This document shows positions 1-64,000 of a stretch of DNA of 64,000 bases, in pieces. The notes under the pieces were generated by a model, which was given only the letters and a program-made list of their open reading frames with translations, was not told where the DNA came from and searched no databases. This DNA is from Obrimoposthia wandeli (taxonomy: Eukaryota). Both the position numbers and the translations under genes were made by a program. How positions within the stretch are numbered: the first letter of the stretch is position 1; each line of letters begins with the position of its first letter. The stretch lies in contig CDROCS010001116.1 of assembly GCA_977020255.1 (NCBI GenBank), positions 1-64,000 on the forward strand, written 5' to 3'.

Positions 1-249
1 CTGATCCTTGATCTCTCATAATAGCCTTGGTAGTGGTGATTTGTACGATCAACGCGTTCTATGATCGTTCGATTCCTAAACTCAGGAACTTCAATGAAAC
101 AAGTCAAATTACTCATATAGTACGGTCTTTCCTCAATATGTTCATATATCGCTGGTACTCTGGTGCTGGTTCATCAGAAATGAAATTGGTCTTGGTATAA
201 TTGTGTAAGATTTTTTGTAAATTCATTTGACCTGTTCGTCTTGCGAGAT

Positions 250-715
250 CATGACGTTTCTTTTTTTGATCTCGGCTCTATCTTTGGGTAACAAAACAAA
301 ATGAGTAATATTAATATTATAAATCCAATGATCAGTGCGAGTATTGGTTATGAATTCTAAATACCGTAACGTACTGCTGGTATTCCTTTTACTCTTGATG
401 GTTAATATTTTAAATTTGTGCACTTTGGTTGGACATGTCACTGAGAAGCACTGGCTGGTTTGTCTAATGTAGTCTTCACATAACAACTAACTCCATAATG
501 TCCATTAAGTGTTATCATTTCGGTCGCTGGGACTATACACATTCGTCTGGACATCTTTTACACACATGATCATCGGCTCTACTGTGGGATGTCTTGATTA
601 TTTCTAGGGTGTTGTCGATTTCTCGTATAAATTATATTCGGATAGTGTCATCAATTCGGCTTTACTGGTTGGCATGGCTTGCAGTACCAATCCAATTACT
701 ACTCCATAGATCGAA
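250..715 (-). pseudogene. Second frameshifted type-I membrane protein (Cys-containing ectodomain)
   Basis: Signal-like ISIYGVVIGLVLQAMPTSKA|E (~655-715) and TM ILALIIGFIILILLILFCY (~287-345) in frames not shown in the ORF track. Confidence 0.45.
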
Positions 716-1159
716 ATCCTTGTGCAACGGTGCCTGCAGGGCCTTGACCGACTTGAGGTTTAATTATCAATCGTTTGAAGATATCTGTTTCTGGTGGATC
801 GTTTTGTTGTCTGTCGTTGTTTTTGTCTCTCGATTCCTCCTCGTCCGATAATCAACTGTACTGGTTTACCTTGTATCGTCAACTTTCCAGATCCATTTTT
901 GCGGACAAGCATGTTTTATGTCCTTCCATTGTTTCAATTATCACTCTTTTACTTCCATACTCACGTGTTTTGATGACATCGCCATCGAATATATACGTTG
1001 GTCCTTTTGTATCAGCATCTTTTTGTATTTCCTTTACAACTCGTTTTCTTCGCTTGCATCCAGCGAATGTTGTTGATATTAGATCAAGTGCGCTGTCGGT
1101 CAACTTCGTAATCTATTCGAAATTGATTCAGTATTCTGTTTTGTGGGTAAAATATCGCT

Positions 1160-1500
1160 TCATTTACTATGTTGTCCTCGATCCTTTCGTCTAGATACAG
1201 AAGCACTTTGTTTGTTTGGTCCATTTAGTCTTTTCATCTTTACAAACTGAAATCTTTTACTGTCGGTTCTCATAGATCGAAGACATTTTCGGATGATCCA
1301 TACATCAATTAGTCCTAACAATACTAATAACATCATCAGTGCCGGTGTATGGTACTTTATGGTGTAATTGTGGATTTCGTTGACCCAGGAACTATTTCCG
1401 TGGTTGGAGCCTATCTCCTGTGCTCCCGTTATCGGCATTAGACAACTTAACAAGCCTATTGCTAACAATCTTTGGTATTGAAAGCTTGGCACTGTTGTTG
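1160..1500 (-). CDS. Small type-I membrane protein segment
   Basis: Signal-like LLAIGLLSCLMPITGA|QE, sequons NSS and NYT, TM ALMMLLVLLGLIDVWII, basic tail. Confidence 0.55.
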
Positions 1501-1544
1501 TAGCTTCATTTGTTTCTCGTTGTTGTTTCCTCTTTTCGGTGTAT

Positions 1545-2005
1545 TTCTCTATTTCTCGAACGAGTAACGGTTTGAATTCCGTATTCGGTCGACTTCTTTG
1601 TTTGATGTAGACCATCGCTTCTTCTGGCGTGTGACCATGGTACTTACCAACAAGGATACACCTATGGCGCTAACATTGTACCTTTTTCTGATATATCAGG
1701 AACGCCGTTTCCTTCTGTGACTTCAGCTTGATGGTTTGAGTCAATTTCGTCAGATGTTGTTGCGCACGTTTATCTCTCGATTGAAGCATGTATGTGTGTA
1801 TCGAGTGGTGTCATCTTCAGTATTTTGACACAGACTAATTATCTCGTTTCCGACTTCAACAATGTTGATTACTCGGTTGATACTGTGGAACTTAATCCAG
1901 CAGTGTCTATATCTCCTGGATGACATAAAATACTTTTGGCATATTTGTGTAATTTTGTCGACTCCGGCTAAGAATAACCTCGGTCAACGATAATGCTTGG
2001 AGGAA
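1545..2005 (-). pseudogene. Second, catalytically degenerate DSP-like domain
   Basis: PSIIVDR.LFLAG...INRVINI...YHGHTPEEAMVYIKQRSRPN echoes the DUSP pattern. No HCxxGxxR motif is visible. Confidence 0.55.
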
Positions 2006-2059
2006 ATTCTTTTCCTTTGGATCCCTCAGGAATGTCGTCCATCCGTCTTTGTTCTTGCA

Positions 2060-2475
2060 ACAGAAGTTGGTAATTTGCCAACTGTCCCAAAAAATTAAGA
2101 TTTGGGTTTGCAATACTTTTTCTCCTGTAGGTATGTTTTAGCGCTTCTAGTACCTGTATCTGTCTATTCTTATTAGATATGCTAATATCAGAGTTGCTGA
2201 TCGAGAAATTCCTTTCTGGCAATGTACCAACACTTTTCCTTGGTTTCGGAGTTCTCTGTGAAGTATTTCGTTTGTTTCACGAACCATTCGAGAAGATTAG
2301 CATCCATTGAGTCTTTTACTCTTAATGTCATAGCTCTGATCGTCTGATATTGCGATTTGTGATTCATTGTAACGTTGATCACATATGTTATCCCTTGTTC
2401 CGTAACAGTTTCTTTTCATCTGTTGCATCCTCCACATTTCCGAGGTACAACTTACCTGGAATGATCTCACTCTTC
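2060..2475 (-). CDS. MKP-like dual-specificity phosphatase, catalytic motif intact, split by two frameshifts
   Basis: SEIIPGKLYLGNVEDA / QGITYVINVT / VKDSMDANLLEWF / GKVLVHCQKGISRSATLILAYL (2198-2224) / IANPNLNFLGQL. Confidence 0.92.
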
Positions 2476-2959
2476 ATTTGTGGCATTAATTCTGACTCTT
2501 CAAGTTTTAGTCTTTCTAATCTCTTCTCTATCTGTTCGTCGATGTTAGTTGTTTTGTTGTTTCTTTCCTCTCAGCATTCGTATTGCTGGAGGGGATATTC
2601 ATCTTTGTCTCTGATGTCTGTTCCTTTGTTGAGTCTTCTTCCGACTCGGTCTCCTCTGTGATTTATTCGTCTTTCTTGTATATTCTGTTTCACGAATTCT
2701 ATGTTTTGTCTTTTTCTGCTCTCTTTAGCGAATTCAACCTCCATGGTTCTTCCGAATCGCTCTATTATGTTATCTTCGGATTCTGTTGATTCTGTATCGT
2801 TACTTTCCGGTTCGCTGTCTTCATCAGACTCGCTCGGAAGGGTATTCTGGTATGTCTGTCTGAACTGAAATTAATGAAGGTGTTAGAATAATTGGATTGA
2901 TTTCCCTTCGTATTTGTGAATCGGATACGGTATTACACTATCTTCCTTTTAAGTATCTT

Positions 2960-3925
2960 CAACTTGGAACTGTGCTCCATAGCACATGACAATTGTTTCC
3001 AATTTACCCATGATGGACAATCCATCAAAAATAGGTAACATTCAGCTTAGATATCGGTGTCTTCGCATAATTAATTAAGTTTACTCGTATCTCGGTTGAT
3101 GACGGCCATCGATTTTTTAGTAAAATTATAATTTCGTCGTTTATCGATGTAATTACACTTGGCGCGGATGATACTATTTCAGCATGATATTTTGGCTGGA
3201 TTGAGTTGGTCACTTGTTCTCGGATCATATTGATTCTTTGTGGCTTTTTATTTTTAGCTTCCCACTTCCGGTATCCGCTGTCAATGCGTAACTCTGCCGT
3301 TGCTTTGATGATTTTATTGTTAGTCACTTCCGGATGGGTTGGCGAATGGAATCCTTCTATTACGCTCAACCTTACAGATACTTCCGTTTGATCTGTCTCT
3401 AACCGGTGAGATTCTGGTATACAACATACAATTGTCTTTCCATCAAAGTATTTTGTGTCCATCTGACAAATTATCTTTTCAGTGTCAGCGTCGATTAAAT
3501 GGACTCTCATGATATCTCTTTTCCCATGTGAATTACGTAATACCATTATTACATCGTGGTATTCTTGTTTGAGTTTTTTGGGGTACCATGCAGTATGTGA
3601 CCACCGGCCGGTTCTTTTTCTTCCTGACTGGCTAGTCCTGCTTCAGTACTGTCATAGTTCTGCCATGCAACTATGTTTGGTGTCAATGTGATTTCGATTA
3701 TCACTTTCTCAGTCGTAAACACATTGGAATTTTGATAAAGTGCTGCGACTAGTGTATTTCCGTCGTAGTATGACACTCTAAGTTCGCACAGAAATTCGTT
3801 TGTCAGTGCATCTTTCACAATGACTTCTTTAGCCACATCTGTGGGTTGTGTTTTTTCGAAAACGACTATTATCTCTTCGTCTTCTTCTAATATCTCTTGT
3901 GGTGCGATGTGTCGGATTACTTCCT
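2960..3925 (-). CDS. Three tandem IPT/TIG-like (Rel-dimerisation-type) repeats following integrase
   Basis: IRHIAPQEILEEDEEIIVVFEKTQPTDV...YYDGNTLV; HILHGTP...MRVHL...YFDGKTIVCCIP; EIVSSAPSVITSINDEIIILL...YF(D)GLSI. The shared Y[YF]DG motif shows internal triplication. Confidence 0.55.
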
Positions 3926-3929
3926 TTTC

Positions 3930-5200
3930 CTCCTGGTACTTCATTCTGAGCATACCAATTCTCGCTGGTTTTTTCTCGCTACCACTAGTCATCATGTTTA
4001 TGTAGTTCCGATCACTTACCATTCGTGTAAGTTTAATGGTATTGGTATTTGGCTTCGATTTCTGTGATCTTAACTCATATCGTGACGCATTGTCTTTATT
4101 TGGTACCAATTTGCATCGATTTGCATGTACAATCATCGGTTCCTTGTTCCGATTCTCTTCGTTGATTACTTTCAAATTTGTTGAGGTTGTCTGGATCACC
4201 TTGTATGGTCCTTTGTATGGTCTATGAAGTTTAAACGATAGACCTGGTTCGATGACTGGATAAAATATCATCACTTGATCTCCGACTCTAAATTCATGTG
4301 GTTTTGCTTTTTTGTCGTATTGTTCCTTGTAACCTTCTTGATTGAATTTCAACTTCAATCCGGCTTTGGTCCAAGCATCTTGTAACCTTTCCTTCATGAC
4401 GACAATGTATTGTTCAGTTTCTAGGTACTGAGATGTTGGCTCGGTCCACTCCAGATCCATTGGCATATTGTTCTGTCTGAGATACATCAGATAGAATGGT
4501 GTGTGACCTGTCGCCTCTCGAACTGAATTCCTGTAAGCATATAAACATGAAGGTAAATATTTATCCCAATCCTCTTGCTTATCTGAGCAATAGGATTGTA
4601 CCATCATACATAAAGTTTTATTAAACCTTTCCACCAGACCATCTGTCTGTGGGTGGTATGGTGAAGTTTGTAACTTCATGATTCCGAATATCTTCGATAC
4701 TGCTTTTATGACTTCTCCAGTGAAGTTCTTACCTTGATCCGTTAACAACTTTCTAGGTACTCCGTATCGAAATATTATCTCTTCCACTAAGATTTGCGCT
4801 ATTGTTTCAGCTTTCTGGTTCTGCATGGGGTATGCTTCTACCCATCTCGTCATGTAGTCCGTAAATACTATGACATACTTGTTTCCTTTACTTGATTCTC
4901 TCAATGGTCCCAAGCTATCCATCGCTGTGAATTCCATTGGTGCCAAGGGAACTGGCATTGGTTTCAACGGAACTTTAGTACGAGTTCCGGTGTCTTTTCT
5001 GGTTAAACATACTTTACATTGTTTACACCATTGTTTTATGTCGTCTTCCATACCATCCCAATGGTACTTCTCTTTGATTCTGGCTATTGTCTTTCGCCCT
5101 GACAGATGTCCTCCTAGTGTTCCGTCGTGATACTGATCATCACTGCTGTTTTCAATGACTTCGGAATTACTACTACTATCTTTCCGACATTATTGACAAT
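3930..5200 (-). CDS. pol: Integrase (HHCC, DDE core, GPY/F module)
   Basis: CKQC, AMDSLGPL, LTDQGKNF, YHPQTDGLVERFN, YKGPYKV. Confidence 0.96.
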
Positions 5201-5217
5201 ATACAAGATTCCTTCTT

Positions 5218-7044
5218 TTATCGAGTATTTTTCGCCATCTCATCGTTTAGATCTCCTTTCACCAACAAGTCTTTGATTAGACTCAGCTCTTCATCTTCTT
5301 TCTGTTCTTTGATGATCTCTTTGTCTATTTTACCCGTCTTTAGCAAAATCGTCAGTAGATTTGCTTCTCCTTTTTGGTCATTGGTTTCATCTTCTTCTGG
5401 AATTATGTTTCCTTTCTCGTCTACATTTGTCAATCTCGATAAACAATCTGCGTTGCCATTCGACTTTCCGGTTCTATAACGGATTTCTAGATCGAATTCG
5501 GCCAATTTTAGAAACCATCTGTTTAATCTACTCATCTCATCTCTATGTTTATATAAGAACTGTAGTGGTTTGTGATCTGTATACAGGAATACTTTTTGTC
5601 CTAGCAAATAGTGTCTGTATTGTCTACATGAATACACTATGGCTAGACATTCCTTTTCGATAACAGAGTATCCTCTTTCAGCTCTGTTTAATCCTCTACT
5701 CGCATACGCGATGACGTGTTCTCTTCCTTCGTCATCCTCTTGTCCCAATACTGCTCCTACAGCATAGTTACTTGCATCTGTCATAAGTATGAATTGTCGG
5801 TTTATATCTGGAAACGCTAATATTGGTGCTTTTATCAGTCTTTCTTTTAAATGCTCGAACGCTTGTTGGGCTTCTTTTCCCCATATGAACTTTTCATCTT
5901 TCCTTGTCAACTTTCTCAATGGTGTTGCTATATCTGAAAAATGTTCAACAAATCGTCTATAATAATTCGCAAGACCTAAAAAACTCTGTATTTTCTTAAC
6001 AGTCTTTGGCGCTAAATGCGCTTTGACTTTCTCGATCTTCGCTGGATCAGGTCGAATGCTTTCTTTCGATACTATATGTCCTAAAAATGTTACTCCTCTT
6101 TAGCCCATTCGCATTTTGTAGGTTTAACTTTTAATTTAGCGTTTTCCAGTCTTTTAAATACAACTTCAAGATTTTTTAAATGTTCTTCGAACGTTTTAGA
6201 AAATATTATTATGTCATCGATATAAACCATCGTGTTTGCACACGATGCGAGTACAAAATTCATGCAACGCTGAAATGTTGCTGGAGCTCCTGTCAGTCCG
6301 AATGGCATCTTTTCGCATTCGTACAATCCATCTCCGCAGGAAAAGGATGTTTTGTGTTTATCCTCTTCCTCTATCTCGATTTGCCAGTATCCACTCTGCA
6401 AATCTAATGTCGTAAAATAATCTGAATTACCCAATTTATCGAGCATCTCTTCGATTCTAGGTAATGGATACACATCTTTTCTTGTGATCTTGTTCAGTTC
6501 TCTGAAATCTATACAGAATCTCATTTTCCCATCCTTCTTTTTTTTGCACCAACACCACTGGTGCTGAGAATGGCGAAAAACTTGGTCTAATTACTCCTGT
6601 TTTAGACATATCTTCGATCTGACTTTTTACTTCATCTTGTAATTGTAATGGTACTCGATATGGTCTTCTTCTGACTACTTTGTCTTCTGTCAGTGGTATT
6701 GTATGTTTTATGACAGGTGTTTCTCCTATGTCATATGGATTTTTTGCAATTACTTTCGGAAATTTATGTATTAGATCAAGTAATTGTTTCTTTTCTCTAG
6801 TTGTCAGTCTTTCTGATTGAATTACTATTTCTTCGTAATCATTCGTATCTTTATCGAGTTTCATAGCACACGGTGGGATTCTCCATCTGTGTATCTTTCC
6901 CAACCTCATTCCTCTGTATAATAGAATGTCATTGTTGGTTGTATTCATCAGTCTAACTGGTATTTTATGGTTTTCGATCAGGCATACTGTACTCACAACT
7001 GGTAATTCGTATTTCTCTATGAAATCTCGTGATGGTTCGAACAC
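5218..7044 (-). CDS. pol: Reverse transcriptase and RNase H (frameshifted)
   Basis: RFCIDFRELN, YPLPRIEE, LDLQSGYWQ, MPFGL, YIDD; RNase H TDASNYAVGAVL, EKECLA, TDHKPL. Confidence 0.97.
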
Positions 7045-7099
7045 AACTGGTCCTTTATCTTCTGATAATGTGTGACCTTGAATAAGAAATTGCGATCTT

Positions 7100-7560
7100 T
7101 TACCGATTTTTAGGATTCTCTATGATTACATCAATTTGGTTTATTTGTCTGTTTGATGTGCTATCCTTCAATCTTGGATCTTGTAAATCAATACTTATCC
7201 CTTGCTGTTGTGATAGTACATCCATTCCTAAAATTGTAGGTTCAGGACATTCTTTCATGATTCTAACTGGTATAGTGATCGTATTACGTCCAATTATAAA
7301 TGTACATGGTAATATTCTCGTCACTTTTACAGGGTCTCCATTGACCGATACCAAGAATTCATCTGGTTCTGCCATTGTTCGTTTCTGTTCCTCTGTCAAA
7401 CAGTCTTCACTTACTATCGAAGCTACAGCACCTGTATCAATTAAAGCTTTTACTCTTAAATTATTTACTCTAATGATAGCTGCTGGTCGCTGTGCTCCAT
7501 TTATGTTTCCCATGTGGTATATTGTATTTATCGAATTATTACACTCTGTCAGTCCACCTT
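7100..7560 (-). CDS. pol: Aspartic protease domain 2
   Basis: KALIDTGAVASIV...ILGMDVL. Confidence 0.92.
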
Positions 7561-7985
7561 CCTATGTTTGGATAGTGAAATCTAATGCTCACTTGTCGAT
7601 CTATTATTCTTCGACAAATTGGACATGATACCATTTCATTCGCACATCTCCGACATGTTCTTACATGTCCGCATGGTAGAAAGGCAACTTCTATTTTGTT
7701 GACCATGCAAACTGCGCATTCCGGATCTTCTAGTACGTATTCTAATTCATTTATGTACTCTTTCTCTTGTTTCAATTGTACTGTCATCTTTATCTCGCAG
7801 TATTCAAAAATCGATCCGTATCCGTTTCGCGTAGTTTTTATTTTTAATTCTACCAATTCTCTGATTCTTTCTGCTTCTTTTGGATATAACCTTCTTACGA
7901 ATGACACTACCGGTGTGTCTTGTTGAGCTAAAATCTCTTTCCGTGTGATTTGGTATTCGATTATACATTCGGTTTTCTGTTCTTT
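7539..7985 (-). CDS. IAP UBA-like linker plus C3HC4 RING
   Basis: DTPVV...RIRELVELKIKTTRNGYGSIFE resembles the cIAP UBA. CAVCMVNKIEVAFLPCGHVRTCRRCANEMVSCPICR is an IAP-type RING. Confidence 0.9.
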   Translation of the reverse strand, partial: KEQKTECIIEYQITRKEILAQQDTPVVSFVRRLYPKEAERIRELVELKIKTTRNGYGSIFEYCEIKMTVQLKQEKEYINELEYVLEDPECAVCMVNKIEVAFLPCGHVRTCRRCANEMVSCPICRRIIDRQVSIRFHYPNIGRWTDRV

Positions 7986-7989
7986 TTGC

Positions 7990-8200
7990 TTTATTTTGTT
8001 TTTAAAAATACAAAATTCTGCAAAATTCATGATGTAAAATTTTCTTAGGTAGCTCAAGAGTATATCTGTCGATAATTCGTTCTTTTACACTTGTGGCATT
8101 TAATTACGTCTTTACCATCCTTATAGCAAAAAGTCCCTTTTTTGCCAATTTTTAAGTCTTGGATCTTCGAAAGTTACTTCTCGATATTGTTCGTCACATT
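7990..8200 (-). pseudogene. Degenerate or frameshifted BIR domain 2
   Basis: Across frames: REVTF...KLAKKG.FCYKDGKDVIKCHKC...HHEFC. The His-Cys spacing is not canonical. Confidence 0.55.
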
Positions 8201-8329
8201 CGTTCACTTCTCGCATAACTTCGTATATATCTTCAATTCGACTATTCATTATTACTCTTCCTGTTTTTAGAGCTGCTTCTCTTTTTAGGATCCGTCACTG
8301 TAATCGAAATCGGTGCTTTTCCCGGTTGG

Positions 8330-8586
8330 ATTTCTGGTACGTTTGACGTTTTCAGTTTCAAAAGAAATGGACAATTTGGTGCATCTCTTTTATGACGTCT
8401 CATTGGGTTTTCATTCTGTTCCCATTCTCTAAACTTTACTCTACACCATACGCATCGTACTACTATCTCCTGACCATAACTGCTTGTCGCATTTAGCATT
8501 TCTAAACCTGATCTTGCCATTTTACGTGCCATTCCTTTTGAATAGTACTGTTCTAATATATTTCGTCTCTTTCTCTCGAATCTCAT
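8330..8586 (-). CDS. BIR domain 1 of an element-borne IAP
   Basis: Exact CX2CX16HX6C signature (CVWC...H...NCPF, 8371-8454), preceded by MARSG. Confidence 0.92.
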
Positions 8587-8799
8587 GGGATCCTTTTCTG
8601 ACAGATTTACATATGTTATTTTTCTCCTCGTCGTATCTTGTGGTCCGAAATTTACATTTTTGTAGTGAAGTATCGACTTTGCTAGCGCTTCACTGTTTTT
8701 TGTCTGGGTACGAACTTCCCATACAGAACATATTGTATTTTTCCTTTTCGACTACAGGTCATCTCAACATTTTTATCTCTCTCACTGAACTGTCATTCT

Positions 8800-9130
8800 T
8801 ATAATTTTTGTTGTTTGGTAGTATAATTATTCCTTCAAACATTCGTATTACGTCCATCCCAATCATGACTGGACTACCGCAATCTGTGAATATTCTAGCA
8901 TTTAACTGTAATGCTCTTCCATCGATATTCAATGAACATTTCAGTGTTCCTTCCGACACTACATCTGTACCATTCACGTTAACAAATGTCTGTTTTCTAG
9001 GACATACTTCTCTTAATTCTTTTGATGACAAGATTTCTTTACTCAGTACTGATACTGCAGATCCGGTATCAACTTCGGCAAGATATTCTCTTCCGTTCAA
9101 TGTTACTGCTACTTGTGGTGGAGCATTTGG
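8800..9130 (-). CDS. Aspartic protease domain 1 (retropepsin)
   Basis: LAEVDTGSAVSVL...VMIGMDVI. Confidence 0.88.
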
Positions 9131-9236
9131 ATTCTCATTTGATATCCTAGACTTCAGAATTCTTCTGGAATTATCTTTTTGTCTTTTTCCTCTGCTTGTG
9201 GAATTTCAGTGTAGCTCACTTTAGGCCATCTTATCA

Positions 9237-11340
9237 TTAAGATGCCTCTCTTGAACTTTTCCTTCTCTCCTCCTTTCGTTCCTTCATTGCATATCGCCTT
9301 AACGCCACTTCCTCTTTGTCTGGTAACGGAATCTTTGGTTTTCCTGGTATCTTTGCATATACTCCTGGACTATCATTATCGTCGTCGTTATCGTCTCGAT
9401 AGTTTCTTGGTTCTCTCATCATGGTTCTCGTTTGGTGTTGTTCCTTCTTGAGGGCTCGCAACTCGTTCTCGTGATGATGATGGTGCATTAGATATTTTGC
9501 TAAAAATGGAAAACATCCAATTATAAGTTGCCAGGTGATTCCGGTTATCCTGTATAAACTATACGTAGACAACACCTGGGCTATAATTACCTGCACAAAT
9601 TTAATTATAACATAAATACCTATGATACCCGAAAATAATTGTCCTAAAACAAGGAATTTCCCCCACATCTTTCTAAGTGTCTGATGTGCTGCTTCCTTGA
9701 AATGACTTGGCGATAATAACATATCGAAATTCGCATATCTCGCTCCTGGCGGTAATGCTCGATGTACCATCTCCGTAAGTACTCTGGCTCTTCTTACTGG
9801 AAACATTATTTCGTTCCACGCCGCTTTTAAATCTTTTTCATTGTACAATCCTGCGTTCTCCATATTTTCCACCGCTTGGAATTTCATTTTACCTTTAAGA
9901 TTAGTCATTCTTATCATCGCTGGGGTTTTCGTTGGCTTTCGATCAGGTAACGTTATCCATAGATTATTCGTCATCTGATATTCAGGTGCCATTATATTAG
10001 AGCAGCTGATTTCTTTAGTTGGAGTGTCTTTTGGAAGCAACATTCTCGTGATTGGTTCAACAAAAAGATCTTTTAAATTATACGTTACTGCCAATTCGCT
10101 CGTACATCGATCTGTTTTTCTCAACTGTACCTCTACTTTATTACACTTGTAAGTATACTATACTTCTCCCATGGTTTTAGCAAATACTCCTTCATCCAAG
10201 GGTAATAATGGTGCTACCATGTCTGGATTCGTAATAGCTAATGCTAACTTTGTTCTTACGATCTCTTTGTTTAGCTGGCAATCTCTTTCTATCATCATCC
10301 GATATAACTGTTCCATTTGCATCAATCCTTTATGATAATAGAAATCAATTTTATTATTAAAATACGTGTGTAGCTGCATATCTTTTGGTTTTAGCTTGGT
10401 TTCTGCCAATGCTATTGCTTCTTTAGACAAAACTATTCCTGGATAGTTTGTAGTACTAACAGTCATTCCGCATCGCGCTTTGTTTCTCTTTTTAATAAAT
10501 ATCAATCCTTCTTCTATTGATGTTGCCATTAACAGTGTAGGTGTCTTTGTCATTGGAATTGGTCTTGTTTCATTGAGCAATCCTTTTCCTACTTTATTAT
10601 ACAGGAATCCTTTCTCCATCTTTATTATACAGGAATCCTTTTATTTTATTAAAGCTAATCTCTTTCAAAAATACTAAAGAGCATTGCTTCGGATTTATGT
10701 TATACATAATTTTGGCTTCCCCTGTAAAACAGGATGCATCTGTCATTTTACATTCTGGATACTTCATCATTAGTTGTGTCTTTTTATCAAAATTGGCGGT
10801 CCATGTTTTTAATTCGATCTTGTAAGTTACATCCATTACTAACTCAGATACTTTGGTTCCACGCACGTTTTTGTTTCTCCGTCACAAGATCCATCGGCCC
10901 ATCGTTGTCCGACTCTCGTGACTGTTTCGTATCGTCTCACTCCAATTTTACTTCAGGTTTGTAATTTTGTCTACCTCTATTGTTCCCGTTCGAAATGCAT
11001 CTTCGCAATCTCTCGGCAAACCTTATGTGCCTTGTACGGTGTGGTAGGTGTGATTTCTGACATAAAAACTTCTATGACCACAATAGAATTCGTGATAACT
11101 TGAATGGATTGAACATTCTTTCACTTCTACTTGTACTTTATCAACATCCTGATACACAAAGTAGTTTTCAACACCTTGAACTTCTAGTTTTGACGGTTGT
11201 GATTCTGGACAGTCTTCGCTGTCAAGCAGTGAATACTTTTGTCCCATCTTTGGTATGCTACAGTCATATGCTATCAATCCTGATGCCTGTTGCATTCCCA
11301 TAAACATTACTAACATCATCATCATCATTGTTGTGGACAT
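9237..11340 (-). CDS. env: Envelope: chuvirus (Jingchuvirales)-type glycoprotein, ~700 aa, in 4-5 frameshifted pieces
   Basis: Signal peptide then LIAYDC, FYCG, TNYPGI, TYFNNK, DCQL, GEV..YKC, AGLY..D, IMFP and a C-terminal TM region. The order and spacing match chuviral G motifs as I recall them. Confidence 0.85.
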
Positions 11341-11399
11341 ATTTGGTTGATTGTTTCTCTCTTTCGGACGGTATTGTTTATTTTCCTTTGACGATTCTC

Positions 11400-11857
11400 A
11401 TGACATTGTTCGTCATCGTCTTCATTCATTTCCACAATGGTTTTAGCGTAGTCACTTAATTTTGCCCAACCTCCATTTTCGTCGATTCGTCTCTGTAATA
11501 CATTCTCGATCAAAATACATTGCTTCATTTATTCCTTGTTTGACTTCGTGAGGTTGGCTCGTTCGTTCCGTCAATTGGAAACATAGATATGTGATTGCTG
11601 TAATTAACTTTTATTTGTAGTTTGGTTTCCACATAATCTCGCTAAAACTTCACCGTCATAAAATCTATCTATCGATGCATGGTATACATGATTCGCGGTC
11701 ATTCTCTTTACTGCAGACATCTGTGATCTGACTGCTTTAGTCAAATTGTCTCGTTATATCGGTTGTTTCATCTCTGTACATTTTAAACAACTTCGGCTTC
11801 ACTTGCCTGAGAATTCCCGTAAGTATATCTTTACTACTTGGAGTTTCCGAATTCATA
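11400..11857 (-). pseudogene. Possible Bcl-2-fold domain split by frameshifts
   Basis: Reconstructed EVKQGINEAMYLIENVLQRRIDENGGWAKLSDY resembles the BH2 region (WIQENGGW). A hydrophobic helix KLITAITYLCFQL lies upstream. Confidence 0.4.
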
Positions 11858-12112
11858 TCACCTCTGATATCTTCTATTCCTTTCTGCACTATACTGCTCC
11901 AATGACGCTGCTAACTGTCCAATGCTTAGATGTCTCTCTTCATCAGTTTGTGGTGCAGTTAGAACGTTTCGTAATATACTTTCGCCTTTTCTAGGTCTTC
12001 CAGGTCCTCTTCGAAAATACTGATACTCAGTTTGATTCTCTCCCTGGATCATACGGTTCATCATTATACTGTATCTCTTGACTTGGTCCTTCTTCATGGC
12101 CAATCTCTTCAC
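11858..12112 (-). CDS. AT-hook-containing fragment, probably a frameshifted continuation of the Ubl ORF
   Basis: RRGPGRPRKG motif. Confidence 0.6.
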   Translation of the reverse strand: MKRLAMKKDQVKRYSIMMNRMIQGENQTEYQYFRRGPGRPRKGESILRNVLTAPQTDEERHLSIGQLAASLEQYSAERNRRYQR

Positions 12113-12178
12113 TTTGTCTCATCATCTGCTCTGCTTGTCTATCTTTGTATGCAGCATGCCAAATTGGTGAATCTAAAT

Positions 12179-12742
12179 CTACAATTTCGAGACTTCGTCT
12201 TCTCCTACTAGTTGGGTTACGGTTTCGTTTTGTCTCACTTGGTTAGCTGTATCCGTGACTTCATCTTGTCTGATTGGAATTATATCTGCTGGTGGCACCT
12301 CGACCACTGGAGTTGTCAACTCATTTTCTAAATTCATGTCTTGTAATTCAGTTACGTACGGTTCTGGTGTGGATGTCTTGTTCCAAGCTTCAGCTACATC
12401 ATTATCTCCGCTTTCGCTTGAACTGTCTAAAATTTCTATAGGCGTTTTTATCATTTCTAACGCAGAATTCAATATCTCGGTTAATCCTTCATTATCTACT
12501 AACTCTTGACGTCCTACAGTGATGACATCAATTTTTTCCTCTAATTCATTTCCTATCGGATATCCAAACTCGACTGGTACGTCCTCATCATCTAGTGATC
12601 TCCCTTTATAATGGAACAACATATTCATTCCATCAATTTCAAGTTTCTCAGCCAACTTTTTCCGAATCGTTTTCATTGTTTGATACACGTTAAGTTTTTC
12701 ATGTATTATCTGTCCGGAAATTAATCGAAGTGAAATTTTCAT
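12179..12742 (-). CDS. Ubiquitin/SUMO-like domain protein with acidic tail; ATG overlaps the gag stop (ATGA)
   Basis: MKISLRLISGQIIHEKLNVYQTMKTIRKKLAEK...LFHYKGRSLDDEDVP...KIDVI aligns by eye with ubiquitin and SUMO beta-grasp patterns. Confidence 0.7.
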   Translation of the reverse strand: MKISLRLISGQIIHEKLNVYQTMKTIRKKLAEKLEIDGMNMLFHYKGRSLDDEDVPVEFGYPIGNELEEKIDVITVGRQELVDNEGLTEILNSALEMIKTPIEILDSSSESGDNDVAEAWNKTSTPEPYVTELQDMNLENELTTPVVEVPPADIIPIRQDEVTDTANQVRQNETVTQLVGEDEVSKL

Positions 12743-14991
12743 CGTTCCTTTTGGTTTGATCTCTGTACATAACGACCATAACCTTTCAGTAGTCCTCGGG
12801 GTACTTCTTTGTAACCCAAGTTATCATGACTATGTTTAACCAATTCTGCACGCACTTCTTCCAATCGGTGCACTTTAATTGTTTGCAATTTGGCCAGAAC
12901 TTCTGGAGCTTCACTCGTTTCATCTAACGGTTGATTTAACGTCTCCTTAGCTTCACTAATTATCTTTTTTACATTTTCCATACTCGTAGCATTTCTCGCT
13001 GCTTCCACATGATCAGTCATAGGTTGTGCGTTACACGTTTTCTCTATTGGTGTCTCATACGCTTCTAATATTCTATTCATTAAATCATTCATCTCTTCTC
13101 TCGAATGTAGACTTTTCTCTTGTTTCGACAACGTAGATGAATTCGCCATCTTTGTATGTGGTGAATCTTTAATTATTCCCAACATTCGTTCAAATTTACT
13201 ATCACTATCTTCAAAATCTATTTCGCGTCGAAGCTCGGTCTCGCGATTCCTATCACTGTCATCGCTTACATAACTAAAATTTCCTTTCGGTTTCGGCGAA
13301 CTCTCACGACTATTTGTCTTGTCAACATTATTATTATTATATCTACCGGAATTATTATATCTCTCAGCTCCTTGCTGTCCTACGTAATTATTGTATCTCT
13401 CAGCTCTATGCTGTCTGTATGCATAGTTATTATATCTACCTGGTGACTGTTGTCTATCTGTATACTGATTATTCAGTCTCCATGGTTGGGGAGTATATCC
13501 ACCACCTCTATTCCATGGCGGAGGTGAATTATATCCTCTATAATTATTTCCAAAATTATTATTACCGAAATTATTATTTCCAAATCTGTTAGTTCCGAAC
13601 TCTTTACTTCTCGTACAATCTCTCGAATAATGACCCATTTGTTTACACGTGTAACACATTATTCTCCCTCGAATATCTATCTTATTTTGTTCATCTTCGA
13701 ACTGTACTCGACGACTATTCTGTCTATTATCATAGCGTCCTCTAAAATCATTTCTTCGGAAATTCGATTCAAAACCGCTTCCTCGATTATTGAATCTTCC
13801 GTCACTATTTCCTGCATTATTTCCAAATCGAGAGTCACTTCGCTCTCCTCTGTTGGCGTTATAATTCCTATCGTCTCCTCTCAAGGTTGGCGATTTCGAA
13901 TTATCTCTATTAAATCTATTCCTGGAATCATCTCTATTTCTATTCCACGAATCATTATTATTTCTACCTCTTGAATCATCTCGATTCCTGTTCCAAGACT
14001 CACTATTATTTCTACCTCTCGAATCATCTCGATTCCTACTTCGGAAATTATCTCTATTTCCGTTACTGGATTCATCTACTTTTTCGAACTTATTTTGTCC
14101 ATAACTTCGATTCTGAAAATTACTCGGTTCTGTTTTATTCACGAAGACCTTTGTCTTATCGTCGTCACCTGCAGTCATTGCGTAGATTGCCAATGCTGCG
14201 TTATTCTTTATATTTTTCTCAATCTCTCTCGCCTTTCGCACGGCGTTATCAAAATCATTTGTATCCGATACTGCTAATAACACTTTAATATCCTTTTTCA
14301 ATCCTCCTCTAAATATATCTAACAAAACCTCTGCCATTTCATTTTGGTTCCGGTCATTTTCCGCTGCTTGTGCTTCTTGAGGTACAGGAATACCGTCCTG
14401 ATTTCTCATTATTCTTCTTGGGTACGCTCTTGCGGCCAAGGTTCTCAAAACATACGCGTATTCATTCACGCCTTCATCATGTTTCTGTTTCCGTTCTCTC
14501 ATGAGTCGCTTATTTACTTTGGCTAAGTCTCCTAATACCAATTTTCCAATAAAAGCATTTTCCAACGTTGGCCAATCTAAACGTTCTGCTTCTGTCAAAT
14601 GTTTATACACTTCAAGTGCTAATCCGGTTAAATGTGCCTGTACTCTAACACATTTTTCTTTATCGTTCCATCCTTGAACATCTGCACAACTCGAATATTC
14701 TGCGAGGAAGTCACAAATACTTTCCTCATCTCCTTTAAACTTTGTAATCTGCAATGATCCTGAAAAGTTGGGTCTCAACGTCGCATTTAAAGCTTGTGCC
14801 AACTGCTCGGCATTCATTTCACCTACATTATTTCCTGCATTAATATCTGCTTGAGCTCCTGGTTGAGCCATATTTTCAACTATAACTTCTTCAACTATTT
14901 CTTCAATATTATTCAATGGAACTTCCTCAATCACTACTGGATTGGCAATTTCAAATTCTTCTTGGTCTATGTCACCAAATAATTCAGTCAA
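12739..14991 (-). CDS. gag: Gag polyprotein (capsid region, N/R/G-rich repeats, single CCHC zinc knuckle)
   Basis: Retrotransposon capsid-like KFKGDEE...GWNDKEK...HLTGLA. Zinc knuckle CYTCKQMGHYSRDC. The frame is open upstream to ~15243 and the first in-frame ATG is at 14871. Confidence 0.93.
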   Translation of the reverse strand: MTELFGDIDQEEFEIANPVVIEEVPLNNIEEIVEEVIVENMAQPGAQADINAGNNVGEMNAEQLAQALNATLRPNFSGSLQITKFKGDEESICDFLAEYSSCADVQGWNDKEKCVRVQAHLTGLALEVYKHLTEAERLDWPTLENAFIGKLVLGDLAKVNKRLMRERKQKHDEGVNEYAYVLRTLAARAYPRRIMRNQDGIPVPQEAQAAENDRNQNEMAEVLLDIFRGGLKKDIKVLLAVSDTNDFDNAVRKAREIEKNIKNNAALAIYAMTAGDDDKTKVFVNKTEPSNFQNRSYGQNKFEKVDESSNGNRDNFRSRNRDDSRGRNNSESWNRNRDDSRGRNNNDSWNRNRDDSRNRFNRDNSKSPTLRGDDRNYNANRGERSDSRFGNNAGNSDGRFNNRGSGFESNFRRNDFRGRYDNRQNSRRVQFEDEQNKIDIRGRIMCYTCKQMGHYSRDCTRSKEFGTNRFGNNNFGNNNFGNNYRGYNSPPPWNRGGGYTPQPWRLNNQYTDRQQSPGRYNNYAYRQHRAERYNNYVGQQGAERYNNSGRYNNNNVDKTNSRESSPKPKGNFSYVSDDSDRNRETELRREIDFEDSDSKFERMLGIIKDSPHTKMANSSTLSKQEKSLHSREEMNDLMNRILEAYETPIEKTCNAQPMTDHVEAARNATSMENVKKIISEAKETLNQPLDETSEAPEVLAKLQTIKVHRLEEVRAELVKHSHDNLGYKEVPRGLLKGYGRYVQRSNQKER

Positions 14992-15483
14992 ATTAAAACT
15001 GCCGGTTGAAACCGCTGATTGATCAACGCCTCTTTCTGATACGTTTTCTTCGACTCTAGTCTTTTCTGTTACTTTGTTATCTGTTTGGGGAACCTGTTCA
15101 ATTCGGTTAACTTTATTATTATTTATCTCTTCCTTGGGAATCTGACTTTGTCTTCTAGTATTATACGCGGGTCCTTTTCTATTATCCGTTGTCTTATCAA
15201 TTATGTATTCGTTTACGATATCAATATACTTATTATTTTTATCTTATTTCACAATTCTTATTTTACGATTTTTTATCTCTTTAATTAGTTCGAGGACAGA
15301 GTCTCCCGACTTAACCTATTCAATTAATTACTTCGAGTATCAATCCACTCGATTCTCACTTTATCAATTTATTTACGATTTTATCTTTTTAATTAGTTCG
15401 AGGACAGAGTCTCCCGACTTAACTTATTCAATTAATTACTTCGAGTATCAATCCACTCGATTCTCACTTATAAAATTTACTGA

Positions 15484-16263
15484 CTCGAGGAACAAATCCA
15501 CTCGACTTCTCAAAACTTATCAAATTCTTACTTCGAGGAACGAATCTACCCGATTTCTCAACACTTATCAAATTCTTAACTTCGAGGAACAAATCTACCC
15601 GATTTCTCAACACTTATCAAATTCTTAACTTCGAGGAACAAATCTACCTGATTTCTCAACACTTATCAAATTCTTAACTTCGAGGAACAAATCTACCCGA
15701 TTTCTCAACACTTATCAAATTCTTAACTTCGAGGAACAAATCTACTCGATTTCTCAACACTTATCAAATTCTTAACTTCGAGGAACAAATCTACCCGATT
15801 TCTCAACACTTATCAAATTCTTAACTTCGAGGAACAAATCTACCCGATTTCTCAACACTTATCAAATTCTTAACTTCGAGGAACAAATCTACCCGATTTC
15901 TCAACACTTATCAAATTCTTAACTTCGAGGAACAAATCTACCCGATTTCTCAACACTTATCAAATTCTTAACTTCGAGGAACAAATCTACTCGATTTCTC
16001 AACACTTATCAAATTCTTAACTTCGAGGAACAAATCTACCCGATTTCTCAACACTTATCAAATTCTTAACTTCGAGGAACAAATCTACCCGATTTCTCAA
16101 CACTTATCAAATTCTTAACTTCGAGGAACAAATCTACCCGATTTCTCAACACTTATCAAATTCTTAACTTCGAGGAACAAATCTACCCGATTTCTCAACA
16201 CTTATCAAATTCTTAACTTCGAGGAACAAATCTACTCGATTTCTCAACACTTATCAAATTCTT
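15484..16263. repeat. 49-bp tandem array (16 copies) in the 5' leader
   Basis: Unit TTCGAGGAACAAATCTACCCGATTTCTCAACACTTATCAAATTCTTAAC, starting at 15532, 15581, 15630 ... 16218. It is preceded by two related 108-bp units at 15289 and 15397. Confidence 0.97.
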
Positions 16264-16289
16264 ATCTCAATTTACTTATATCTTCTTCT

Positions 16290-16560
16290 GAAACTTATTC
16301 TCAATTGTCTATATTCTTCTGCTGAAACTTATTCTCAATATTTCTGAAACTTATTCTCAATATATGAAACTTATTCTTAATATCTGAAACTTATTCTTAA
16401 TATCTGAAACTTATTCTCAATATCTGAAACTTATTCTTAATATCTGTACTTATTCTATTTACCTGAAACTTATTCTCAATTATCTGCAACTTATCTGAAC
16501 TTATTCTATTCACCTGAAACTTATTCTCAATTTTCCAAAACTTATCTGAACTTATTCTAC
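16290..16560. repeat. ~20-bp degenerate tandem repeat just downstream of the PBS
   Basis: (TATCTGAAACTTATTCTYAA)n. Confidence 0.85.
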
Positions 16561-16585
16561 GTGAATTCGCTGTGTCCGACGAGCT

Positions 16586-16604
16586 ATCCTCACTCGGGGC
16601 ACCA
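16586..16604 (-). promoter_or_regulatory. Primer-binding site complementary to the 3' end of elongator tRNA-Met
   Basis: Sense TGGTGCCCCGAGTGAGGAT. The plus strand ATCCTCACTCGGGGCACCA matches the animal elongator tRNA-Met 3' end including CCA. It sits 8 nt from the LTR end. Confidence 0.9.
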
Positions 16605-17097
16605 CTTTAATATGTTGGGGTTTCTATACGAAACTTGGTATAGAGCCTCTTGACTGTGCGGAGGTCCCCAACGTGAGTTCGATTAGAAGCAGGTCTTAAA
16701 GTTGGTCGTGGCCTACTTAGTGTTATGGTTGCCTAATCTCTTGTACTATCTGAAGGTATTTGATTTGATGTCTCTTAGTCTGAAGGGTGTAAAAACAACT
16801 TGTTCTAATGTAGGAAATTGTTTATTCAAAATTCACGTAACTAACACCACAATACGTTTATGTACGTATTTCTAAAAAGTATGATAAAATTCCTAAAGGA
16901 CTTCTGTGAGTCTCTACAAGAAGTGGGGATGAACCACGTATCGATTTTACGTTCAGGTGATTAAGTTTCTTAGTTTTAGTCTTCTTACTCAGGTTGGTTA
17001 ATCTATAACGCAACTCTCTTAAATTTCTTCGCTCCTACTTCTTATCTCTAGCTACAATTTCTTGGTTCCTTACTCTCTCTGTGTGTGTTTGACCCGA

Positions 17098-17526
17098 ATT
17101 GTCTATTGTAGACAAGGGATCTCCTAAAAACCTAATTGTCAAGATGACAATGAAAACTTACTCCTAATTGTCAACTATGGACAATGAACGAACCGAATTG
17201 TCAGCTAGTGGACAATGAGTCTTACCGAATTGTCTACTAGGGACAATGAATATTTATCCGAATTTCCAACTAGGGGAAATGAATGAACCTAATTGTCAGC
17301 TAGGGACAATGAATCTTACGGGAAAAACGTCTGGTAGGTTTCCTAATTGTCGCTGGGGACAATGAATAAATGTCCGATCCTAATTACCAACTAGGGGCAA
17401 TGATTGTGTTAACGAGACAGTGATCCTAATTGCCAGCTAGGGGCAATGAATTTGTGTATTATTAAGAAAATGTAGAATTACCAACTAGGGGTAATGAATA
17501 TATCCTAATTGCCTACTAGGGGCAAT
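17098..17526 (-). repeat. Array of 12 short hairpins with covarying stems inside the LTR
   Basis: Units are ATTGTC-N5-8-GACAAT, with variants ATTTCC/GGAAAT, ATTGCC/GGCAAT and ATTACC/GGTAAT. Most loops contain CTAG. Spacers vary in length. Confidence 0.9.
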
Positions 17527-17649
17527 GAATGAACCTAGTCGGTGGTCTTACCAGTTACTCGAGATTCCTAAACGCGGTGGGATGTCCGATGCTGTTTCCG
17601 ATATCGTCTTCTCGCTCAGCCTTAGTCTTTTGGATACTGTCGGATCGAG

Positions 17650-18070
17650 TCTTTTGGGATACTCAGATATACTTTGGATATTCAGATATACTTTGGATAT
17701 TCAGATACACTTTGGATATTCAGATACACTTTGGATATTCAGATACACTTTGGATATTCAGATACACTTTGGATATTCAGATACACTTTGGATATTCAGA
17801 TACACTTTGGATATTCAGATACACTTTGGATATTCAGATACACTTTGGATATTCTTTCAAATATACTTTGGTTACTGTCTTTCAAATATAATTTGGTTAC
17901 TGTCTTTCAAATATACTTTGGTTACTGTCTTTCAAATATACTTTGGATACTGTCTTTCGAATATACTTTGGTTACTGTCTTTCAAATATACTTTGGTTAC
18001 TGTCTTTCGAATATACTTTGGTTACTGTCTTTCAAATATACTTTGGTTACTGTCTTTCAAATATACTTTT
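17650..18070. repeat. 19-bp tandem repeat grading into a 25-bp tandem repeat within the LTR
   Basis: (TTTGGATATTCAGATACAC)n followed by (TTCAAATATACTTTGGTTACTGTCT)n. Confidence 0.95.
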
Positions 18071-18152
18071 CTTTTCGGCTATACTTTTCCGCTCAACCTG
18101 CAGTCAGGGAGTTGATTCTGAATTTGTGTTTTCTGTCTTCAAAACCTCTGCC

Positions 18153-18158
18153 TTTATA
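18153..18158 (-). promoter_or_regulatory. Candidate LTR TATA box (sense TATAAAGG); predicted start site near 18122
   Basis: TATAAA ~450 nt inside the LTR 5' end, with an Inr-like TTCAGAAT ~30 nt downstream. A sense AATAAA at 16821-16826 would give a long R region. Confidence 0.45.
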
Positions 18159-18689
18159 CGAAACTTCCTGTCAGTCAACGACAGCTGAAATGAAATTAAA
18201 AGTTATTCGACTGCACAAAATGTGCTTACCTTTTCCTTGATTGACGGTTTGATTGCTGGAGAATATTCTTCCTGTCAGTCAACGGCAGCTGAAAAAACTC
18301 AAATTGATTTTACTGCACGAAATGTGCTTACCTTTTTTTTCTTGATTGACGGTTTTAATTAACCGTTTTTCTTTTAATTAATTCTTATTTTTTGTCGTCC
18401 TTGTTAATTAACTTTAAACTTTTATATATTTTCGCATAATACACGACCTTCGTGGTCCTCCTAATTTTACCCTAAATTTCACTAATTTTACTTTTAAAAC
18501 TTAATTTAATATTTTAATTTAATTTTCGACCTTGCTTTCAAGGATTTTTATTTTAGTATTTAATCGACTAAAATATTTAATTTTCTTAATTCTCAACCTT
18601 AACACCTTTATTGAAAGACAAAGTTATAATTTTTAAACGCAAATCTTTGGTTTGTATACCTAGCCAGTTAAGAAAATATCTGTCCTCAG

Positions 18690-19460
18690 AAGTAAATTGT
18701 CGGGATATTCTAGTGTAAAATCTAGAAACAAGTAGCCTAGAGGTTTAGTCGTTGGATCTTACAATGCATCAATTAAATACTGTCTTTTCCGTAAAAAATA
18801 TTGTCTTACTGCAAAGTCAATAACACTTTGATCTCTCGGATTCTTAAATAAAACCTAATAATAAACATTTACTTTGACCAATTTAATGAAACGGGGTTTG
18901 AGTAATAAATATAACTGTAACATAAATTCCATTTTATATATACCAAAATTTATTTTTGAGCTTGAAAACAAATATTCGTAAAGCAAGTCACGTTGGATTG
19001 TGAAATTTTAAATAAATATAAGGTTTGAAAGTTCTCAAATATTCTATTGAATAAAAATATCTGATATTGAAATCTTTTCTGCACTGCTATAATATATGAT
19101 TAATTTTTGTCAACCTTTTCTTCTACTCAGTCTTTATTTATGCCTAGTATTCTTTGTAAACAAGATGTTAAAAGCCATCTCTTTATTAGCTTCTTGATAA
19201 AAATAGATAACTATAACATAATTTGATTTTGATTTATCTGACCAATTTTCGTCGAAACCATCAATAAATTTCACTGATTTTAGATTACCTAGTCCAGTTT
19301 TTGTTAGACATAATTTGCAAACACCACCTTAATTTTAATAGATTTTGTTAAATTTATCATGAAGACTTGTTTGATCTTGCAATAATTTGATTACAAACTG
19401 GGTTTTACCTCTACCTTTTGGCCCAACTATCTAATTAATTGCATTAATATTTATAATTTC
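18690..19460 (-). pseudogene. Maverick/Polinton packaging ATPase remnant (copy 3)
   Basis: IVGPKGRGKTQFVIKLL, YQEANKEMAFN.LFTK..RH, VLFKNPRDQSVID, GYLFLDFT. Confidence 0.8.
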
Positions 19461-19849
19461 ATAAGAAAAAACCCCAGAAATACTGCACAAAAGTTTATTT
19501 ATAACACACGTTTAACATATACAAACATATTGAATTGGATAATGTAAAAGAAGTCATGATGAAAATTGTATTAATCTTGTTGAGATTAATGAATTTATCA
19601 AAATCTTGACACCATTTGAGATATCGAGTTTGAACAATTAATCTGACATTGTATCTATTTGAATTGAGGTAAAACCGTAAAATTCGATGACCGGATACTT
19701 TTCTACTCATTATTTCATAAACAACATACCCAACTTTATCATCGTAATTCAATTTATCAATACATGATATAAATATTGGTTGTTTATGCCATGACATCTA
19801 ATATTCCTAACTTGATGTAAAATAAAACCCTTTCAATATGGACATTTAA

Positions 19850-20078
19850 CACTAGAACTACCAAGCAGTCAAAATGACTGCTTTTTATTTTTCAGACATT
19901 TGTAGCTCATAAATTAATATTTCTGGATACTTGAAATTTATTGACTTTTAATATAATGAGACACATAATGATGGTGTCAAATATCATTTAAATCGATTTC
20001 ATAGTATTAGAGATAGAGCTTTCCCTTACACGAACCCTTTGCCTGCCTGGTAGTTTTAAATGCGTGGTAGTTCTAGTG
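19850..20078. mobile_element. piggyBac-type MITE (229 bp)
   Basis: Perfect 14-bp TIR CACTAGAACTACCA with TTAA on both sides. Confidence 0.88.
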
Positions 20079-20838
20079 TTAAGAACAGTTTAGATTTTTT
20101 TACATATTAAATACAAAAATACAGCTTCAATCATTTCATCCATGTAAAGCACACATGTTGGATCTGATAATAGATATAGAAAATAATTTACATGAGCTTT
20201 ATTAAATTTTAGTTTTAAAATAGTTAAATTCAACAGGGAATCAATTGATTCTATCAATCGCGTTTCCAAATATCAATCTGACGTATCCATATGATTATCA
20301 ATATCGTAATTTTTAATAGTCAAGTATTGGTACAAGTATTTTTTACAAAAAAATAATAGTAGTATTCCAAAATATACATGCAGAAAAATACATAATTTCG
20401 AAATTTCAACAACTACTTTTTCACATGGAGTTGTATAAAAATTTGAATATCTTTCACATCGTTCGATCATTAGTATATTACAAACATTGACTTTCATAAT
20501 GAATGTATATGTAGGAAACATTTCCTTGAAAATTAAAGGTATCTCGTTAAAATCAAGTATGGGGTATAAATATATTTATCTGCGTCAAACTGATATAAGA
20601 CATGAACACGATTTAAATTGTTTTGAAATGGGTGAAGTGCTTAGTGTTCATCAAACACGTATTTTAAGTGACAACTCTACAAATATATGCAATTGTTAGT
20701 AATAAAGTTGCACTTAAGTGCTATAATGATAAACGGAATTGGGTATCTAAAAGTAAATATGTGGCTTTTGGCTACTGTAACATCTAAATAAATTATTAAA
20801 AAGTTGTGCGTCATTTTTTTACAATATAAGGGTGTATA

Positions 20839-21018
20839 CAGTAGAGAGCCACTATAAAGGCATATCACTCAGAGGCACATCACTACACATCCACTATTAA
20901 GGCAGATCTGTCTGTCACACAATATTTGACTATCTTTTTAATATCTATCTATTTCAGATCATTATAAAGACAAATTTGTCTGTTGCCTAAGGAGTGCCTT
21001 TATAGCGGTGCTCTACTG
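20839..21018. mobile_element. Tc1/mariner-type MITE (180 bp)
   Basis: Imperfect ~24-bp TIR CAGTAGAG...CTATAAAGGCA with TA flanks. Confidence 0.8.
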
Positions 21019-22177
21019 TATTTTTTTTTCACAAATGTAGGAACTTTTTATTGTACAGATTTTTTTTGTCATCTCACCCTGTCTTTCATTTTATTGTCTG
21101 TGGACAGAGACTCTTATATATTCAATGAATATATATATCTAAAAATATCTTCATACTAACATTTGATTTTTTTAACTAATTAGAATTTATCTCGTAGTAT
21201 ATAAACCATACACTTTATGTTAGCTAATAATTTGATTATGACTCCATTAGAAATATTTCAGGAGTTACAAAAGTACCCCAACCTTTTCAATGGTACGTTA
21301 AATCATAGTTTGAACTGTACATGAATCCAGAGATTATTATTGAGAGAATAAATATCCTTTGTGAATACTATTTCAAAATTTATTTTGTTAAATTTTCAAT
21401 TTAATTTTTTTATTAACTCAAGGTTATTTCAAACCTCAAGATGTTATTATTGAATTAAAAGAAACTGATGATAATGAAGTTGAAAATTTTGATATAATCT
21501 AATACATTTTAGAACTATATAGTTTATGATAAAAGCGTAAATATTGAGTTGGTGCCGTGGTAGCTGTTTGGTATTGCAGGAAAAAGGATTTTATGCGAGG
21601 TAATGGCTACATTAAATTATATAAAAATATATAGGTAATTGAAATAATTGAAATAAAACATTATTCTTAAAATAAATAAACAAAATAAATTTAAACCAAA
21701 ATAATATTGAGTTAAAATAAATTGAAACCAAAAAAGTGAATTAAAATTAAATTGAATCAAAAAAGTAAATTTAAATAATTTAAAAAAAACATTTTTTTAA
21801 AATAAATTAACAAAATAAATTTAAACCAAAATAATATTGAGTTAAAATAAATGGAAACAAAAAAAGTGAATTAAAATTAAATTGAATTAAAAAAAGTAAA
21901 TTTAAATAATTTTAAAAAAAACTTTTTTTCCCTCTTGCAAAAAAACAAAATCTAATATAAAAAACCCATACAAAAAATGTTTAAAATTCGGTTTCTAACG
22001 ATTAAAGAAATCCTTTCTGAAAGTGGGTTTTTCTGGAATAGAAAACCCCATATAAATTAGTGTAAAGTATACTTTCCCAAACACGAGAGCTAGATAACAG
22101 TCCTAATCCTATTCCTCTCCTCTAAAATAAACACATCAGACATGAATCAAAGATTTCATCATCTATTTCGGCTCCAG

Positions 22178-22642
22178 GTTCAAATAATCAGCTGGTTCGA
22201 TGACCCCAAAGACAGGGCACTGCTGGATCTAATTCCGTATTTCGAGCGTATGGCCAACTCGAACTCTGTAATCAACTTCCTGCAGCAAGAGATGACGCCC
22301 CCGACCGCAACGTGGCCAGTGACTGTGACTTCCCAAAGCCTACCATACAACAAGTCAGGAACAGCTGCTGCTTCGATGAGTCCGCCAAGCTTCTCTAACA
22401 GCCCCATAACCAGCGTGTCGCCCACTGACAACCACGCTATTCTGCCTTCAGTCCTCAATAGTCTCTCACCCGCACCTGTCACCACCAAGAGGTTAAGCAA
22501 CTCATCTAAGAATCGATTTGGAAATGTCCCGCCTTCGTTACGATCGCTCTTCTCACGCTCGTCCAAGCCACAGTTATCATCTACTGAAAGTACCCAGCAT
22601 GTAAACCAGTTGCATCTATCTTCTGGTAAATCATCTTTTAAG
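22178..22642 (+). CDS. CTDSP: CTD small phosphatase (SCP/NIF family), penultimate exon
   Basis: Acceptor ctccag|GTT and donor AAG|gtatga. VQIISWFDDPKDRALLDLIPYFE matches the C-terminal end of the CTDSP1/2/L phosphatase domain and is followed by a Ser/Pro-rich extension. Confidence 0.85.
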
Positions 22643-22821
22643 GTATGAAAAAACTCTATATAACGTTAAGTTTTTACTTTACTAAATATTTAACAAATAA
22701 TATTTTTGAAAATAAGAATTTTTCGATCATTTTTATATTCGAAAAGTAATCAATTATTTTAGCATACCATATGCGGCTTAAGCTCCTACATATATCAAAC
22801 TTAATAAGTTTCACTTATAAG

Positions 22822-23196
22822 TAGGGCAACCAAAATGCATATTTTGCATATATTGCATATTTTCTGTGTTTTGGTAATCATTGCATATTTTCTGTGTTTT
22901 GGTAAAAAAATGCATATTTTGCATATTTTTGTTTAAATAAATAAATTATTAGTAATAAAAGGCAATAATTTTTAAGGTTCATTAGTAATGATTGTAATGA
23001 TAGTAAAATTTTTTCTGGAAATTTCACTCAAAACATGTCGTACCCCCTAAATTAGGGACAAATTTAGACGAATCGTCGTGAAAATTCGGTCATTTTCGGT
23101 CAATATTCGGTCAAAAAATGCATATTTTTCTGCATATTTTTGGAAAAAAATGTGCATATTTCGCATAAAAATATGCGCATAATATTGGTTGCCCTA
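22822..23196. mobile_element. hAT-type MITE (375 bp)
   Basis: TIR TAGGGCAACCAA / TTGGTTGCCCTA with an 8-bp target-site duplication CTTATAAG. Confidence 0.92.
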
Positions 23197-24954
23197 CTTA
23201 TAAGCCTTTATTTTTAGTAAATTAAAATATATTTATAAATTTGTTTGAGTGTACAGGTTGTCTAGACAAAGCTAGCCTTTTTTGGAAATATTAATAGAAT
23301 CTATGTCGAAATAACTATTAACAAAATCACAAACTTTACTTTTTCAGAAAACATCTAACATTAAAATTAGAGCTTTACAACTTTAAACATTACAAATTAA
23401 AAAAATACAACAAATCAAAAAATAATATTACAAATTTTTAAACTTACTTATAGTGAGAGCTTTTTATACGAGCTAATAAAAAAAGCTGTAATTATACTTT
23501 TTACTTTAAAATGTTTTTATTAGCTTTTTGTTTTCATATTAAATAATATTTTTAAAAATCTTAATGTTTAACCCGAGAAACGTGCAATTTTGAAAATAAA
23601 TCTGAAATGAAAATAAACTTTATTTACGTAAAAATAAACTTACATCTAATAGATACCTGGACTAAACGAAAAATATTCCGTTTTTAAGTTTTGATAAAAC
23701 AAATGAATTTCTGGACAAAAAACCTTAGAATGAATATCATTCAAATTACCAAAATGGTCATGTGATTATTTATATCAATTACTAATTTAAAACAATTTTT
23801 TAAAATAATTATATAATCTTTATTATAATTTGTATATAACAATTAAATTATAAAGATTTAAGTATCTTGTTTATAATTTATAAACGTATTTTTTATAACA
23901 GTGTAATAGTAATAATAATTTAAAAGAATTAATGAACACATAAACATAGTTTTTTATCAATAATATTGGAAAAATTAATATATTTTTTAATTATTTTTCA
24001 GTAATTGCCTGGATTTCGATTCATGTTAATGTCAAGTGACTGGGTATAGAGTTTTTAACCGAAGTTGACCAAAGTTATAAGAAAATTTGTATACTGATTT
24101 TCACTATTACAAAATAAAATACCCATGTTATATTAGGAAAAGTAAAATATAATTAGAAAATATGTTTTTTTATAATAAGAATTTAATTTTAAATAGTAAA
24201 GGTTCAAATAAAAAATATGTTAGAAAAAAATTTAAAATATGTGTTAAATAAATTGAAACCTTGAAAAGGTCATAAAATGTGTATATAATGATCAGAACAA
24301 TGTTCAAAAAGACAGGAAAAATTAGAAAATAGAAGTGAAAACGAGACACAAAAGTGCAATCTAATATTAGAAATTCTTGCGCGATCGGAATCTTTTAATT
24401 CAATTTTTCAAAGAGATTAATAAGTAGGTAACCTTTATTTAACTCTATCACATTAATGACACACATTATTATGTAGTACACTTTAATATAGATAAAATAT
24501 ATAATTTGTCAAAATCACTTAATATCCCATTTCTTTTTAAATCCATAAACCCATCGAAGTTTTCATCCTCTGTATCTTAGTTTAACAATTGGGAGATTTC
24601 GGCAACAGGTATGCCTGGATCCTTGTCGTTATAATACGAGTCAGAATCGTTGCTTTTACCTGGCTATTCAGTATTGATTCCGGCCTTCACAAAACATATT
24701 GTCGATTTTGAAGGAAATTAAAGTATTTTGAGTGCGTCTTATTGTCTGGAAAATACGGTGCATTGTTTATACAGATACAGTATGTCTAATTTGACTGTTC
24801 AATCATCATAAGCTCGTTGACAGCTTCTGACTGGCTCCTATAATTCAATAAATTGAAAGACAGACAGAAATACATACAAATATCTGCCTCACAATGTTCA
24901 GTAACCTAGGCAAATAACTAGCTACCCTTTAATAGCTTTTGACAAACATTTACA

Positions 24955-25985
24955 AGGGCTGAGTTTCTAATTGAAACTCTTTGATTAGATCCTCGTATGG
25001 AGGGCCACAACGTGAGTTCTGTAGCGATAGGACTTACAGATAGATGTGGCCTACCTGTTCTTTTCTTACTTCATTCTAGTCTCAAATCTGAAGGTTTTTT
25101 GTGTCTTATTGTCTTGTAGTAAGTTCAAAGAGTTATGTTCACAGAATAGTTAGTGGGACCCCAAAACTAGTGTTGTGTGATGTAGCGTAGGTGGATCGTT
25201 TATCCGCTGAGTTAGCTTTTTACGTCGGAAGGGTCTGGCAACACCAAGACCGAATATCAATTAAACAGAGCCAGGGCCAATCTACGTAGACAATACTCCT
25301 CTGAATCTGTCAGAACGTGGAATATTGTTCCGTGTGTTGTCTCTTGGCTAAACTATATCTTAGGGGGCACACGAATTTCACAAGGGAATTAACTCGTTAT
25401 GAATCTTCGATCGATTTCGCTAGAATAACTATATTTAAATTATCACACTTAGAACTTCCTAAAATTACTCCAGAAATACACAATAGGGTTGATACTTTTC
25501 TATGCGTATATTTTATACGCCCCCTGCTTTAATCACCTTTCAAATTATTCCCCGTACCTTACTACCCGTTTATCGAACTCTTTACTATACTATACTATCG
25601 GTTACAATTTCAAATGATGTTTTCTAAATCAATAACGCTTTAAAATTTAAACTATGTTTATTAAATCCGTAACACTTAAATTCCAGTGATGTTTTCAAAT
25701 CAGTGACGTTTTTCAATTCAATTATGTTTACTTAACAAAGCGTTTTAAATTCAAAACGTAATTTTACTCAATAGCTTTTCAATTCAAAATGTGACTTTAT
25801 TCAATAGCTTTTTAATTTAAAATGTGATTTTATTCAATAGCTTTTTAATTCAAAATGTGACTTTATTCAATGGCTTTTCAATTCAAACTGTGACTTTATG
25901 CAATAGCTTTTCAATTCAAATGTAATTTTATGCAATAGCTTTTCAATTCAAATGTGACTTTATTCAATAGCTTTTTAATTCAAAT
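24955..25985 (-). repeat. Truncated LTR related to 58478-59935
   Basis: Collinear similarity over ~600 bp with the solo LTR, followed by ~33-bp tandem repeats. Confidence 0.8.
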
Positions 25986-27625
25986 TCTGAGAATCTGTAT
26001 ATTGTAATTTACGAGAATTTTAATGAATAAGCGTTTGAAAAAAATATGAAAGTCTAATGTTACTTTTAGGTAATGAGCTTTCTGAAATAAAAATGTACAA
26101 GACATATTACCATCTAAACTTCTTTCAAATATGAAATTTTACAAAAAAAGAAATATAACAATAAATTTACGAAATTGTCACTAGATTGCAAATTGCTGGT
26201 ACAACTTATAATATTTGTATTTCATTCCATGTATAACGACTATTCCTCAAACAGCAAAATTGCTTCTTCTCAAAGTATCCAAATGTTGAATAACTTCAAT
26301 AGTTTTGACAAAATTTATTAATTAAATTGAAATTTTCTTCGATTTGAGGATTTTAACTTATTTAAATTTAGTATTTTATATTATAAGTAGTTAAGACATT
26401 ACAAATAACTTTATTTTAATTGTTTGTAAAAAATAGTTTGTGAATCTGTAAATTTTAAAGTTAGACGTTTACTGAAAAACTAAAGTTAGTGTTTTTGTCA
26501 ATAGTTATTAATTAGTTCTATTAATATTAATCATATTTATTTCAGTTCGTAATGAAGCCTTATTGATGTTATACTGCAACTTATCTAATGAATTATCCAA
26601 ACTTTACAAATAAAGAAATTGAAACGATAGTTACATACTCCATTGCATATGATTAAGAGAGCTCAATTACTAAGAAGAAACTGATAAGGAAACTCCTGCA
26701 AATACTACACAAGTTTGTAAGAAACGTTTTAAGAAAACTATCTGTTTTACCAAAATTAAAATCGCATTATAATCGACTGAATTAAATTCCAGACCAAGTA
26801 AAGGCAAATATTGTCACAGCTTTGAGAGATGACAGTTGTAAATCCAAACATAATCTTTTCGTCAGTTCAATGTTTCTTTGCGTTCTGTTAATAATATGAT
26901 TAAAGACCATGGTTTTAAGGCTTATATAATACAGAATGGTGCAGCAATTAAAGAAAGTTGACTTACCTAAACGACTTACATTTTACAAACTAGTTATCAG
27001 TACAAAATAATAATATTCAGTGACGAAACAATGCTACATATTATTGGCATTACTATACAATGGAAAATGAACACAGGCTTCACAGAGAAACTTCTAAATT
27101 CCAATTTCATAATCATTCTGGCATTGATTCTCTCACGATTATTTTAAACTATGAATTGAGATCGTTAAGTGGACACTATTCGAGATATTGCTATTCCTTC
27201 TCTCTAATATTTGATATATTCAACCTGTTTACCAACAAAAGCTTCCGTGAATTCGAGGAGTGCTGAATACTGGATTAAAATATCGCTGTATTGGGATGTT
27301 TGATTAAATAAGAATTTTTAATTATTTTTAATTGGGTACTAATGTACCCCAAAACACATTGAAATCATAACTCTCCAATTCTTCAAGACTATCAATCATG
27401 GCGTGCTATTATAAGATTAAAATTTGTATATCCAATAAAGAAGATAAAAATCATTTAGAGATATAGGCAAACGTTGTCAGCAGCTGATTTTGCAAAAATA
27501 GAATATGTGCTTTTTAATCAGACTAATGCCAATTTTCAATTTTAACATTATTTATAATTTATGAGAAATTTGCATTGAAATGTTTTAAGGATAATTCATT
27601 TTTTGACGAGAAATACATTTTGTAG

Positions 27626-28000
27626 AGAAGCTCTCGATCTTCGATGCAAAACTCAGTGACAACGGATATCAACCCCCAGGCCAAGATGTTACCCTCCAAA
27701 GAGAACCCCTCTATAGCTGGTAGCAGTAATGCTAAGTTGACACCACAGGTCACTATGTTGTCTGGGCGAGAGATGCGTCCGACACTGACAAATTCCACCA
27801 GCAATCCATCAGCTTTCACTCCGCCCATTAAGCAGAAGCTCAACTCTGCCGACATCTTCTCGCCACGCTACGACAGTATGCGCCTGTCACTTCCCAGCAG
27901 CATATACCAGCGCCGCCTCCATTACGATTACGAGCGCATGCGCTCCTTTTGGAACATGAACCGAAGCAAGCGACATCTGCCCCGCAACTACCAAGTATGA
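27626..28000 (+). CDS. CTDSP: Probable last exon of the CTD small phosphatase gene
   Basis: GC-rich island with acceptor tttgtag|AGA in phase 0, matching the previous donor. Ends in TGA. Confidence 0.65.
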   Translation, partial: RSSRSSMQNSVTTDINPQAKMLPSKENPSIAGSSNAKLTPQVTMLSGREMRPTLTNSTSNPSAFTPPIKQKLNSADIFSPRYDSMRLSLPSSIYQRRLHYDYERMRSFWNMNRSKRHLPRNYQV

Positions 28001-29744
28001 ATGTTGCTACTTCTTTCTTCCTTTCTCCACACTCGTTGTCTTCCACAAGACTTTCTGTTTCATTAAAAAGTAATTGTTTTATTTGATTTTTAGTTTTCTT
28101 TCAACAGATATGTTACATTTTGTTTTTATGCTGGTTTCCTTAATTTATTTTTACCGATATGACATTTCGAATCATTCAGTTTATTCTTTTTTTATAATTC
28201 GGGTTACAAATCTGTTCACTTTTGAGTGCTTATTTTTATTCTGAAGTTCGTCAAAAATGTATATTAATAATTTAGTTTAAATTTTAAATTTGGAATAAAA
28301 ATAAATTTCAGGTTAAAATATTAATTTTATCAGTTTTTGTTATGATTTATGACATTTTGGTACGGAAAATTTCGAAAATTATTTCCCGAAAAAATATATA
28401 ACATTTTCTTAAATTTGTTGATATATTAAATTTATACTACATATTTGAAACATATTACTAATTTTAAAATATTAGAGTAAAAAATTAACTTAACTAGATT
28501 TAAAAAGCCATTGAAATAAAATAAAGTGGCTTAAAATATAAACAAAATAAAGATAATTTGAACATGATTTGAAATATGTAACAATTGTTATCGGAATGGA
28601 AAATTATGATAATAATAATGAGCCGAGAATGCCAGCCAAAAATTAAACTCTAATTACTAAGTCCAGTATGAAGAGCACTTATTATAGGTGTATTTATATT
28701 AATTTATACATTTATTTGACTTTTACTTATCACGTATATTTTTGTTTAGTATCCAATTCAAATATGTATTTTTATTAATACAATCCATGCAGCTACATCG
28801 TTAATATATTATTGTAATCAGTTTCTTTTAACGACTGATGTATTTTATAATTTGACCTCTAAATCTACAGAGCCTAATTTTGTATTGCTCGAAATTTTAT
28901 TTTTCTACCACATAATTACCTCTATCACGTGGTACAGCAACAGTAAAATAAATACTTTTGCTAAATACAAATATAAATGAAAAAAAATGACTTACTAAAT
29001 TTTATTTTTAATTTAAATAAGATAATCAGAAGAAATAAGAGTTTTATGTAAAATATAGGGAAAATGGAAGTTAACAAGTGATTTGAAAAAAACAATATCC
29101 AAGTAAGACAGAACATGAAAAATGGCACACGATAATCAAATGGTAGGAGCTTTATTGTTTATCTAGAGCTTAAAATATAATAATTAGATAATTCAAAAAA
29201 TCAATTCTAAATACAGTCAAGCCGGTAGTTGATTCTTTGTATATAAATGTGACTTCTTATTTCATTCACTGGAACATGTGTTCTCAAACTAGAGATCGCT
29301 AGTAATTACCCTTAGGGGTAATCAAATAATTTCTCGGAAATAATAAAAATGTTTTTGTCAGTAATGTATATATTTTTTTGCATTTTTAACTAGGATAAAT
29401 AAAATAGATTGTCGCAAATAATAATGAACAATATTTTAATACATCAGCTGATATAATATTGTGTAAAATTTGCTTAATGTTAACCTTTTCATGATTATTT
29501 TCCATATTTCTTATTTTTGACAAATTCTAACATCTTTGTTCAAAAAAGGGGTTTTAATTTTGATAATTTACAGAAAACTGTTTCTGCTGTTATATCATTT
29601 GATTGGAATTGATTGTTATTTGAAATTCCTTTTGAACATCCAGCCTTTTGACGAATAGGGCTAAAAAGCAAACATACAAGGATGCCTTCCTTGACAAAGG
29701 CGTTGTTAAACCACAATTTGTTCTTTGATTTGATATTCTCCTTC

Positions 29745-31386
29745 AAGAAGCCCGGTTAATTGAAAGCCTATATATAGTGTTGAGACCAAAGTTGTATCAC
29801 TTCTTAGGGAAGCATCTGGTGCGTGAGTTCTTAAGAGAAATAGGACTTGTGTGGAAGGCCTATCTTGAGTGTCTCAAATGTCTGAAAGTTACTTTGTTTA
29901 TTGTTATAATTTAACTGTGTTCAGTCAAATATTAACGTATAGTGTCGGGATTTTTCTAAATATTGGTCTACACCTAATGTGGGATACGAATCTATAAATG
30001 ACTTCTTATGTAGAAGATTTGTACCCGATTACATATATATGTATTCAAATTAGATCGTTTGACAATATCTATTTCACGGTCAACACACTAAAGAATCATT
30101 TATGTGCGTTTATCAAAATGTTTATTGATCGCTCTCAATACAAAATTAATTCAATTTACTCAACACATTATCACTGACAAATATAGATATCAATAACAAA
30201 CACGTGAATGAGAATAACAAATAATTTTATTAAAATATGTTCAAAAAAATAAATGGAAAGATTAAATGAAAATATTAAAAGTGTGTAAACAAATTATATT
30301 TCTACGGGCTTGTCTAGATGTGTCTGGCTGTACATATTGTCGCTGTTACGTTGTTTTTATAGGTAGTGTTTTTATTTTACAGTTATAGGCTAAAGATTTT
30401 TTCCAGATTTTATTTTAAGGAAATGGAACCACTGTGGTTCAATTACTAGTATAGCTGAATTTTCCGAGTGATTTTAAACGTATTTTACAAATAAATTTAA
30501 ATTAATCATAATTGAACTACTCGCCAAGGCTTGGGAAGATTGGATTCTGGATCGTTCGTACTTTGAAATTGCTGAACTTGTGGAAACGGTTTCTGATATT
30601 GTTTTCTGTTAATAGACTTGCTGATTTTGTTTCTGTTGTCTTTCCTTGCTACTGTTTATAAATATAAATTTTAATATTTAAACTAAAACTAGACTATAAA
30701 ATTTTTCTAAAAGAAATTCACACGTAACTTATTCTGCGAACGGTGACACGTTCCCTAGTCTTTTCACTATAATTTGAACTCGATAATTTAAATTCCACAA
30801 ACTCCTGTTTTGGCTATAGTTCTTTAATGTGACAGCTCTTATGACGATAGAATTACACTACTCGACTTTACTATGAATAATTACGCAATTCGCTTTACTA
30901 TGTCGAACGATTACCAAATTACACAATGTTACACAATTCACTTTATTATGAATGGTTATCAAATTTCACAATATTACACAATTCAGTTACTATGAATTAT
31001 TTCCAAATTACACAATGTTGTACAATTCACTTTACTATGAAGAATTATCATAATTTCACAATATTACACAATTAAATTTTTTATATCAAAACTTTACGTG
31101 TTCGATTTCTTACCAATTTTTGTCAATGGCTCCTCAGTTTACGTAGTGCCGAAATATCCACGCTTGAATCCTCTGTATGGGCTAACCCGAGCTGTCTTCG
31201 CTTGAACTCTCCTTTTATGGTGGGTCGTACTTTCTGTGGCTAAATCCTCCGTTTACGCTTACCCTACTTTATTGATTGTTTCTTATTCGTCTTTCTATTT
31301 ATCGAGTTTATTTTTGCACTTTTCACCAATTTCGTATTTCACTTTTCCACGGCCCTTTTTTGACATTTTTCATGTTTTTATCAACA
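29745..31386 (-). repeat. Diverged LTR-like relic
   Basis: Shares CGTGAGTTC, GGCCTA and GTCTCA..TCTGAA motifs with the other LTRs. Has internal tandem repeats, a sense ATAAAAGG and ends in AACA. The left boundary is unclear. Confidence 0.4.
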
Positions 31387-31614
31387 TACCTTACAACCTC
31401 TTCAAGCTCTCATTTCACATTACATATTTTGGATCACGTCTGAGTTATTTTCACTGTAAAAGTAGTTGCTTATTTAGCTGAGTTACCCTCCATAAAAAAT
31501 ACAAGTCTGAGTTACCCCCCAAAATTGTTAGTTGTTTTGCTTTATTCAAAAAAAAATAATTTAATAAAAAAACTAAAATTCTAAAAATTTACTTTTATTC
31601 AATTAAAATAAACT

Positions 31615-32283
31615 TCAAAAACTCTTCCACATTACCTCGGCCAAAATAATCGTACCAGAGGAACTCATTAAGAAATTCATTCCTTTTAATTCCCAAGACA
31701 CTTTTTTTTCCTTAATAGCTAAGGTTTTATAACTAGCAAATTTATCAGTATGGATGATACTGCCATGTTTTACAACCTTGGAAATAATGGGAATGATTGT
31801 GGTTTTGGTTCTGTTCGGTAATAAACAACAAAAACCTTTGGCTGGGGTCGTAGATGTATCAACAATACACAACACTCATGTTTGACTTCTTGGAGCTCTT
31901 CCTCGATGGGTTTTAACTGTATGGTTAACCATCACTTCATCAACCTGGACAATATAACCTGGCCCACCGAGAATGATTGGATTTTTCATGAAATGTGTAT
32001 CAATTTGTTTATTGAAACGTTTCTTAATTTTCAGAATTGAATGTCTTGCCATTCCAACATAGTTTTCAATTTCAATCAATTTACGTTTGTTACAAAGGTG
32101 TCCTAAAACTACTAAAATGTTCTTCAAAAATTTTTGAACATTAAAAAAAACCGAATTGGTTTTTACACTAATGGTTGTTTGAAATTTCATATTTCTAAGG
32201 TTAAGACACCTCCAATTGTATCCATCACAATTATCTTTGGCGGGTTTCAATATCATAAGAACTTCACAATACTTACAGGACAT
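31615..32283 (-). mobile_element. Merlin/ISXO2-like transposase remnant
   Basis: CKYC...YNWRC, LGGPGYIVQVDE, HRGR, IIPII...V.HGSIIHTDKFASY. Confidence 0.85.
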
Positions 32284-33821
32284 GTTTAACTTTATTAATC
32301 ATAGTGTCATTGCAAATTGAACGATTTCCTCGTTTTGCGACCTTTCTACCTTGAATAAAAATTCATATAATAACATTTGGGTGGATTTTTAAAATAATTT
32401 TAAAATCAATTAATTTATTAATCAATTACTAACTAACTCAAACCCTCCCGTTTAATCCTACGGATTAAACCTCCGGATTTATCCTTAGGATAGGACCTAC
32501 GGTCCCTAACTAACTAACTAAATATTCATTTTCTTTTTAATATTTATATTTTTATAAATAAGTATATTTTTTCTGTTGTTTAGTTTTTTTTTTTTGTTCA
32601 AAAAAATACAAGTCTGAGATTTGGTCCCATATTTCAATATTCATTTTAACAAACCTATTTTTAATTTAAATTTATTTTACCTTGTGTGTTTTTTATGGTT
32701 AAATTCCTACTATAAATAAGAATATTATTTATTTGTATTTTAATTATTTTCTTATTTTAACAATCCCATTGAAAACATATAGGGTTTATGTAATCATGTT
32801 TTAATCAAAGGTTTATGTAATCATGTTTACGCAAGGTAATCAATACAAACAAAAGCTATTAATCAAGTATGAAGATATTAGCAGAAATACATAGAGTATG
32901 ATTGATGGAGTTTTCCAAAGTATTATGAAAAAAGAGGTATAACCAAATACTAATGTAATTTAATTAAATTTATATTTATCGTTTATGTCTTTAAAGGTGT
33001 TTTTATATATATAAAACAGTATATTTTGATGAATTTTAATTAAAGATATTTTGGCAAAATATGTTTACAGTTAGGATATAAATAAAATTTAGTGTTAGGT
33101 TTGGTTCTTAAAAAATTGAAATAATTTGAAACAAAATATATAAAGTAATAAAAATCACATTCTTAACTGTCTAAATTTAGATGTTACTGTATTTTATTTA
33201 ATTGTTTTTAACAATTCTCAGAAGCATTTTGGATGTTCAATCTGTAACATTTTATCTTCCCACTAGTAAATTAGAAATTTATGGTAAACGTTTTCGCTAC
33301 TCAACTTATAGAATGGTAAAGCGTTGGTAAAGTGTAACAAGAATTTTGAGGGGGCTATAATTGAATTATACACAACCTTATTAATTCCACATTTTTAAAA
33401 TCTGTTCATTGGAAGAGATATTTAGTGATTCTGTAAGTACAATGCCATTTTAGTTTTAAAGATTATAGCTTCCATTAAAAAGTTTCGACAATACTTTCTC
33501 AGATATCTTTATTGATTAAGGATAATAATAAATTAGATTTATAATATTAAAAAATCACAATAAGATAAATCAAAGCTTTCAAATATCGGTAAATGATGTC
33601 GATAACAGCCAAATAATCGCTTTAATTAAAATGAAATATCACACAGAAACGAATAATAATAAAAAATACAACTGAATTGATATTGAAAGACGGAAAGAGA
33701 AGTTGAAAGAGCTAAAAAAGACTTGAAGGGTGGAATAAAAACTGAAAAAATAAAGCTGAAAAGGGAAAGGAAGTAATGTGGCAACAGTTGGACGATAGAA
33801 TGGTACACATCGTCGCTGTGC

Positions 33822-34100
33822 TCAGACATTGACTAGTGACCCCATCTGTTGGTCCATGGGCCACTCTCCGACCAGCTTGCAGTCTTTAGGCTTTTGGACC
33901 TTAAGACGTCTGTTCTGGGCCATGTCAGTGAGCCAGGTCTCCCAGGGTACGATGATCTGCTTCGGTGGCACCAGGATCTTCAATTTCTCGTTAGGGTCCC
34001 TCGGATACCAGATGAGACTTTGAGCCGCATTACAATGTGGTGGACTGAGCGCTGATAGCGGCAGTGGCTTACACGTTTCCAGAACGTACGGACTCTCTTC
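33822..34100 (-). CDS. FAM78: FAM78 family gene, last exon
   Basis: Acceptor gtccag|GAA in phase 0. PLPLSAL..PHCNAAQSLIWYP...LVPPK matches FAM78 PIPPSAL..PNANDAQVLMWRP...VIPPK. Confidence 0.88.
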   Translation of the reverse strand, partial: EESPYVLETCKPLPLSALSPPHCNAAQSLIWYPRDPNEKLKILVPPKQIIVPWETWLTDMAQNRRLKVQKPKDCKLVGEWPMDQQMGSLVNV

Positions 34101-34739
34101 CTGGACGTAGAGTTGAGGTCTTAGGTTTGGAATAAATATTTTGAACAAATGCATAATCTAAATTGATCTACACAAACAATATAATTAATTACGTCAAAGA
34201 ATAGCTAAATATTCGAATTGGTGTAACAAAAAATCAATGAGATGTTTCTTATATAATTTTTTTAATCGAAAAGGAACTGTTAACGTCAGTGTTTTCAACA
34301 TAAAACTAAAATTAAATGTTCTTAAGAATATATAGAAAATAACGATTTTTTAAATCTACATGTATTTTCAAACTGGCGAACATTATGGCTCAGTTTCTGC
34401 TTACAGTAGTAATCAGTAAAGCGACAGTTATTGATAAATATTTGTGCGCAGTCTTGTTAAAGTGTTTTCTTTAGTTGATTGACTATTGCCGGTTTTATCA
34501 TACATTTTATTTTTAGTGTCCCTAAAAATGTCTAGAGATGTTTAACTCATATGTTCGGTGGCGTTGGATGCTAAAATTATTGAAAATAAAAGTCATCGTC
34601 GTCAAAGATATTTTCAATTCATTGCATAATATATTGTTGCAGCAAGTGTATATTTTGGGTACATACAATCGCCGTCATTCAATTGTCTTTTTTTAATTTT
34701 ATTAAAAATACTTTTAGATAAACTTTAAATACTTTAAAA

Positions 34740-35560
34740 AAATAATAATTTAAGAGTCGTATTCGTTGAGGCATGGAGTTTATTAACTTTTAGAAGCCGC
34801 AAGTTCATTCAAACTCTATTATAAAATTTTGCTAACCTTAGATACTTCATTTTCATGCTTGATAATAACTTTCATTTGGCTCCATACGTTTTCTATACAG
34901 TTCGTATTAGAACCGAAAAATCCCTTGAAGTAAAGTAATGTGGTGTTGATCGAACAACTGTGTGAGTAGTACTTCTATACGAGAAGTATCGTTGATAAAT
35001 CATCCGTTTGATAAAGTTCTTTGAAGGTTTAGCAGAAAAGTGTCGTATAGTAGTCCTTCGTATCTACTACTATTCAGTGAACTTTCAATTCTCACAAGTG
35101 AATTGAAGGCATTTACAGAAATGTATTCCCAAACAGAACATGGTCCTTGGCAGCTATTATGAGAAGTCCTAATACAGTCTTCGTTGAACCGCTCTATTAA
35201 TCACCTTGTAACATACTGCACAATGTAAAATTATCTTGAAGGTACTTTATCACTAAAAGTAATTTTCAGTCGGAAATCTAGAGGTTTTTGAAAAATTATT
35301 TTGCCCAATTGAAGTGAGTTAATTCATGGTAATCTGCTAAGGAGGGTTGCTTTTGATTATCGTTTCACTGTACTCACCGAGACATTGTGAAATAATTTCT
35401 TTATTTGTATAGCAAAAGTAAATTTGTAAGATTAAGACAAGCGCACTAATTTTCCATCTTCGCAGTCCTCAGCTTTTCTTACACCATTAAAATTTTCGGT
35501 GGTTTATCATCTCGATCTCGTTTTTATTAACTTAATGGTAACATTTCGCGATAGTTTTCA
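34740..35560 (-). mobile_element. Decayed Tc1-like transposase
   Basis: ...NCIENVWSQMK resembles the Tc1 SPDLNPIENVW motif; many stops. Confidence 0.55.
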
Positions 35561-38509
35561 TTCAGAATAAACTCAGCGTACATAGTTTTCCACTAAGAAA
35601 TTAATCTAAATCAAACATGATATATTTTCATTGCAAATAAATTGGTTAGATAAAGCAATATAATACAAAAAAATTAACTATCAAATACATCAAAAATCAA
35701 TTGTAAACAAGATACTAAACCAAATATCAGGACCTCACTTATTTTCCTCCATATAAAAAATATTTAGTTCCTTTATTTATTTCATTTTTTCTGACTTTTA
35801 TTTTTCTACAAAAAAATCTGGGAAAATGGGTATAACAGAAATGCTATTGGTCATTTGAGAAAAAATATTTCAGAGATTATAGGCATCTGTTTCGGTAAAA
35901 TTACAACGTTTGCTTTAGGACATTCGCCCCATTCCTTACTAACGATTTGATTTTGGATTATCACGGTTTCATCTGCTTCCGCTTGAATAGTCTGTGATGA
36001 AAAAGACACTTGACAGCCTTGAATTTGCATTTGTTTGGCTATATCTAGCTATATAGTAAGCTTTCATGGTCTCAAATAAAATGATAAAATTTCACAATTA
36101 TCGTTACTAAACGTCTTACATGAAACCCATATATTTGTTCAGATATTATTTTTCGAATTTCTGATCAAAACAACTGACAACTGTTCTTAAATTTCGAATG
36201 TTTTAAAAGCCTCTTTGTTACTTTCATCTTTCATTATCTTTAGAAATATTTAATCAATCATAAATAATTTAAAATCAAATAATCAAATTATATTGAAACA
36301 AATCCCAATATATGCTAGTTATACACGTTTTATCCTAAAATATTTTAATATTAAATGTAACTGTAATGGCAAATTCAGACATTCTTAAACTATGGGTTTA
36401 CTAATTTTTTAAAAAATATTACATTGTTTTATAATTATTTAAGGTATTTACAGAAATGCTTGGGGAAAAGCATCGGCAATTTGACACGCATTGGAATCTA
36501 CTTTGTGTTAGACGCATAGTTTGGTCAGTATGTAAGATCTATAAATATTTATTACATTTTTAAGCAAAATTAAAAAATGACAACGTGAAGAACATAACTA
36601 AACTAACGAAATGGTCATTATGTCAGTAAATTATATTGAACATTTCACGATTTTGCCTGTCATCCTTGCGCAGGGTCTCTGCCAATCTTCTTTGTATCGT
36701 TCCAATTTTTTCATACGTATATTCGAAGATTTACAACGTCAATCCTTTCTACTGCAGACTATTTCGGTGATCTCATTCATTTTTATCGGCATCAATTTAC
36801 ATGTAATTGGTCTAATTTAGGGGTTCCTAAACTTATTTAACCATCTTGAATTAAATATTGACTAGTTCTTCTGTGCGTCAATTTTTATTTTATCCCATGT
36901 GTTTCACGAAAGGTTCTCAGCATCACAAAAATACTGTTAAATCTAATGAGATAGATACACTTGATGATCAGCAATCAAATTCGAATATTTGACCGAATGT
37001 CAGTCATTAGTAGACGAAGATCACCTCTTTCCAAAACCCGCAGTCTATTCAGCTATTGTGTTACAAGCTGGGTAACAGCTCTAGTCGTTTTCAATCATAC
37101 TATAAGTGAATTCGATTTGCTTCTCTTCTATTTCAGGGTCACGTGTGAATGCGTTGATTACCCTTTTAGGTAATTTCGGAAATAATAAAATGTATCTTTA
37201 TTAACATGTGACTTAGAATCTAATATTATGTACAAGAAATAAAGTTAAAATAAATTCCGATGATGACTTTGAAAACGATGTTACGTGAACCAGTGCTCCT
37301 CACACGCCAATAGTCACTGTCAACTCCACCACAAAGTTTTGGAACATGTGTTCTAATCCAATAATAAATAATATTTAGTTCAAAATGATAAAATATTTTA
37401 AAAAGTATATGTTTGATGGAGCAAAGGAAAGGCGGTTGATGTGGGATTATTGTTGGTTTATTACCACGACAATTCAAACTATTTGACTGATTTTTGGTGT
37501 ATTAAAAATCTAGATATAATAAAGTGCATATATCCATGTAACATTTATAATATCTGAACAAATTAAATCCAATTGGATAAAAACGACTTATGTATAAACT
37601 TTATAATTTTGCTAATATGTACAATATTGTATAAGTTGTATAAAAATCATAAATGAAAACTATACCCTAGCATCGATAGATTTGAAAACGGCAGTTGCTA
37701 CGTCGGCATTATGTAATAATTATAACAATTTTAAAAGGTTAGTTTTTTACAAAGGTTAAAAATAATTTTCTTAAACACTCTCATACCAAATTCCCAGTTC
37801 TGATTACTAAAGATGGTCCATAAGGCATTCGTATTAAATTGTATTAAATTTGTGATAAAATAAGATTAATATCTCGAAAAAGAAGGAAATTAAGTCAATG
37901 AAATATAAGCTATTATAAGCTATTTTTAATATTTTTCTTCCCAAAGTTTAGTATCACAGGCCTTAACAGTGAACAAGCCCCTGGTTAAAAGTCAATTTTC
38001 TTTATAGGAATTTGAAATTATTTTAAAATATCTAAATTGGTCATTTAGGAAGTTTGTTATATTTGCTTAAAGATTTAATATCGCCACCGATATTTCGATT
38101 ACAAATATCGATTAAAAAGTCTAGTTTAACTAAAAAATGTTCTCTTAATTACCATTAATTACCATTAAAATAATTTAAAATAACTAAATCTTTATTTCGT
38201 TGTTTACAAAGTTATCAATGCCGATTTAACGCCAATCATTTTTTGGGCTCGAATAAAAAGTTAGACTTTAAAGAGAAATAAAATTGCAAATTTAGAATCA
38301 AAAAGTTCAAATTAACTAATGTAACCTAAAATATTTCCACTACCAGAACAAACATTTTTAATAGCTTTGTTTTAGTAATATTACAATAATTTGACAGTTT
38401 TATAATTAAAATATAACAAAATAGTTCAAAATTATTTGTTTTTGGCTACTATGATTTCATCCGCAGTGTTCTACAAATTCCACCTTTACTGTTGATTAGT
38501 GAAGTCTAC

Positions 38510-38843
38510 CTGTATGTCGTAAAGCTTCTTGAGACGCTGACCAACCGACCGATTGGGATCAAAAATCATGTGCAGGTTGTATCGCCAGCGCATAGTCCGA
38601 AGTACGTGAACATGGTCGTAGCGAGGATCAAAGAGCGACAGTTCCTCGTTCTTCTTCTTCCCGCGCCGTATCACAACCAACCAGACCCAGAAGTCTTGTT
38701 TGCGAATCACGTCCGTGAGTTTAGCACCACCACAGTACGGCAGCTCCCAGGCCACAGTGGGATAGAAGTGATCCTCGTAATGCAGCGACACCAGACTCTC
38801 GTGCACAATGCCTTTTTTCAGTTCGAATTTGCTACTCGTCAAA
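38510..38843 (-). CDS. FAM78: FAM78 family gene, middle exon
   Basis: Acceptor ctacag|T in phase 2 and donor CAG|gtagac. DHFYPTVAW, KLT...QDFWVWLV, FDPNRSVGQR. Confidence 0.9.
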
Positions 38844-39047
38844 CTGTAGTAGATAATCGGCTGTAGTAGAGGCATACACATTGTCTTACAATTAAAAAAT
38901 GCGACAAACTTTAATAATTAAAAAAACTATGCATAAAATCTTTTTCAAAATAATTATTTGTATACTTGTCAGGGGACTATTGATTTGTTAAATAAATTTT
39001 TAATACAATTCATAAAGTGTTAAAGAAGTTACAGTATATACTTTACG

Positions 39048-39760
39048 ATGAAGCATTTGTCTATGTTGGATCGAGACAACATAATATTTGATTTTTATAA
39101 GAAACATAAAGAACAAGGCAAGTTTTTCATTGTTAATCGCTTTTTATTGATGGATTTAGAAAGGAGTCTGAAATATAAAATCATCTTTCACAAAAAGTTG
39201 GAACAGGACGAAAAGCCATTCAATTTCCTGCTAAAAGAGTCAAATTACTGGTTAAAAACATGAAGTAACGTGTTGATGTATCACAGACAAAGAAGGCGAG
39301 TATGTTTGGAATCAGCCAACAATAAGAACAAAAGATTCTTAAGAAGTCAAGTATGAAATACTACAAAAGAATGCCTGTTTACAAAAGGTATGAAATTATA
39401 AAGCACCGAATCAAAGAGAGATGTAGCATACTAAGAAAGAATGAGCTAAAGCCCTTAAATTGCTATCTTCTTGTGATGGACGATGAGTCATATTTCAGTT
39501 TAAATGGTGACGAATTGAGTGCTAATAGAGGATTTTATACTGACAACAAAACAATTATGCCCTCATAAAATTCGCTTAAAGGAAAGAGAGAAGTTTCCTC
39601 CTCGTGTTTTAGTGTGGTTAGCAATTGCAGAAGATGGTTTGGTAAGTCAACCTTTTTTCATGTATAATGGACCTATAACAGGTGACATCTATCTAAATGA
39701 ATGCAATAAAAAGTACTGCTCCTTATATAAACTCTAATATATTTGAAACAAATTTTGGCC
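39048..39760 (+). mobile_element. Decayed Tc1/mariner-type transposase
   Basis: LVMDDESYF, KFPPRVLVWLAI, IYLNEC. Confidence 0.7.
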
Positions 39761-41715
39761 TGATGTTTTATGTTTTATTAATATTCAAATTTGTTGCATT
39801 TTCTAGTTCTAAGAAAATGTTTCGATCCAACATAGATAAATGCTTCATCGTAAAGAATGTACTGTAACTTCGTTAACACTATGAATTGTATTAAAAATGT
39901 ATATGATAACAAATCAATAGTTACCTGAGAAGTATACAAATATTTATTTCGAGAGAAAAAAAATTATACATAGTTTTTTAATTATTATTGTTTGTAGCAT
40001 TTTCTAGTTGTAAGACTACAAAGTTCCCAGATAAATATTTTTTGTTTGAAATATGTGAAATTAAACATTATAATTAAGCATTTTATAATTTGCATTTATA
40101 CAGTATAATCCGTTATAGGCCCCTGGCACAATCGGATAAATCTTAAACAGTAATAAACAATAAGAGTAATTTTCAATAACAATGATAATTAGTTAGAAAG
40201 CAGTTTTAAACGTTATTTAAATTGTTCGGGAAAAGACAATATATAAAAATCAAGTCTTAAATTTTCAGATAAAGAAAAATATATTTAACTAAATTGAGAA
40301 AATAAAATCAGTCTGAGATAGCACAAGAATATAAATTTCGTGCGCATCAGTACAATATGAAAGGTGTATTTTTCTTCAAAAGAAACAATACGAATGAGAA
40401 ATGATCAATATGAAGACATACAAAAAGTACTAATAATGTGGTTGATTCAAGCCCGACTTTTGTTCAATCCCTTTTTCTGAACCACTACTCATGAAGGCTA
40501 TACAAGTTGTACAACAGCTGAACCACAGGCTTTAAATACAGTGATTGCGTCCAACATGAATCTAATATCAGCTTTGGATGGACTTTCACGAGCTTACATA
40601 AATTCTTATGTGCCAACCACCGCCATTTCGCTTCTTAGTAGTCCGTTTCAAGATACTAACATACAGTGAGTCATTAAATTAAATTGGAATTTATAATCGA
40701 ACAAACAGTAATGAAGTGTTTTGTATGAGCAAAAGGTGCACTCAAGAGAATTGCTCTAGTAAATATTCTGCAAATATTTGTCAAGTTTTCATTGTAAGAA
40801 AGGCAAGATCAACGTATCAGGGTTACTAATTGCTTGATTGCTTCACAAAATTAAAATTGTTACAGAATTGACTGAAAAAACAACGAATCATTACAATTTT
40901 AACAAAGCATTTTTGAAAATCTACTGCAAAGTCATAAAATTTGTATACCTTTATATTTTTCATTCATCATTCTTGTCAATATCTAAGGGTTTTAAACGAA
41001 ATAGAAAACTGACTTCTTCCCAAAATCCAAGTAACTAATTAAATGTGTAGACTGTCCATTTTACATAATAGCTGCACAATATTTAAGAATAATAATAAAT
41101 GAAATTTTAAGTTTTAAGAGTAAATTTATAAAAATATCTTAAATGAATTTTAATTAATATACGTTTACTTCAACTTCAAATGTATTTTTCGTGTTTAGAT
41201 AAATTTACACGCACACGCAAACAATTTTAATAATATCCAAAGACAAGAAATCGGGGATATCTTAACTCCAAAAATAAATAAAATCAAATATCCAATTGTG
41301 CACTGCCAAGTTTTCAAATTTAGCAGCGACTAAATGGAGTGCGATATTTAGTTGAATTATTAAATTGATAGCGTACAATTACTTAATTATTCACACTTTT
41401 ATACAGATTTGTATAAATGACGTATGAAATAAGTGAATGTTTATGGATAAGAGACAGGTGAGTACAGAAATGAAGAAAAATCCACCAAACATAAGAGTAC
41501 GTATTTTATGGATGGTTAAATTATTAAATAATACAAACACATCTATTTCGAATTTTATGATTTTTAATTGTTAATTAATCAAATTCATAACACGCCAGAT
41601 ATTGTAAGTTAGAATTTGACAAATCGCTATTTTCCTTTTTATCGAAGAGATCAATATCAGTTTTCAGTTTTTATGTTTGACTTTTAATTAGTGTAAAATC
41701 AAATTTAAAACATAC

Positions 41716-42035
41716 CTATAGAAAGGGTACTGCCGACCATCACTATCATTGACCATGGTGTGTCTGCTGCTCTTCAGTGGATGGAACTCCCAGTAGCTGC
41801 TGCCAATGTCACCATAACGATTCTCCAGGTACATACGGTCGCAGGCCTGCACGAGGCCAATACTCCAGTTCCGATCCGTCTCGCCAGCACTGATGGCCAG
41901 CTTCACCTTGCAGCGGAAGTGCTGACTCTCATACTGTAGCAAATTGGAGGTCTCATTGGTTTTGGTGGACGTCTTCTCATCGTAGTAGACTCGCACGCTG
42001 TTCACCTGTATGTTGCTAAGACCGAACTTGGTCAT
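41716..42035 (-). CDS. FAM78: FAM78 family gene, first visible coding exon (true start may be upstream)
   Basis: HFR, WSIGLVQAC, RYGDIGSSYWE, DSDGRQYPFY, with donor AG|gtatgt. Confidence 0.9.
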
Positions 42036-45000
42036 TGTGCAGGGTTCTGGAGAACGGCTACGAGATGAAGGAAGAAGATATTTGGAGGGCCACTTTGACT
42101 AGGGAGCTTAGATCACAGCTTAGTCCCGAGAATGCATCTTTCAGTATCTCAGGGATTTATTTTATCGATTTGAAATTGGCATTTGATTTTGAATGATTCC
42201 AATCGTTAATTATATTCATGCATATGAGATTCATACAATCTCGATTTCAAGGAACGAGTTACTATCATTTTAGTACTGTCGTTGTCCTTACAGTCGTAAC
42301 CAGAAAAATATTTTAAGATTGTTTAGTAAAAATTTGCATTGTGAAGAAATTGCTGATTACGGGGTCGCTCCATGATTTGGGTTTGTAAAGGAAATTAACT
42401 AATTTTATTAAATAAACACTGTCCACCTTAAAAAGCTTAGAAACGATTTAAATATTTTTAAACTAAATCACTAATTTTGTCAACATCGAATGTAATATAT
42501 ACATATATTCATGCATCATCTGAAAATAATTGTAGTTATCTTAATATTTAATATTTTAAACACGTGAAAGGAGGATGTGTGTCTTTCGGAAAACCCCCAA
42601 ACTTCGACGTTCTCCTGAGAACGCCCGTTTTTCGGACATCTAGTCGACGCAAGCGTAGGCATTCGACGCAAGGAGTTAACTTTCGACGGATAGGTGTCTT
42701 TTTTCGTCTTCTAGTATGACCTATTTTTGAAGTAATCGATGCATTGACTTTTATTATATTATACATGTACTTTTAAGGCGATCTTATGGTCGTATTGATA
42801 TGCAGTCTTCACTAACAGGTAACCCATGGAGCTTCGGAGGTGGTATTAAAACGTAATGGTCTAGAACCTTTGACAACAAAAATAGTTTTCAAATGCAATC
42901 ATAATGTATTTAGTCTGACCTTCAGAGATTGTCCTTCATTTTATTAACTATTGAACAATTTTTTTGCTACTTTTTGAAAATAAATTTGATGGACTTTGTC
43001 CGGCTTTAGTCAGATTTTTAAAGGGCAACTACAAGGGTCTAAAATCTTTAATATTTTTTTATTTTTCAAATTAAAAGTAAATCAAAAAATGCTGTTAACA
43101 TTTTTACTATTTTTAGCGCTAAATTTAAAGAACTTAAATTACTTGTAGAATATTTTTACAAATATATATTGGTCTGGTAATACATGCAGCTACTGCAAAA
43201 GCTGATATTCAAAAATCAACGATTTGAATAAAACTTTACATTAAATAATTCAATAAATATAATATAATTTTTTAAGAGTTGTTTTAATGAACTCAGATTA
43301 AAATTTGGTTTAAATATTTGAATTCATGCCAATATTTGAGTTTCTAAATTTTTTCTCTATTAAAATAAGTATCGGTTTACCGAAAGGAATGCTGTTAAGT
43401 TAATAGTGAAGAATTCTTTCAAATTATTTTCAAACATATTTGTACTTTGGGGTTCTTCATGATTTAGTGTTATTTAATTATTTATTATTTCAGAAGAGGT
43501 CATTGATGTTACTTAACATTATCTCAAAGTTAATTAACCTTCCTTGCCTTAATTTAGTATTTTGGTAATTTAATTTAATATTTGTTAACTTTCTTATAAA
43601 CTTTGGCCAAGGTTATAAATATCAGCCAATGTATTTTAATTTAATTTCTCAATTTCTACTCCTCAGCAAAATGGTTAAACAAAAGCGGTTTATTTACTAT
43701 AAGGTCTTGAATTGTATGAAAGAACCTTGGGTTGAGATCTTAATTTATTGTATCAAAAAGGGATTTTAAAATGTGATGATCAATAAAATTTAAGTATGCC
43801 AAAATGCAGATATATCTGATTATCTTTTTCATTTGGATGAATCATAAAAATAAAAAATATCTGATGGCAGCTTCAACAGATTTGAATAAAATAATATTAG
43901 TATTGTTTATCTTTTTGCGTTTTTTTAATTTTACAGCCATATCCGTGTATGTCGCTCCAAAGGTTTTACAAAATTTTCATTTTTTATTCTGATAGGCCAC
44001 AGCTTATAGGCTAGAAAATTGCTTAATTATAACTTATCAAATATAGACATAAAAACATTTAAACTAAATTTTTCACATTGCAGGTTTATTGCAGACATTT
44101 TTGTTAAACATATTTTTCTGTTTACCTCTTGCTAACTTTGCAAGATTGAAATATTTTCATCAATTAACCATTTCGATGACTTAAACCTGGATTTCCCAAT
44201 TGACTTATGTGATCTCCATGGAAAGCACATCAAATATCAGGAGAAGCTCAACCAATATTTCAAAGATTTTAAGAACCATATAAAATTATATGAGTCAAAT
44301 ATATTTTGTTAAAGATTATAAGAAAAATTTAACGGCGTATTTAAATGCATGGTCAATTACACAGTCAGTGTTCCCAGCTTCGGTAAATGATAAAGGGATT
44401 TTTCCTTATAAATTTGCAGATTTTTTTTGCAGATTTACAAAATAAAACAGAAATTCCGACCATAACTGAATTCGAGGGTGTAAGTATTCATGAATATAAG
44501 GCTCGTGAGTTTTGGAGAGTAAATGTCAAAATCTCATAGTATGCTTTATTATATGTTATATATTTGTTATATTTGATAATTGTTATATTTGATTATTATT
44601 TCCAACTAATTCATTAGCAACTAATTTCGTCTTCAGTAATAACAGCAACAAATAATGATCAGTAAAATTATATTTTCAGCAATAACAATAAAATAATGAT
44701 CAGTTAAAATTCTGTTTTAAACAGTAAATGCAATAACAATGGTCAGCAATAATTTCAATTTTCTATAATAATTATGGTCAGTAATAATTTCTGTATTCTG
44801 TAATAACAGTAATAATTATAATCAGCAATAATTTCTGTATCGTTTTCTGTAATAACAGAAATAATTATGGTAAGCAATAATTTATGTATTCTATAATAAC
44901 AATAATAAATATGGCGAGTAATATTCTCTGTTTTCTGTAATAACAGTAATAAATATGATAAGCAATAATTCTTCTTTTCTGTAGCAATTAAAAAAATTAG

Positions 45001-46149
45001 TTTTAGAAATTATATCAAATCTCTCTATGTCAAACAATTTTATATTGATATTTCTGTCGCAAGTGACATTACATAAACTTGCAGACACACACGTAAATCG
45101 GTACCACTTCACAGATAGAAGCAGTGAAATAACATGTGTGTATGTGGTGCAGTTAAAATTGGGTAGGCAGAAAATCGATAGAGGATATAGTCATTTCTTC
45201 TGTGTTATCTCATACTGGGCAATTTTCCTACCGCGAAGCACAAGATAAAAACAGGACATCACTGACAAAATCGCTGTTCGACTATGGGCACTTCAATAAA
45301 TTGATTTAAATTTAAATTGGAATATTTTAATTCCCAACATATTTAACTTTTATCTCATGTGTTTGAATCCTTTCGCATAAAATCTTTATCAGAGGATGGG
45401 CTAGATCCTAAGCATTTATTTAGTTTACTGTGGCAACAGTAGGTGGATATGACCGGTCTAATCCACCTCCTCCCCGTGCTGTACTACTGTCCTTTAAAAC
45501 CGTGCATGTGTGGAGTGAAATTTCGTGAATGTGTGTTCAATTCACCCCCACCCGAAGGGGCGTGGGGTACCCCATACATTTTTTATGTGTTACTTGAAAT
45601 TTTGCAGCCAATCTCAAAAGTGATTAAAGAAGACCACTATAATAGATATTGACTCCCGTCGGCTTATTGCAGACGAGATTTCAGACAATACTTTTATGTG
45701 AATATATGACTACTATTTTTAAAGAGATAACAGATTTTACATTAATGCATTATTACATGTATGTTAACAGGACAAAATAACTAGGTCAGATTTATATAAT
45801 TTATAGGAGAAAGAGAACAAAATACAAGACTAAATTCATTTCAATACATTTATTAAACAACTCAAATATTAAACACCATATAAGCTTCACTCAAAGTCCA
45901 AAGATGTTGTATTTTCCTGTCATCAGCATAATATCCATTTAGTCGTATGGAAATATTCCATAGTTCTTCGTCTAAAATTGGAGCAATCAAAAAACCTAGA
46001 TAATTGTCTATTGTATTTTTTCTTGAAAGTTTCTTATAAACAAATATATGTTTTTCTATTTTTTAAAATGCTTATTGATAATATACTTTATTATACGACT
46101 GTAAATAATGTTTTAGTTAGACGAAAAATAGAATATTCTAGAATGAAAG

Positions 46150-46930
46150 TTTTGCATGTGAAATATACACGTGAAAGTGAAAGATTAAAATCGTTGTTTA
46201 TAAATTTTAATGGGAAACAATCTGAAAGTGATTTAGCTAAAGCCGGATTTTATAAACAGGATGATGATTCAGCCGATAAAGTAAAATGTATATACTGTCA
46301 AATGCATTATCTATTTGGGAATGGTATCTTAAACCAATGAAGAAACATATGATTTTTTTCTACATGCCCATTTCTTTTAAAATTACATTTTCAAATGTAC
46401 CAATTATTGAAACTAGTGATAAGAACCACCATTGATCGGAAAAGTATATGTATCAGATATTGACGTAAAATTACCTGATATATAATATTCAAAATGTTTA
46501 GGACCCTATAATGATGCTAATGTTATTGAGAAAATCGAAACAGATTGTATAATTGAATATCCTATAACTACAGAAAAATTCAATATGTTGATGGATACAA
46601 ACGAAATCAGATATTTGAAAAGGTTTTTTATCAAAAGATAGAATAAAATCTTTTTTTAAATATAAGATGATACGATATGGGGAATACAAATCACTATTTG
46701 AAATGATTTGTGATTTATCTTATTTAGAAATAAAACCTGAGAAACAATATATAAATATATTTTCATAAATTTTAAAAGACCTTAATGTGTAGTGTGTTTA
46801 AATAATCATATTTAAGTAGTATTTCTACCACTCAGACATGTAAATACATGTATATATAATGTCCCAGGATGCTACATTCATGTCCAGTATGTCGATGTAT
46901 AATTGAAAGGAGAATAAGAAATGTAAAATT
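46150..46930 (+). pseudogene. IAP pseudogene (BIR...UBA-like...RING) in the Maverick region
   Basis: RESERLKS...LAKAGFY...DKVKCIYC...KKH...TCPFLLKL..SNVP; ETDCIIEYPIT; CVVC...VVFLP.RHVNTC...CPVCRCII. Confidence 0.85.
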
Positions 46931-47289
46931 TCATGGTATAAACAATTGAAATTTGGCGATTTTTTCAAAAATGAATAAATAGGATAAATTAGTTGATGAT
47001 AATGTTGATGAAATTATAAAAGGAACAATAAATGGCGTTCAATACTTTTCAAGATTTAATGAAGATAGTCGTGATCACCTTAAAGAAATAATTCGCTCAC
47101 ATGTTTACAGAGATCTCAAATGGAAATTGGATCTTGAAAATTTCATTAAGATTATTCGTTCAAATATGATGTATATAACTTTTTCTGTATCAATTTTTAA
47201 TTCTTTTTTGGTGTATATATTAATAAAATGCTTATAAACAATATTCTTATTCTTATTATTTTTATTATTAATATGAAACTTTAAAATTA

Positions 47290-47885
47290 TGCGGTACATG
47301 TTGAACCAGTGGGACCCAGTGGGAGAGGAAAAATACATTTTGTAACTAAATTATTTCAAAACAATAAAATGTTTAATAATCGATTTAATGAGATTTATTG
47401 AGATTTATTGGCATTATGGTGATGTTTGTGAATCGGGGTTAACGAAAAGGGAATTATGTAAACTTAAAAACATAACATTTGTCAATGGTTTCGATTTAAA
47501 TTGGTTAAAACGGTTAAAACGTGATTATGTTATAGTAATTGATGACTTGTATGATGAAGCAAATAAAGAGTCAAGCTTTAATAATTTATTCATTAAAATA
47601 AAAAGAAACACTGTGTTACTGTAATTTTCATTACTCAAAACCTATTTCATCAAGGCGGTAAACATAGAACACGTAATTTAAACGTACATTGCTTGGTTTT
47701 TGTTTAAGAATCCTCGTGATCAAACGGTTATTGACTATTTTTCATGTCAAGCATTTCCTAATAACTGGCAATATTTGATAAATTCATTTCAATATGCAAC
47801 AAAAAATCCCCATGGATTCTTGTTTCTTGATTTCACTCAATCCTGTCCTGGTGAATTGAGAATACGAACCGATATTTTCAACAAC
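47290..47885 (+). pseudogene. Maverick packaging ATPase (copy 1)
   Basis: GPSGRGK, VIDDLYDEA, ITQNLFHQG, FKNPRD, GFLFLDFTQ. Confidence 0.88.
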
Positions 47886-50037
47886 TGTATGGTATATAAA
47901 CAAAATTAAAGATAATATTTCTTAAATATGAATTTTGAAAAATTGAATTTCGAAAAAATTGAAATGACTAATTATGTTGATACAAATTGGAAACCTTGTG
48001 ATGATATCAAACATAAAAGAGTAAAAAATTGATTAAAGCAGTGTTGAGGGAAGACAAAATGCTGATCGCATATTCAAAAAAGAAGACAAAGCTGAGAACT
48101 AAAAAACGTGTTAAAAAGAAGAATAAAAATGGGTTAAAAAGACAAAGAATTGTATTGTAATTGATAAAAAGGGAAAACAAAAAGGAGGTGTTAACTCATT
48201 TTCTCAATAAGACTATAAACAATATATGTGCTTTCAGGTTAAATAATAATGAAAAACGTTTTACCTTACTTTCAAACGCTTTTAAAAGCACCTAGTTCAC
48301 ATAGAGCTAAAATTCTCAAGTCATTTCCGCCTTTTGTTATAGATAAATTGGTTGAAATTCTGTTTTATATAATTAAAGGAAAAGTCAATCTCGGTAAACA
48401 TAAGTCGAAAGTTACAAAACACAAGAAAGTATTACTTGACCGATGCAAAAAAGGTTCCCGACACGATCGTACAAGACTAGTGACCCTAAACATTTATGGC
48501 AAAAGTGGGGGTACACTCTATTTTTATTTTACTTAAAAGTGTACCGATAATCTCAAAAGTGATTAAAGAAGACCACGGGAATCCATATTGACCCCGACGG
48601 CTTATCGCAGACGAGATTTCAAATAATATGTTTATGTGAATATATTACTACTATTTTTAAGAAAGATTTTAGATTAATAAATTACTAAATGTTTGTTAAA
48701 TATTTAAGTCAGCTTTTTTATAATTTATAAGATAAAAAAAACAAAATTAGTTTAGGTCAGATTTATATAATTTATAGGAGAAAACAATTATAGGAGTAAA
48801 ATCCCAAATACGAGACAAAATTTGTTTCAAAACTTTTATTAAATCAAACATAAAACATCATAATGGCTTCACTCAAAGTCTAAAGAGGCTGCATTTCCCC
48901 ATCATCGACAAAAATATCCATTGAGACGTATTGAAATATTTCATAGTTCTTCATCTAAAATATATATATAATCAGGTATGTAAAATCCCAAAATATTTTT
49001 CGAAAATTGATGTTGTTAAAATTTTGATGAGATATTTATTCTCCACTTTTTATATTTTCACAGGATTCATAACTCGAATAATTAGATGCATCTTTAATAT
49101 ATTACATGACTTTCCTTTTGAAATTATTTCTGAATAATAAAAATGTCCTACATATCTCAAAAGTGGATTCATTCTAAAATAAAGAAACTGATCAAAATAC
49201 AATGTTAAATAAAAACTGATTATTACATGCCAAATGAAGGAAACATATTAAAAATGAATAAAACCGATTAAAATTTATTACATTCAAAATCAAAGAAAAA
49301 TAAATAGTTAAAACATATGGATATGATTAGGACGTTCAATTTTCCACATAGGTAAAATTGTTCAAATTTCATCTTTATTGTAACCATAAAGTCGAATTCT
49401 TATAGTCCATTGCTTCTTTTTCGGAAACGCATCAACATATTTTTATCTTCATTAGTCATCTAAAAATGCTGTATCAGCTCCTCAGATATAAAATTCGTTC
49501 TTAAAGAATGAAAAATTTAGAACTGCCTTTTCAACTTTCGGTTTAAGATATTGAAAATCTGGTTTTTGAATATTTGATAAATAATAACTAAACTTTTTTC
49601 TTTCAATTGTCACAGAATTTACTAAAGCAATCAGTTGAGCCTTCTTCAAGAATCTGACTTTGTATTTTAAATATATTGTTTCACTTCTTCATACATATTC
49701 TTATCCGATTCTTCAAATATTTCTAAATCTTTATCACCGCTTAATATCCGTTGGCTATCGTCCATCATTGATAATTGTCTGTGATATGAATGCATTTATT
49801 ATGATTTGTCCTCTAATTCTTTTATACTAATTTGTAACAAAGACATGAATCTCATTGGTTAATATAACTAAAGCATTGAATTTGATTGGACTAAATCCAT
49901 ATTAAAAAACGAAATTTATTGGAAGAAATATATCATCCAATTATAATAGGTTTGCACGATATTTACAAGAAATGTGCAATAAAAAAGCAGGTTCAGACAT
50001 GTTTAAAGAAGAATTTACAGAAAACAATTTCAGTCAA

Positions 50038-50488
50038 ATGAAACTCGTAAATATAAATTATAAAGGAAGAATAGAAGATTATATTTCATACTCGCATTTA
50101 ATGTTTGGAAGCCGAGACAATATCTGAAAACGTTTGATGATTTCACAGTTGTTATTTTTCCTTCAGGTTAGTTTTTATTTTTATTTCATATTGAATTATT
50201 TTAGGAAGTTGTCGTGTTAGGGGATACAAAACACCATTGAATGAGTTCAATTTATCATTTGGAATTCAAATCAGCACCATACAGACAATCACAATTTCAG
50301 CTTATCTCGGGAAAGCAATAAATATTTATAAAATTTCAGAGAAAATGAAAGAAGAATGCATGTTTGAACCGGAAATTTTTCCTACTCTCAGATATTTGAA
50401 GTCTACACCGCTATGTGTAAATATATTTTCCAGTAGTAAAGTTATGATATTGGGATTGAGAAATTTTGATTATCCAGACACTGTTTGA
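50038..50488 (+). pseudogene. TBP-like gene with a predicted 38-nt intron (50167-50204) and one frameshift
   Basis: VVIFPSG|SCRVRGYK after splicing and MFEPEIFPTLRY...VNIFSSSKVMILG mirror the two TBP repeats (IFSSGKMVCTGAK; YEPELFPGLIY...IFVSGKVVLTG). Confidence 0.7.
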
Positions 50489-50809
50489 TTAAACCAATTG
50501 TTTCAAATGAATAATACTATAAATAGATACAATGAAGGGGATCGATGAAATTTTTTTCTGGAAAAATTAAATGTAAATAAATTTTATCAAAATTAAAAAA
50601 TTATGATACAACAAGAGATAATATTGAAATATTGGTTAGATCACATGTTATTTGAAAATTTAGAAATCAAACACAAATAAAAAAATTATATACAAATATT
50701 CATTAATTAATTTTTGTATTTCATCTACAGTAGCTCTAACATTATACGTTTCATTAAGGAAACTTCAATAATAATATAAACAATATTAAAATGAAAGAGT
50801 ATATGTAAT

Positions 50810-51415
50810 GGAGCTAAATAATGCTGTATTTCAAATAGTTGGTTCGACTGGAAGTGGAAAGACACATTTCGTATGAATATTGTTGCAAAATGAATCTATT
50901 TTCAACTCTAGTTTCAAAAATATTTATTACCATCGTGGTGGAGGAGGTGAAAGTAGATTAACCCAAACCGAAGTTTACAAGTTGAAGGGAATAAATTTTA
51001 TTAAAGATTTGATGCGAATTGGTGCGAAAGATTGAAAAAAGAAGATGTAATAATAATTGATGATTTGTATCAGGAAGCTAATAAGGAATCGGACTTTAAT
51101 AATTTATTTACAAAGATAGCAAGACATCGTGAAGTAACAGTTATATTTATCACTCAAAATCTTTTTCACCAAGGAGATCATCATAGAGCAAGAAATCTTA
51201 ATGTACATTACTTAATATTATTTAAATATCCTAGAGATCAAACAATTGTAGATCTCGTAGCCAGACAAGCATTTCCCCAAAATAAAAACTTTCTAGTTGA
51301 TTCATTTCATGATGCTGCTAAACAAGCACATGGGTATATATATATATATATATTGACCTTACACAATCTTGCCCAGATGATTTACGTGTTTTAACAGACA
51401 TATTTAATTCTAAGG
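50810..51415 (+). pseudogene. Maverick packaging ATPase (copy 2)
   Basis: VGSTGSGKT, IIDDLYQEA, VIFITQNLFHQG, FKYPRD. Confidence 0.9.
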
Positions 51416-51642
51416 GAGTAACTGTTTATAAACAAATAGAGAACAATTATATAAAATAAATTTGCAATGCATTTTAAGAAGTTGATAGTGAAACGTAAAC
51501 GTAAAGTAAAAGCAAGACCTAAGAAATAAAAAATAAAAAAACAATAATTAAGAAAAAATAAGTGAATAAATTAATTTAGTTCGAAGTAAAAAAAAATTAA
51601 ATAACTTTGAATATAAACAATATTAAACATGAACTTTTATTT

Positions 51643-51975
51643 AAATGAAGAAAATACAAAGAAGCATACTCGGTTTTAAAGCTTTGATCAAAGCCTTTTC
51701 TCATAAGAGAATGAGTATTCTTAAAGCATTTTCATCTTTTGTTGAAGATGATTTCTTGGAAGTTTTGTAAAATATAGTTTTAGGTCGAGTAAAAAATTGA
51801 AAAACGGAAAGATTTATTAAAGAAATATAGAAATACTCTTCTAGATATTGCTAATGTAAAAAGTAAAAAAAGGAAACGAAATATTATTCTTAAACAGAAT
51901 GGTGGTTTCATATGGGCTGTTATACAAGTTTTTGTTTCAATTATCAGTAGTATTATAGCTGCGACACGTTCATAA
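51643..51975 (+). pseudogene. Conserved small Maverick ORF ending in a QNGGF amphipathic helix (partial second copy at 48249-48500)
   Basis: ...ILKAF...EVL.NIVLG...KKYRNTLLDIA...KQNGGFIWAVI. Confidence 0.55.
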
Positions 51976-52063
51976 ACAATTATTTATAAAATCAGTTAAA
52001 GATATGGGTGCTAACCCTTCTTTATCTAAATTTAAATTTTCTTTCTATTCAAATTGTTGTAAT

Positions 52064-53170
52064 GGAGAAGATATGGTTCAATCCAAAAGATCCAATTGGT
52101 TACACCGGAGTTTTAAAATTAGCAAAAAGAACAAAACAAAATTACAAGAAAACACAGAAATGGCTGAGCGACCAGTTAGCCTACAGTCTGAACAAGCCGA
52201 TGAGAAGAAGGTTTCCAACTAGAGCTTACAAAACCAGCAGTCCTAATAATTTATGGCAAATGGATTTGATGGAGATGATCCCATATTCTTCCATTAATAA
52301 GGGATATCAATATATTTTAACATGTATTGATGTATTTAGCAGGTTTGCTCGTGCAATTCCAGTTAAAGCAAAGTCTTTAATAGCTATGCTTGAAGCCTTT
52401 AAATAAATATTAAAATAGGACATTCCGCAAAATGTGCAAACTGATTTAGGAAAATAATTTTATAATAAGCAAGTTCAATCATTATTTAAACAAAATAATA
52501 TAAATCCCTACTCAGTGTTTTCACAGTACAAAGCAGCAGTAGTAGAAAGATTTAATCGTACTTTAAGAGATCGAATAAAAAAGTATTTCATAAAAGAAGG
52601 AATTAAAAAGTGGATTCAAGTTTTACCTAAAATAATACATGCATATAATCACTCTGAACATAGAAGTCTCAATGGAATAAGATCGGTAAATAAAAGAAGG
52701 AATTAAAAAGTGGATTCAAGTTTTACCTAAAATAATACATGCATATAATCACTCTGAACATAGAAGTCTCAAACATTTAATGTTACTGATAAAAATTCTA
52801 CGGATATTTAGATAGACAGGAATAAAAAAGAAAATGTTAAAATTCTAAATATAAGGAAAACGAATATGTTCGAATTTCTAAAATGAGTTCTACTCCATTT
52901 ATTAAAAAAAATTATCAAAATTGGAGCGATGAAATATTTTGTATAAGTAAAATTGATCAAAAGAGTAATCCAATAATGTATACTATTAAAAATGCTGACA
53001 ATAATATCATTCGGGGTAAATTTTACGAGCAAGAACTACAAGTAATATCAAATAAATCTAAGGTTTTCCACATTCAAAAAATATTAAAAACTAAGGGTAA
53101 ACATAAACAATACTTTTTTAAATGGCATGTTTATTCAGATCCAACTTGGATATCACAATCTAATATAATA
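52064..53170 (+). pseudogene. Maverick integrase with chromodomain remnant
   Basis: LWQMDL, YILTCIDVFSRFA, QTD.GK.F, KAAVVERFNRTL, YN..EHRS; IQKIL..K...KQYF.KW. Confidence 0.9.
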
Positions 53171-53184
53171 TGAAATCTTTGTAA

Positions 53185-55170
53185 ATGGTATTACCTAATA
53201 ACAGATGCCCGAAGACTCAACCGGATAATGACGCTAGTAGCTTTATTATATATTGGAAAAATCCTATAAATCTCCAAGGAGAATTAACAGACTTTTATTT
53301 TTATTATTTTACAATTACTATCAGAAAAAACTTACATATTTCGTTTACAAAAGAAATGAAGTATGATGAAGCAAATCATATTGTGATCAGGTTTGATAGT
53401 AAAGGAAAATTCTATTACAATTGTATAGATAAAGAAGTGAAAGTATTATAGGAAAACAACAAAATAATATTTAAAATCGATTATATTTTATTCAATTTAC
53501 ATTTGAAACTAAAAAGAAGCTTTTCAATTCGGTTTTGATAATGAACATGCAGTAGTTATTACGACACGAGATATTGTCTCATCTAAATCGGTTATAAATG
53601 TTCCTGATAGAGTAGCAAAACTGTTGTTAGCTGAAACTAGATCTAAAGATGTAGTGGAATTGAAAAAGTTTTCAAAAGATTATAAAATAGATAGTGAAGA
53701 GAATTTATGTAAATTTATAATGAAGGAATTTAATGAATATTTGAATAAATATGTAACATTAAAATATGGTAAATTGATGTTTACAGTAAAGAGCAATATA
53801 AAACGGGTTTCCTTTGATGATGAACTCGCTAAAAACTTGTTTTAACCAGAAATACCTTTGAAAGCCATACAATAAAAACCATAAAAACTAAATATACGGC
53901 AAAATCTTTAAATGCTATTAATCAGTTATATATTTATACTAGATTAATAAAAGCAACGCTTGTAGGAGGACTATGAGTTCCACTTTTCAACTTGGCGGCA
54001 GTCAGAGCATCTACTCGATCAGGTATTGTATCGACAGTTTCTGAAACTCCGAGTAGTCTAAACCAATTCCACTGGACATAAGTATGTTCTATGACTTTAC
54101 TTAAGATTCGTATTTTAATCTTCTTTCTTTCTACAGCTGAATATTTGTAAGCCTGGAAATTTTGGTTGTTGTCGGTATTCCAGAACCCGAGGGTCCTAAC
54201 TCTAAGAAAATAGAGTTCTACCATTTTTCACTATTATCTTTCCGCGTAATCTCGACTAGATTCTGATATTTGTCCATTGCTTTGCTGTAACTATTATTTT
54301 GACTTATATTACTGTCAATAGGAACTTTAATTTCCACATAATGGATGTAGGTTCTATTTTTACTGTAACATCTGGTCTTGCTTGCTGAATATTGCCACTG
54401 TTATCCATTACTGTAGTAGTTTCCTCCATGGTTGTTCCTGAAAGTGCGTTAACCATAAATATTTCTTCAAAGGAAGCATTGTCTACAACAACTTGTGGAA
54501 GTGGTTTATCAAAAATACACAATTCAGTTTTGGTGCAACTTATTTTTCACATATTGTTTCTTCAACTTTTTAATATTGTACTTTTGTTTACGTTTAAATC
54601 CTCTACCTTCTTGACTTTTGCTTGATTTATATTTTTATTTAAATTAGAAACTTTTGGTAGAATATTATTAAGTTATGCTTCTTAAAAGTTGGTATTAATT
54701 TATTATCCTTATGTGAAAAGTAATCCTTTCTTAATTTCAATATAAATCGTTTGAGTCTCTTCAAAATCAAAAAGGCAAATCTACCTTATGTTGTAAGCCA
54801 GCCGAATCCATATTGTTTACCAATAAAATATGGTAATTCACTATTTTGTTGGCTTGTACTTTAAGCTTCAATTATTGCTGCATTCACCATTTGCTTTTCT
54901 TCAATGTATTGTAAACTTGTCTTGGCTCCGTATGTAAAATCTATTAGTTGTCCAGAATCATTTCTAAAATTTACTTCAATATTGTCTATAGATAAGAGAG
55001 CAACTGGAAGATACATTGGTTGATCTATACGAATACCGACAACGTCCCCAATTTTAGTTTGACTTTTAGATATCCATATTGTTCTACGAAGTGTGTGGCA
55101 GATTAGACGGATACACCCACTTACATAATCTTTCAGTAACCCAACTCGCGTACTTGTCGGGAGGCCCATT
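53185..55170. pseudogene. Maverick minor capsid (N-half on +, C-half on -) and major capsid N-terminal fragment (-)
   Basis: VLPNN...DNDASSF...PINLQGE (+); QPMYLPV...IEVNFRNDSGQLIDF (-); IFDKPLPQVVVDNASFEEIF (-). Confidence 0.6.
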
Positions 55171-55789
55171 TCTTGATTTGTACTGCAACCTTTAATTGTT
55201 TAATTTTAATTTCTCACATTATCTTACTAAACATAATTTTTACTAGTTTGTATTTGAATACAAAATTAATCATTCAAAAATCTAGCACTTTGATTTAATC
55301 CATGAAATAAAATATCACTTTGGTAAAACACAATACATTAATTGTAGAATGTCAACCATTCAAATCCCTTCCCATTCAGCTGCAACCATTCATTGTGTAC
55401 ACAACATTTGTTGAACCAAGAAGTAGATGGAGTTCATGTGGTAGGATAATATTAAGAACATGGTTTGATTTGTTGGTATGCATTACAATGGAGGAATGTG
55501 CAACATTTTCAAGGTTTTCAGCTTTACTGTGCATTTACTGTCATCGGCAACATGCAGTTATTATGGAGAACAAGATACATGTGACATGATTTCTAGCAGA
55601 GCATTACATAATTTTAAATCCGAAGAGATAATAAAATAAGTAGTAATAAGTAGTATTCCTCACACACCGCCAACTCCTGTATTTATCAGCAGTTTATGCA
55701 AAAATTGCCATATTGTTTAAAATAATTTGTACCAAAGACGAGTTCTTTATAAAAAACAACATTAAACGGACTAAATGATACTTTATACT

Positions 55790-57700
55790 ACTTTTACATT
55801 TGTAGGGTCACGAAATTTACTGTAGTATACTTGTTTAGAATCATTAATTTTGCAAAATTTTTCAAATGCTCCCACGAGATAAATTTCAAATAAAGATACA
55901 TAATCGCTCTTAAACATAATCTCATTCTAACGACAAGTTTCGAGGTATTTAATGTAGTACAAAAGAATAAGTGTATTTTAACAATTAAAAAACAGGTAAA
56001 TAAGCTCTCTGTTTCCTTCAAACAATAGACATCACTACTAATCACCAAGCATATACACTGTGTGGTAGAGTTCCTGGGAATCATATAAGCCAAATCATCT
56101 TCCATGTTAGTAAATTTCCCATCTGCCAATGAGAATAAACGACGTTTGTTTGCTTCCTTTTTCTACTGCATAGCACTCCAAGTATACTTCAGTTTATATT
56201 TGATTTTATTTTTGTCAAATTAAGCATGTAAGTTTTGATATTTTTGTCATTTTTAGATATTTTCTCAATTACGTAATTTATTTCATTAACCTATTTGTGA
56301 AAATTGTGTCGACAATCATTTTGTAGTTGTAACATAATAAAACTTTGGATAAAAAATTTTGAATTTGATAATAGTATAAAACAAATGTTATTAAACTTTA
56401 CGATACAAGTTACTATTCTATGTATTAGCTCGATGTTAATTATTTATAATATAGAAATACTAAAAATAATAGTACTTTTTTAAAGTTTACTTTTATTGAA
56501 AATATTCAGTTCCTTACATTTAACATAATCAAAATTGTGTGGTGGTGTACTAGACTTCTTGGTGATAGGAGCTTCTTATTTTATATTTAAAGAACTAATC
56601 AGATTGATATTTTTCATGTTATTTTTAAAAAGTATGCCAAATTAGAGTGAATTAAGGAATATTAAGTATTTTAAAAATATAGGTAGTTTGAACGAATCAA
56701 TTAAATATTTAAAAAAATAGAATATGGATGTTTATTAAATTTTTAAACATTGAAACTATGAAGTTCTTTAGATTATTGATTTATTTTTTAAAGTGTATCC
56801 AACAAATTTAATTATATAGTCAAATTAATGAATCAAAGTTAAACTAACAAAGAAAGTTATTGATGTGAAAATCTTAAATTTTCTTCATATTTATAAAATA
56901 TTATCAAAAATATTTGTTAGGAACAGTGTTAAATTAATAACTCTTCAAAAAAATTATTAGAGATCTAAATAATCAAATTATAAAATCTTTACATAATACT
57001 TTTGTTTAAATATTACGTTGCTGAAAGTTTCATAAATTTATGTTTTTAAAAAACAATTTAAAAATAAAAAAATCTTATTTAATGAAGTCACTTTGACACG
57101 CAAATATAAATGATCAAGTTCGAGGTGTTTTAGTTTACAATCTTTTTCACAATGAGGTCTTTCAATCACTTCAAAGTAGAAATGGGCAAAACTGAAAATT
57201 CATCGTGATAGCAAACGTTTTTCTACTTTGTCTTTAGCTTTTTTCAATAAAATTGGACATTGCCATACTATTTCAACTACCTCATAATTACTGGAACTCG
57301 TCGCTTTTTCGTATTCAATAACTTCCTTAATTATTTGTTCTTCGGTGAGCTGTTCATCTTTATCCATGTCAAGCCAACCCTCCGATTATTTTATTTCTAT
57401 TTTTATCACAAAAATTATTTAAGGCTATTTGGAGAGCACTGCACCTTTTTGTCCTCATTTTCTGAGAACTCTTCATGATGGCTTACGTTTTTTCTAACAA
57501 TCTGTAATAGTTTCAAAAACTGGGCAGTTTTATGTTTTTCAAAAATGTAGACATGTTAAGCTTATTAATTCTTTCAATATTTGACTAGAAGATTCTTTAT
57601 ACCTTTGAAAAACTGAGGTTGACGAGACTTTCCAATTAAATGACTGGGCAGCTTGATTGTTCCAGAGACATTCGCACATACATTGCGATTTTTCTTGCAT
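55790..57700 (-). mobile_element. pogo/Tigger transposase fragments
   Basis: GKFTNMEDDL (CENP-B-like), KLPSHLIGKSRQP, WLDMD...LTEEQII; highly degraded. Confidence 0.45.
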
Positions 57701-58477
57701 TTCTTTCTTCTCGACACACTCTTCTCAAAATGCATTTTTAGGTACTATGTGACATGAGTTGTTTAATAAAAATACATGTTTTATACGTATTAAACACCTA
57801 ATCACGGGAAAATGAATCAACACACAAGGAAAATTCTTTTACAAAACTATTTGAAGAAACAAATCCAACAGATTGGGTTTTACTTTGTTGCAGAAGAGAT
57901 GGAAAAATCTTGTAAGGAGTCCGGAATTTGCATTAAACTTTTCATCACTTTGTTTAGAACATTTTTTGAATAATTATACTAGTTTTCATCAACTAATGCT
58001 CTATTTGTTATTCATCTCCCTTAGTTCACTAAATGTATAATGCAACAGGTCTACATAACTTTCTAATTATTTTCCTGTTGTTCATTTTTGTAGGTCTGAA
58101 GCTTTTCCAAAGGAGCTTGTACATCACCATCTTTTTTGTTGTCCTCACATATTTTATCAAATTAGAACAATGTTTTTTTCTTTTGCTGATTAACATTTTC
58201 AACTTTTAAACATATTGCATTCCAAAAAACAAGGGCAATACATACAAACATTAAATTTTATATTTCTTAATTTAAAAAAAAACTATTTTTATAATATTTA
58301 TTCTGAAGTAATTAAAATATTAACGAAATTATCTTTATATTGATTAATTAAAATTTTGTTCGAGATTTTATTATATTTTGCTTGAAAATATTTATCTTAA
58401 TGTTAAGGAAAAAAATCAACAAATTTTTGTATCCCTAAGGAAGGATTTAACTGAAAAATGTATACATACAACAATAT

Positions 58478-59935
58478 TGTTTGGGTTTCTATTTGAAACT
58501 CTTCAATTAGATTCTCGTATGGAGGTCCCCATTTTGAGTTCTGTAACGATAGGGCTTACAGACGGATGTGGCCTACTTAATTCTAGTCTCAATCTGAAGG
58601 TTTAGTGTCTTATTGTTTTGTGGTGTGTTCAAGGAGTTGTATTCACATATAGCTAGAAGGGCCCAAAAGCTAGTGTGGTGTGATGTAACGCAGGGTGGAT
58701 AGTTTATCAGCTGAGTTAACTTTTATGTCAGAAGGGTCTGATAACACCAAGACCGAATATCGATAAACCAGAGCCGAGACCAATCGACGTAGACAATACT
58801 CATCTGAATCTGTCAGCACGTGGAATATTGTCTCGTTGGTTGTCCCTCGGCTAATCTATATGTTAGGGGGCTCACGAATTTCACAAATAATTTAACTCGG
58901 AATGAATCTTCTATCGATTTTGCTAAAATAACTTTATTTAACTTAGCACAATTAAAACTTCCTAAAATTATTACAGAATACGCAATAGGGTTGACACTTT
59001 TCTATGCGTATACTTTTATACGCCTCCTGCTACATAATCATTCTTCAAATTATTCCCCGTGCCTTTCTACCCGTCTATCTAACTCTTTAATTTAATATGT
59101 TATTGCCGACTAATTCAATAACGTCGTTTTACTTGAACTGTACTTAAATTCAAACGTCTTTTACTTGAAATGTACTTAAAATTCAATTCTTCTTTACTCA
59201 AAAATGTACTTAAAATTAAAATCGTCTTTACTCAAAATGTATTTAAAAATTCAACTTGTCTTTACTCAAAATGTACTTAAAAATTCAATTCGTCTTTATT
59301 CAAAAAATGTACTTTATGTAAGTTGTGTTTTTTGCTCACCAGTTCAGTTTAAATATCAGTAGTTTCGAATTTGCCAATTTGAATATCTTTAGTTCCGAAT
59401 TTGCTAATTTGAATATCTGTAGTTCCAAAATTTTATCTGTGCTATTCTGATATTTTTCTGCAAAAAATGAGAATTAATTTCTCTTTATGTATCAAATTTA
59501 CTCACTTCTCGCTTCTCGCGGTCTTTGAAGATAGGAGATGGCGGCTGCGTCTCGAAGTATTTCTGTCTGAGTGCTTCTTCACGAACTAATGGAGTCTGAG
59601 TGCTTCTTCGTGAACTAATGGAGTTTGAGTGCTTCTAAATAATGGATTTCCGTTCTTCCTACTTAATTAGTTTTCAACTTCCTTTCCGAAATCCACTCAC
59701 CCTCCCCCACTAGACTTATCTTCCTCGGCCCTTCTCGCACAGTTCTACTCATTCCACACACATCTCCCCACGACCTCTTTAAGGTCCTAATTTATTTTAA
59801 TTCGATATTTTATTCTAAAATCAATTTATTTTTAATTTTCTATTTAAATTCATTTCGACCTTTGATTTTAAAATTAACATTTTTTTATATAAATATTTAT
59901 TTTATTTATCTTATTCAATTTTCCTTAATCTAACA
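58478..59935 (-). repeat. Solo LTR (1458 bp) of a related gypsy family with a 4-bp TSD
   Basis: TGTTTGGG...CTAACA flanked by ATAT on both sides. The terminal motifs are shared with the 16613-18604 LTR. Confidence 0.88.
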
Positions 59936-62900
59936 ATATCAAGATTAATAGAAGTTCATTCGAATTGTGAATTAAGGAAATAATAAATGATACTTCAGCG
60001 GATCAACGAATAATGGAGTCATCTAAATATCAGTATGAAAATGAATAACAATACTATCGTTTAAACAACTTCAAAAATATTTAGAACATATTGTGAAGGA
60101 TATTTTGAAGAAGGAAGCCTACATTATATTTCCATACTTTAAAATATATGCCAGGATTTAAATTACTTCAATATAGAATGTACCTGCGTGATAATAGTGT
60201 TTACTTATGTTTATAAAAATCAAAAGTAGAAAAAATATTAATTATTCGAAATTTAAAATGGAAATCGTTTATTATCAAGAACCAAGGAAAAATTAAAATC
60301 ACGATGAATTCGAAATTAACTTTAGATAAAATTGACTTGAATGTGATACGAGTGAAAGTTATAAGCTTCAAAATATAATTAAATACTAAAATAACATTCA
60401 AATCTCCATGAGGTAAGATTCTTCACTTATGCCAAAATTTGTTCATACTTTCTAAATTTTTAAATATAAGAGATTTCTTTAGTCTAATTTTATTGTTTTG
60501 CACTTTATAATAATTATTAGAATAAAATTTACCTAAATAGAACAATATTTAATTCTTAAATTACGTTTAGGAAAGTGAAGTAATGTTTATTCGAGAAAAA
60601 TAATTGTTAACTAACAATTGAATGAAATAGAAAATTATATTTTACATTTCCTCTATTGGTTTATTGTTAACAATTTATTTCAATTAATATTTTCTCTCAG
60701 AAATATCGATAATTATGGAACTGTAATGGTAATTGGATTTTAATCTAGAATATAGGATAACTTGAAATGTAGAAAAATAAAACTTTAGAATGCATTTTTT
60801 TAAAGGTATTCTAAATATTTGTAAAATATTAAACATATTTTAAATAAATTATAGTGTCAAAATTATTGTGCGAACAATGAATTAAACAACTACTATCGTT
60901 AGTGGTATTTTTGCTTCATCAACAATAAATAAGACTTCTCGAACTTTTGTATTCAAACTCTCATCAAACAACCTCAAATCACGATAACGTTCTTATAACA
61001 AAAATTACATCAATACAAATAAGGCTCCAAAATTTCGGAAATTTCTATTTGCAGCATACGATATTGATCTGGCCAATTAATTTTTATAGCGCGCAATTGC
61101 TTAAAACTTGTTTATTATAAAAATCACGTTTCTCAACTACTTAACATTAATACAAGTATGCATTTGGATGACTATTTGCTGGTTAAGTCATTTATCAGCG
61201 ATTCTGATTAATTCAGCAATTAGTAATGATGTTTTAACGTTTTGTGTATGTGAGGAGGCGTCAATTTAACCAGACAGAAGTACAGGCATGAAAGTGATTT
61301 TCTCAGGGTAATTATTAGTGATAAAGCAAGTTGAAGTTATAAGTCATGAATTTGTGAAGTTGTGTACATATATTATTTCTGCAAATAAATTGAATAATAA
61401 ATGATGTTCTACAATAACCATAAAGTTTCTTTAAATATAGCTATCCTTTTCTCAAAACAGCAAATGATAGATATTGCTGGTGCATAAATTGTTTATAAAG
61501 CCTGGATCTGAACGAGTAATTTGGATAATCAACCATAATACTGTTGTGTATTTTGGTTGAGCCATCTTTTTTATTTACTCTATAATATTGATCCTGACTA
61601 TAAGAATGACAATCTAAAAGTGCAATTCGAATGGATTATGGATGATTAATTGGTCTTTGACTAATGTTCAAATTATAGAACAATTTTGGCAACTTTTGCA
61701 ACGTGAGATTTCGCATTATTTTGCTGATAAAAATTTATCTTCTTTTGGTAAACTTAGCATTTCTTTACTGATGCAGCTAACATTATTTCGATGTAAATTT
61801 TAAATACGCCACATATTTTTGAATATTTAAATTGATTATATAATTAAAATATCGTTATAATTAAATATGGTTGATATTTACCCATGCAACCCTGACATAT
61901 CTCGACTTATGGCATCCTTTACCAAACCAATGCCATAATTTGATCTTTGAGATCAGACAACTTCTTCTTTTTGTAAAATGTAGTAACCAGATAAGAACAA
62001 AACAAAGGACTTAAAATCATTCACATCCAATCTGATGTTGAGTAAGTGATTTTAATCAGCATAAATACATCTGGTTAAAACCAATTGAAACACATTTTCA
62101 GTCACAAACTGCTCAAATATATCGACCAATTAGGACCCCTAAAGCCTATTCAGCATTTCATGTCGTGTATTATCTTAAACAGTCTTCACTTTCCATCCTA
62201 TCTTTATTTTGGCCATTTTCTTTCTTGTTTGTGGCTCTTCTTCGGAAATCTCTATTTTTATCCTAATTCTATATTCAACTTCTGGTCAGCTAATTCAGAC
62301 TGCTAAAATTGATGCTACTTCATCTTCACTATAAAAATCATATCCACCAGTAAGCTCATCCACATTCTCAGGAGTGCAATATTAACATCATATTTATTTT
62401 TCGAATTAGTTTCCAATAAAGCATTGGAAACTGTTATAACACCTTGAGATACTATTTTTTTCTTGCTATCTAAAATACTAACTCGCAATTGGTTACTACT
62501 ACCCTTAAAAAGATTCTAAAATTATATTAATTTATAAATAACGTTTTTTGAGCTATAATAATTAAATCACGTATGCTTTCTAATGTGCTTAGTTCACAAA
62601 ATAAAATAAAACTAACAACATACACCATTTAAAATGTATGAAAATTATTTGAATTTTAAGGTATTTTAAAAGGAAAATTTATAGCAGACTATTAAAATTT
62701 ATGGATTAAAACAAACTTTAAATTAAGTTAATTAATTAAAAGTTAATGTTAAACTCATAATTGTTTAACAACTTATTTTTACAGAGACAATATTTCCCGT
62801 CCTTAAATTAGGAACAAATGGGTTACGTGGGTTTTATATAAATTATTAAGCACTTCAAATAAATGTTGATTTCTATCTAAATAAACAATAATTCTGTCGC

Positions 62901-64000
62901 TAAAATAAAAATATAAATGTATTACAGCATGGACAAGGCATAATTCCTTGTGGTGAAAAGTAAAATGACCATATTAAAAACATATTTAACATAACTTATG
63001 ATATTAAGCTATGTCTGTCTAAAGTTTGTGGCAACAAGAAAAGGGGAAAGAGCGTTTCCATGCAACTTTAAGAGCAAAATCTGATAGGTCAATATTCCGG
63101 CTATTGTTGATTGTTTGGAAAGTGCTTTAGTTGTTAAGTTAGGTTGATTTTTTGTGATACGTGAGAAGTATACAATAGCTAACATCAGAAGAGACTAGTT
63201 AATTTAATTGCGACGTTGGGGCATTGTTTTTGAATACAAATAAGGGATTCGAATGCAAAGTTGAGCAACTCCCATGTCAACTGGAACAATTAAGACGATT
63301 GAATGACAGATCAGGCGGATAATGGTGTGGTCAAGAAACCACGCCAACAACTGAACAGAGGGTGACATTTGAACAGTTGCCATCAATTGTATACAGTTTC
63401 TTTTACTAGGGACAAACGAAAGAAGGTAAACCTTTCAAGGGGGCAAAATAAACAATCAATAATGTATTGGGACTCTGGTAATTAACTCCATTATGAAAGT
63501 AGAAATGGACATAAGTTTTATATATTAACACAAATGAAAAATTCATTTATCGGGTTTATTGGCCATTGATATGAAACTGGAAATAGTATGTTTTGAGAAC
63601 TGAAAAAGTGTAACATAGCTGGTCTAGTTTGGTCCTAGATAAGTTCCTTTCAGGTTTTTAATTCAAAATGTTGCTTTCTTCAACGCCAATGAAAGATAAG
63701 AGGCACAATCAATAACTCGATGAACTGCATTACTGTCAGTTTTCAATGCAACTTCTTAGTAGTCTTAATGAACCAAAATTTCTATTCGTATTATTACTTT
63801 ACTGTGAAATTATTACATGTACACAGATGTATAACAATTTTATGGTTTTATGGTTTTCATATTGGCAAAGAGACTCAGAATTTGGAATGGATTAGAACCA
63901 ATAACGTTTTTTATATGAATCTAAATTAGATCACACGATAGTGGAAGCATTCAAAAATATAAATATGTCATCTGGTAAAGGTTTAGAAAAGGAAAAACCA

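What the first reader, a model, noticed from the sequence alone, without database searches (positions are those of the whole stretch)
1..18604. Giant enveloped gypsy element carrying a toolkit of host-signalling and cell-death modulators
One LTR element over 18.6 kb combines gag-pol with a chuvirus-type fusogen, a full IAP, an MKP-like phosphatase plus a degenerate second copy, and triple Rel-type IPT repeats. It also has a SUMO/Ub-like protein, an AT-hook, a possible Bcl-2 fold and small membrane proteins. The domains are seen in sequence. IAPs block caspases, MKPs shut down JNK/p38/ERK, and Rel IPT domains mediate NF-kB dimerisation (established). The inference is an infectious retrovirus-like agent with the counter-defence repertoire usually seen in large DNA viruses. 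The nearest precedent I know is the giant Burro gypsy elements of the planarian Schmidtea mediterranea. I cannot tell from here whether their cargo matches, so novelty is unverified.
Basis: partly seen in the sequence, partly recalled or inferred. Interest (0 to 1): 0.95.

Follow-up and report, generated by a model that had tools for sequence, protein, structure and literature searches.

The report
Decayed Burro-like giant gypsy retroelement copy
This is a broken, window-truncated copy of a giant envelope-bearing gypsy retroelement of the kind already described as "Burro" in planarians. It carries cell-death and ubiquitin-type domains, plus a phosphatase module and a triple repeat after the integrase that may be new details.

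Summary
Bases 1 to about 18,600 hold one retroelement on the minus strand, cut off by the window edge.

Confirmed by profile search:
- gag with a CCHC zinc knuckle
- a Monjiviricetes/chuvirus-type fusion glycoprotein lying between gag and pol
- two aspartic proteases flanking an IAP-like BIR + RING module
- RT, RNase H and integrase
- a dual-specificity phosphatase catalytic domain downstream of the integrase

Not supported:
- "Rel-type IPT": a triple ~90-aa repeat exists, but it gives no IPT signal and only a weak UHM/RRM-like hit
- "MKP-like": no rhodanese domain was found
- the second phosphatase copy
- the Bcl-2 fold
- the Ub-like domain, which is only weakly supported

The copy is dead. 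env, RT, the IAP module and the phosphatase are all interrupted by stops and frameshifts. Only one non-coding end is present, so no LTR pair can be shown.

The architecture (gag, Ub/SUMO-like, BCL2-like, env, PR, pol, plus BIR and RING) and the idea that it meddles with apoptosis and ubiquitination were published for Burro/GYPSM1 (PMC6431247).

The phosphatase and the post-integrase repeats are not mentioned there, and they are absent from the nearest relatives I found. They could be lineage-specific cargo. Other copies could not be examined.

The parts
14992..18604 (-). 5' terminal non-coding region (putative 5' LTR plus leader) with seven tandem arrays. The outer boundary lies somewhere between about 18.36 and 18.6 kb and is unverified.
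   Evidence: Tandem Repeats Finder found arrays of 49 nt x15.9, 19 nt x10.4, 25 nt x9.6, 20 nt x8.6, and 108, 95 and 102 nt x~1.9. There is no minus-strand ORF of 80 aa or more. GC is 0.34 and A/T 1.30. No second copy lies in the window.
12739..14991 (-). gag: an uninterrupted 750-codon ORF with one CCHC zinc knuckle and low-complexity N/R/D-rich stretches
   Evidence: the ORF listing. Pfam zf-CCHC scores E 7.4e-06. No homologues of similar length were found.
12179..12742 (-). 187-aa ORF with a weakly ubiquitin-like N-terminus
   Evidence: Pfam ubiquitin scores E 0.013, below the cut-off. PDB ubiquitin, ISG15 and SUMO chains match at E 0.015-0.9. The single-sequence model has pLDDT 46 and is unusable. 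The position matches the Ubi2/SUMO-like domain published for Burro.
11858..12112 (-). 84-aa ORF with one AT-hook-like core (PGRPRK)
   Evidence: It is the only match to the core pattern in all six frames of the window. There was no Pfam hit.
11325..11889 (-). It consists of short ORF pieces only.
   Evidence: No Pfam hit at E 1 and no Bcl-2 chain in the PDB search. Only a BH2-like NGGW is seen. The position corresponds to the BCL2-like motif reported in Burro-2, -3 and -4.
9237..11340 (-). env: a Monjiviricetes (chuvirus/mononegavirus)-type fusion glycoprotein, broken by at least 4 in-frame stops and 1-2 frameshifts
   Evidence: PF24664 was found in three pieces covering profile positions 4-93, 245-377 and 390-632 of 653. 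A hydrophobic anchor lies in the C-terminal piece. The counts come from guide proteins P0002 and P0010.
8759..9100 (-). First aspartic protease domain (DTG present)
   Evidence: Pfam gag-asp_proteas scores E 2.7e-06 and Asp_protease_2 E 1.4e-05. Relatives P0001 and P0002 also have two proteases in tandem.
7539..8586 (-). IAP-like module: one BIR and one C-terminal IAP-type RING, broken by at least 1 frameshift and at least 1 stop between them
   Evidence: BIR scores E 1.6e-10 and zf-C3HC4_3 E 7.8e-13. PDB hits are NAIP/DIAP1/cIAP BIRs and cIAP1/XIAP RINGs. No second BIR was detected.
7100..7513 (-). Second aspartic protease domain (DTG present)
   Evidence: Pfam gag-asp_proteas scores E 9.6e-10 and RVP E 3.6e-07.
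6090..7044 (-). Reverse transcriptase (YIDD present), broken by at least 2 frameshifts. One guide also shows in-frame stops.
   Evidence: RVT_1 scores E 8.9e-34.
5218..5919 (-). RNase H domain, uninterrupted within the domain
   Evidence: RT_RNaseH scores E 1.1e-39 and RT_RNaseH_2 E 8.8e-38. One frame change lies between it and the integrase.
3549..5051 (-). Integrase ORF (500 aa). The catalytic core is intact. The N-terminal zinc-binding domain is not recovered in this ORF. The C-terminal 150 aa are the first post-integrase repeat.
   Evidence: rve scores E 7.2e-12. Relatives match only query residues 1 to about 350. Integrase_H2C2 is present in the relatives but not in this ORF.
3028..3974 (-). 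Three tandem copies of a ~90-aa unit of unknown fold. It is interrupted by at least one frame change and ends at a stop.
   Evidence: BLASTP between the two halves gives E 1e-05 and 5e-04, and the alignment is A1. There were no Pfam hits, no sequence matches to solved (PDB) structures and no homologues. The A1 profile matches the PUF60/FIR UHM domain at E 0.0054. The unit is not found in relatives.
1968..2415 (-). Dual-specificity phosphatase catalytic domain with its P-loop intact, broken by at least 2 frameshifts
   Evidence: DSPc pieces score E 1.7e-04 (profile 14-75), 1.2e-13 (61-101) and 0.14 (98-131). The best PDB hits are DUSP26, 13, 14 and 10.
1160..1615 (-). 151-aa ORF with one strong and one weaker hydrophobic segment. 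Function unknown.
   Evidence: the ORF listing and the hydropathy scan. Only sub-threshold Pfam noise was found.
1..1159 (-). Unassigned 3'-ward part of the element, cut by the window edge
   Evidence: It has the same composition as the rest of the element, GC 0.38 and A/T 1.63. No Pfam hits were found in its ORFs. It has no similarity to the 5' non-coding region, so the 3' LTR is not in the window.

Best explanation
The region is one old, inactivated copy of a Burro-like giant Ty3/gypsy retroelement with the unusual gene order gag - accessory block - env - pol - accessory block. It lies on the minus strand and is truncated by the window edge.

The inferred working form of the family is a very long polyprotein, or a few long ORFs. 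The retroviral core (gag, two proteases, RT, RNase H, integrase) would be interleaved with a class III-type fusion glycoprotein taken from a negative-strand RNA virus lineage, and with host-derived regulatory modules.

Those modules are:
- a Ub-like domain and an AT-hook upstream of env
- an IAP-like BIR + RING E3 unit set between the two proteases, so it would presumably be released by proteolytic processing
- after the integrase, three ~90-aa repeats, an atypical dual-specificity phosphatase and a small membrane protein

By analogy with characterised IAPs and DUSPs, such modules would damp caspase activation and stress-kinase signalling in the cell that expresses the element.

What is shown: the domain content, order, strand, composition and the breaks. 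What is inferred: the polyprotein mode, the processing and the host-modulating role. This particular copy encodes none of these functions any longer.
For: - Domain identities and order come, and IAP-type BIR and RING.
- Every module from base 1 to 14991 has uniform composition and coding-strand A-richness, unlike the flanks.
- The first post-integrase repeat is in the same ORF as the integrase core.
- The nearest relatives in the 1.84-billion-protein library are P0001, P0002 and P0010, at 49-60% identity in the integrase. They show env - PR - PR - RT - RH - IN within single long ORFs, so the double protease and the env-before-pol order are family traits.
- Published Burro/GYPSM1 has gag(CCHC) - Ubi2/SUMO-like - BCL2-like - env - PR - RT - RH - IN, plus BIR and RING motifs. 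It is discussed as a provirus that tinkers with apoptosis and ubiquitination (PMC6431247).
- GAG-ENV-POL gypsy elements are reported in Platyhelminthes (PMC13524379).
- The flanks are about 71% A+T, as described for planarian genomes (PMC11410931).
- The breaks are documented.
Against: - No LTR pair, primer-binding site or target-site duplication could be shown.
- The host species is not identified.
- No other copy of the same family could be examined, so it is unproven that the phosphatase, the repeats and the IAP module are family-level cargo.
- The nearest relatives at 49-60% integrase identity lack BIR, RING and DSPc in the ORFs available.
- MATH, Smc, ankyrin and dUTPase-like motifs reported for Burro-1 were not found here, so it is not Burro-1 itself.
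- Whether some frame changes between modules are native rather than damage cannot be told from one copy.
Confidence: 0.8

Rival explanations
1. One reading: the locus is a currently infectious retrovirus-like agent with a working counter-defence repertoire.
For: All the catalytic or zinc-binding motifs that can be read are intact in their pieces. These are the DTG of both proteases, YIDD in RT, the BIR zinc-binding CX2CX16HX6C spacing, the RING, and HCxxGxxRS in the phosphatase. BURRO1 is reported as abundant, transcribed and under piRNA control in planarians (PMC8532177).
Against: env has at least 4 in-frame stops and 1-2 frameshifts. RT has at least 2 frameshifts. The IAP-like module has at least 1 frameshift and 1 stop. 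The phosphatase has at least 2 frameshifts. The integrase zinc-binding domain is not recovered.
Confidence: 0.02
2. The cargo, in particular the phosphatase and the downstream membrane ORF, is not part of the element. It would be host-derived or foreign DNA that landed in or next to this one copy, as a nested insertion or a processed pseudogene.
For: The nearest relatives lack DSPc, BIR and RING, and their post-integrase tails do not match window 1-3990. No homologue of the post-integrase ORF exists in the 5.8-billion-protein collection. The 3' end of the element is not in the window, so the phosphatase cannot be shown to lie inside it.
Against: The cargo is on the same strand as the element. 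Its GC (0.38-0.41) and coding-strand A/T ratio (1.6-2.2) match the core genes, whereas the host exon and flanks have A/T 0.93-1.09. No repeat boundary or inverted or direct repeat brackets the cargo. The IAP module sits between two protease domains. The repeats begin inside the integrase ORF. BIR and RING are documented in the Burro consensus.
Confidence: 0.12
3. The block is a composite of two different retroelements, one nested in or recombined with the other. That would explain the two proteases and env lying upstream of pol.
For: There are two protease domains, and env lies between gag and pol, which is atypical for gypsy elements.
Against: Relatives P0001 and P0002 carry both proteases in one uninterrupted ORF, and P0002 and P0010 carry env - PR - RT - RH - IN in one uninterrupted ORF. 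There is only one RT, one RNase H, one integrase and one gag. No internal LTR-like repeats are present. The gag-env-pol order is published for flatworm elements.
Confidence: 0.04

Closest known systems
[quoted passage not shown] 2018; Arkhipova & Yushenova 2019, PMC6431247)
   Same: - Ty3/gypsy pol order and gag with a CCHC knuckle.
- env of mononegavirus type placed between gag and pol.
- A Ub/SUMO-like region and a (here unconfirmed) BCL2-like position upstream of env.
- BIR and RING motifs.
- Tandem repeats in the terminal regions.
- An AT-rich host genome and multi-kilobase excess over ordinary gypsy elements.
   Different: - MATH_TRAF_C, Smc, ankyrin and dUTPase-like motifs were not found here.
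- A DSPc phosphatase, a triple post-integrase repeat and a tandem second protease are not mentioned in the published description that I could read.
- Sequence identity to the named families was not tested. No reference sequence was available to me, and Grohme et al. 2018 is not in the library.
GAG-ENV-POL Ty3/gypsy 'errantiviruses' with gB/class III-type env in Platyhelminthes, Nematoda and Bryozoa (eLife 2026, PMC13524379)
   Same: The gene order is gag-env-pol. The env is related to class III fusogens of the Monjiviricetes/chuvirus type.
   Different: Those elements are described as ordinary-sized gag/env/pol elements. No IAP, phosphatase or Ub-like cargo is reported in the passages I read.
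Unnamed environmental relatives P0001, P0002, P0006 and P0010 (ENA metagenome contigs, and a contig binned as a Flavobacteriaceae MAG)
   Same: They share 49-60% identity in the integrase. The order env - PR - PR - RT - RH - IN occurs in one ORF. Extra modules follow the integrase: a third protease in P0003, P0005 and P0006, and ankyrin repeats in P0006.
   Different: They have no BIR, RING or DSPc. Their post-integrase tails are unrelated to the window's.
Mosquito BEL/Pao and gypsy elements that captured a Chuviridae-like glycoprotein (Dezordi et al. 2020, PMC7642597)
   Same: An LTR retroelement carries an env captured from the Jingchuvirales/Monjiviricetes lineage.
   Different: They belong to a different retroelement superfamily and a different host phylum. 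env lies downstream of pol, and no host-signalling cargo is present.
IAP and dual-specificity phosphatase genes of large DNA viruses (baculovirus IAPs, poxvirus VH1-type phosphatases). This comparison rests on my own knowledge and was not tested here.
   Same: A mobile or viral genome carries a BIR + RING protein and a small DUSP.
   Different: Those are separate genes of DNA viruses. Here the domains are embedded in a retroelement coding string, and in this copy they are broken.

Membership tests
Ty3/gypsy (Metaviridae) LTR retroelement | pol domain order PR - RT - RNase H - IN, with gypsy-type RT-linked RNase H | tested here: met
   The Pfam order on the minus strand is Asp protease, RVT_1, RT_RNaseH/RT_RNaseH_2, rve.
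Ty3/gypsy (Metaviridae) LTR retroelement | Two long terminal repeats, a primer-binding site and a target-site duplication | tested here: inconclusive
   Only the 5' non-coding end is in the window. No second copy was found, and no tRNA genes are available to test a primer site.
Burro-like giant planarian gypsy elements | env of negative-strand RNA virus type located between gag and pol | tested here: met
   PF24664 pieces at 9237-11340 lie between gag (12739-14991) and the proteases. The published feature is described.
Burro-like giant planarian gypsy elements | Apoptosis and ubiquitin-related motifs in the coding string (BIR, RING, Ubi2/SUMO-like, BCL2-like) | tested here: inconclusive
   BIR and RING are met. 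Ub-like is weak. BCL2-like is not detected.
Burro-like giant planarian gypsy elements | Burro-1 specific motifs: MATH_TRAF_C, Smc, ankyrin, and dUTPase-like between PR and RT | tested here: not met
   No such Pfam hits were found in any ORF scanned. The PR-RT linker gave no dUTPase chain. It is therefore not Burro-1 itself.
Burro-like giant planarian gypsy elements | Total length above 30 kb, with an internal region up to 25 kb | tested here: inconclusive
   At least 18.4-18.6 kb is present, with at least 15 kb internal. The element runs off the window at base 1.
Burro-like giant planarian gypsy elements | Sequence identity to the named consensus families, and a Dugesiidae host | not testable with these tools
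   No reference sequence was available. Exact-ORF look-ups of three flanking ORFs outside the element (a host exon, a transposase-like ORF and an unassigned ORF) found nothing on record. Only the AT-rich composition agrees.
IAP (inhibitor of apoptosis) proteins | At least one BIR with CX2CX16HX6C zinc ligands, and for the RING-bearing subgroup a C-terminal C3HC4 RING | tested here: met
   Spacing was read in the ORF at 8242-8586. BIR scores E 1.6e-10 and zf-C3HC4_3 E 7.8e-13. cIAP1 and XIAP RINGs are the best solved relatives.
IAP (inhibitor of apoptosis) proteins | One continuous reading frame joining BIR and RING | tested here: not met
   BIR and RING lie in different frames with a stop between them. 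The count is at least 1 frameshift and 1 stop.
MAP kinase phosphatases (the MKP subgroup of DUSPs) | DSPc catalytic domain with the HCxxGxxRS loop | tested here: met
   DSPc scores E 1.2e-13, and the pieces cover profile positions 14-131.
MAP kinase phosphatases (the MKP subgroup of DUSPs) | N-terminal rhodanese/CH2 domain with a kinase-interaction motif | tested here: not met
   No rhodanese hit was found in the ORFs upstream of the catalytic domain. The best solved relatives include atypical DUSP26, 13 and 14 at E-values as good as those of the MKP DUSP10.
Rel homology / IPT (TIG) domains | A match to the TIG or RHD_dimer profiles, or an Ig-like fold | tested here: not met
   No Pfam family was found at E up to 10 for the repeat ORFs and no PDB hit. 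The repeat profile hits the PUF60/FIR UHM domain at E 0.0054 instead. The model's pLDDT of 41 is too low for a fold search.
Bcl-2 family | BH1-BH2 (and BH3/BH4) motifs, or a Bcl-2 profile match | tested here: not met
   No Pfam hit at E 1 in five pieces. No Bcl-2 chain was found in the PDB search of the piece with NGGW. The region is in short pieces, so the test is weak.

The most novel reading that the evidence does not exclude
This lineage of Burro-like elements may carry a post-integrase accessory block that has not been described. The block would consist of three UHM/RRM-like repeats, an atypical dual-specificity phosphatase and a small membrane protein, in addition to an IAP-like unit wedged between two proteases. 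As far as the library searches show, that would be the first retroelement-borne DUSP. It would also show that giant flatworm retroelements swap host-signalling modules between lineages.
Probability: 0.3. Interest if true: 0.5.

Novelty: new member of a known kind. Interest (0 to 1): 0.3.

Why it matters
Giant env-bearing gypsy elements that carry apoptosis and ubiquitin modules are rare. They show a retroelement accumulating host-regulatory genes the way large DNA viruses do.

That principle is already published for Burro. This locus adds at most a further family member with a different cargo set: IAP between two proteases, a DUSP, and a repeat module of unknown fold.

If the phosphatase and the repeats prove to be family-level cargo, cargo in these elements would be shown to be modular and lineage-specific. 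It would also give a concrete set of domains to follow in planarian expression and piRNA data. As a single decayed copy, the locus is ordinary genomic fossil material.

Tried and rejected
- **Homologue searches.** All three homologous-protein searches returned nothing: the post-integrase 173-aa ORF, gag, and the env C-terminal piece. The gag search was probably swamped by low-complexity words.
- **Structure prediction.** Single-sequence predictions of the post-integrase ORF and of the Ub-like N-terminus gave pLDDT 41 and 46. No fold search was justified.
- **Long hits from the representatives search.** P0008, P0018, P0024, P0027, P0032 and P0067 turned out to be chimeric multi-element gene models, so they say nothing about cargo.
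- **Origin of the relatives.** Cluster look-ups gave no organism names. All are environmental contigs.
- **Host identification.** Exact-ORF look-ups of three flanking ORFs outside the element (a host exon, a transposase-like ORF and an unassigned ORF) found nothing on record.
- **Second phosphatase copy.** Self-comparison of open-frame pieces in bases 1-3000 found nothing.
- **dUTPase-like domain between PR and RT.** No support.
- **Solved structural relative of env by sequence.** None found.
- **Bacterial-type promoter and terminator scan of the 5' region.** Not meaningful for a eukaryotic element.
- **Rejected idea: two nested elements.** See the rival explanations.
- **Rejected idea: the repeats are IPT.** No signal of any kind.

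Full report
**1. What is there.**
The window has no N. Bases 1 to about 18.4-18.6 kb form a block that differs sharply from the rest of the window. Its GC is 0.34-0.41, against 0.26-0.30 elsewhere. It also has a strong strand asymmetry: the A/T ratio on the minus strand is 1.3-2.2, against 0.93-1.09 in the flanks. All long ORFs with database support lie on the minus strand. A U6 snRNA gene at 36629-36734 shows that this is eukaryotic nuclear DNA.

**2. Domain map, 5' to 3' on the minus strand.**
- A 3.6-kb non-coding terminal region is packed with tandem arrays.
- gag is an uninterrupted 750-codon ORF with one CCHC knuckle.
- A 187-aa ORF has a weakly ubiquitin-like N-terminus. Pfam ubiquitin scores E 0.013, and ubiquitin, ISG15 and SUMO chains match at E 0.015-0.9.
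- An 84-aa ORF holds the only AT-hook-like core in the six-frame translation of the whole window.
- env is a Monjiviricetes_fusion glycoprotein (PF24664; pieces at E 3.8e-12, 1.7e-17 and 7.5e-43) with a hydrophobic anchor.
- Protease 1.
- An IAP-like unit.
  - The BIR scores E 1.6e-10, and its zinc-ligand spacing CX2CX16HX6C can be read directly in the ORF. Its best solved relatives are NAIP, DIAP1 and cIAP BIRs.
  - The C3HC4 RING scores E 7.8e-13. Its best solved relatives are the cIAP1 and XIAP RINGs.
- Protease 2.
- RT (E 8.9e-34, YIDD present).
- RNase H (E 1.1e-39).
- Integrase core (E 7.2e-12).
- Three tandem ~90-aa repeats.
- A basic linker.
- A DSPc phosphatase domain.
- A 151-aa ORF with a strong hydrophobic segment.
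- About 1.1 kb of unassigned sequence up to the window edge.

**3. State of the copy.**
I give counts only, obtained with guide proteins P0002 and P0010 and from the way Pfam profile positions are distributed over ORF pieces.
- gag: no break inside its ORF.
- env: at least 4 in-frame stops and 1-2 frameshifts.
- Between protease 1 and the inter-protease segment: 1 frame change.
- IAP-like unit: at least 1 frameshift and at least 1 stop between BIR and RING.
- RT: at least 2 frameshifts, and one guide also shows in-frame stops.
- Between RNase H and integrase: 1 frame change. The integrase zinc-binding domain present in all relatives is not recovered here.
- Post-integrase repeats: at least 1 frame change.
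- DSPc: at least 2 frameshifts. Its three pieces cover profile positions 14-75, 61-101 and 98-131 in three frames.

Some changes of frame between modules could be native to the family, and one copy cannot decide that. The stops and shifts inside env, RT and DSPc are damage. This copy is a fossil.

**4. Claims that did not hold.**
- **'Rel-type IPT'.**
  - The triple repeat is real. BLASTP between the halves gives E 1e-05 and 5e-04, and the alignment is A1.
  - Pfam gives nothing even at E 10, and the PDB sequence search gives nothing.
  - The 5.8-billion-protein collection holds no homologue, and the single-sequence model is unusable at pLDDT 41.
  - A profile of the three units finds the UHM (RRM-like) domain of PUF60/FIR. 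Both the first-strand segment and the strand-helix-strand segment align in order, at E 0.0054. That is a lead, not a result.
  - HMMER printed a profile consensus line by itself.
- **'MKP-like'.** The catalytic domain is a generic DUSP. Atypical DUSP26, 13 and 14 score as well as the MKP DUSP10, and no rhodanese domain was found.
- **'Degenerate second copy'.** Not found.
- **'Possible Bcl-2 fold'.** There was no Pfam or PDB signal. Only an NGGW tetrapeptide is present, at the position where BCL2-like motifs are published for Burro-2, -3 and -4.
- **'LTR element over 18.6 kb'.** The length is a minimum. No LTR pair, primer-binding site or target-site duplication can be shown, and the outer boundary at 18604 is plausible but unverified.

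**5. Is the cargo part of the element?**
The evidence within the window says yes.
- Every module from base 1 to 14991 is on the same strand and has the same GC and the same A-rich coding strand. The nearby host exon and the flanks do not.
- The IAP-like unit sits between two protease domains.
- The first post-integrase repeat lies in the same ORF as the integrase core.
- No repeats bracket any module.

Evidence from other copies could not be obtained. No fragment of the family lies elsewhere in the window. The protein collections do not contain this family.

**6. Relatives.**
A full HMMER scan of 1.84 billion representatives with the integrase ORF found seven proteins at 57-60% identity and three at 49%. 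All come from environmental assemblies, one of them mis-binned as a bacterial MAG.
- P0002 and P0010 carry env - PR(-PR) - RT - RH - IN in a single ORF.
- P0001 and P0002 have the tandem proteases.
- P0003, P0005 and P0006 have a further protease after the integrase.
- P0006 also has ankyrin repeats.
- None has BIR, RING or DSPc. Their post-integrase tails do not match window 1-3990 or the repeat profile.

The gag-env-pol order and the double protease are therefore family traits, while the accessory modules vary between lineages.

**7. Comparison with what is known.**
- Arkhipova and Yushenova 2019 (PMC6431247) summarise Jurka 2007 and Grohme et al. 2018. Burro/GYPSM1 of Schmidtea mediterranea is a gypsy-like element of more than 30 kb.
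  - Its giant ORF holds gag with CCHC knuckles, MATH_TRAF_C, a Ubi2/SUMO-like domain and a BCL2-like motif.
  - It also holds an env with hits to mononegavirus fusion glycoproteins lying in frame between gag and pol, then PR, a dUTPase-like domain, RT, RH and IN.
  - BIR, RING-type (AIR1), Smc and ankyrin motifs are present as well.
- The authors already propose that these are integrated proviruses 'meddling' with apoptosis and ubiquitination.
- GAG-ENV-POL gypsy elements with class III-type env are also reported for Platyhelminthes (PMC13524379).
- BURRO1 is expressed and is controlled by PIWI (PMC8532177).
- The flanks here are about 71% A+T, as stated for planarian genomes (PMC11410931). 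The host is not proven.

The window's element shares the core architecture but lacks the Burro-1 specific MATH, Smc, ankyrin and dUTPase-like motifs. It has a DSPc and a post-integrase repeat module that the passages I could read do not mention. Library searches for a phosphatase in LTR retroelements found nothing. Grohme et al. 2018 itself is not held, so Burro-2, -3 or -4 may already include these modules.

**8. Verdict.**
The kind of element is known. I file this as a new member of a known kind, a Burro-like element. The open point is whether the phosphatase and repeat block is family-level cargo.

Noticed in passing
window 36629-36734 (-): A full-length U6 spliceosomal snRNA gene (Rfam RF00026, 85.9 bits, E 1.7e-20). 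It confirms a eukaryotic nuclear origin.
   Followed up: no
window 24960-25593 and 58482-59098 (+): A ~640-bp direct repeat at 82% identity, with the two copies 33.5 kb apart. It could be two copies of a dispersed repeat, or the old terminal repeats of another very large element spanning 25-59 kb. Not resolved.
   Followed up: partly
window 45978-46340 (+): A second, independent BIR fragment (Pfam BIR E 1.1e-05). It lies outside the element, on the other strand, and close to the DNA-element fragments listed below. It may be a host IAP exon or cargo of another mobile element.
   Followed up: partly
window 47388-47909, 51032-51394, 52008-52706, 52883-53173 (+): Two diverged copies of an ORF fragment (direct repeat D7, 73%). 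From memory they resemble a Polinton/Maverick-type packaging ATPase, but Pfam gave no hit. They are followed by an rve integrase fragment (E 1.7e-06) and a chromodomain-like tail, and an exact 83-bp duplication lies at 52590/52690. Probably remnants of a DNA element.
   Followed up: partly
window 22142-22648 (+): An ORF whose start matches the C-terminal end of the NIF/CTD-phosphatase domain (Pfam NIF E 4e-04), with GC 0.48. It is probably the last exon of a host gene on the strand opposite to the element. If so, the element may lie upstream of, or in an intron of, that gene.
   Followed up: no
window 31876-32283 (-): A 135-aa ORF that, from memory, looks like the N-terminus of an ISXO2/IS1595-like transposase-derived protein. 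Pfam gave no hit.
   Followed up: no
proteins P0003, P0005, P0006 (relatives, not in the window): The closest relatives carry an additional aspartic protease domain downstream of the integrase, and P0006 has ankyrin repeats after it. This is an unusual layout that suggests modular accessory blocks after pol in this clade.
   Followed up: partly
protein P0010 (relative, not in the window): A 2627-aa env-pol polyprotein of this clade is deposited as a hypothetical protein of a Flavobacteriaceae MAG (HBK71150.1). It is almost certainly a eukaryotic contig mis-binned into a bacterial genome.
   Followed up: no

Follow-up and report, generated by a model that had tools for sequence, protein, structure and literature searches.

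A constrained dual-specificity phosphatase domain and its pseudophosphatase neighbour in the polyprotein of an abundant Burro-like gypsy element of Obrimoposthia wandeli

The window analysed here comprises bases 1–64,000 of contig C1116 in the 1.35-Gb assembly of Obrimoposthia wandeli. A giant LTR retrotransposon occupies bases 1–18,600 on the minus strand, where the GC content is 35–39% (25–31% in the remainder). Its 5′ LTR (16613–18604) is about 2.0 kb long and has TGT...ACA ends and internal tandem repeats. A primer-binding-site-like motif with a TGG start (16588–16604), which we take to match elongator tRNA-Met, lies 8 nt inside the LTR and is followed by a 5′ leader (15258–16587) with 49-nt and 20-nt tandem repeats. 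Taken together, the tandem repeats at 15258–16545 and 17616–18100 have units of 49, 20, 19 and 25 nt, and both unit and number differ between copies. The coding part begins with a Gag region containing one CCHC knuckle (12739–15243), a ubiquitin-like domain supported by a weak match (12179–12820, E 0.017; 0.017–0.048 overall) and an Env of the Monjiviricetes fusion glycoprotein type (PF24664, 9237–11397), which sits between gag and pol. Then come aspartyl protease 1 (8759–9205), an IAP-like module (7539–8751) made of BIR (8242–8751) and RING (7539–8084), aspartyl protease 2 (7100–7561), RNase H with reverse transcriptase (RT) (5218–7119), and the integrase (H2C2, rve and C-terminal domain) together with the first TIG-like repeat (3549–5189). 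The two aspartyl proteases bracket BIR-RING, and the DTG motif is kept in both.

The region 3′ of the integrase includes three IPT/TIG-like repeats (2931–3914; about 3669–3914, 3343–3594 and 2931–3177), an acidic linker (2493–2870), two domains of the dual-specificity phosphatase (DUSP) type, D1 (2040–2483) and D2 (1508–2020), and a post-D2 region (291–1471) with hydrophobic, membrane-like segments that runs off the contig start. The three repeats are alike (shuffle controls 0, 1 and 0 of 2000) and their best atlas matches are IPT/TIG clusters at 0.90; Pfam gave no family for them save a weak DBB (Dof/BCAP/BANK) match, and we treat their assignment to IPT/TIG domains as a lead only. About 900 aa follow D2 (P0067), with four hydrophobic, membrane-like segments, no Pfam family and no atlas match; this region could be a second membrane protein. 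Beyond the window start, a separate ORF of 227–229 aa lies directly before the 3′ LTR (L081:6141–6827, minus strand); it was present in the five complete copies examined and matched no Pfam family.

Several features of the window lie outside the element. Fragments at 51005–56162 with an rve integrase (E 2e-6) and a weak A32-like ATPase match suggest a decayed Polinton/Maverick-type element, and a further partial BIR domain (E 1.4e-5) was found at 45873–46340 (plus strand). Two probable host exons were also recognized: one at 22094–22648 (plus strand) with a weak NIF-phosphatase C-terminal match, and one at 41688–42098 (minus strand), which has no Pfam match and presumably resembles FAM78-type proteins.

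The assignment of the element to Ty3/gypsy follows from TG..CA LTR ends, a target-site duplication, a primer-binding site and the order PR-RT-RH-IN. Three complete copies measured 22.9–23.4 kb. The LTRs are 1.7–2.0 kb long, with pair identities of 99.2–99.7% in four copies and 96.7–97.8% in the copy on C76, and target-site duplications of 4 bp were seen on C737, C903 and C3418. Based on Pfam, the polyprotein order is CCHC knuckle, ubiquitin-like domain (weak), Monjiviricetes fusion protein, protease, BIR (E 3e-10), RING, protease, RT, RNase H, integrase and DSPc twice. The reading frame is open over 1,266 codons in copy L002, taking in the integrase C-terminus, D1, D2 and sequence after them, and over 4,633 aa on C399, from Gag through D2. 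On C76, only one stop interrupts the frame that holds Gag and everything up to the C-terminus (1,631 + 3,669 aa = 5,300 aa). D1 is a domain of the single polyprotein of about 5,300 aa of a Burro-like gypsy element of about 23 kb.

In the window copy, the DUSP motifs of D1 span 2079–2471 on the minus strand, in four segments over three frames, with frame breaks near 2403, 2277 and 2165. The motif SEIIPGKLYLG... lies at 2424–2471, GITYVINVT at 2368–2394, the general-acid Asp loop VKDSMDANL at 2281–2319, the P-loop VHCQKGISRS (core HCQKGISRS) with the next helix at 2174–2239, and ANPNLNFLGQL at 2079–2111. The first-pass annotation had described a DUSP downstream of the integrase with a general-acid Asp, an HCxxGxSRS loop and a PNxxFxGQL tail, and every motif it quoted was found on the minus strand; its join of three frames was right about the frames, and the pieces number four. 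A second, degenerate DUSP domain at about 1508–2020 had been missed. A single window fragment already gives a Pfam DSPc match (E 1.7e-4), which falls short of the curated cut-off. The DSPc search that had been proposed gave 140 bits for the unbroken natural copy L002 (E 4.7e-41, cut-off 33.5) with two DSPc stretches, a score that excludes a chance match. Both the P-loop HCxxGxxRS and the general-acid Asp are present, and all 10 columns invariant in a 77-sequence alignment are kept, though D1 is more than 50% diverged from any known DUSP. At the level of sequence, membership of D1 in the dual-specificity phosphatases (DSPc) is confirmed.

The broken frames of the window copy probably reflect assembly errors at the contig end, and real decay of this copy may be the cause instead. 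Compared with three other copies, the window had about 36, 16 and 17 gaps in the first three kilobases and 0–8 per kilobase at 3–10 kb; this rise toward the contig end makes assembly error the likely source. Over 14 kb, just 4 gap events separated two well-placed copies; two others near contig ends showed 56 and 130. Frameshifts were seen even in copies with 99% identical LTRs. Short-read contigs from four runs of one sample, which cannot speak for the one window copy, cover the region at great depth and mostly contradict the window indels near 2134 and 2402.

D2 is 21% identical to D1 and is likewise broken in the window copy. At the P-loop position it reads IYQKKGTMLA, where D1 has VHCQKGISRS, so that His, Cys and Arg are lost; on these replacements D2 is classed as a catalytically dead DUSP. 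An alignment-guided model of D2 (pLDDT 83) matched DUSP structures, including STYX (2r0b); since the model was built on a DUSP alignment, this match is not independent, and the independent evidence is the Pfam DSPc match at E 1.1e-6. A single-sequence AlphaFold prediction of D1 and D2 together reached pLDDT 39 and was discarded.

A DNA search with window bases 1900–2700 gave 3,091 first-look candidates, and the 40 that were scored were 93–96% identical. All five DUSP motifs fell in one frame in 23 of the 29 non-window loci fetched, which had been picked for closeness to the window. A sample independent of the DUSP was drawn from an integrase 20-mer with 6,185 assembly matches (reversed control 0), which replaced another 20-mer carrying a window-specific variant and matching 111 places. 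It consists of 58 early entries, with a few entries at contig starts and tandem duplicates left out. D1 was present in 53/58 of these copies, in the same frame and position, about 2.2 kb downstream of the integrase, which bears out the earlier placement and the expectation that other copies carry the domain. A separate gene nested in the element was rejected on the same count: what had been taken for a hidden gene shares the integrase's frame in other copies and forms part of one polyprotein. One stop-free D1 match of at least 135 aa was found in 39/58 copies; by a stricter test, three D1 motifs in one stop-free frame, the count was 32/58, compared with 28/58 for an RT control. The stretch from integrase to D1 was wholly open in only 4/58, so most assembled copies look broken, through decay or assembly error. 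Among 49 loop matches, 46 had an intact P-loop, and in one more the change was to a flanking position. A search with RT returned only near-identical copies of the element. Across the assembly, a degenerate intact-P-loop pattern had 5,221 matches (reversed control 0); if most of these places are full-length copies, the element would make up about a tenth of the assembly. The family is young and recently spread, with a median D1 divergence of 5% and a maximum of 17% in the 58-copy sample. Tandem duplications of the element occur on C6, and several nested or tandem copies with 85–93% identity and LTR sequence in common lie at C1756:30001–67123 (L031–L034).

To describe selection, each variant among the 58 copies was assigned by comparison with the commonest codon of its column. 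Counted as variant types and not as independent events, shared variants (those present in at least two copies, most of them passed on by replication) gave pN/pS values of 0.12 for D1 (bootstrap 0.07–0.18), 0.10 for D2 (0.06–0.16), 0.11 for RT, 0.06 each for RNase H and integrase, 0.15 for the TIG tail, 0.21 for the post-D2 region and 0.25 for the acidic linker, the least constrained region. Singletons ranged from 0.43 to 0.74 across regions and stood at 0.69 in D1, where shared and singleton variants differed (Fisher p 2e-8). Leaving out CpG contexts altered pN/pS little. The constraint on D1 was no different from that on RT, RNase H and integrase combined (p 0.25), and exceeded that on the adjacent acidic linker (p 0.005; D2, p 0.002). 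Among variants in at least four copies, the core enzymes were stricter (0.00–0.01) than D1 (0.10) and D2 (0.06). The catalytic columns of D1 were kept almost throughout (Asp in 51/52 entries, Cys in 50/51, Arg in 53/53), and no variant in the Asp and P-loop columns examined was common to two copies. D1 is under purifying selection at the level of RT, as had been anticipated, D2 is equally constrained, and judged by selection D1 is functional.

Where D1 came from was considered by sequence comparison. Its best PDB sequence match, taken from copy L002, is DUSP10/MKP5 (E 1e-23). Among 1.84 billion protein representatives at 50% there was no close relative; the top identity, 48%, belonged to a rhodanese-plus-DUSP protein, P0074, and D1 was about 44% identical to Lingula DUSP10. 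Genome searches with DSPc or the full P0074 were flooded by element copies. The rhodanese part of P0074 as query returned three host MKP loci and zero element copies; these rhodanese-plus-DUSP genes lie on C934, C2055 and C2967 (L097–L099, L158–L166), and two of the three have HCWAG loops and group with P0074. D1 is 46% identical to the MKP on C934 and 40% and 35% identical to the other two. Its last 27 residues match P0074 at 23 positions and the C934 protein at 21, the remaining 157 rows of the alignment reaching at most 17, and 10 of its first 12 residues agree with both; the middle is no closer to C934 than to other DUSPs. The C934 gene includes an exon for the rhodanese part, and introns interrupt its catalytic domain; D1 is intronless. 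From these comparisons D1 was probably captured from the host gene on C934, most likely, though this is not proven, as the 3′ half of an MKP mRNA that the host had already spliced. D2 would derive from D1 by tandem duplication.

A derivation of D1 from a virus or another organism, as for the env of the element, which is of RNA-virus type, appears improbable. It would agree with the trees, which leave D1 apart from the host MKPs and weigh against a C934 origin: in both trees, one fast with 160 rows and one under a mixture model with 44, D1 fell outside the MKP clade (support 95/84 in the careful tree), among atypical DUSPs. An AU test did not reject the grouping of D1 with C934 and P0074 (p 0.27). 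However, the top overall and terminal-segment identities belong to these same two sequences. Moreover, in pattern searches, which find close relatives only, viral contigs held no close relative of D1 and metagenome contigs a single distant match (34%).

As to function, D1 is very probably an active enzyme, as predicted from its intact catalytic motifs. We suggest the following role, which in our estimate has about an even chance of being correct: a fixed and selected D1, likely from a host MKP mRNA and predicted to be active, would damp host stress-kinase (JNK/p38/ERK) signalling. The polyprotein of open copies includes a catalytically complete D1 and its dead twin. The proteases of the element may release the TIG-DUSP-pseudoDUSP block, or the hydrophobic segments behind it may tether it to a membrane. 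D1 would dephosphorylate host MAPK, damping stress and death signalling where the element is expressed, and BIR-RING together with D1 would let the host cell survive, its alarm signals quiet, while the element replicates. The presence of BIR-RING in the same polyprotein favours this damping of stress-kinase and death signals.

The likeness to MAP-kinase phosphatases claimed in the first-pass annotation stands for the closest solved structures, which are DUSP10/MKP5, and fails for the docking domain and the loop. According to the accessible text of PMC5056954, MKPs recognize MAPKs via an N-terminal KIM of rhodanese fold and carry the signature (I/V)HCXAGXXR(S/T/G). A Pfam scan of the polyprotein gave no rhodanese hit, so no KIM docking domain, and the P-loop VHCQKGISRS of D1 departs from the signature by a K at the A position; on both counts the MAPK specificity of D1 stays a prediction. 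To reach its target, D1 would need D2, the TIG repeats or its location. That D1 acts on host MAPK, with D2 or the TIG repeats making up for the missing docking domain, is a prediction which we regard as evenly balanced. The fuller scheme is more tentative: a working MAP-kinase phosphatase, a pseudophosphatase docking partner and an IAP module would jointly shut off JNK/p38 stress and death signalling, encoded at thousands of loci.

An active, selected D1 might instead have Gag, integrase or the Env tail of the element itself as substrates and so switch maturation or integration, by analogy with poxvirus VH1. This is rather unlikely, although several observations are consistent with it: D1 lacks a KIM, as do VH1-type atypical DUSPs, it falls among atypical DUSPs in the trees, its place in the polyprotein would co-package it with Gag and Pol, and selection on it is as strong as on RT. 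However, Burro1–4, which are close relatives in architecture, are described without a phosphatase, so the basic cycle needs none, the other cargo (BIR, RING, ubiquitin-like) points to host pathways, and the closest sequences are MKPs. Less likely still is a binding decoy or scaffold, in which D1-D2 and the TIG repeats would bind host phosphoproteins and hold them back, or would work at a membrane on substrates other than proteins (phosphoinositides, RNA ends). Such a role would suit a D2 that has lost Cys and Arg yet is constrained like D1, as well as the membrane-like segments directly after D2 and the TIG-like repeats before D1, but the catalytic residues of D1 are all kept in nearly every copy and the sequence matches point to protein DUSPs rather than to phosphatases of lipids or RNA. 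Finally, the idea that D1 and D2 are passengers, captured sequence kept open only for downstream translation, is largely refuted and very improbable: pN/pS is well below 1 across the whole ORF, acidic linker included, and the family is young, but read-through demands only the lack of stops and would not purge missense changes, both domains are more constrained than the adjacent linker, and D1 keeps all invariant columns despite its divergence from known DUSPs.

The element and its DUSP domains can be set beside what is known of related systems. In the accessible text of PMC6431247, Burro/GYPSM1 of planarians is an element of more than 30 kb with thousands of copies, tandem repeats and a single polyprotein of about 5,000 aa that includes an N-terminal Gag, a ubiquitin-like domain, an in-frame mononegavirus-like env between gag and pol, BIR, RING and PR-RT-RH-IN. 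The same text puts forward the idea that Burro-like elements interfere with apoptosis and signalling in the host, and states that some of the cargo domains were detected only with HHpred (PMC6431247). Judged by this published description, the wandeli element is alike in its single giant polyprotein, its env in frame between gag and pol, its BIR, RING and weak ubiquitin-like cargo, its copy number in the thousands and its tandem repeats. It differs in its size of about 23 kb, in having two protease domains and in the roughly 1,700 aa past the integrase (TIG-like repeats, DUSP, pseudo-DUSP, membrane segments). Pfam, where the Burro review needed HHpred for some domains, gave no match to MATH, BCL2-like, ankyrin or dUTPase in the wandeli element.

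D1 shares with DUSP10/MKP5 and the host C934 protein the same Asp, HCxxGxSRS and PNxNFxGQL motifs, and differs from MKPs in lacking the rhodanese/KIM domain and introns, in being embedded in a polyprotein, in the K for A and in its place outside the MKP clade. Poxvirus VH1, baculovirus PTP and the polydnavirus PTPs are free-standing phosphatase genes of DNA viruses. Like them, D1 is a mobile-element phosphatase without a KIM, and host signalling or the proteins of the virion are its plausible targets; unlike them, it forms part of a retroelement polyprotein and has a pseudophosphatase in tandem. Among cellular proteins, STYX and MK-STYX are pseudophosphatases with a DUSP fold that lack the catalytic Cys, and Cdc14-type proteins have tandem inactive and active DSP domains. 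D2 resembles STYX and MK-STYX in having the DUSP fold without the catalytic Cys, and differs from them and from the Cdc14 type in that His and Arg are also gone, that it follows the active domain and that it shares so little identity with D1.

The statement that no LTR retrotransposon is known to encode a phosphatase held in our search of the literature on retroelements and Burro, within the accessible texts and with Grohme et al. 2018 and Repbase outside its scope: no such element was found, and the word "phosphatase" occurs 0 times in the accessible text of PMC6431247, PMC8532177 and PMC6338049. A DUSP fused to a retroelement was found neither among proteins of 696–2216 aa, nor among those above 2216 aa (weak evidence), nor among the 50% representatives (best 48%), nor, by pattern search, in viral or metagenome contigs; the protein searches in the two length classes returned no Burro sequence either. 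One fish protein of 696–2216 aa with RT plus DUSP is probably a gene-model fusion of LINE type. Elements of this type are already known, as is their carrying of host-like domains, and the phosphatase/pseudophosphatase module appears to be new.

The known cargo of giant elements consists of binding or ubiquitin-pathway domains, whereas D1 is a signalling enzyme with more than 5,000 intact active sites in the assembly. One practical consequence is that copies of the element dominate any count of the DUSP family in this genome, where a first look gave 14,212 candidates. At 140 aa, D1 is also a small, assayable handle on the meddling with host apoptosis and signalling proposed for Burro in the accessible text of PMC6431247. 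Expression of D1, should it occur, could alter MAPK signalling in any cell that de-represses the element, which in the likely host group, planarians, bears on stem-cell and regeneration work.

Follow-up and report, generated by a model that had tools for sequence, protein, structure and literature searches.

A giant env-before-pol gypsy retrotransposon encoding a BIR-BIR-UBA-RING IAP between two retropepsins of its polyprotein

The window studied here (the whole stretch of DNA analysed, 64,000 nucleotides) carries on its minus strand a ~23-kb gypsy LTR retrotransposon, in which an IAP with two BIRs, a UBA and a RING lies between two retropepsins, PR1 and PR2. Analysis of this element and its copies demonstrated that PR1, the IAP and PR2 share one reading frame in natural copies, that both catalytic triads are intact, that the two proteases and each of the four IAP domains are under purifying selection, and that the closest kin of the IAP are standalone Polinton genes of the same genome. 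Based on these results, it was hypothesised, with a probability of roughly 0.65, that the proteases of the element cut on both sides of the IAP and would thus release a soluble protein, likely a ubiquitin ligase, that keeps the host cell alive.

Results

Organisation of the element

In natural copies the domains follow one another in a single frame in the order Gag-Ubl-env-PR1-BIR-BIR-UBA-RING-PR2-RT-RH-IN-phosphatase. Relatives used for comparison were the 12 sequences with the same env family among 120 listed long RT matches, of which P0257 is of another layout, and three further sequences from another search; this group contains 13 relatives with an RT. The features of the window are as follows.

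16613..18604, minus strand: 5' LTR (TG...CA), which contains tandem repeats of 19 and 25 bp
16586..16604, minus strand: primer-binding site, whose 19 nt pair with the 3' terminus of host tRNA-Met(CAT)
12768..15243, minus strand: gag, capsid-like, with one CCHC knuckle; start of the polyprotein (Pfam zf-CCHC, E 8.5e-6)
12514..12745, minus strand: ubiquitin-like domain (Pfam ubiquitin, E 0.017, below cut-off)
11420..11874, minus strand: possible BCL2-like domain, weak (Pfam Bcl-2, E 0.093, below cut-off)
9533..11340, minus strand: env, mononegavirus/gB-type fusion glycoprotein (Pfam Monjiviricetes_fusion in three pieces, best E 2.6e-48)
9229..9243, minus strand: candidate cleavage site before PR1, I-x-M-[LI]-R
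8828..9118, minus strand: PR1, retropepsin with DTG (Pfam)
8762..8776, minus strand: candidate cleavage site after PR1, which would set the N-terminus of the IAP
8359..8691, minus strand: N-terminal hairpin of the IAP and BIR1 (CX2CX16HX6C) with an atypical peptide-binding groove
8010..8228, minus strand: BIR2, clade-specific variant CX2CX18HX3C
7783..7943, minus strand: UBA-like domain without the MGF motif
7578..7742, minus strand: IAP-type RING with Arg after the last cysteine
7511..7577, minus strand: 21-codon linker and candidate cut before PR2; holds a private frameshift and the 7539 stop in this copy
7196..7486, minus strand: PR2, RT-proximal retropepsin with DTG (Pfam)
6862..7135, minus strand: conserved domain of the PR2-RT interval (matches in 11 of 13 relatives)
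4086..6729, minus strand: RT, RNase H and integrase (Pfam RVT_1, RT_RNaseH, Integrase_H2C2, rve)
2085..2495, minus strand: dual-specificity phosphatase of the same polyprotein, 3' of integrase (Pfam DSPc, E 6e-42 in a natural copy)
45873..53229, plus strand: decayed Polinton-like element, separate from the retrotransposon, whose standalone IAP belongs to the same clade (Pfam BIR, rve and weak Pox_A32)

The element has the traits of Ty3/gypsy (Metaviridae), namely the PR-RT-RH-IN order, a gag with CCHC, TG...CA LTRs, a tRNA primer site and a short target-site duplication. The 3' LTR of the window copy falls beyond the contig start; four other copies are ~23 kb each with LTR pairs 89-99% identical, and three of these four have 4-bp target-site duplications. 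The gag capsid region and the ubiquitin-like domain found matches in 8 and 7 of the 13 relatives, respectively, and hydropathy predicted one transmembrane segment in env. Two further comparisons of the stretch at 11420..11874 gave no support for BCL2; it is placed like the BCL2-like domain of the planarian Burro elements as described in the available text of PMC6431247; the same text puts a dUTPase-like domain at the equivalent of the PR2-RT interval.

Several other sequences were observed in the element. A 49-bp tandem array occupies the leader at 15383-16417, and the LTR-internal 19- and 25-bp arrays lie at 17616-18102. Another domain occurs in two tandem copies after the integrase (about 3950-3250, minus strand; 23% identical, E 5e-9), the first with a candidate cleavage motif just before it. 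In natural copies the phosphatase (2495-2085) has an HCxxGxxRS motif that looks intact; at about 1990-1600 on the minus strand lies another stretch that resembles a phosphatase more weakly. The C-terminal 900 aa of the natural polyprotein contain four more hydrophobic segments, which suggests further membrane proteins at its end. Small separate ORFs lie near the 3' end of the element (L054:6487-7062 and L054:7343-8029, both minus strand); one of about 229 aa is present in all four full copies, and a 192-aa frame near the 3' end of the L054 copy has a RING-H2-like pattern when read by eye. A tandem array of ~38 tRNA-Met(CAT) genes with ~284-bp spacing, encoding the predicted primer, was seen at L105 (G000:C2252). 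Elsewhere in the window, two repeats 79-85% similar (24960-25613 and 58482-59118) start like the LTR end of the element by eye and are possibly solo LTR remnants of a related family, and probable host exons lie at 22094-22648 and 27626-28000 (plus strand) and at 41688-42098 (minus strand).

Reading frame among copies

The sequence-only reading had described a complete IAP, which either was part of a polyprotein between two proteases or, joined to PR1, formed a separate ORF ending at the 7539 stop. All parts of the IAP are present in the window, but this copy is broken by 17 frameshifting indels from the env tail to RT, and its parts lie in different frames; the intact frame is found in natural copies, and only these were read for frame analysis. 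The genome (1.35 Gb) contains at least 150 copies of the element with PR1 99% identical, and the median nucleotide divergence is 3.6% (60 copies). The sample is non-random, as twenty loci were picked for their similarity to the window and forty on the basis of env score; 59 copies were compared with one open copy, and 53 were covered over >90%.

One copy has a single natural frame of 5,478 aa from gag to past the phosphatase. PR1 to PR2 is unbroken in 16 of the 53 copies, and the stretch from env to RT is open in 3 of 20 loci. The RING runs on into PR2 in 18 of 20 loci, its end being open to PR2 in 44 of the 53 copies, and the 7539 stop is private to the window copy. No frameshift site is common to more than 7 of the 53 copies, while one stop inside the RING is common to 5 copies. 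Since 119 of 209 frameshifting indels touch homopolymers, part of them may be assembly error.

A nested element contributing PR1 and the IAP was the other possibility to be considered. No internal LTR or long repeat was found flanking PR1-IAP, its base composition is like that of the rest of the element, and read depth is even across the region (4 runs, one sample). The open junctions and the absence of an internal LTR thus refute both the separate ORF, for which the stop in the window copy had spoken, and the nested element, to which we assign practically no chance. Searches for sister families in the same genome gave only apparent members of this element, to which all 40 of the 40 env matches examined belonged. 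An exact 14-nt direct repeat, with one occurrence per protease gene at non-equivalent places (7279-7292 and 8843-8856), is probably due to chance.

Purifying selection on the proteases and the IAP

Variants common to at least two copies were compared with singletons, shared variants being informative because they have passed through transposing lineages. For BIR1, BIR2, UBA and RING together, pN/pS was 0.19 for shared variants and 0.65 for singletons (Fisher p 4e-5 for singletons against variants in at least four copies). The values for the individual IAP domains were 0.28 (BIR1), 0.22 (BIR2), 0.03 (UBA) and 0.14 (RING), that of BIR1 being 0.43 for variants in at least four copies. Values of 0.10, 0.02, 0.06 and 0.05 were obtained for PR1, PR2, RT and PR2-RT, respectively. 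Both linkers bordering the IAP are unconstrained (0.88 and 1.75, from few sites), with 1 silent and 5 replacement changes in the RING-PR2 linker. The catalytic Asp is present in 60 of 60 copies read for PR1 and 56 of 56 for PR2. The RING zinc ligands are kept among copies, as read also for the last two ligands of BIR2 among those of the BIRs. Conservation among copies, on which the sequence-only reading depended, thus extends to both proteases and the IAP. BIR1 and the segment preceding it (8760-8360) contain many sites with at least three amino-acid states, some beside the peptide groove, which could be due to relaxed or diversifying selection. These sites and the RING stop common to five copies speak against such constraint.

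Domains of the IAP

Pfam detected a BIR at 8751-8245 (E 8.4e-11) and a C3HC4 RING at 8084-7542 (E 8.6e-13), both above cut-off, and the canonical CX2CX16HX6C pattern of BIR1 was found at 8454-8371, in agreement with the sequence-only reading. The second BIR, which had been called degenerate, is a real domain: a profile of eight clade members gave a profile-profile match of 93.5% to ordinary BIRs (control, 0.1%). Because its zinc pattern CX2CX18(19)HX3C is kept in seven of the eight members (with a spacing of 19 in one), BIR2 is regarded as a conserved variant and not as a decayed domain. The linker read as UBA-like likewise matched the UBA-like segments of ordinary IAP matches (95%; control, 0.9%) and gave a weak alignment with the cIAP1 of 3T6P. 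In an AlphaFold model built on 40 aligned rows (pLDDT 75, pTM 0.42), BIR1, BIR2, UBA and RING were all folded, with the packing of the domains unsure owing to the pTM. This model matched BIR structures, RING structures and viral IAPs; its BIR superposed on that of BIRC6 with a Z of 12.5 and an rmsd of 2.1 over 86 aligned residues. A single-sequence fold of BIR2-UBA reached a pLDDT of only 43, and the prediction score of a RING homodimer was 0.06.

BIR1 has K, R and D where BIR3 of cIAP1 has G, E and W, positions which we take to be peptide-binding sites, and the MGF that the UBA lacks is presumably the ubiquitin-binding motif of such domains. Caspase and ubiquitin binding are doubtful for these reasons. 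The RING carries all C3HC4 zinc ligands and has Arg after its last cysteine, as in cIAP1, at what we assume to be the linchpin position. Arg is named as the favoured linchpin of RINGs in the available part of PMC12326332.

The tail of the RING deserves attention, as RING tails are described as aiding dimers (PMC3406662, available text) and a near-free C-terminus had been presumed necessary. This premise describes ordinary IAP matches, in which mostly 13 residues follow the last CxxC (88 of 110, 81 of these being aromatic at position 11), but not the clade of the present IAP, in which Phe is mostly at position 13 and standalone members end 13-29 residues after the last CxxC (17-18 in Polintons). 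Among 113 other RING-bearing sequences, four have very long extensions or internal RINGs (tails of at least 26 residues). Judging from its standalone members, the clade of the present IAP tolerates extension of the RING tail. The fused RING is internal in the polyprotein, with 34 residues from the last CxxC to the predicted cut, and a near-free end after cleavage is plausible. A cut directly after the RING Phe, which would leave a tail of canonical length, was rejected, as nothing found supported that site.

Two proteases as a trait of the clade

Full-length retropepsin domains flank the IAP, as had been read (Pfam matches above cut-off at 9205-8762, gag-asp_proteas, E 3.5e-7, and at 7561-7103, E 1.3e-9), with DTG triads at 9070-9062 and 7438-7430. 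A double protease is not peculiar to the IAP-bearing element. Two retropepsin domains precede RT in 10 of the 13 relatives (one without the triad) and one domain in the other three; seven relatives have a third retropepsin after the integrase, and no BIR was found in these env-before-pol relatives. Since two proteases are common in the clade without an IAP, they need not exist to excise it, and their acquisition for that purpose is not favoured. No third protease was found in the present element. By domain content, polyproteins with two to four retropepsins characterise this gypsy clade as a whole, contrary to the rule of a single protease per element. P0011, an RT-less gag-env fragment, has four retropepsins in tandem, and P0083, on a contig of equal length, has two more before RT. 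The proteases enclose ankyrin repeats in P0207, C2H2-like fingers in P0205 (Pfam), P0008 and P0202 (both by eye), and plain spacers of 82-129 residues in other relatives.

In the RT tree the element and 12 relatives formed one clade (99/97). Two single-protease members branch between the element and the ten two-protease relatives, a pattern compatible with a single gain plus two losses as well as with two gains. The phylogeny of PR1 and PR2 (28% identical) placed PR1 as sister to the element's own PR2 (support 77), and the extra proteases of the relatives formed a clade without it (95/90); this comparison, proposed in the sequence-only reading, gave a placement that is not exclusive, as the joining of PR1 to the relatives' accessory proteases was not rejected (AU p 0.55, tree without 9 long-branch rows).

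Candidate cleavage sites

I-x-M-[LI]-R occurs five times in the polyprotein against 0.15 expected, although the pattern was picked by eye and, in 1 of 60 shuffles, the best pattern was just as extreme. Each occurrence is at a domain border (one on either side of PR1, one after the integrase, and one each ahead of a further domain and the phosphatase), and the sites are near-invariant among copies. In the relatives 10 of 34 protease domains are preceded, at a distance of 9-19 residues, by a relaxed form, [IV]-x-M-[LIM], a 10-fold enrichment that two control patterns did not show; this form was chosen after viewing the flanks, and the relatives are not independent. The strict motif precedes 3 of the 34 (p 0.014), and within the present polyprotein the relaxed form is not enriched (7 against 4.3 expected). 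The predicted cut before PR2 is at a looser hydrophobic site without a strict match, and a hydrophobic site ahead of the RT-proximal protease was also seen by eye in relatives. Standalone homologues start and end where the homology of the fused IAP starts and ends. From these patterns we regard sites of the I-x-M-[LI]-R type as candidate protease cut sites.

Kinship with Polinton IAPs

Standalone ORFs of about 300-340 aa, present at high copy number and built like the fused IAP, were recovered by a BIR search of the genome, which could have missed intron-bearing host IAP genes. Their carriers have terminal inverted repeats, an A32-type ATPase, an integrase and polymerase B, and are thus Polintons. 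One of them, C3067, is ~15 kb long with 589-bp inverted repeats at 89%, rve with Chromo, Pox_A32 and candidate capsid ORFs of 327-431 aa without a Pfam match; DNA_pol_B_2 lies beside the IAP of another copy. The decayed element at 45873..53229 is 67-80% identical to C3067. Identity to the fused IAP is 34-39% for Polinton IAPs, against 26-31% for five database proteins and 17-25% for 29 other IAP-like matches. The RING tree grouped ten clade members, fused, Polinton and database (SH-aLRT 84, for a group defined after seeing the matches), and the BIR1 tree needs two changes to give the same group. These comparisons indicate that the fused IAP is likely kin to the standalone Polinton IAPs. No relatives of the element were found among viral contigs, nor PR1-IAP-PR2 among longer database proteins by a word-index search. 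Structures derived from Polintons were also observed at L036-L037, L053 and L040; their inverted arms are 3-4 kb long, match at 95-99.9%, and both carry the IAP or a neighbouring gene.

Discussion

The hypothesised release of the IAP would proceed as described below. Since Env precedes Pol and has one predicted transmembrane anchor, the chain from PR1 onward would be cytosolic and held at the membrane. Pol would be freed by cuts at I-x-M-[LI]-R-like sites on both sides of PR1 and at a comparable one ahead of PR2, and the content between the proteases would be released as a by-product. The released IAP would have ~25 extra residues ahead of its natural start and 21 past the conserved Phe of the RING, and would work mainly through the RING, given the atypical peptide groove of BIR1.

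Could the IAP be released and yet serve the replication of the element, through protein turnover, trafficking or budding, or NF-kB-type signalling, instead of blocking apoptosis? We consider this unlikely. The constraint is strongest on UBA and RING (0.03 and 0.14) and weakest on BIR1 (0.28, or 0.43 in at least four copies), which, together with the unusual groove and with the phosphatase and ubiquitin-like domain of the polyprotein, favours such a role; the anti-apoptotic effect reported for the corresponding Burro1 region (available text of PMC13465017) and the resemblance of standalone Polinton homologues to viral IAP genes, with IAP carried by adintoviruses (PMC8502044, available text), argue against it. 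Somewhat less likely still is partial processing, in which the IAP would act while joined to PR1, PR2 or the tail of Env; it could then be, for instance, a ligase anchored to the membrane, or a spacer allowing PR1 and PR2 to pair in one chain. The site before PR2 is the weakest prediction, and because standalone homologues have tails of 13-29 residues, a canonical free RING end would not be needed; the four long-tailed or internal RINGs among the 113 other sequences point the same way. Retropepsins, however, normally free their own N-terminus, the hydrophobic site ahead of the RT-proximal protease recurs in relatives, and the linker between RING and PR2 is unconstrained like a spacer.

The idea that the IAP is a passenger, kept only for frame and length, is very improbable. 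Relatives do replicate with other cargo or with spacers of 82-129 residues, but replacement changes have been purged in all four IAP domains with the flanking linkers free, and the RING zinc ligands are kept; the selection pattern among copies largely refutes this idea. Release of an IAP that protects the host cell is therefore the reading that we prefer.

IAP-bearing giant gypsy elements are already known. The planarian Burro/GYPSM1 elements are described in PMC6431247 (available text) as a single ORF with an in-frame env and ubiquitin-like, BCL2-like and BIR domains. Measured against these descriptions, and not against Burro sequences, the present element shares the ~5,000-aa single ORF, Gag, env between gag and pol, PR, RT, RH, IN, BIR, long LTRs and very high copy number, and also, with Burro1, a RING besides the BIR in the polyprotein (PMC13465017, available text). 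The ubiquitin/SUMO-like and BCL2-like domains of Burro may have counterparts in the two matches below the Pfam cut-off, and its dUTPase-like domain in the PR2-RT interval. That source, citing Lee et al. 2026, reports that the BIR and RING region of Burro1 protects planarian stem cells from caspase-mediated death. Differences from Burro, as far as its available text goes (PMC6431247), are that one protease is named and no position is given for the BIR, whereas two proteases are present here; that MATH and ankyrin are listed and a phosphatase is not, whereas here a phosphatase is present and no MATH or ankyrin gave a Pfam match; and that there are 2-3 CCHC knuckles in place of one. GAG-ENV-POL errantiviruses with an HSV/gB-type env, reported from Nematoda, Bryozoa and Platyhelminthes (PMC13524379), share the gypsy RT and the gB-type env before pol; the available main text mentions no BIR, RING, apoptosis or second protease.

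With the IAP genes of Polintons/Mavericks, noted in adintoviruses (PMC8502044, available text), the fused IAP shares the clade, the N-terminal hairpin, the UBA and the RING tail. In Polintons the IAP forms an ORF by itself, which stops 18 residues past the last CxxC; one Polinton family is without BIR2. Two BIRs and a C-terminal RING are common to baculovirus IAP3, DIAP1 and cIAP1, with a UBA as in cIAP1. Unlike these, the present IAP has a variant BIR2 zinc spacing, an atypical BIR1 groove and a tail aromatic at position 13 instead of 11, and would be made by cutting from a polyprotein. The literature on two-protease retrotransposons, IAP in LTR elements, Burro and Polinton IAPs yielded, in titles and abstract openings, no protease-flanked IAP and no Polinton link. 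Within this scope, the slot between the proteases, the extra proteases across the clade and the kinship with Polintons appear to be new; the recurring I-x-M-[LI]-R border motif was also not found in print.

A wider proposal, offered tentatively and with less than even confidence, is that a cargo slot bounded by proteases has arisen in env-before-pol gypsy elements, filled here by an IAP from Polinton DNA viruses, not the host's, and in relatives by ankyrin repeats or zinc fingers. The second protease, in freeing Pol from Env, might also make any inserted cargo a free cytosolic effector.

A RING inside a 5,000-residue polyprotein needs a route to an active protein; the locus suggests one that can be tested, down to the expected ends of the product. 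The kinship with Polintons suggests that the anti-death gene came from an exchange of genes involving a retroelement and a DNA virus-like element. RING-containing IAPs have been reported as lost in flatworms in the available text of PMC13159474; if the host is a flatworm, mobile elements may be its main source of RING-containing IAPs.

What the first reader, a model, noticed from the sequence alone, without database searches (positions are those of the whole stretch)
16660..16760. U5 carries extra segments complementary to the primer tRNA-Met: a multipartite primer-binding system
Besides the PBS, the plus strand has CGTGAGTTCGAT (16672-16683) and ATCTGAAGGT (16748-16757). These match the T-arm and the anticodon-stem/variable region of elongator tRNA-Met (...GTCTCATAATCTGAAGGTCGTGAGTTCGATCCTCAC...), so the sense RNA could pair along much of the tRNA. 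The same pieces are among the best-conserved motifs in the diverged LTRs. These read cgtgagttc and gtctcaaatctgaaggt at ~25010-25095, tgagttc and gtctcaatctgaaggt at ~58535-58601, and cgtgagttc at ~29822. Analogous to the HIV primer activation signal and Ty1/Ty3 extended primer contacts, but more extensive.
Basis: partly seen in the sequence, partly recalled or inferred. Interest (0 to 1): 0.75.

Follow-up and report, generated by a model that had tools for sequence, protein, structure and literature searches.

The report
tRNA-Met-derived primer contacts in U5
Next to its normal primer-binding site, a retrovirus-like element in an animal genome carries two further short, conserved stretches complementary to the same methionine tRNA, probably extra docking sites like those known in HIV-1 and yeast Ty elements, and they look like leftovers of old copies of the primer tRNA.

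Summary
The element lies on the minus strand. Its order is 5' LTR, primer-binding site (PBS), gag, env-like gene, IAP-like gene, pol.

- **PBS:** 16604->16586 is complementary, 19 of 19, to positions 58-76 (with CCA) of a natural elongator tRNA-Met variant found in 35 environmental tRNA genes.
- **U5 boxes:** 16683->16672 complements tRNA 48-59 (12/12). 16757->16748 complements tRNA 38-47 (10/10). With the PBS they cover tRNA 38-76 without a gap.
- **Chance:** the two-box match is reached by 1 of 5000 shuffles. Other tRNA species and the opposite orientation score lower.
- **Conservation:** the core boxes are 19/19 identical between LTR copies A and B, against 73/136 in the rest of U5.

New here: the boxes belong to about five decayed, same-orientation tRNA-Met-like units on both sides of the PBS. 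This points to an origin in reverse transcriptase over-reading the primer tRNA and duplication of PBS units.

Function as auxiliary primer contacts is inferred, not shown. The contacts would be a PAS-like one at the same tRNA site as in HIV-1, plus an anticodon-stem/variable-loop one. The effective T-arm box is about 9 nt. The three helices cross each other. I rate it a new variant of a known kind, of moderate interest.

The parts
16586..16604 (-). Primer-binding site: 19 nt complementary to elongator tRNA-Met positions 58-76 (CCA included)
   Evidence: Unique in the window. 19/19 to tRNA-Met genes such as L012:26-98:+ plus CCA. One mismatch (tRNA position 66) to the human elongator tRNA-Met printed in PMC8216282.
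16605..16612 (-). 8-nt spacer between the presumed LTR end (...CA) and the PBS
   Evidence: Read. The LTR end is placed by the alignment of the four LTR copies. The exact end is uncertain because no 3' LTR is in the window.
16613..16800 (-). U5 of the 5' LTR (about 190 nt). The border with R is inferred.
   Evidence: AATAAA on the minus strand at 16826-16821, followed by a GT-rich run. The profile of the four U5 copies matches 16781-16614.
16672..16683 (-). T box: complementary to tRNA-Met 48-59 (12/12). Conserved core 16672-16680 = tRNA 48-56. PAS-like.
   Evidence: Core identical in copies A, B and D, 7/9 in C. Predicted mostly unpaired in the free RNA (0.16-0.18).
16748..16757 (-). AC box 1: complementary to tRNA-Met 38-47 (3' anticodon stem plus variable loop), 10/10
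   Evidence: The single best-conserved 10-column window of U5: 10/10 in A, B and C, 8/10 with D.
16758..16769 (-). Decayed T-arm-like continuation of AC box 1. Unit 16748-16769 aligns to tRNA 38-59.
   Evidence: Local alignment score 22, rank 4, reached by 0/300 shuffles.
16770..16786 (-). AC box 2: second anticodon-arm-like piece, 15/17 to tRNA 30-46
   Evidence: score 26, rank 2, reached by 1/300 shuffles.
16617..16660 (-). U5-terminal block including a small hairpin. Homologous to the stretch of copy B that aligns to tRNA 21-63. Strongly decayed in copy A.
   Evidence: Alignments. In B, 24955-24994 versus tRNA 21-63 scores 30, reached by 0/300 shuffles.
16560..16569 (-). T-arm-like box downstream of the PBS: 9/10 to tRNA 48-57. 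The one difference leaves a G-U pair. Collinear with the PBS as in an over-extended primer copy.
   Evidence: RNAduplex pairs element 16605->16570 with tRNA 39-76. On its own it is only marginal (my estimate p about 0.05).
16613..18100 (-). 5' LTR. The U3 outer end is not determined. The 19-bp and 25-bp tandem arrays at 17616-18100 lie inside or at its edge.
   Evidence: No second LTR of this copy is in the window.
15271..16550 (-). Leader between PBS and gag, filled with tandem arrays (49-bp and about 20-bp units)
12739..14991 (-). gag-like ORF (750 aa) with a CCHC zinc knuckle, the likely nucleic-acid chaperone
   Evidence: Pfam zf-CCHC, E = 7.4e-06.
9237..11340 (-). env-like gene (class III fusion-glycoprotein family). 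Broken: at least three pieces in two frames.
   Evidence: Pfam Monjiviricetes_fusion on three pieces, E = 3.8e-12 to 7.5e-43.
8759..9100 (-). First aspartic-protease domain
   Evidence: Pfam gag-asp_proteas and Asp_protease_2.
7539..8586 (-). IAP-like gene (BIR plus RING). The two domains lie in different frames.
   Evidence: Pfam BIR E = 1.6e-10 and zf-C3HC4_3 E = 7.8e-13.
3549..7513 (-). pol (protease, RT, RNase H, integrase), Ty3/gypsy type. Broken: pieces in three frames.
   Evidence: Pfam RVP/gag-asp_proteas, RVT_1, RT_RNaseH and rve. Integrase relatives are named gypsy integrase-like.
24945..25990 (-). LTR copy B. T-box core 25011-25019, anticodon-arm box 25078-25095 (18/19 to tRNA 29-47), tRNA-like unit 24955-24994. 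No recognisable PBS follows.
58478..59100 (-). LTR copy C (82% identical to B). T-box remnant 58535-58541, anticodon-arm box 58585-58601 (17/19 to tRNA 29-47).
29765..29905 (-). LTR U5 copy D, the most diverged. T-box core 29822-29830, decayed anticodon-arm box 29871-29889.

Best explanation
The region is the U5-PBS-leader junction of a Ty3/gypsy-type, envelope-carrying LTR element on the minus strand, with gene order GAG-ENV-POL. Reverse transcription is primed by elongator tRNA-Met, whose last 19 nt pair with the PBS. Two further blocks in U5 lie 68 and 144 nt upstream of the PBS. They are exactly complementary to the 5' half of the T arm (tRNA 48-56, up to 59 in this copy) and to the 3' anticodon stem plus variable loop (tRNA 38-47). 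Proposed mechanism (inferred): the zinc-knuckle Gag/NC chaperone anneals the tRNA 3' end to the PBS, which opens the acceptor and T stems. The freed T-arm strand then pairs with the T box, and the opened anticodon stem and variable loop pair with the AC box. The whole 3' half of the tRNA (38-76) is then held on the template in a three-helix, pseudoknot-like initiation complex that selects and positions the primer. This parallels the HIV-1 PAS and C-rich contacts. Origin (inferred): the boxes are the surviving, selected parts of about five tandem, decayed antisense copies of the tRNA-Met 3' half. These would have arisen when reverse transcriptase over-read the primer tRNA beyond position 58, towards the modified position 37, and when PBS units were duplicated. 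Shown: the complementarity, its specificity, its non-randomness and its conservation. Inferred: pairing in vivo, the role in initiation and the origin.
For: - **PBS:** 19/19 to natural tRNA-Met(CAT) genes.
- **Independent test of the boxes:** the search pattern covered only tRNA 54-73, yet all 35 genes carry the 12-mer and 20 carry the 10-mer.
- **Deep conservation of the tRNA:** positions 21-65 are identical between the environmental variant and the human elongator tRNA-Met.
- **Chance:** 3/5000 and 1/5000 for copy A, 0/5000 for copy B. Local-alignment ranks 1-4 in A are each reached by 0-1 of 300 shuffles.
- **Specificity:** summed top-four scores are 86, 96 and 76 for tRNA-Met in sense. Medians for other tRNAs in both orientations are 52-57, and the best non-Met scores are 68-74.
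- **Conservation, pairwise:** core boxes 19/19 (A-B), 17/19 (A-D) and 17/19 (B-D), against 73/136, 44/136 and 36/136 outside.
- **Conservation, by window:** the AC box is the top 10-column window of U5. Fisher p = 0.005 for three copies.
- **Fit to the PBS:** the blocks abut at tRNA 47/48, and no U5 unit keeps the acceptor complement that would compete with the PBS.
- **Accessibility:** the T box is predicted largely unpaired in the free RNA.
- **Chaperone:** gag has a CCHC knuckle.
- **Same tRNA sites in HIV-1:** PAS pairs with tRNA 48-55 (PMC3675109). [quoted passage not shown]
- **Over-extension is documented:** plus-strand products ending at position 37, and matching sequences beside the PBS, are described in PMC13191261.
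Against: - No experiment bears on pairing or function.
- The host's own tRNA-Met gene was not available. There is no tRNA gene in the window and the host is unidentified. 15 of the 35 environmental genes differ by a compensated pair in the anticodon stem, which would give one mismatch in the AC box.
- Only four LTR copies were compared, about three independent lineages, and aligners anchor on identical words.
- All copies share one tRNA, so covariation cannot be tested here.
- Duplex energies of the boxes are not outstanding against 30-nt windows across the window.
- The free-RNA fold is not better than shuffles (z = -0.88).
- The AC boxes of B, C and D are not predicted to be especially accessible.
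- The three helices cross, so folding tools could not model the full complex.
- Other conserved U5 blocks have no tRNA complementarity.
Confidence: 0.55

Rival explanations
1. Fossils without present function. The tRNA-like pieces are relics of past replication errors: plus-strand synthesis reading into the primer tRNA beyond position 58, and duplication of extended PBS units. They now decay neutrally and play no part in priming.
For: About five same-orientation, internally collinear tRNA-Met-like units lie on both sides of the PBS, most of them badly decayed. Exact coverage ends at position 38, next to the expected modified base 37. Copies B and C have 1-2-nt gaps at positions 36-37. Over-extension products ending at position 37 are documented for HIV-1 (PMC13191261).
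Against: Within the same units some parts are near random while the two core boxes stay 89-100% identical between lineages whose remaining U5 is 26-54% identical. The boxes lie at orthologous places in all four copies, so they are inherited and not re-acquired. The only parts lost everywhere in U5 are those that would compete as a second PBS.
Confidence: 0.3
2. Intramolecular role. The T box is conserved because it pairs with the PBS or leader within the genomic RNA, like a U5-leader stem that masks the PBS. Its likeness to the tRNA T arm would then simply follow from being complementary to the PBS.
For: The 5 nt of the T box that complement the tRNA T stem are necessarily complementary to part of the PBS (read). 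HIV-1 masks its PAS in a U5-leader stem (PMC3675109).
Against: The match extends over the T loop and position 48, which a stem with the PBS does not require. The predicted ensemble shows no T-box-to-PBS pairing: fewer than 1 expected pair, and the T box is paired with probability 0.16. This reading does not explain the AC box.
Confidence: 0.07
3. Chance matches, or a tRNA pseudogene or tRNA-derived SINE inserted on the plus strand.
For: The pieces are tRNA-sense on the plus strand. 9- and 10-mers shared with a tRNA occur elsewhere in the window at chance level. The T-arm 12-mer also occurs in at least one non-Met tRNA.
Against: Shuffle tests. ARAGORN finds no tRNA in the window. Rfam finds no tRNA-like match in 16300-17100 even at E up to 10. 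The blocks are in reverse order relative to a tRNA on the plus strand. They are part of an LTR present in four copies.
Confidence: 0.03
4. Targets of host tRNA-derived small RNAs. The complementarity matters because tRNA-Met fragments silence the element, not because the element uses it.
For: Any tRNA-complementary stretch in a transcript could be bound by tRNA fragments (my general knowledge; not tested here).
Against: An element would be selected to lose such sites, not to keep them for as long as the LTR divergence implies. The sites match internal tRNA parts, not the usual 3' fragments.
Confidence: 0.05

Closest known systems
HIV-1 primer activation signal (PAS) pairing with the anti-PAS of tRNA-Lys3 (Beerens and Berkhout; NMR evidence in PMC3675109)
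   Same: A short motif in U5, tens of nt upstream of the PBS, complementary to the 5' strand of the T arm. The tRNA site is the same (48-55 in HIV-1, 48-56/59 here) and becomes free only after the PBS helix opens the tRNA. A zinc-knuckle chaperone is encoded.
   Different: 9-12 nt here against 8 nt. A different primer (elongator tRNA-Met) and a different element (invertebrate-type Ty3/gypsy). Not predicted to be masked in a U5-leader stem. No functional data.
HIV-1 C-rich region and A-rich loop contacts with the anticodon arm of tRNA-Lys3 (summarised in PMC11251516)
   Same: [quoted passage not shown] Copies B and C also complement the anticodon loop and the 5' stem.
   Different: The order along the RNA differs. 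Here the anticodon contact lies upstream of the T-arm contact, whereas in HIV-1 the PAS is the most upstream. Here the block is a 10-nt exact match that abuts the T-box target in the tRNA.
Ty1 extended PBS (boxes 0, 1, 2.1; Friant et al. 1996, cited in PMC5371799; PMC3592414) and Ty3 bipartite PBS (PMC5371799)
   Same: LTR retrotransposons in which the primer tRNA pairs with template segments beyond the PBS, the T arm included. A T-arm-like box also lies downstream of the PBS here (16560-16569).
   Different: Ty1 and Ty3 use initiator tRNA-Met with short PBSs (10 and 8 nt). Their extra boxes lie downstream of the PBS (Ty1) or in U3 at the other end of the RNA (Ty3). Here the PBS is full length and the main boxes are in U5.
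Primer over-extension sequence next to the PBS of lentiviruses and spumaviruses (PMC13191261)
   Same: Template letters that match the tRNA beyond position 58, explained by plus-strand synthesis reading past m1A58. The stretch 16585-16544 is collinear with tRNA 57-38.
   Different: Here the collinear copy is interrupted and decayed, and further units sit inside U5. This is not described for the over-extension sequence.
GAG-ENV-POL envelope-carrying Ty3/gypsy elements of Nematoda, Bryozoa and Platyhelminthes (PMC13524379)
   Same: Gene order gag, class III-type fusion glycoprotein gene, pol. LTR plus tRNA PBS.
   Different: That study scored only 12-nt PBS matches and does not describe U5 contacts. 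This copy also carries an IAP-like gene and a second protease domain. The host was not identified.

Membership tests
LTR retrotransposon, Ty3/gypsy (Metaviridae), GAG-ENV-POL type | Two LTRs flanking the internal region | tested here: inconclusive
   Only the 5' LTR is in the window. No repeat of 16500-19500 occurs in 1-3000. Three further related LTR ends confirm it is an LTR family.
LTR retrotransposon, Ty3/gypsy (Metaviridae), GAG-ENV-POL type | tRNA primer-binding site just inside the 5' LTR | tested here: met
   19/19 to tRNA-Met 58-76, 8 nt from the LTR end.
LTR retrotransposon, Ty3/gypsy (Metaviridae), GAG-ENV-POL type | gag with CCHC knuckle; pol in the order PR-RT-RNase H-IN with gypsy-type RNase H | tested here: met
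   Pfam hits. Integrase relatives are named gypsy integrase-like.
LTR retrotransposon, Ty3/gypsy (Metaviridae), GAG-ENV-POL type | Fusion-glycoprotein gene between gag and pol | tested here: met
   Monjiviricetes_fusion hits between gag and the protease. The order is as described in PMC13524379. The gene is broken.
PAS-type auxiliary primer contact | Motif in U5 upstream of the PBS, complementary to the 5' T-arm strand of the same tRNA that fits the PBS | tested here: met
   16683->16672 pairs with tRNA 48-59, 68 nt upstream of the PBS.
PAS-type auxiliary primer contact | Conserved among related elements | tested here: met
   The core is identical in A, B and D and 7/9 in C. It is far above flanking U5. 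Only four copies, all from one genome.
PAS-type auxiliary primer contact | Masked by base pairing in the free genomic RNA (U5-leader stem) | tested here: not met
   Predicted paired probability 0.16, with no predicted T-box-to-PBS or leader helix. This is a prediction only.
PAS-type auxiliary primer contact | Co-variation of the motif with the PBS when the primer tRNA differs | not tested
   All copies in the window fit the same tRNA.
PAS-type auxiliary primer contact | Stimulates initiation of reverse transcription | not testable with these tools
   This is an experimental property.
Ty1-type extended PBS | Short PBS followed downstream by boxes complementary to the T and D arms of initiator tRNA-Met | tested here: not met
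   The PBS is 19 nt and the tRNA is the elongator type (G1-C72 end, T54). One downstream T-like box (9/10) exists. No D-arm complement was found.
Ty3-type bipartite PBS | 8-nt 5' PBS completed by segments in U3 at the 3' end of the RNA | tested here: not met
   The PBS is full length and the extra boxes are in U5. The 3' end of the element is outside the window.
tRNA gene, pseudogene or tRNA-derived SINE | Collinear cloverleaf-forming tRNA-like sequence | tested here: not met
   ARAGORN finds none. Rfam finds none at E up to 10. The blocks are in reverse order on the plus strand.

The most novel reading that the evidence does not exclude
U5 of this LTR family was built from the primer itself. 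Repeated over-extension of plus-strand synthesis into tRNA-Met (to about position 37) and duplication of the extended PBS unit would have laid down a tandem series of antisense tRNA 3' halves. Units upstream of the working PBS became U5. Selection then kept one good copy of each tRNA segment as an auxiliary contact and erased every competing acceptor complement. If so, PAS-like contacts in retroelements in general could be fossil PBS units.
Probability: 0.3. Interest if true: 0.7.

Novelty: new variant of a known kind. Interest (0 to 1): 0.55.

Why it matters
Whether extra tRNA-template contacts such as the HIV-1 PAS are general and real has long been argued mainly from lentiviruses. Here a very distant, invertebrate-type Ty3/gypsy lineage with a different primer keeps an exact 9-12-nt complement to the same tRNA site (48-56). 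[quoted passage not shown] That is comparative support for such contacts being an old and recurrent solution in retroelements. The surrounding decayed tRNA-like units also suggest how these contacts arise, from over-extended copies of the primer. That idea can be tested with sequence data alone across LTR families that use different tRNAs.

Tried and rejected
- **BLAST between copies:** BLAST of the A LTR against the window found no B, C or D similarity, because they are too diverged. MAFFT and a profile search were needed.
- **Free-RNA fold:** the MFE fold of the free U5-PBS RNA is not better than shuffles (z = -0.88).
- **Duplex energies:** RNAduplex energies do not single out the boxes against 30-nt windows across the window. 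RNAduplex suboptimals give long loop-rich duplexes of little use.
- **Modelling the full complex:** the three helices cross, so a co-fold of all three cannot be computed with the tools at hand.
- **Literature for an invertebrate tRNA-Met:** the searches returned only mammalian papers. Two HIV PAS papers by PMC id are not held. The supplement of PMC13524379 with PBS types is not held.
- **Host identification:** the best integrase relatives are only 54-59% identical, and the ORFs in the rest of the window are degraded elements. The host stayed unidentified.
- **Human tRNA in scripts:** the 72-nt human tRNA of PMC8216282 has no reference, so it was compared by eye only and not passed to any tool. 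L012:26-98:+ was used in its place.
- **Copy D:** its tRNA signal does not stand out from other tRNAs.
- **Sense 7-mer:** the 7-mer shared in sense with the tRNA D loop (16711-16717) is at chance level.

Full report
**What is there.** The window has no N and no tRNA gene. From base 1 to about 16,000 the plus strand is T-rich, and all long ORFs are on the minus strand. Pfam scans give this order on the minus strand:
- a 750-aa gag-like ORF with a CCHC knuckle
- a fusion-glycoprotein gene (Monjiviricetes_fusion)
- an aspartic protease domain
- an IAP-like gene (BIR plus RING)
- a second protease, then RT, RNase H and integrase

Integrase relatives are gypsy-type, and the closest are only 54-59% identical. 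GAG-ENV-POL Ty3/gypsy elements with this kind of envelope gene are described for nematodes, bryozoans and flatworms (PMC13524379). The host was not identified.

**State of the genes.** Counts only:
- gag reads as one ORF.
- The env-like gene is in at least three pieces in two frames, so it has at least one frame change and at least one in-frame stop.
- The pol domains lie in pieces in three frames, with at least four frame changes.
- BIR and RING lie in different frames.

This copy is therefore degraded. Its 3' LTR is outside the window.

**The observation.** The element's RNA is the complement of the plus strand, so plus-strand letters that equal the tRNA are antisense to it in the RNA. Read 5' to 3' on the element RNA:
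- AATAAA at about 16826-16821
- a second anticodon-arm-like piece, 16786->16770
- AC box, 16757->16748
- T box, 16683->16672
- presumed LTR end at 16613, then an 8-nt spacer
- PBS, 16604->16586

**The tRNA.** At the outset I recalled a tRNA-Met sequence from memory in my reasoning. I used none of it and replaced it with tool results.
- A full-text search with the window's 12-mer found the human elongator tRNA-Met printed in PMC8216282. By eye, the boxes equal its positions 48-59 and 38-47. The PBS equals positions 58-76 with one mismatch, at position 66.
- I then scanned metagenome contigs with the paper's tRNA letters 54-73, carrying the window's base at position 66. This pattern cannot match the element itself.
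- The scan gave 45 loci. ARAGORN called a tRNA-Met(CAT) gene at the match in 35 of them, many inside eukaryote-style tRNA clusters.
- All 35 genes carry the 12-mer, half of which lay outside the pattern. 20 carry the 10-mer, which lay wholly outside it.
- The commonest gene (eight loci, for example L012:26-98:+) differs from the human one at three positions. Two of these, 7 and 66, form a compensated pair.
- So a natural elongator tRNA-Met fits the PBS 19/19 and both boxes exactly. Positions 21-65 are identical from human to these environmental eukaryotes, so the host's tRNA is very likely the same there.
- 15 genes have a compensated change in the anticodon stem that would give one mismatch in the AC box. 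Which form the host has is unknown.

**More than chance, and specific.**

| Copy | Longest exact match reached in shuffles | Top-two sum reached in shuffles | Summed top-four local score, tRNA-Met sense |
|---|---|---|---|
| A | 12 nt, 3/5000 | 1/5000 | 86 |
| B | 11 nt, 8/5000 | 0/5000 | 96 |
| C | 11 nt, 15/5000 | 12/5000 | 76 |
| D | 9 nt, 191/5000 | not informative (single match) | 62 |

- Other tRNAs in both orientations have median summed scores of 52-57. The best non-Met tRNA reaches 68-74 on A, B and C.
- On D the signal does not stand out: a non-Met tRNA scores 70 against 62.
- Gapped local alignments of tRNA-Met to copy A give four hits, each reached by 0-1 of 300 shuffles.
- ARAGORN and Rfam see no tRNA-like gene here, and the blocks are in reverse order for a tRNA on the plus strand. 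This is not a pseudogene or a SINE.

**Conservation.** A profile of the four U5 copies finds exactly four places in the window, all on the minus strand.
- B and C are 82% identical over about 635 bp. A and D are much more distant.
- The AC box is the single best-conserved 10-column window of U5: 10/10 in A, B and C, and 8/10 with D.
- The T-box core (tRNA 48-56) is 7/9 invariant in all four copies.
- The last three letters of the 12-mer (tRNA 57-59) are not conserved. They would overlap nucleotides already paired to the PBS and the expected m1A58. The effective T box is therefore about 9 nt.
- Copies B and C extend the anticodon match to tRNA 29-47, with 1-2-nt gaps at positions 36-37.

| Pair of copies | Identity in core boxes | Identity in the rest of U5 |
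|---|---|---|
| A-B | 19/19 | 73/136 |
| A-D | 17/19 | 44/136 |
| B-D | 17/19 | 36/136 |

The flanks of the boxes continue the tRNA in register, in decayed form.
- 16748-16769 aligns to tRNA 38-59.
- 16770-16786 aligns to tRNA 30-46, 15/17.
- In copy B, the last 40 nt of U5 (24955-24994) align to tRNA 21-63. The score of 30 was reached by 0/300 shuffles.
- Just downstream of the PBS in A, 16560-16569 matches tRNA 48-57 at 9/10, and the difference leaves a G-U pair. This piece is collinear with the PBS.

The junction is thus a series of about five same-orientation, antisense tRNA-Met 3'-half units. The exact blocks cover tRNA 38-76 without a gap and stop next to position 37.

PMC13191261 reports, for HIV-1, minor plus-strand products that read past m1A58 and stop at positions 55, 54 or 37. 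It also reports a matching 'primer over-extension sequence' beside the PBS of lentiviruses and spumaviruses. I infer that the units arose by such over-extension and by duplication of PBS units. Units upstream of the working PBS would then have been carried into U5.

**How it most likely works.** This is inferred. Once the tRNA 3' end is on the PBS, the T-arm 5' strand and the opened anticodon stem and variable loop are free to pair with the two boxes.
- Ty1 and Ty3 also use extended or bipartite sites (PMC5371799 and PMC3592414).
- The T box is predicted mostly unpaired in the free RNA (0.16), while the PBS is paired with the leader (0.76). Unlike the HIV model, no masking stem is predicted.

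Energetics and MFE folds gave no extra support. The three helices cross, so no tool here could fold the complex.

**Rivals.** Pure relics remain the main rival, at about 0.3. The decayed units favour it. The strong contrast between the boxes and their flanks argues against it. An intramolecular stem, chance or a pseudogene, and tRNA-fragment targeting are less likely, as set out under Rival explanations.

- I did not fetch relatives of this retrovirus-like element from public collections. The PBS/box covariation test was therefore not done.
- I strung no segments of the region together and built no consensus.
- Besides the memory slip above, while counting breaks I went through the ORF pieces with their coordinates in my reasoning. 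None of that is in the notes or in this report.
- None of the fetched contigs was taken for human.

**Verdict.** It is a new variant of a known kind, extended primer-template contacts, with a plausible and testable origin story. Interest 0.55.

Noticed in passing
window 7539-8586 (-); also 45978-46943 (+): An IAP-like gene (BIR plus RING) sits inside the element between the env-like gene and pol. A second, diverged BIR + RING + integrase set lies on the plus strand at about 45978-52655, so the gene seems to belong to the element family and is not a chance neighbour.
   Followed up: partly
window 8759-9100 and 7100-7513 (-): Two separate aspartic-protease domains in one element, one before and one after the IAP-like gene. 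This may mean a chimeric or rearranged copy.
   Followed up: no
window 9237-11340 (-): The envelope-like gene is of the Monjiviricetes fusion-glycoprotein family and lies between gag and pol. This is the GAG-ENV-POL order reported for nematodes, bryozoans and flatworms. It is broken in this copy.
   Followed up: partly
window 36629-36734 (-): A U6 spliceosomal RNA gene (Rfam RF00026, 85.9 bits). It is the only clear host gene seen in the window.
   Followed up: no
window 15271-16550 and 17616-18100: Long tandem arrays flank the finding. 49-bp and about 20-bp units fill the leader between PBS and gag, and 19-bp and 25-bp units lie on the U3 side. LTR copies B and C also carry tandem arrays in U3. 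The roughly 20-bp leader unit contains a 7-mer equal to tRNA-Met 38-44.
   Followed up: no
window 16709-16719 (also 25041-25051 and 58569-58579, approximate): A 9-10-nt U5 block between the two boxes is as well conserved as they are in copies A, B and C, but has no complementarity to tRNA-Met. Its function is unknown.
   Followed up: partly
window 24900-24945: LTR copy B is followed by letters that align with the leader of copy A, but no PBS can be recognised between them.
   Followed up: no
window 52590-52672 and 52690-52772: An exact 83-bp direct repeat 100 bp apart, next to an integrase-like stretch of another degraded element.
   Followed up: no
L003, L025, L040 (metagenome loci): In several environmental contigs the elongator-type tRNA-Met gene lies 4 bp from a second tRNA-Met gene with the anticodon at position 33. 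This is a tight Met-Met pair.
   Followed up: no

Follow-up and report, generated by a model that had tools for sequence, protein, structure and literature searches.

A tandem array of probably selected RNA hairpins beside a splice-donor-like site in the LTR of a Burro-like Ty3/gypsy element

The window, by which we mean the whole stretch of 64,000 nt of Obrimoposthia wandeli DNA that was analysed, contains on its minus strand a Burro-like, envelope-bearing Ty3/gypsy element of about 24 kb, identified by profile search and alignment. An LTR of 1,992 bp (16613-18604, minus strand; TGTT...AACA), whose borders were set by aligning 30 loci and whose ends are shared by 5' and 3' LTR copies, has a primer-binding site (16584-16604, minus strand) downstream of it in the sense direction, and is thus the 5' LTR. 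The primer-binding site, which is seen in 5' LTR loci and presumably resembles the 3' end of tRNA-Met, lies 8 nt inside the LTR end. This 8-nt gap (16605-16612) is unusual, and so is the polypurine-tract position, where the right flanks of four 3' LTR loci are not purine-rich. On five contigs, the two LTRs of a pair are separated by 20.6-22.0 kb, and a target-site duplication of 4 bp was found in four of the five pairs checked, the fifth being unmatched. The 3' LTR of that fifth pair (contig C2914) is 99.7% identical to the LTR at 16613-18604 and shares the 4-bp flank of the latter (18605-18608), not that of its partner on its own contig, a mismatch which may reflect an assembly break or a misjoin. 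Because of this near-identical 3' LTR with the same flank, the element in the window is taken to be a young insertion.

The coding region (3025-15243, minus strand) carries several broken frames in this copy. According to Pfam, the polyprotein consists of gag with one CCHC knuckle, a ubiquitin-like stretch (E 0.017, below the cut-off), a Monjiviricetes-type fusion glycoprotein (PF24664) and a protease, followed by BIR (PF00653), RING, a second protease, RT, RNase H and integrase. The two aspartyl protease domains (7103-7561 and 8762-9205) flank BIR and RING within one polyprotein. In 3 of 20 other copies, a single open frame holds both the gag and the envelope pieces; a subgenomic RNA for the envelope was considered and is needless, the envelope being in frame with gag. 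A search with RT-RNase H returned distant relatives only, the best being 52-57% identical. Elsewhere in the window, a 100-bp tandem duplication (52590-52772; two identical 83-nt copies) has a translation that looks integrase-like by eye, and two related segments 33.5 kb apart (25218-26017 and 58721-59636; 79-85% identical), each with its own tandem repeats, are possibly the LTRs of another element.

Per-position identity among 80 sampled LTR ends delimits a superfamily-wide block of about 380 nt (16613-16990, minus strand), corresponding to the 3' part of R and U5, the 16-nt end of which has 21,227 matches in the genome. The word ATCGATA at 16939-16945, which we take to be DRE-like, lies inside this block and is nearly invariant throughout the superfamily. 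A TATA box (18153-18158, minus strand) stands behind duplicated CAGCTG / TGAYTGAC motifs and would place the transcription start near 18128. A TATA-like box is present at LTR position 250-700 in all 28 LTRs with the hairpin array described below, behind CAGCTG or TGAYTGAC in 23 of them, and it keeps its position within poorly conserved surroundings. The poly(A) signal AATAAA (16821-16826, minus strand), about 270 nt downstream of the array, is found at the matching place in 28/28 full array LTRs and in 31/37 others. Between the start site and the donor-like site discussed below are two tandem repeats of 19 and 25 bp (17657-18069), in which subfamilies differ.

The predicted leader, which runs from the start site to the first AUG of gag (14871-18128, minus strand; 3,258 nt), is AUG-free: it has no ATG on the sense strand, versus 70.8 expected from base composition, and 30 on the antisense strand. 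The same depletion is seen in 25 LTRs, where the 37,442 nt beyond the TATA box contain 7 sense ATGs and the 11,473 nt before it 34, while antisense ATGs are common (736). The upstream ATGs mostly occur before LTR position 185, which bounds the start only to beyond 185, still upstream of the array. Given the TATA box, the downstream AATAAA and the AUG-free leader, a long R of about 1.3-1.5 kb is likely, and these motif positions make it probable that the array lies within R and thus at both ends of the RNA. The preliminary description of this DNA had proposed such a location downstream of the TATA box at 18153, which agrees with the motifs. Its suggestion of a TAR-like element is not supported: TAR is a lone hairpin at the extreme 5' end of its transcript, and the array begins about 600 nt behind the predicted start. 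Its argument that a location in U3 would leave the array untranscribed was faulty, as an array in U3 would still be at the 3' end of the RNA.

The array itself consists of 12 stem-loops (17098-17526, minus strand) with a 6-bp stem, AUU(G/A/U)(U/C)C paired with G(A/G)(C/U/A)AAU, and a loop of 5-8 nt, mostly C-NNN-G-Y-W. The units start at 17098, 17135, 17167, 17197, 17229, 17262, 17292, 17346, 17383, 17429, 17477 and 17508, the last ending at 17526. The twelve hairpins and their stem variants had been correctly located in the preliminary description, and the LTR alignment (16613-18604) confirms that they lie inside the LTR. That description gave CUAG as the loop, which holds for 8 of the 12 units in the window, but it is the C-NNN-G-Y-W form that is kept, and CUAG is not supported as the recognised feature. 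The unit at 17383 was said to be the only mismatched one; the outer pair of unit 17098 is imperfect as well. Eleven perfect 6-bp stems with 5-8-nt loops were counted in the 450-nt array. No other 450-nt tile of the window (140 tiles; mean 1.08) had more than 5 such stems, and none of 1,000 mononucleotide shuffles had more than 3.

The fold z-score of the whole array is -4.35 for the plus strand and -2.88 for the sense (minus) strand, and these values do not tell the strands apart. Single isolated units fold at -3.5 to -5.9 kcal/mol, and in a partition-function calculation on the sense strand with a span of 40 the pairing probability was at most 0.25 for 7 of the 12 units, with no rise at 15-25 C. 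According to the folding models, many units in context lose to swapped or long-range pairings, and the models rate the single hairpins as marginal. Rfam gave no match to the array, its lone hit lying outside the array at chance level (E 0.39). The array was likewise unmatched in phages, metagenome contigs and viral contigs, a set with few animal genomes which says little about its spread. Literature searches, which mostly fell outside subscription journals, returned no match for tandem or compensatory hairpins in LTRs, nor for pseudo-triloops in combination with retrotransposons.

The distribution of the array among relatives was studied in 80 LTR ends, which were drawn, following contig order, from the first 100 among the 21,227 matches. 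The array is present in 25 of them and absent from 55, and the number of units per LTR ranges from 7 to 16. The motif scan found the Gag knuckle in 14 of 20 internal loci, letter-identical in all 14, and these loci span LTRs with the array, with a second hairpin (type B) and with no hairpin. Since relatives without the array have an identical knuckle, the array is optional; the same identity led us to reject a subfamily-specific code of co-evolution between Gag and hairpin. The type-B hairpin (AGAGY-loop-RCUCU), of which there are up to five copies 350-520 nt from the LTR 3' end, is nearly exclusive with the array: it occurs in 42 of the 55 non-array LTRs versus 1 of the 25 array LTRs, and the remaining 13 non-array LTRs have neither. 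Its closing pair covaries (34 U-A and 34 C-G of 87), with commoner mismatches and no clear strand bias. In other subfamilies, represented by five LTRs, the slot of the array is filled by unrelated tandem repeats that contain short perfect palindromes.

Comparison of 302 seven-nucleotide loops shows that C1 (301 loops) and G5 (all 302) are kept while positions 2-4 vary, the loop middles of sister subfamilies including CUC, CUU, GAA, AUC, ACA and GCA, among others. Single changes at C1 and G5 do occur (116 and 84 matches, counts to which no denominator is attached), each including inherited LTR pairs. A cross-loop pair between C1 and G5 would be an attractive possibility. The bases next to the stem also recur, UUC before it and U(A/C)GG after it; the recurrence is partly biased by the detection anchors, and it was also seen in a stem-only scan. 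What stays is thus the AUU/AAU base of the stem, C1, G5 and the flanking bases, while the pairs at stem positions 4 and 5 change. This does not support two proposals of the preliminary description, namely that CUAG or UAG is recognised in the loop, the three middle bases being free in sister subfamilies, and that the spacers vary freely, apart from the anchor bias just mentioned. A site for a UAG-loop protein (Musashi or hnRNP A1 type) was rejected, as sister-subfamily loops have UCG, UUG, AAG, ACG and CAG. Kissing loops, a loop-flank pseudoknot and U1A-type loops were discarded too, because the loops vary without changes in a partner or because the bases concerned are paired.

The variation of pairs 4 and 5 carries the strand on which pairing is maintained. 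A unit pattern that covered 7-nt CUAG-type loops and left the two variable stem positions free had 20,711 matches in the genome, and the reversed-pattern control had none. One-sided stem changes giving a G-U pair on the sense strand numbered 1,922 and 776 in the two classes (2,698 in all), versus 23 and 21 (44 in all) for the mirror mismatches, A.C or C.A on the sense strand. Counted over the unit cells of 62 LTRs, the ratio is 92 to 1. As LTR copies are related, these counts do not represent separate events, and the curated set of 101 LTRs includes 40 that were chosen for stem state. About 26 LTR pairs (some 52 rows, counted by eye) were seen among 100 listed rows of the 776-match class; since LTR pairs carry them, the G-U states have passed through retrotransposition. 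Within each of the mirror lists (23 and 21), no contig has two rows. Outside the stems, transitions of the kind that makes G-U and the others stand at 22:14 when shared and 28:21 when singleton, a skew of 1.3-1.6-fold. The preliminary description had drawn its case for selection on sense-strand pairing from the G-U pair of unit 17383, which alone is a coin toss; the genome-wide figures bear the claim out.

Covariation across LTR copies, which had been proposed as a check, was found as well. Pair 4 alternates between G-C, A-U and U-A and pair 5 between U-A and C-G, and positions 17265 and 17277 change together in all 26 of the copies that differ. A pyrimidine at pair 4 on the plus-strand left arm has 35 matches, 17 of them compensated as in unit 17262, and there is no match in the genome for a purine at pair 5 facing a pyrimidine. 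In 71 LTRs with 11 scored units, the stems were followed position by position. Unit positions 5, 8 and 9 display the series U-A, U-G, C-G, and then G-C, G-U; A-U is reached at positions 8, 9 and 10, and position 11 has U-G and C-G. Throughout, the arms change while each unit position retains its own loop, which favours point changes over conversion. Pair 4 is hardly ever relaxed before pair 5 has become C-G, with 1 exception among 100 listed rows.

Pairing is also kept in register. With the 20 loci picked for mismatches omitted, 4 of 682 unit cells are mismatched against their own partner, versus 112 of 620 after swapping neighbours; over the 22 distinct state vectors the figures are 3 of 242 and 36 of 220. 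Some defects are inherited: C.A in the terminal unit (six LTRs), U.U and G.A (one LTR pair each) and an open outer pair (five LTRs). Taken together, the comparison of copies makes it very probable that the feature is a selected array of RNA hairpins. The strand bias names the sense strand, and alone it does not separate RNA from single-stranded DNA.

A splice-donor-like site, G/GTAAG (17547-17552, minus strand), lies 25 nt upstream of the first hairpin; it is new and is absent from the preliminary description. In the 60 nt that precede the first hairpin, G/GTRAG was found in 99 of 101 array LTRs, 95 of them at 23-25 nt, versus 0 of 707 control windows; of these 101 LTRs, 40 had been picked by stem state and 30 by closeness to the window. 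The donor core is kept as neighbouring bases diverge (22 non-redundant rows), and a pattern joining hairpin and donor, with loops and spacers varied, has 914 matches genome-wide. No such fixed donor-like site was seen in the non-array LTRs. Neither a conserved nor an array-clade-specific acceptor was found, the TTTCAG behind the primer-binding site being present in non-array elements too; the tandem repeats there (16322-16559) contain eight TTTCAG acceptor-like words, and most relatives have similar ones whether or not they carry the array. Three extra sense-strand GTAAG words occur in hairpin spacers (17157-17161, 17221-17225 and 17315-17319) and are absent from the more divergent subfamilies compared. 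Many LTRs, though not those of the window's subfamily, have an earlier donor-like site 70-110 nt behind the TATA box and then T-rich tandem repeats, which may mark an intron inside R.

The array thus begins at a nearly fixed distance from a conserved donor-like motif upstream of it, and a conserved AATAAA follows downstream. The explanation we rank first, with a probability of roughly 0.4, is that the array is a multivalent RNA dock which controls donor use, polyadenylation or the export of unspliced RNA. Transcription from about 18128 would place the donor, the array and AATAAA all in R, at both ends of the RNA. Each weak hairpin would bind a single protein copy, which would recognise the loop and the base of the stem, and the 7-16 copies would provide avidity. 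The bound protein could be encoded by the host or be an element protein other than the knuckle, and it might set the outcome of U1 snRNP at the donor, be it splicing, suppression of the 5' poly(A) site or export of unspliced RNA; these last two steps are weaker than the others. The hairpins would stay weak enough for scanning, which fits the AUG-free leader. In foamy virus, a donor in R binds U1 snRNP and suppresses 5' polyadenylation, being masked by structure at the 3' end, and a 462-nt insertion relieved this suppression (PMC3694450). The gap of 725 nt between donor and AATAAA argues for caution as to donor-mediated suppression here. Donor and array could also be neighbours by descent alone.

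Packaging, ranked second after the donor-coupled nuclear role, does not exclude it, and we regard it as possible but rather doubtful. Related RNAs in their thousands would compete for one Gag pool, and hairpins binding the knuckle would add avidity as a booster of Gag nucleation, other subfamilies using AGAGY-loop-RCUCU to the same end. The array is directly behind the donor, where retroviral psi sits, the invariant loop G and the GG flanks would suit CCHC knuckles, 21,227 LTR ends have one U5 end in common, and the second hairpin family occupies 42/55 non-array versus 1/25 array LTRs. Yet an identical knuckle accompanies the array, the type-B hairpin or neither, 13 of 55 non-array LTRs manage without either hairpin, and the 3' copy of R would mark spliced RNA too. 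Unlikely, in our opinion, is a cytoplasmic element for localisation, stability or translation, bound by a host protein and with the donor as a separate feature: the AUG-free leader, the weakness of the hairpins (-3.5 to -5.9 kcal/mol) and a place at both RNA ends, if in R, would suit it, but the tight spacing of the donor is left unexplained. A little less likely again is a role between RNAs, either dimerisation through kissing loops or swapped arms or an aid to minus-strand transfer across R. CUAG is self-complementary and folding models favour swapped and long-range pairings, whereas the loops of sister subfamilies are not self-complementary and the covariation is in the register of each unit's own partner.

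The two readings that dispense with RNA pairing are both very improbable. Tandem inverted half-sites within an LTR could be palindromic duplex-DNA sites for a dimeric transcription factor, but such a factor, if symmetric, should bind half-sites combined in either mirror order, and the two orders are seen at 2,698 to 44. Spacers of 5, 6, 7 and 8 nt, too, have each become fixed in lineages. Hairpins of the sense strand as single-stranded DNA, grouped with this reading, would tolerate G-T wobble as well. A neutral by-product, in which duplicated units were converted by one another or had their palindromes corrected in the course of reverse transcription, is strongly disfavoured. The units did arise by duplication and their number varies from 7 to 16, the recurrent path at several positions could come from conversion, and related copies inflate the counts. 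A 61-fold bias is nevertheless not expected of a strand-symmetric correction, position-specific loops are kept through changes of the arms, and the mutational skew is small.

More generally, and tentatively, exchangeable modules of donor and hairpin array in the kilobase-long R of giant enveloped gypsy elements may act as a tunable multivalent switch for splicing, polyadenylation and export or for packaging, with subfamilies that have the same proteins exchanging one hairpin family for a rival; we consider this generalisation doubtful. If it is true, such modules would be an undescribed class of retroelement cis-element, with compensatory intermediates caught in thousands of copies. For few LTR retrotransposons is there a known route past splicing and early polyadenylation, or a known way of choosing their own RNA. 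A short repeated unit with more than 20,000 natural copies allows permitted and forbidden changes to be read and makes both the binding partner and the recognition rules testable with short RNAs, and the copies document, with unusual clarity, how stems evolved in nature by compensation through G-U intermediates.

Several known systems resemble parts of this arrangement. Hairpins with a C-NNN-G pseudo-triloop include the IRE, HBV epsilon and the HIV TAR loop; as in these, loop C1 and G5 are kept with three varying bases between them, while the array has a 7-nt loop, no bulged C and no match in Rfam. The RxRE is a retroviral export element made of one long folded domain. Elements of the CTE type license the export of unspliced RNA (PMC12789967). 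The MPMV CTE and RRE share with the array a structured RNA in or near the LTR, for which an export licence is proposed here, but each is one long folded domain, unlike the row of independent 19-nt hairpins here. The layout of the element is like that of Burro, the giant gypsy of planarians, with a mononegavirus-type envelope in frame between gag and pol, BIR, RING, a ubiquitin-like stretch, thousands of copies and tandem repeats (PMC6431247). Burro exceeds 30 kb and has two or three knuckles, compared with about 24 kb and one knuckle here, and the available portion of its description does not mention an LTR hairpin array (PMC6431247); the layout is best called Burro-like. The foamy virus LTR shares a donor or donor-like site followed by AATAAA in both LTRs, here judged by motif position, and with it the same problem of 5' versus 3' ends; the difference is that the 725-nt gap between the two is filled here by a 7-16-fold array, none being described for foamy virus in the portion of the report available (PMC3694450). 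Retroviral psi likewise has small stem-loops just 3' of the donor (PMC12789967), and the present element encodes a CCHC knuckle. The hairpins here are not confined to the 5' leader: they lie within the LTR, upstream of AATAAA and at both RNA ends if R is as long as predicted, 55 of 80 LTRs are without the array despite the same knuckle, and the array is made of many near-identical copies.

Follow-up and report, generated by a model that had tools for sequence, protein, structure and literature searches.

Anti-apoptotic IAP genes have been described in two kinds of mobile element. Burro is a retroelement with one polyprotein of ~5,000 aa that holds a Gag knuckle, an in-frame mononegavirus-like fusion protein, and a BIR, according to the accessible part of its description (PMC6431247). 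The B-IAP of Burro1, with a BIR and a RING, was reported to keep planarian stem cells from dying through caspases (Lee et al. 2026, via the accessible part of PMC13465017) and to underlie a mutualism of host and transposon during planarian regeneration; that part of PMC13465017 leaves a Maverick relative of B-IAP unmentioned. Earlier work on adintoviruses had noted IAP homologs (PMC8502044; one label in supplementary Fig. S2), and no planarian element was found in the accessible part of that supplement. RING-IAPs were reported lost in the sampled flatworms (PMC13159474), and the words "planarian" and "Schmidtea" are absent from the accessible text. The Burro IAP and the Polinton IAP have each been published; no report of a link between them was found in the literature covered, though Lee et al. 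2026, which lies outside it, may discuss the origin of B-IAP.

The window, i.e., the whole 64,000-nucleotide stretch of DNA that was analyzed, contains broken copies of both kinds of gene. Their surroundings, together with one locus from elsewhere in the genome, are as follows (families and contigs outside the window are named by our own labels).

14..15728, minus strand: Burro-type giant Gypsy retroelement, this copy broken (15,865 bp align at 95.8% with a copy whose single open frame encodes 5,262 aa)
2080..2540, minus strand, approximate bounds: dual-specificity phosphatase domain of the retroelement polyprotein
7563..8719, minus strand: IAP of the retroelement, with a BIR, a degenerate second BIR, a UBA-like segment, and a RING; open copies have it in frame, flanked by two aspartic protease domains
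45438..46004, no strand assigned: left-end piece resembling Maverick family C (70–72% to C1696 and C202; 72% to window 48521–48961)
46006..48439, plus strand: 2.4-kb Maverick family A' fragment (83–85% DNA identity along its whole length to C13, C202, C549, and C3832; tblastn map)
46068..46949, plus strand: broken IAP gene (BIR, UBA-like helical segment, RING) of Maverick family A' (six-frame translation, protein alignment)
46971..47228: small 88-aa ORF in the family A' fragment (tblastn map)
47303..47903: packaging ATPase in the family A' fragment (tblastn map)
48243..48482: small ORF at the end of the family A' fragment (tblastn map)
48521..53987, plus strand: Maverick family C relic without IAP (84–90% to the C1696 family-C copy over 48962–53987; 77% over the first 400 bp), also holding the start of a 391-aa ORF, presumed penton
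50195..50473: TBP-like ORF in the family C relic
50823..51411: ATPase in the family C relic
52005..53167: integrase in the family C relic
54431..55093, minus strand: inverted family-C piece that extends into the start of the major capsid gene
L076:2967..3701, minus strand: phosphatase-like ORF near the IAP in Maverick family B

The element at 14–15728 matches the anatomy of Burro (single ~5,000-aa polyprotein, Gag, in-frame fusion protein, BIR, and PR-RT-RH-IN), an assignment based on domain order against the published description of Burro; by this match, the host is probably a planarian. The Pfam order in the open 5,262-aa frame was zf-CCHC, mononegavirus-like fusion protein, PR, BIR, RING, PR, RT, RH, IN, and DSPc. 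No LTR pair was seen within 40 kb. When the genome (1.35 Gb) was searched with the retroelement IAP, the best 150 of 20,376 candidates were all 99–100% identical, with open frames of up to 5,295 aa. The IAP at 7563–8719 has nine frame-changing gaps, yet is 98.9% identical to an open copy, and the gaps may partly be assembly errors. A weak ubiquitin-like match (E 0.017) lies after Gag in the polyprotein (12179–12820, minus strand), and tandem arrays with units of 49, 20, 19, and 25 bp occupy 15383–18102 on the 5' side of the retroelement.

The first-pass annotation had reported an IAP at 46150–46930 in a Maverick relic and had related it to the retroelement IAP by short strings common to both. 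Every quoted string was located by six-frame translation: CPFLLKLKTSNVP, KTECIIEYQIT, YGSIFE, and FLPCGHVRTC...CPICRRII in the retroelement (minus strand), and TCPFLLKL followed by SNVP in another frame, ETDCIIEYPIT, YKSLFE, FLPLRHVNTC, and CPVCRCII at 46 kb (plus strand). The gene spans slightly more than had been given, 46068–46949, and has seven frame-changing gaps relative to an open natural copy; its UBA-like label comes from alignment to XIAP-type proteins, not from Pfam. It does lie inside a Maverick piece, but the relic is composite: the 2.4-kb family A' piece with the IAP is flanked by pieces of family C, of which the single further copy examined outside the window has no IAP. The integrase and capsid pieces of the window were rejected as partners of the 46-kb IAP, as they belong to the other Maverick family. 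Further Maverick scraps were found at 18645–19743 (ATPase and small ORF, minus strand) and 20454–20775 (C-terminal piece of the polymerase, plus strand). Nested inverted arms (~200 bp, 88–92%) at 38883–40016, around the ORF pair 38417–38917, form a unit that looks like a small DNA transposon.

Outside the window, the IAP is regular Maverick cargo. A DNA search with the 46-kb IAP gave 39 further near-full matches at 84–88% (best 40 of 2,907 candidates scored). In a BIR search (best 150 of 12,110 candidates scored), the 30 loci read comprised 18 of family A type, 10 of family B type, and two other BIRs, which we take to be survivin-like and BRUCE-like. Maverick genes were present within 1.5 kb of all 39 IAP loci checked (11/11 and 28/28), with one Maverick gene only in the flanks of five. 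The open natural Maverick IAP is intronless, and its BIR (46–53 bits in open copies) and RING (42–47 bits) exceed the Pfam cut-offs. That intact Mavericks carry the gene between their terminal inverted repeats, proposed earlier as a check, was confirmed: an open IAP sits between terminal repeats in family A elements of 15,207 and 15,033 bp. Copies of this family are 15.0–15.2 kb long and ~97% alike, with terminal inverted repeats of about 580–615 bp and 6-bp target-site duplications at two of three copies (the third is without the right tip); these ends are those of family A, which supplies the closest complete relatives of the window piece, and the window relic itself is not intact. The sequence at 46 kb is thus a broken copy of an intronless IAP carried by Mavericks as cargo. 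A processed host pseudogene was rejected given the 39 further near-full copies in one search and the Maverick context of those examined; open frames in the relatives and dN/dS below 1 also speak against it.

Family A elements begin with a small ORF and the TBP-like gene, followed by IAP, ATPase, integrase, presumed penton, capsid, candidate protease, and candidate polymerase. Family B has a longer IAP ahead of the TBP-like gene, followed by a phosphatase-like ORF, and a candidate polymerase in four copies, and family D was without IAP in the one copy examined outside the window. The integrase (rve 47.1 bits, plus a weak chromo match) and the packaging ATPase (Pox_A32 27.6 bits) scored over the Pfam cut-offs, and the candidate adenovirus-like cysteine protease under it (Peptidase_C5, E 0.0076, 16.4 bits). 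A 1,202-aa ORF with an endonuclease VII insert gave no polymerase match in Pfam and PHROG searches; it has what we take to be three polymerase-B motifs, picked out by eye. For the capsid, a low-confidence model (pLDDT 41.7) had only double jelly-roll capsid or scaffold proteins among its listed fold matches, the best being Mavirus (E 4.7e-7, TM about 0.3), and the protein is accordingly modeled as a double jelly-roll major capsid protein.

Several structural variants were observed among these Mavericks. In a family B derivative of ~14.5 kb, the left arm is repeated in inverted orientation (4.0–4.8 kb, 99.1–99.9%) in place of the polymerase arm, so that IAP and TBP-like genes are each present twice and the polymerase is missing. 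It occurs at three loci that are about 99% alike and match across the element only (G000:C609, L070–L073; C777, L074–L077; C873, L310–L312), and is likely a non-autonomous unit that moved recently. Mavericks are often nested in other Mavericks, e.g., family D within the ATPase of family B, while a family A integrase houses the double-IAP derivative (G000:C463, L201–L203; C609). At G000:C3084 (L042–L044), three identical Maverick IAP fragments ~7.15 kb apart suggest a tandem array or an assembly artefact. A single-repeat TBP-like ORF (Pfam TBP ~49 bits) is found near the ATPase in families A, A', B, C, and D (e.g., window 50195–50473, L059:6006–6338, and L075:5914–6309).

The retroelement and Maverick IAPs form one clade, as the first-pass annotation had claimed, and do not group separately when outside IAPs are included (no named viral IAP in the trees). 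In a profile search of 1.84 billion representatives, three unnamed proteins, P0009, P0054, and P0078, matched in one full-length stretch among the 150 listed; two of the three come from public metagenome assemblies. Single-protein and five-row homolog searches gave three and two matches, and a third search no further clade member among 120 listed. Of 256 outside proteins, the 204 that passed a BIR+RING pattern were used as outside rows, and 30 and 14 of them were hand-picked for the smaller trees. The clade of eight rows (element IAPs, P0009, P0054, and P0078) received SH-like support of 99 in FastTree (212 rows), SH-aLRT of 100 in a quick mixture-model tree (38 rows), and 100/100 in a careful tree with a simpler model (22 rows). 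Since the programs flagged clade members for long branches and odd amino-acid composition, a composition-preserving control was added. Against the retroelement IAP, the BIR-to-RING segment scored 138 in Maverick A and 158 in Maverick B. The best of 216 outside IAPs reached 70 and 79, respectively, and none of 200 shuffles of the retroelement protein exceeded 58. The C-terminal tail scored 50 (outside controls at most 33). All clade members have this extended tail and not the usual short IAP C-terminus, and two clade motifs, chosen after viewing the alignment, occur in none of the 216 outside IAPs. The BIR alone is non-diagnostic (190 and 210 of the 216 score as high as the retroelement copy), and the pre-BIR segment alone scores at chance level, so its border is not significant by itself. 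As far as sequence comparison goes, the likeness exceeds both chance and generic IAP likeness. A structure model of the IAP (pLDDT 41) was left out of the reading.

Within the Mavericks the gene has been exchanged. From the start of the IAP through the next small ORF to the start of the ATPase, families A and A' are ~85–95% identical, against 59–77% on both sides of this cassette (three A' copies outside the window); the window A' copy has 74–96% identity inside it. ATPase and integrase trees separate A from A' at 100/100, whereas the IAP tree mixes them. The cassette was swapped once between the two families, with sharp borders, and the IAP gene does move. The dN/dS of the IAP was 0.27–0.35 between Maverick families or subfamilies B and B' and 0.23–0.31 between Maverick and retroelement, where synonymous sites are near saturation; between families, the gene is under purifying selection (0.23–0.35). 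Among close copies the ratio was 0.34–0.78, as expected with decay after insertion.

A second gene may link the two elements. Apart from the integrase, the phosphatase was the sole further match of the Burro polyprotein to these Mavericks (E 1.5e-16). The phosphatase-like ORF of Maverick B scored 58–60 bits to the Burro phosphatase and 39.9 to the best solved phosphatase, in a comparison with solved phosphatases, and presumably lacks the usual catalytic motif. In a genome search for host phosphatases, the 150 scored matches fell into one narrow score band and are presumed to be Burro copies. From these similarities, the phosphatase is possibly a second cargo common to Burro and Maverick B.

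As to age, the protein identity of the retroelement and Maverick IAPs is 35–38%, and natural open copies align end to end (B to A 46%, B to retroelement 35%). In the 22-row tree the Maverick IAPs form a group of their own (99/97), and the retroelement IAP lies outside it, loosely with P0078 (77/92). Nesting the retroelement IAP in family A or B was marginally rejected (AU p 0.048), and other arrangements inside the clade were not rejected (AU p 0.35 and 0.25). The second BIR is whole but degenerate in the retroelement IAP, half present in family B, and absent in A. The identity indicates an old split, so the 46-kb relic is not the donor of the Burro IAP; the un-nested position and fuller second BIR of the retroelement IAP exclude every extant Maverick family here as donor, and place the link before families A and B. 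Of the transfer first proposed between a dsDNA element and a retroelement, the shared lineage is supported; a recent direct transfer between these two elements was rejected, given the 35–38% identity and the position of the retroelement IAP outside the Maverick IAPs. Their 38-kb proximity (37.3 kb measured), taken earlier as a hint of exchange, carries no information: it is due to chance, because both elements are abundant repeats, and on C549 the members of another such pair are ~17 kb apart.

The Maverick frame has 301 aa, of which the retroelement match covers residues 2–300, and the outside member P0078 has a Met start just before the shared HY motif, so a stand-alone gene looks ancestral. 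Together with the position between two proteases, the match makes capture of a stand-alone gene the simplest reading. The 46-kb IAP is a copy of Maverick cargo, and we propose, at an even chance, that the same lineage entered the Burro polyprotein through ancestral capture of the whole frame from a Maverick-type element. The gene would have begun as a stand-alone two-BIR IAP, which Mavericks would have kept as a gene of its own and shortened, leaving half of the second BIR in family B and none in A. An ancestral Burro would have acquired this frame intact from an ancestor of Maverick type and inserted it between two protease domains, which would free the IAP from the polyprotein by cleavage. 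If it resembles Burro1 B-IAP and viral IAPs in function, the predicted product would be a BIR-RING ubiquitin ligase that restrains caspases, so that the host cell survives during element replication. We infer the direction, with a Maverick-side origin of the Burro IAP about evenly balanced.

It is less probable, though to be taken seriously, that a fast-evolving planarian-lineage host IAP paralog was captured twice as a processed copy, by Mavericks and by Burro, and has since been lost or hidden among repeats. Retroelements readily capture host mRNAs, the retroelement and Maverick IAPs occupy separate branches of the clade, and P0009, which is full length with the most host-like BIR (71.9 bits vs 46–53 in the element IAPs), could be a host gene. 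Against this, five own-genome searches found no host BIR-RING gene (best 85–150 of 8,848–20,173 candidates each): all fetched loci were element copies except two single BIRs, and a canonical three-BIR query gave element copies only at 25–28%, plus one deleted family-B copy at 34%. These searches were swamped by repeats and matched exon by exon, and with few candidates scored an intron-rich host paralog could be missed. The extended tail in all clade members also speaks against a double host capture, as does the reported absence of RING-IAPs from the sampled flatworms (accessible part of PMC13159474), with which the own-genome result is weakly consistent.

That a third mobile element, e.g., an undescribed flatworm DNA virus, gave the IAP (and perhaps the phosphatase) to both appears improbable. 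Large DNA viruses typically carry IAP, phosphatase, and TBP-like genes, and the clade has three divergent unnamed members, two of them from metagenome assemblies; however, viral scans with the IAP alignment, P0054, or the capsid yielded no match, a further viral scan gave three generic IAPs, and in the metagenome scan the 80 loci that were kept out of 181 were likewise generic; these 83 loci scored at most 62 on the BIR-to-RING segment. Least probable is that a host IAP entered Burro first and that its segment later passed from Burro cDNA to a Maverick. In favor are the fuller architecture of the retroelement copy and the great abundance of Burro copies; against it are the start and stop that would have had to arise anew at the domain borders, the stand-alone look of the other clade members, and the position of P0009 and P0054, weakly, outside both in the best trees.

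Returning to capture from a Maverick-type element, we tentatively suggest a wider consequence, which we hold to be somewhat less than probable: B-IAP would derive from a polintovirus and not from the host, an anti-apoptotic pool (the IAP, probably the phosphatase) would circulate between Mavericks and Burro in a lineage whose own RING-IAP was lost, and the many open Maverick copies would be a second, hitherto unrecognized source of IAP for the host, which knockdown studies may have overlooked. The Maverick sister gene reopens the question of where the Burro1 IAP came from, and provides a rare case of a cargo gene common to a dsDNA virus-like element and an LTR retrotransposon.

Compared with known systems, this retroelement is like Burro (Burro1/GYPSM1) in its polyprotein, Gag knuckle, fusion protein, and BIR, by the accessible part of the published description, and differs in a phosphatase domain after the integrase and in having no ankyrin or MATH match. 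The Mavericks resemble Maverick/Polinton elements (adintoviruses) in their integrase, ATPase, jelly-roll capsid, terminal repeats, and 6-bp duplications, and have candidates for the polymerase and the adenain protease. Unlike the IAPs noted in adintoviruses, theirs are a distinct lineage, which is shared with a retrotransposon, travels with a TBP-like gene, is patchy across Maverick families, and was swapped between two of them. With XIAP/cIAP/DIAP-type proteins, the element IAPs align at the BIR zinc ligands, the UBA-like helical segment, and the RING, and their atlas neighbors are BIR-RING clusters; identity is only 21–28% over long alignments, and the element IAPs differ in a degenerate or lost second BIR, an extended C-terminal tail, and a long stem branch.
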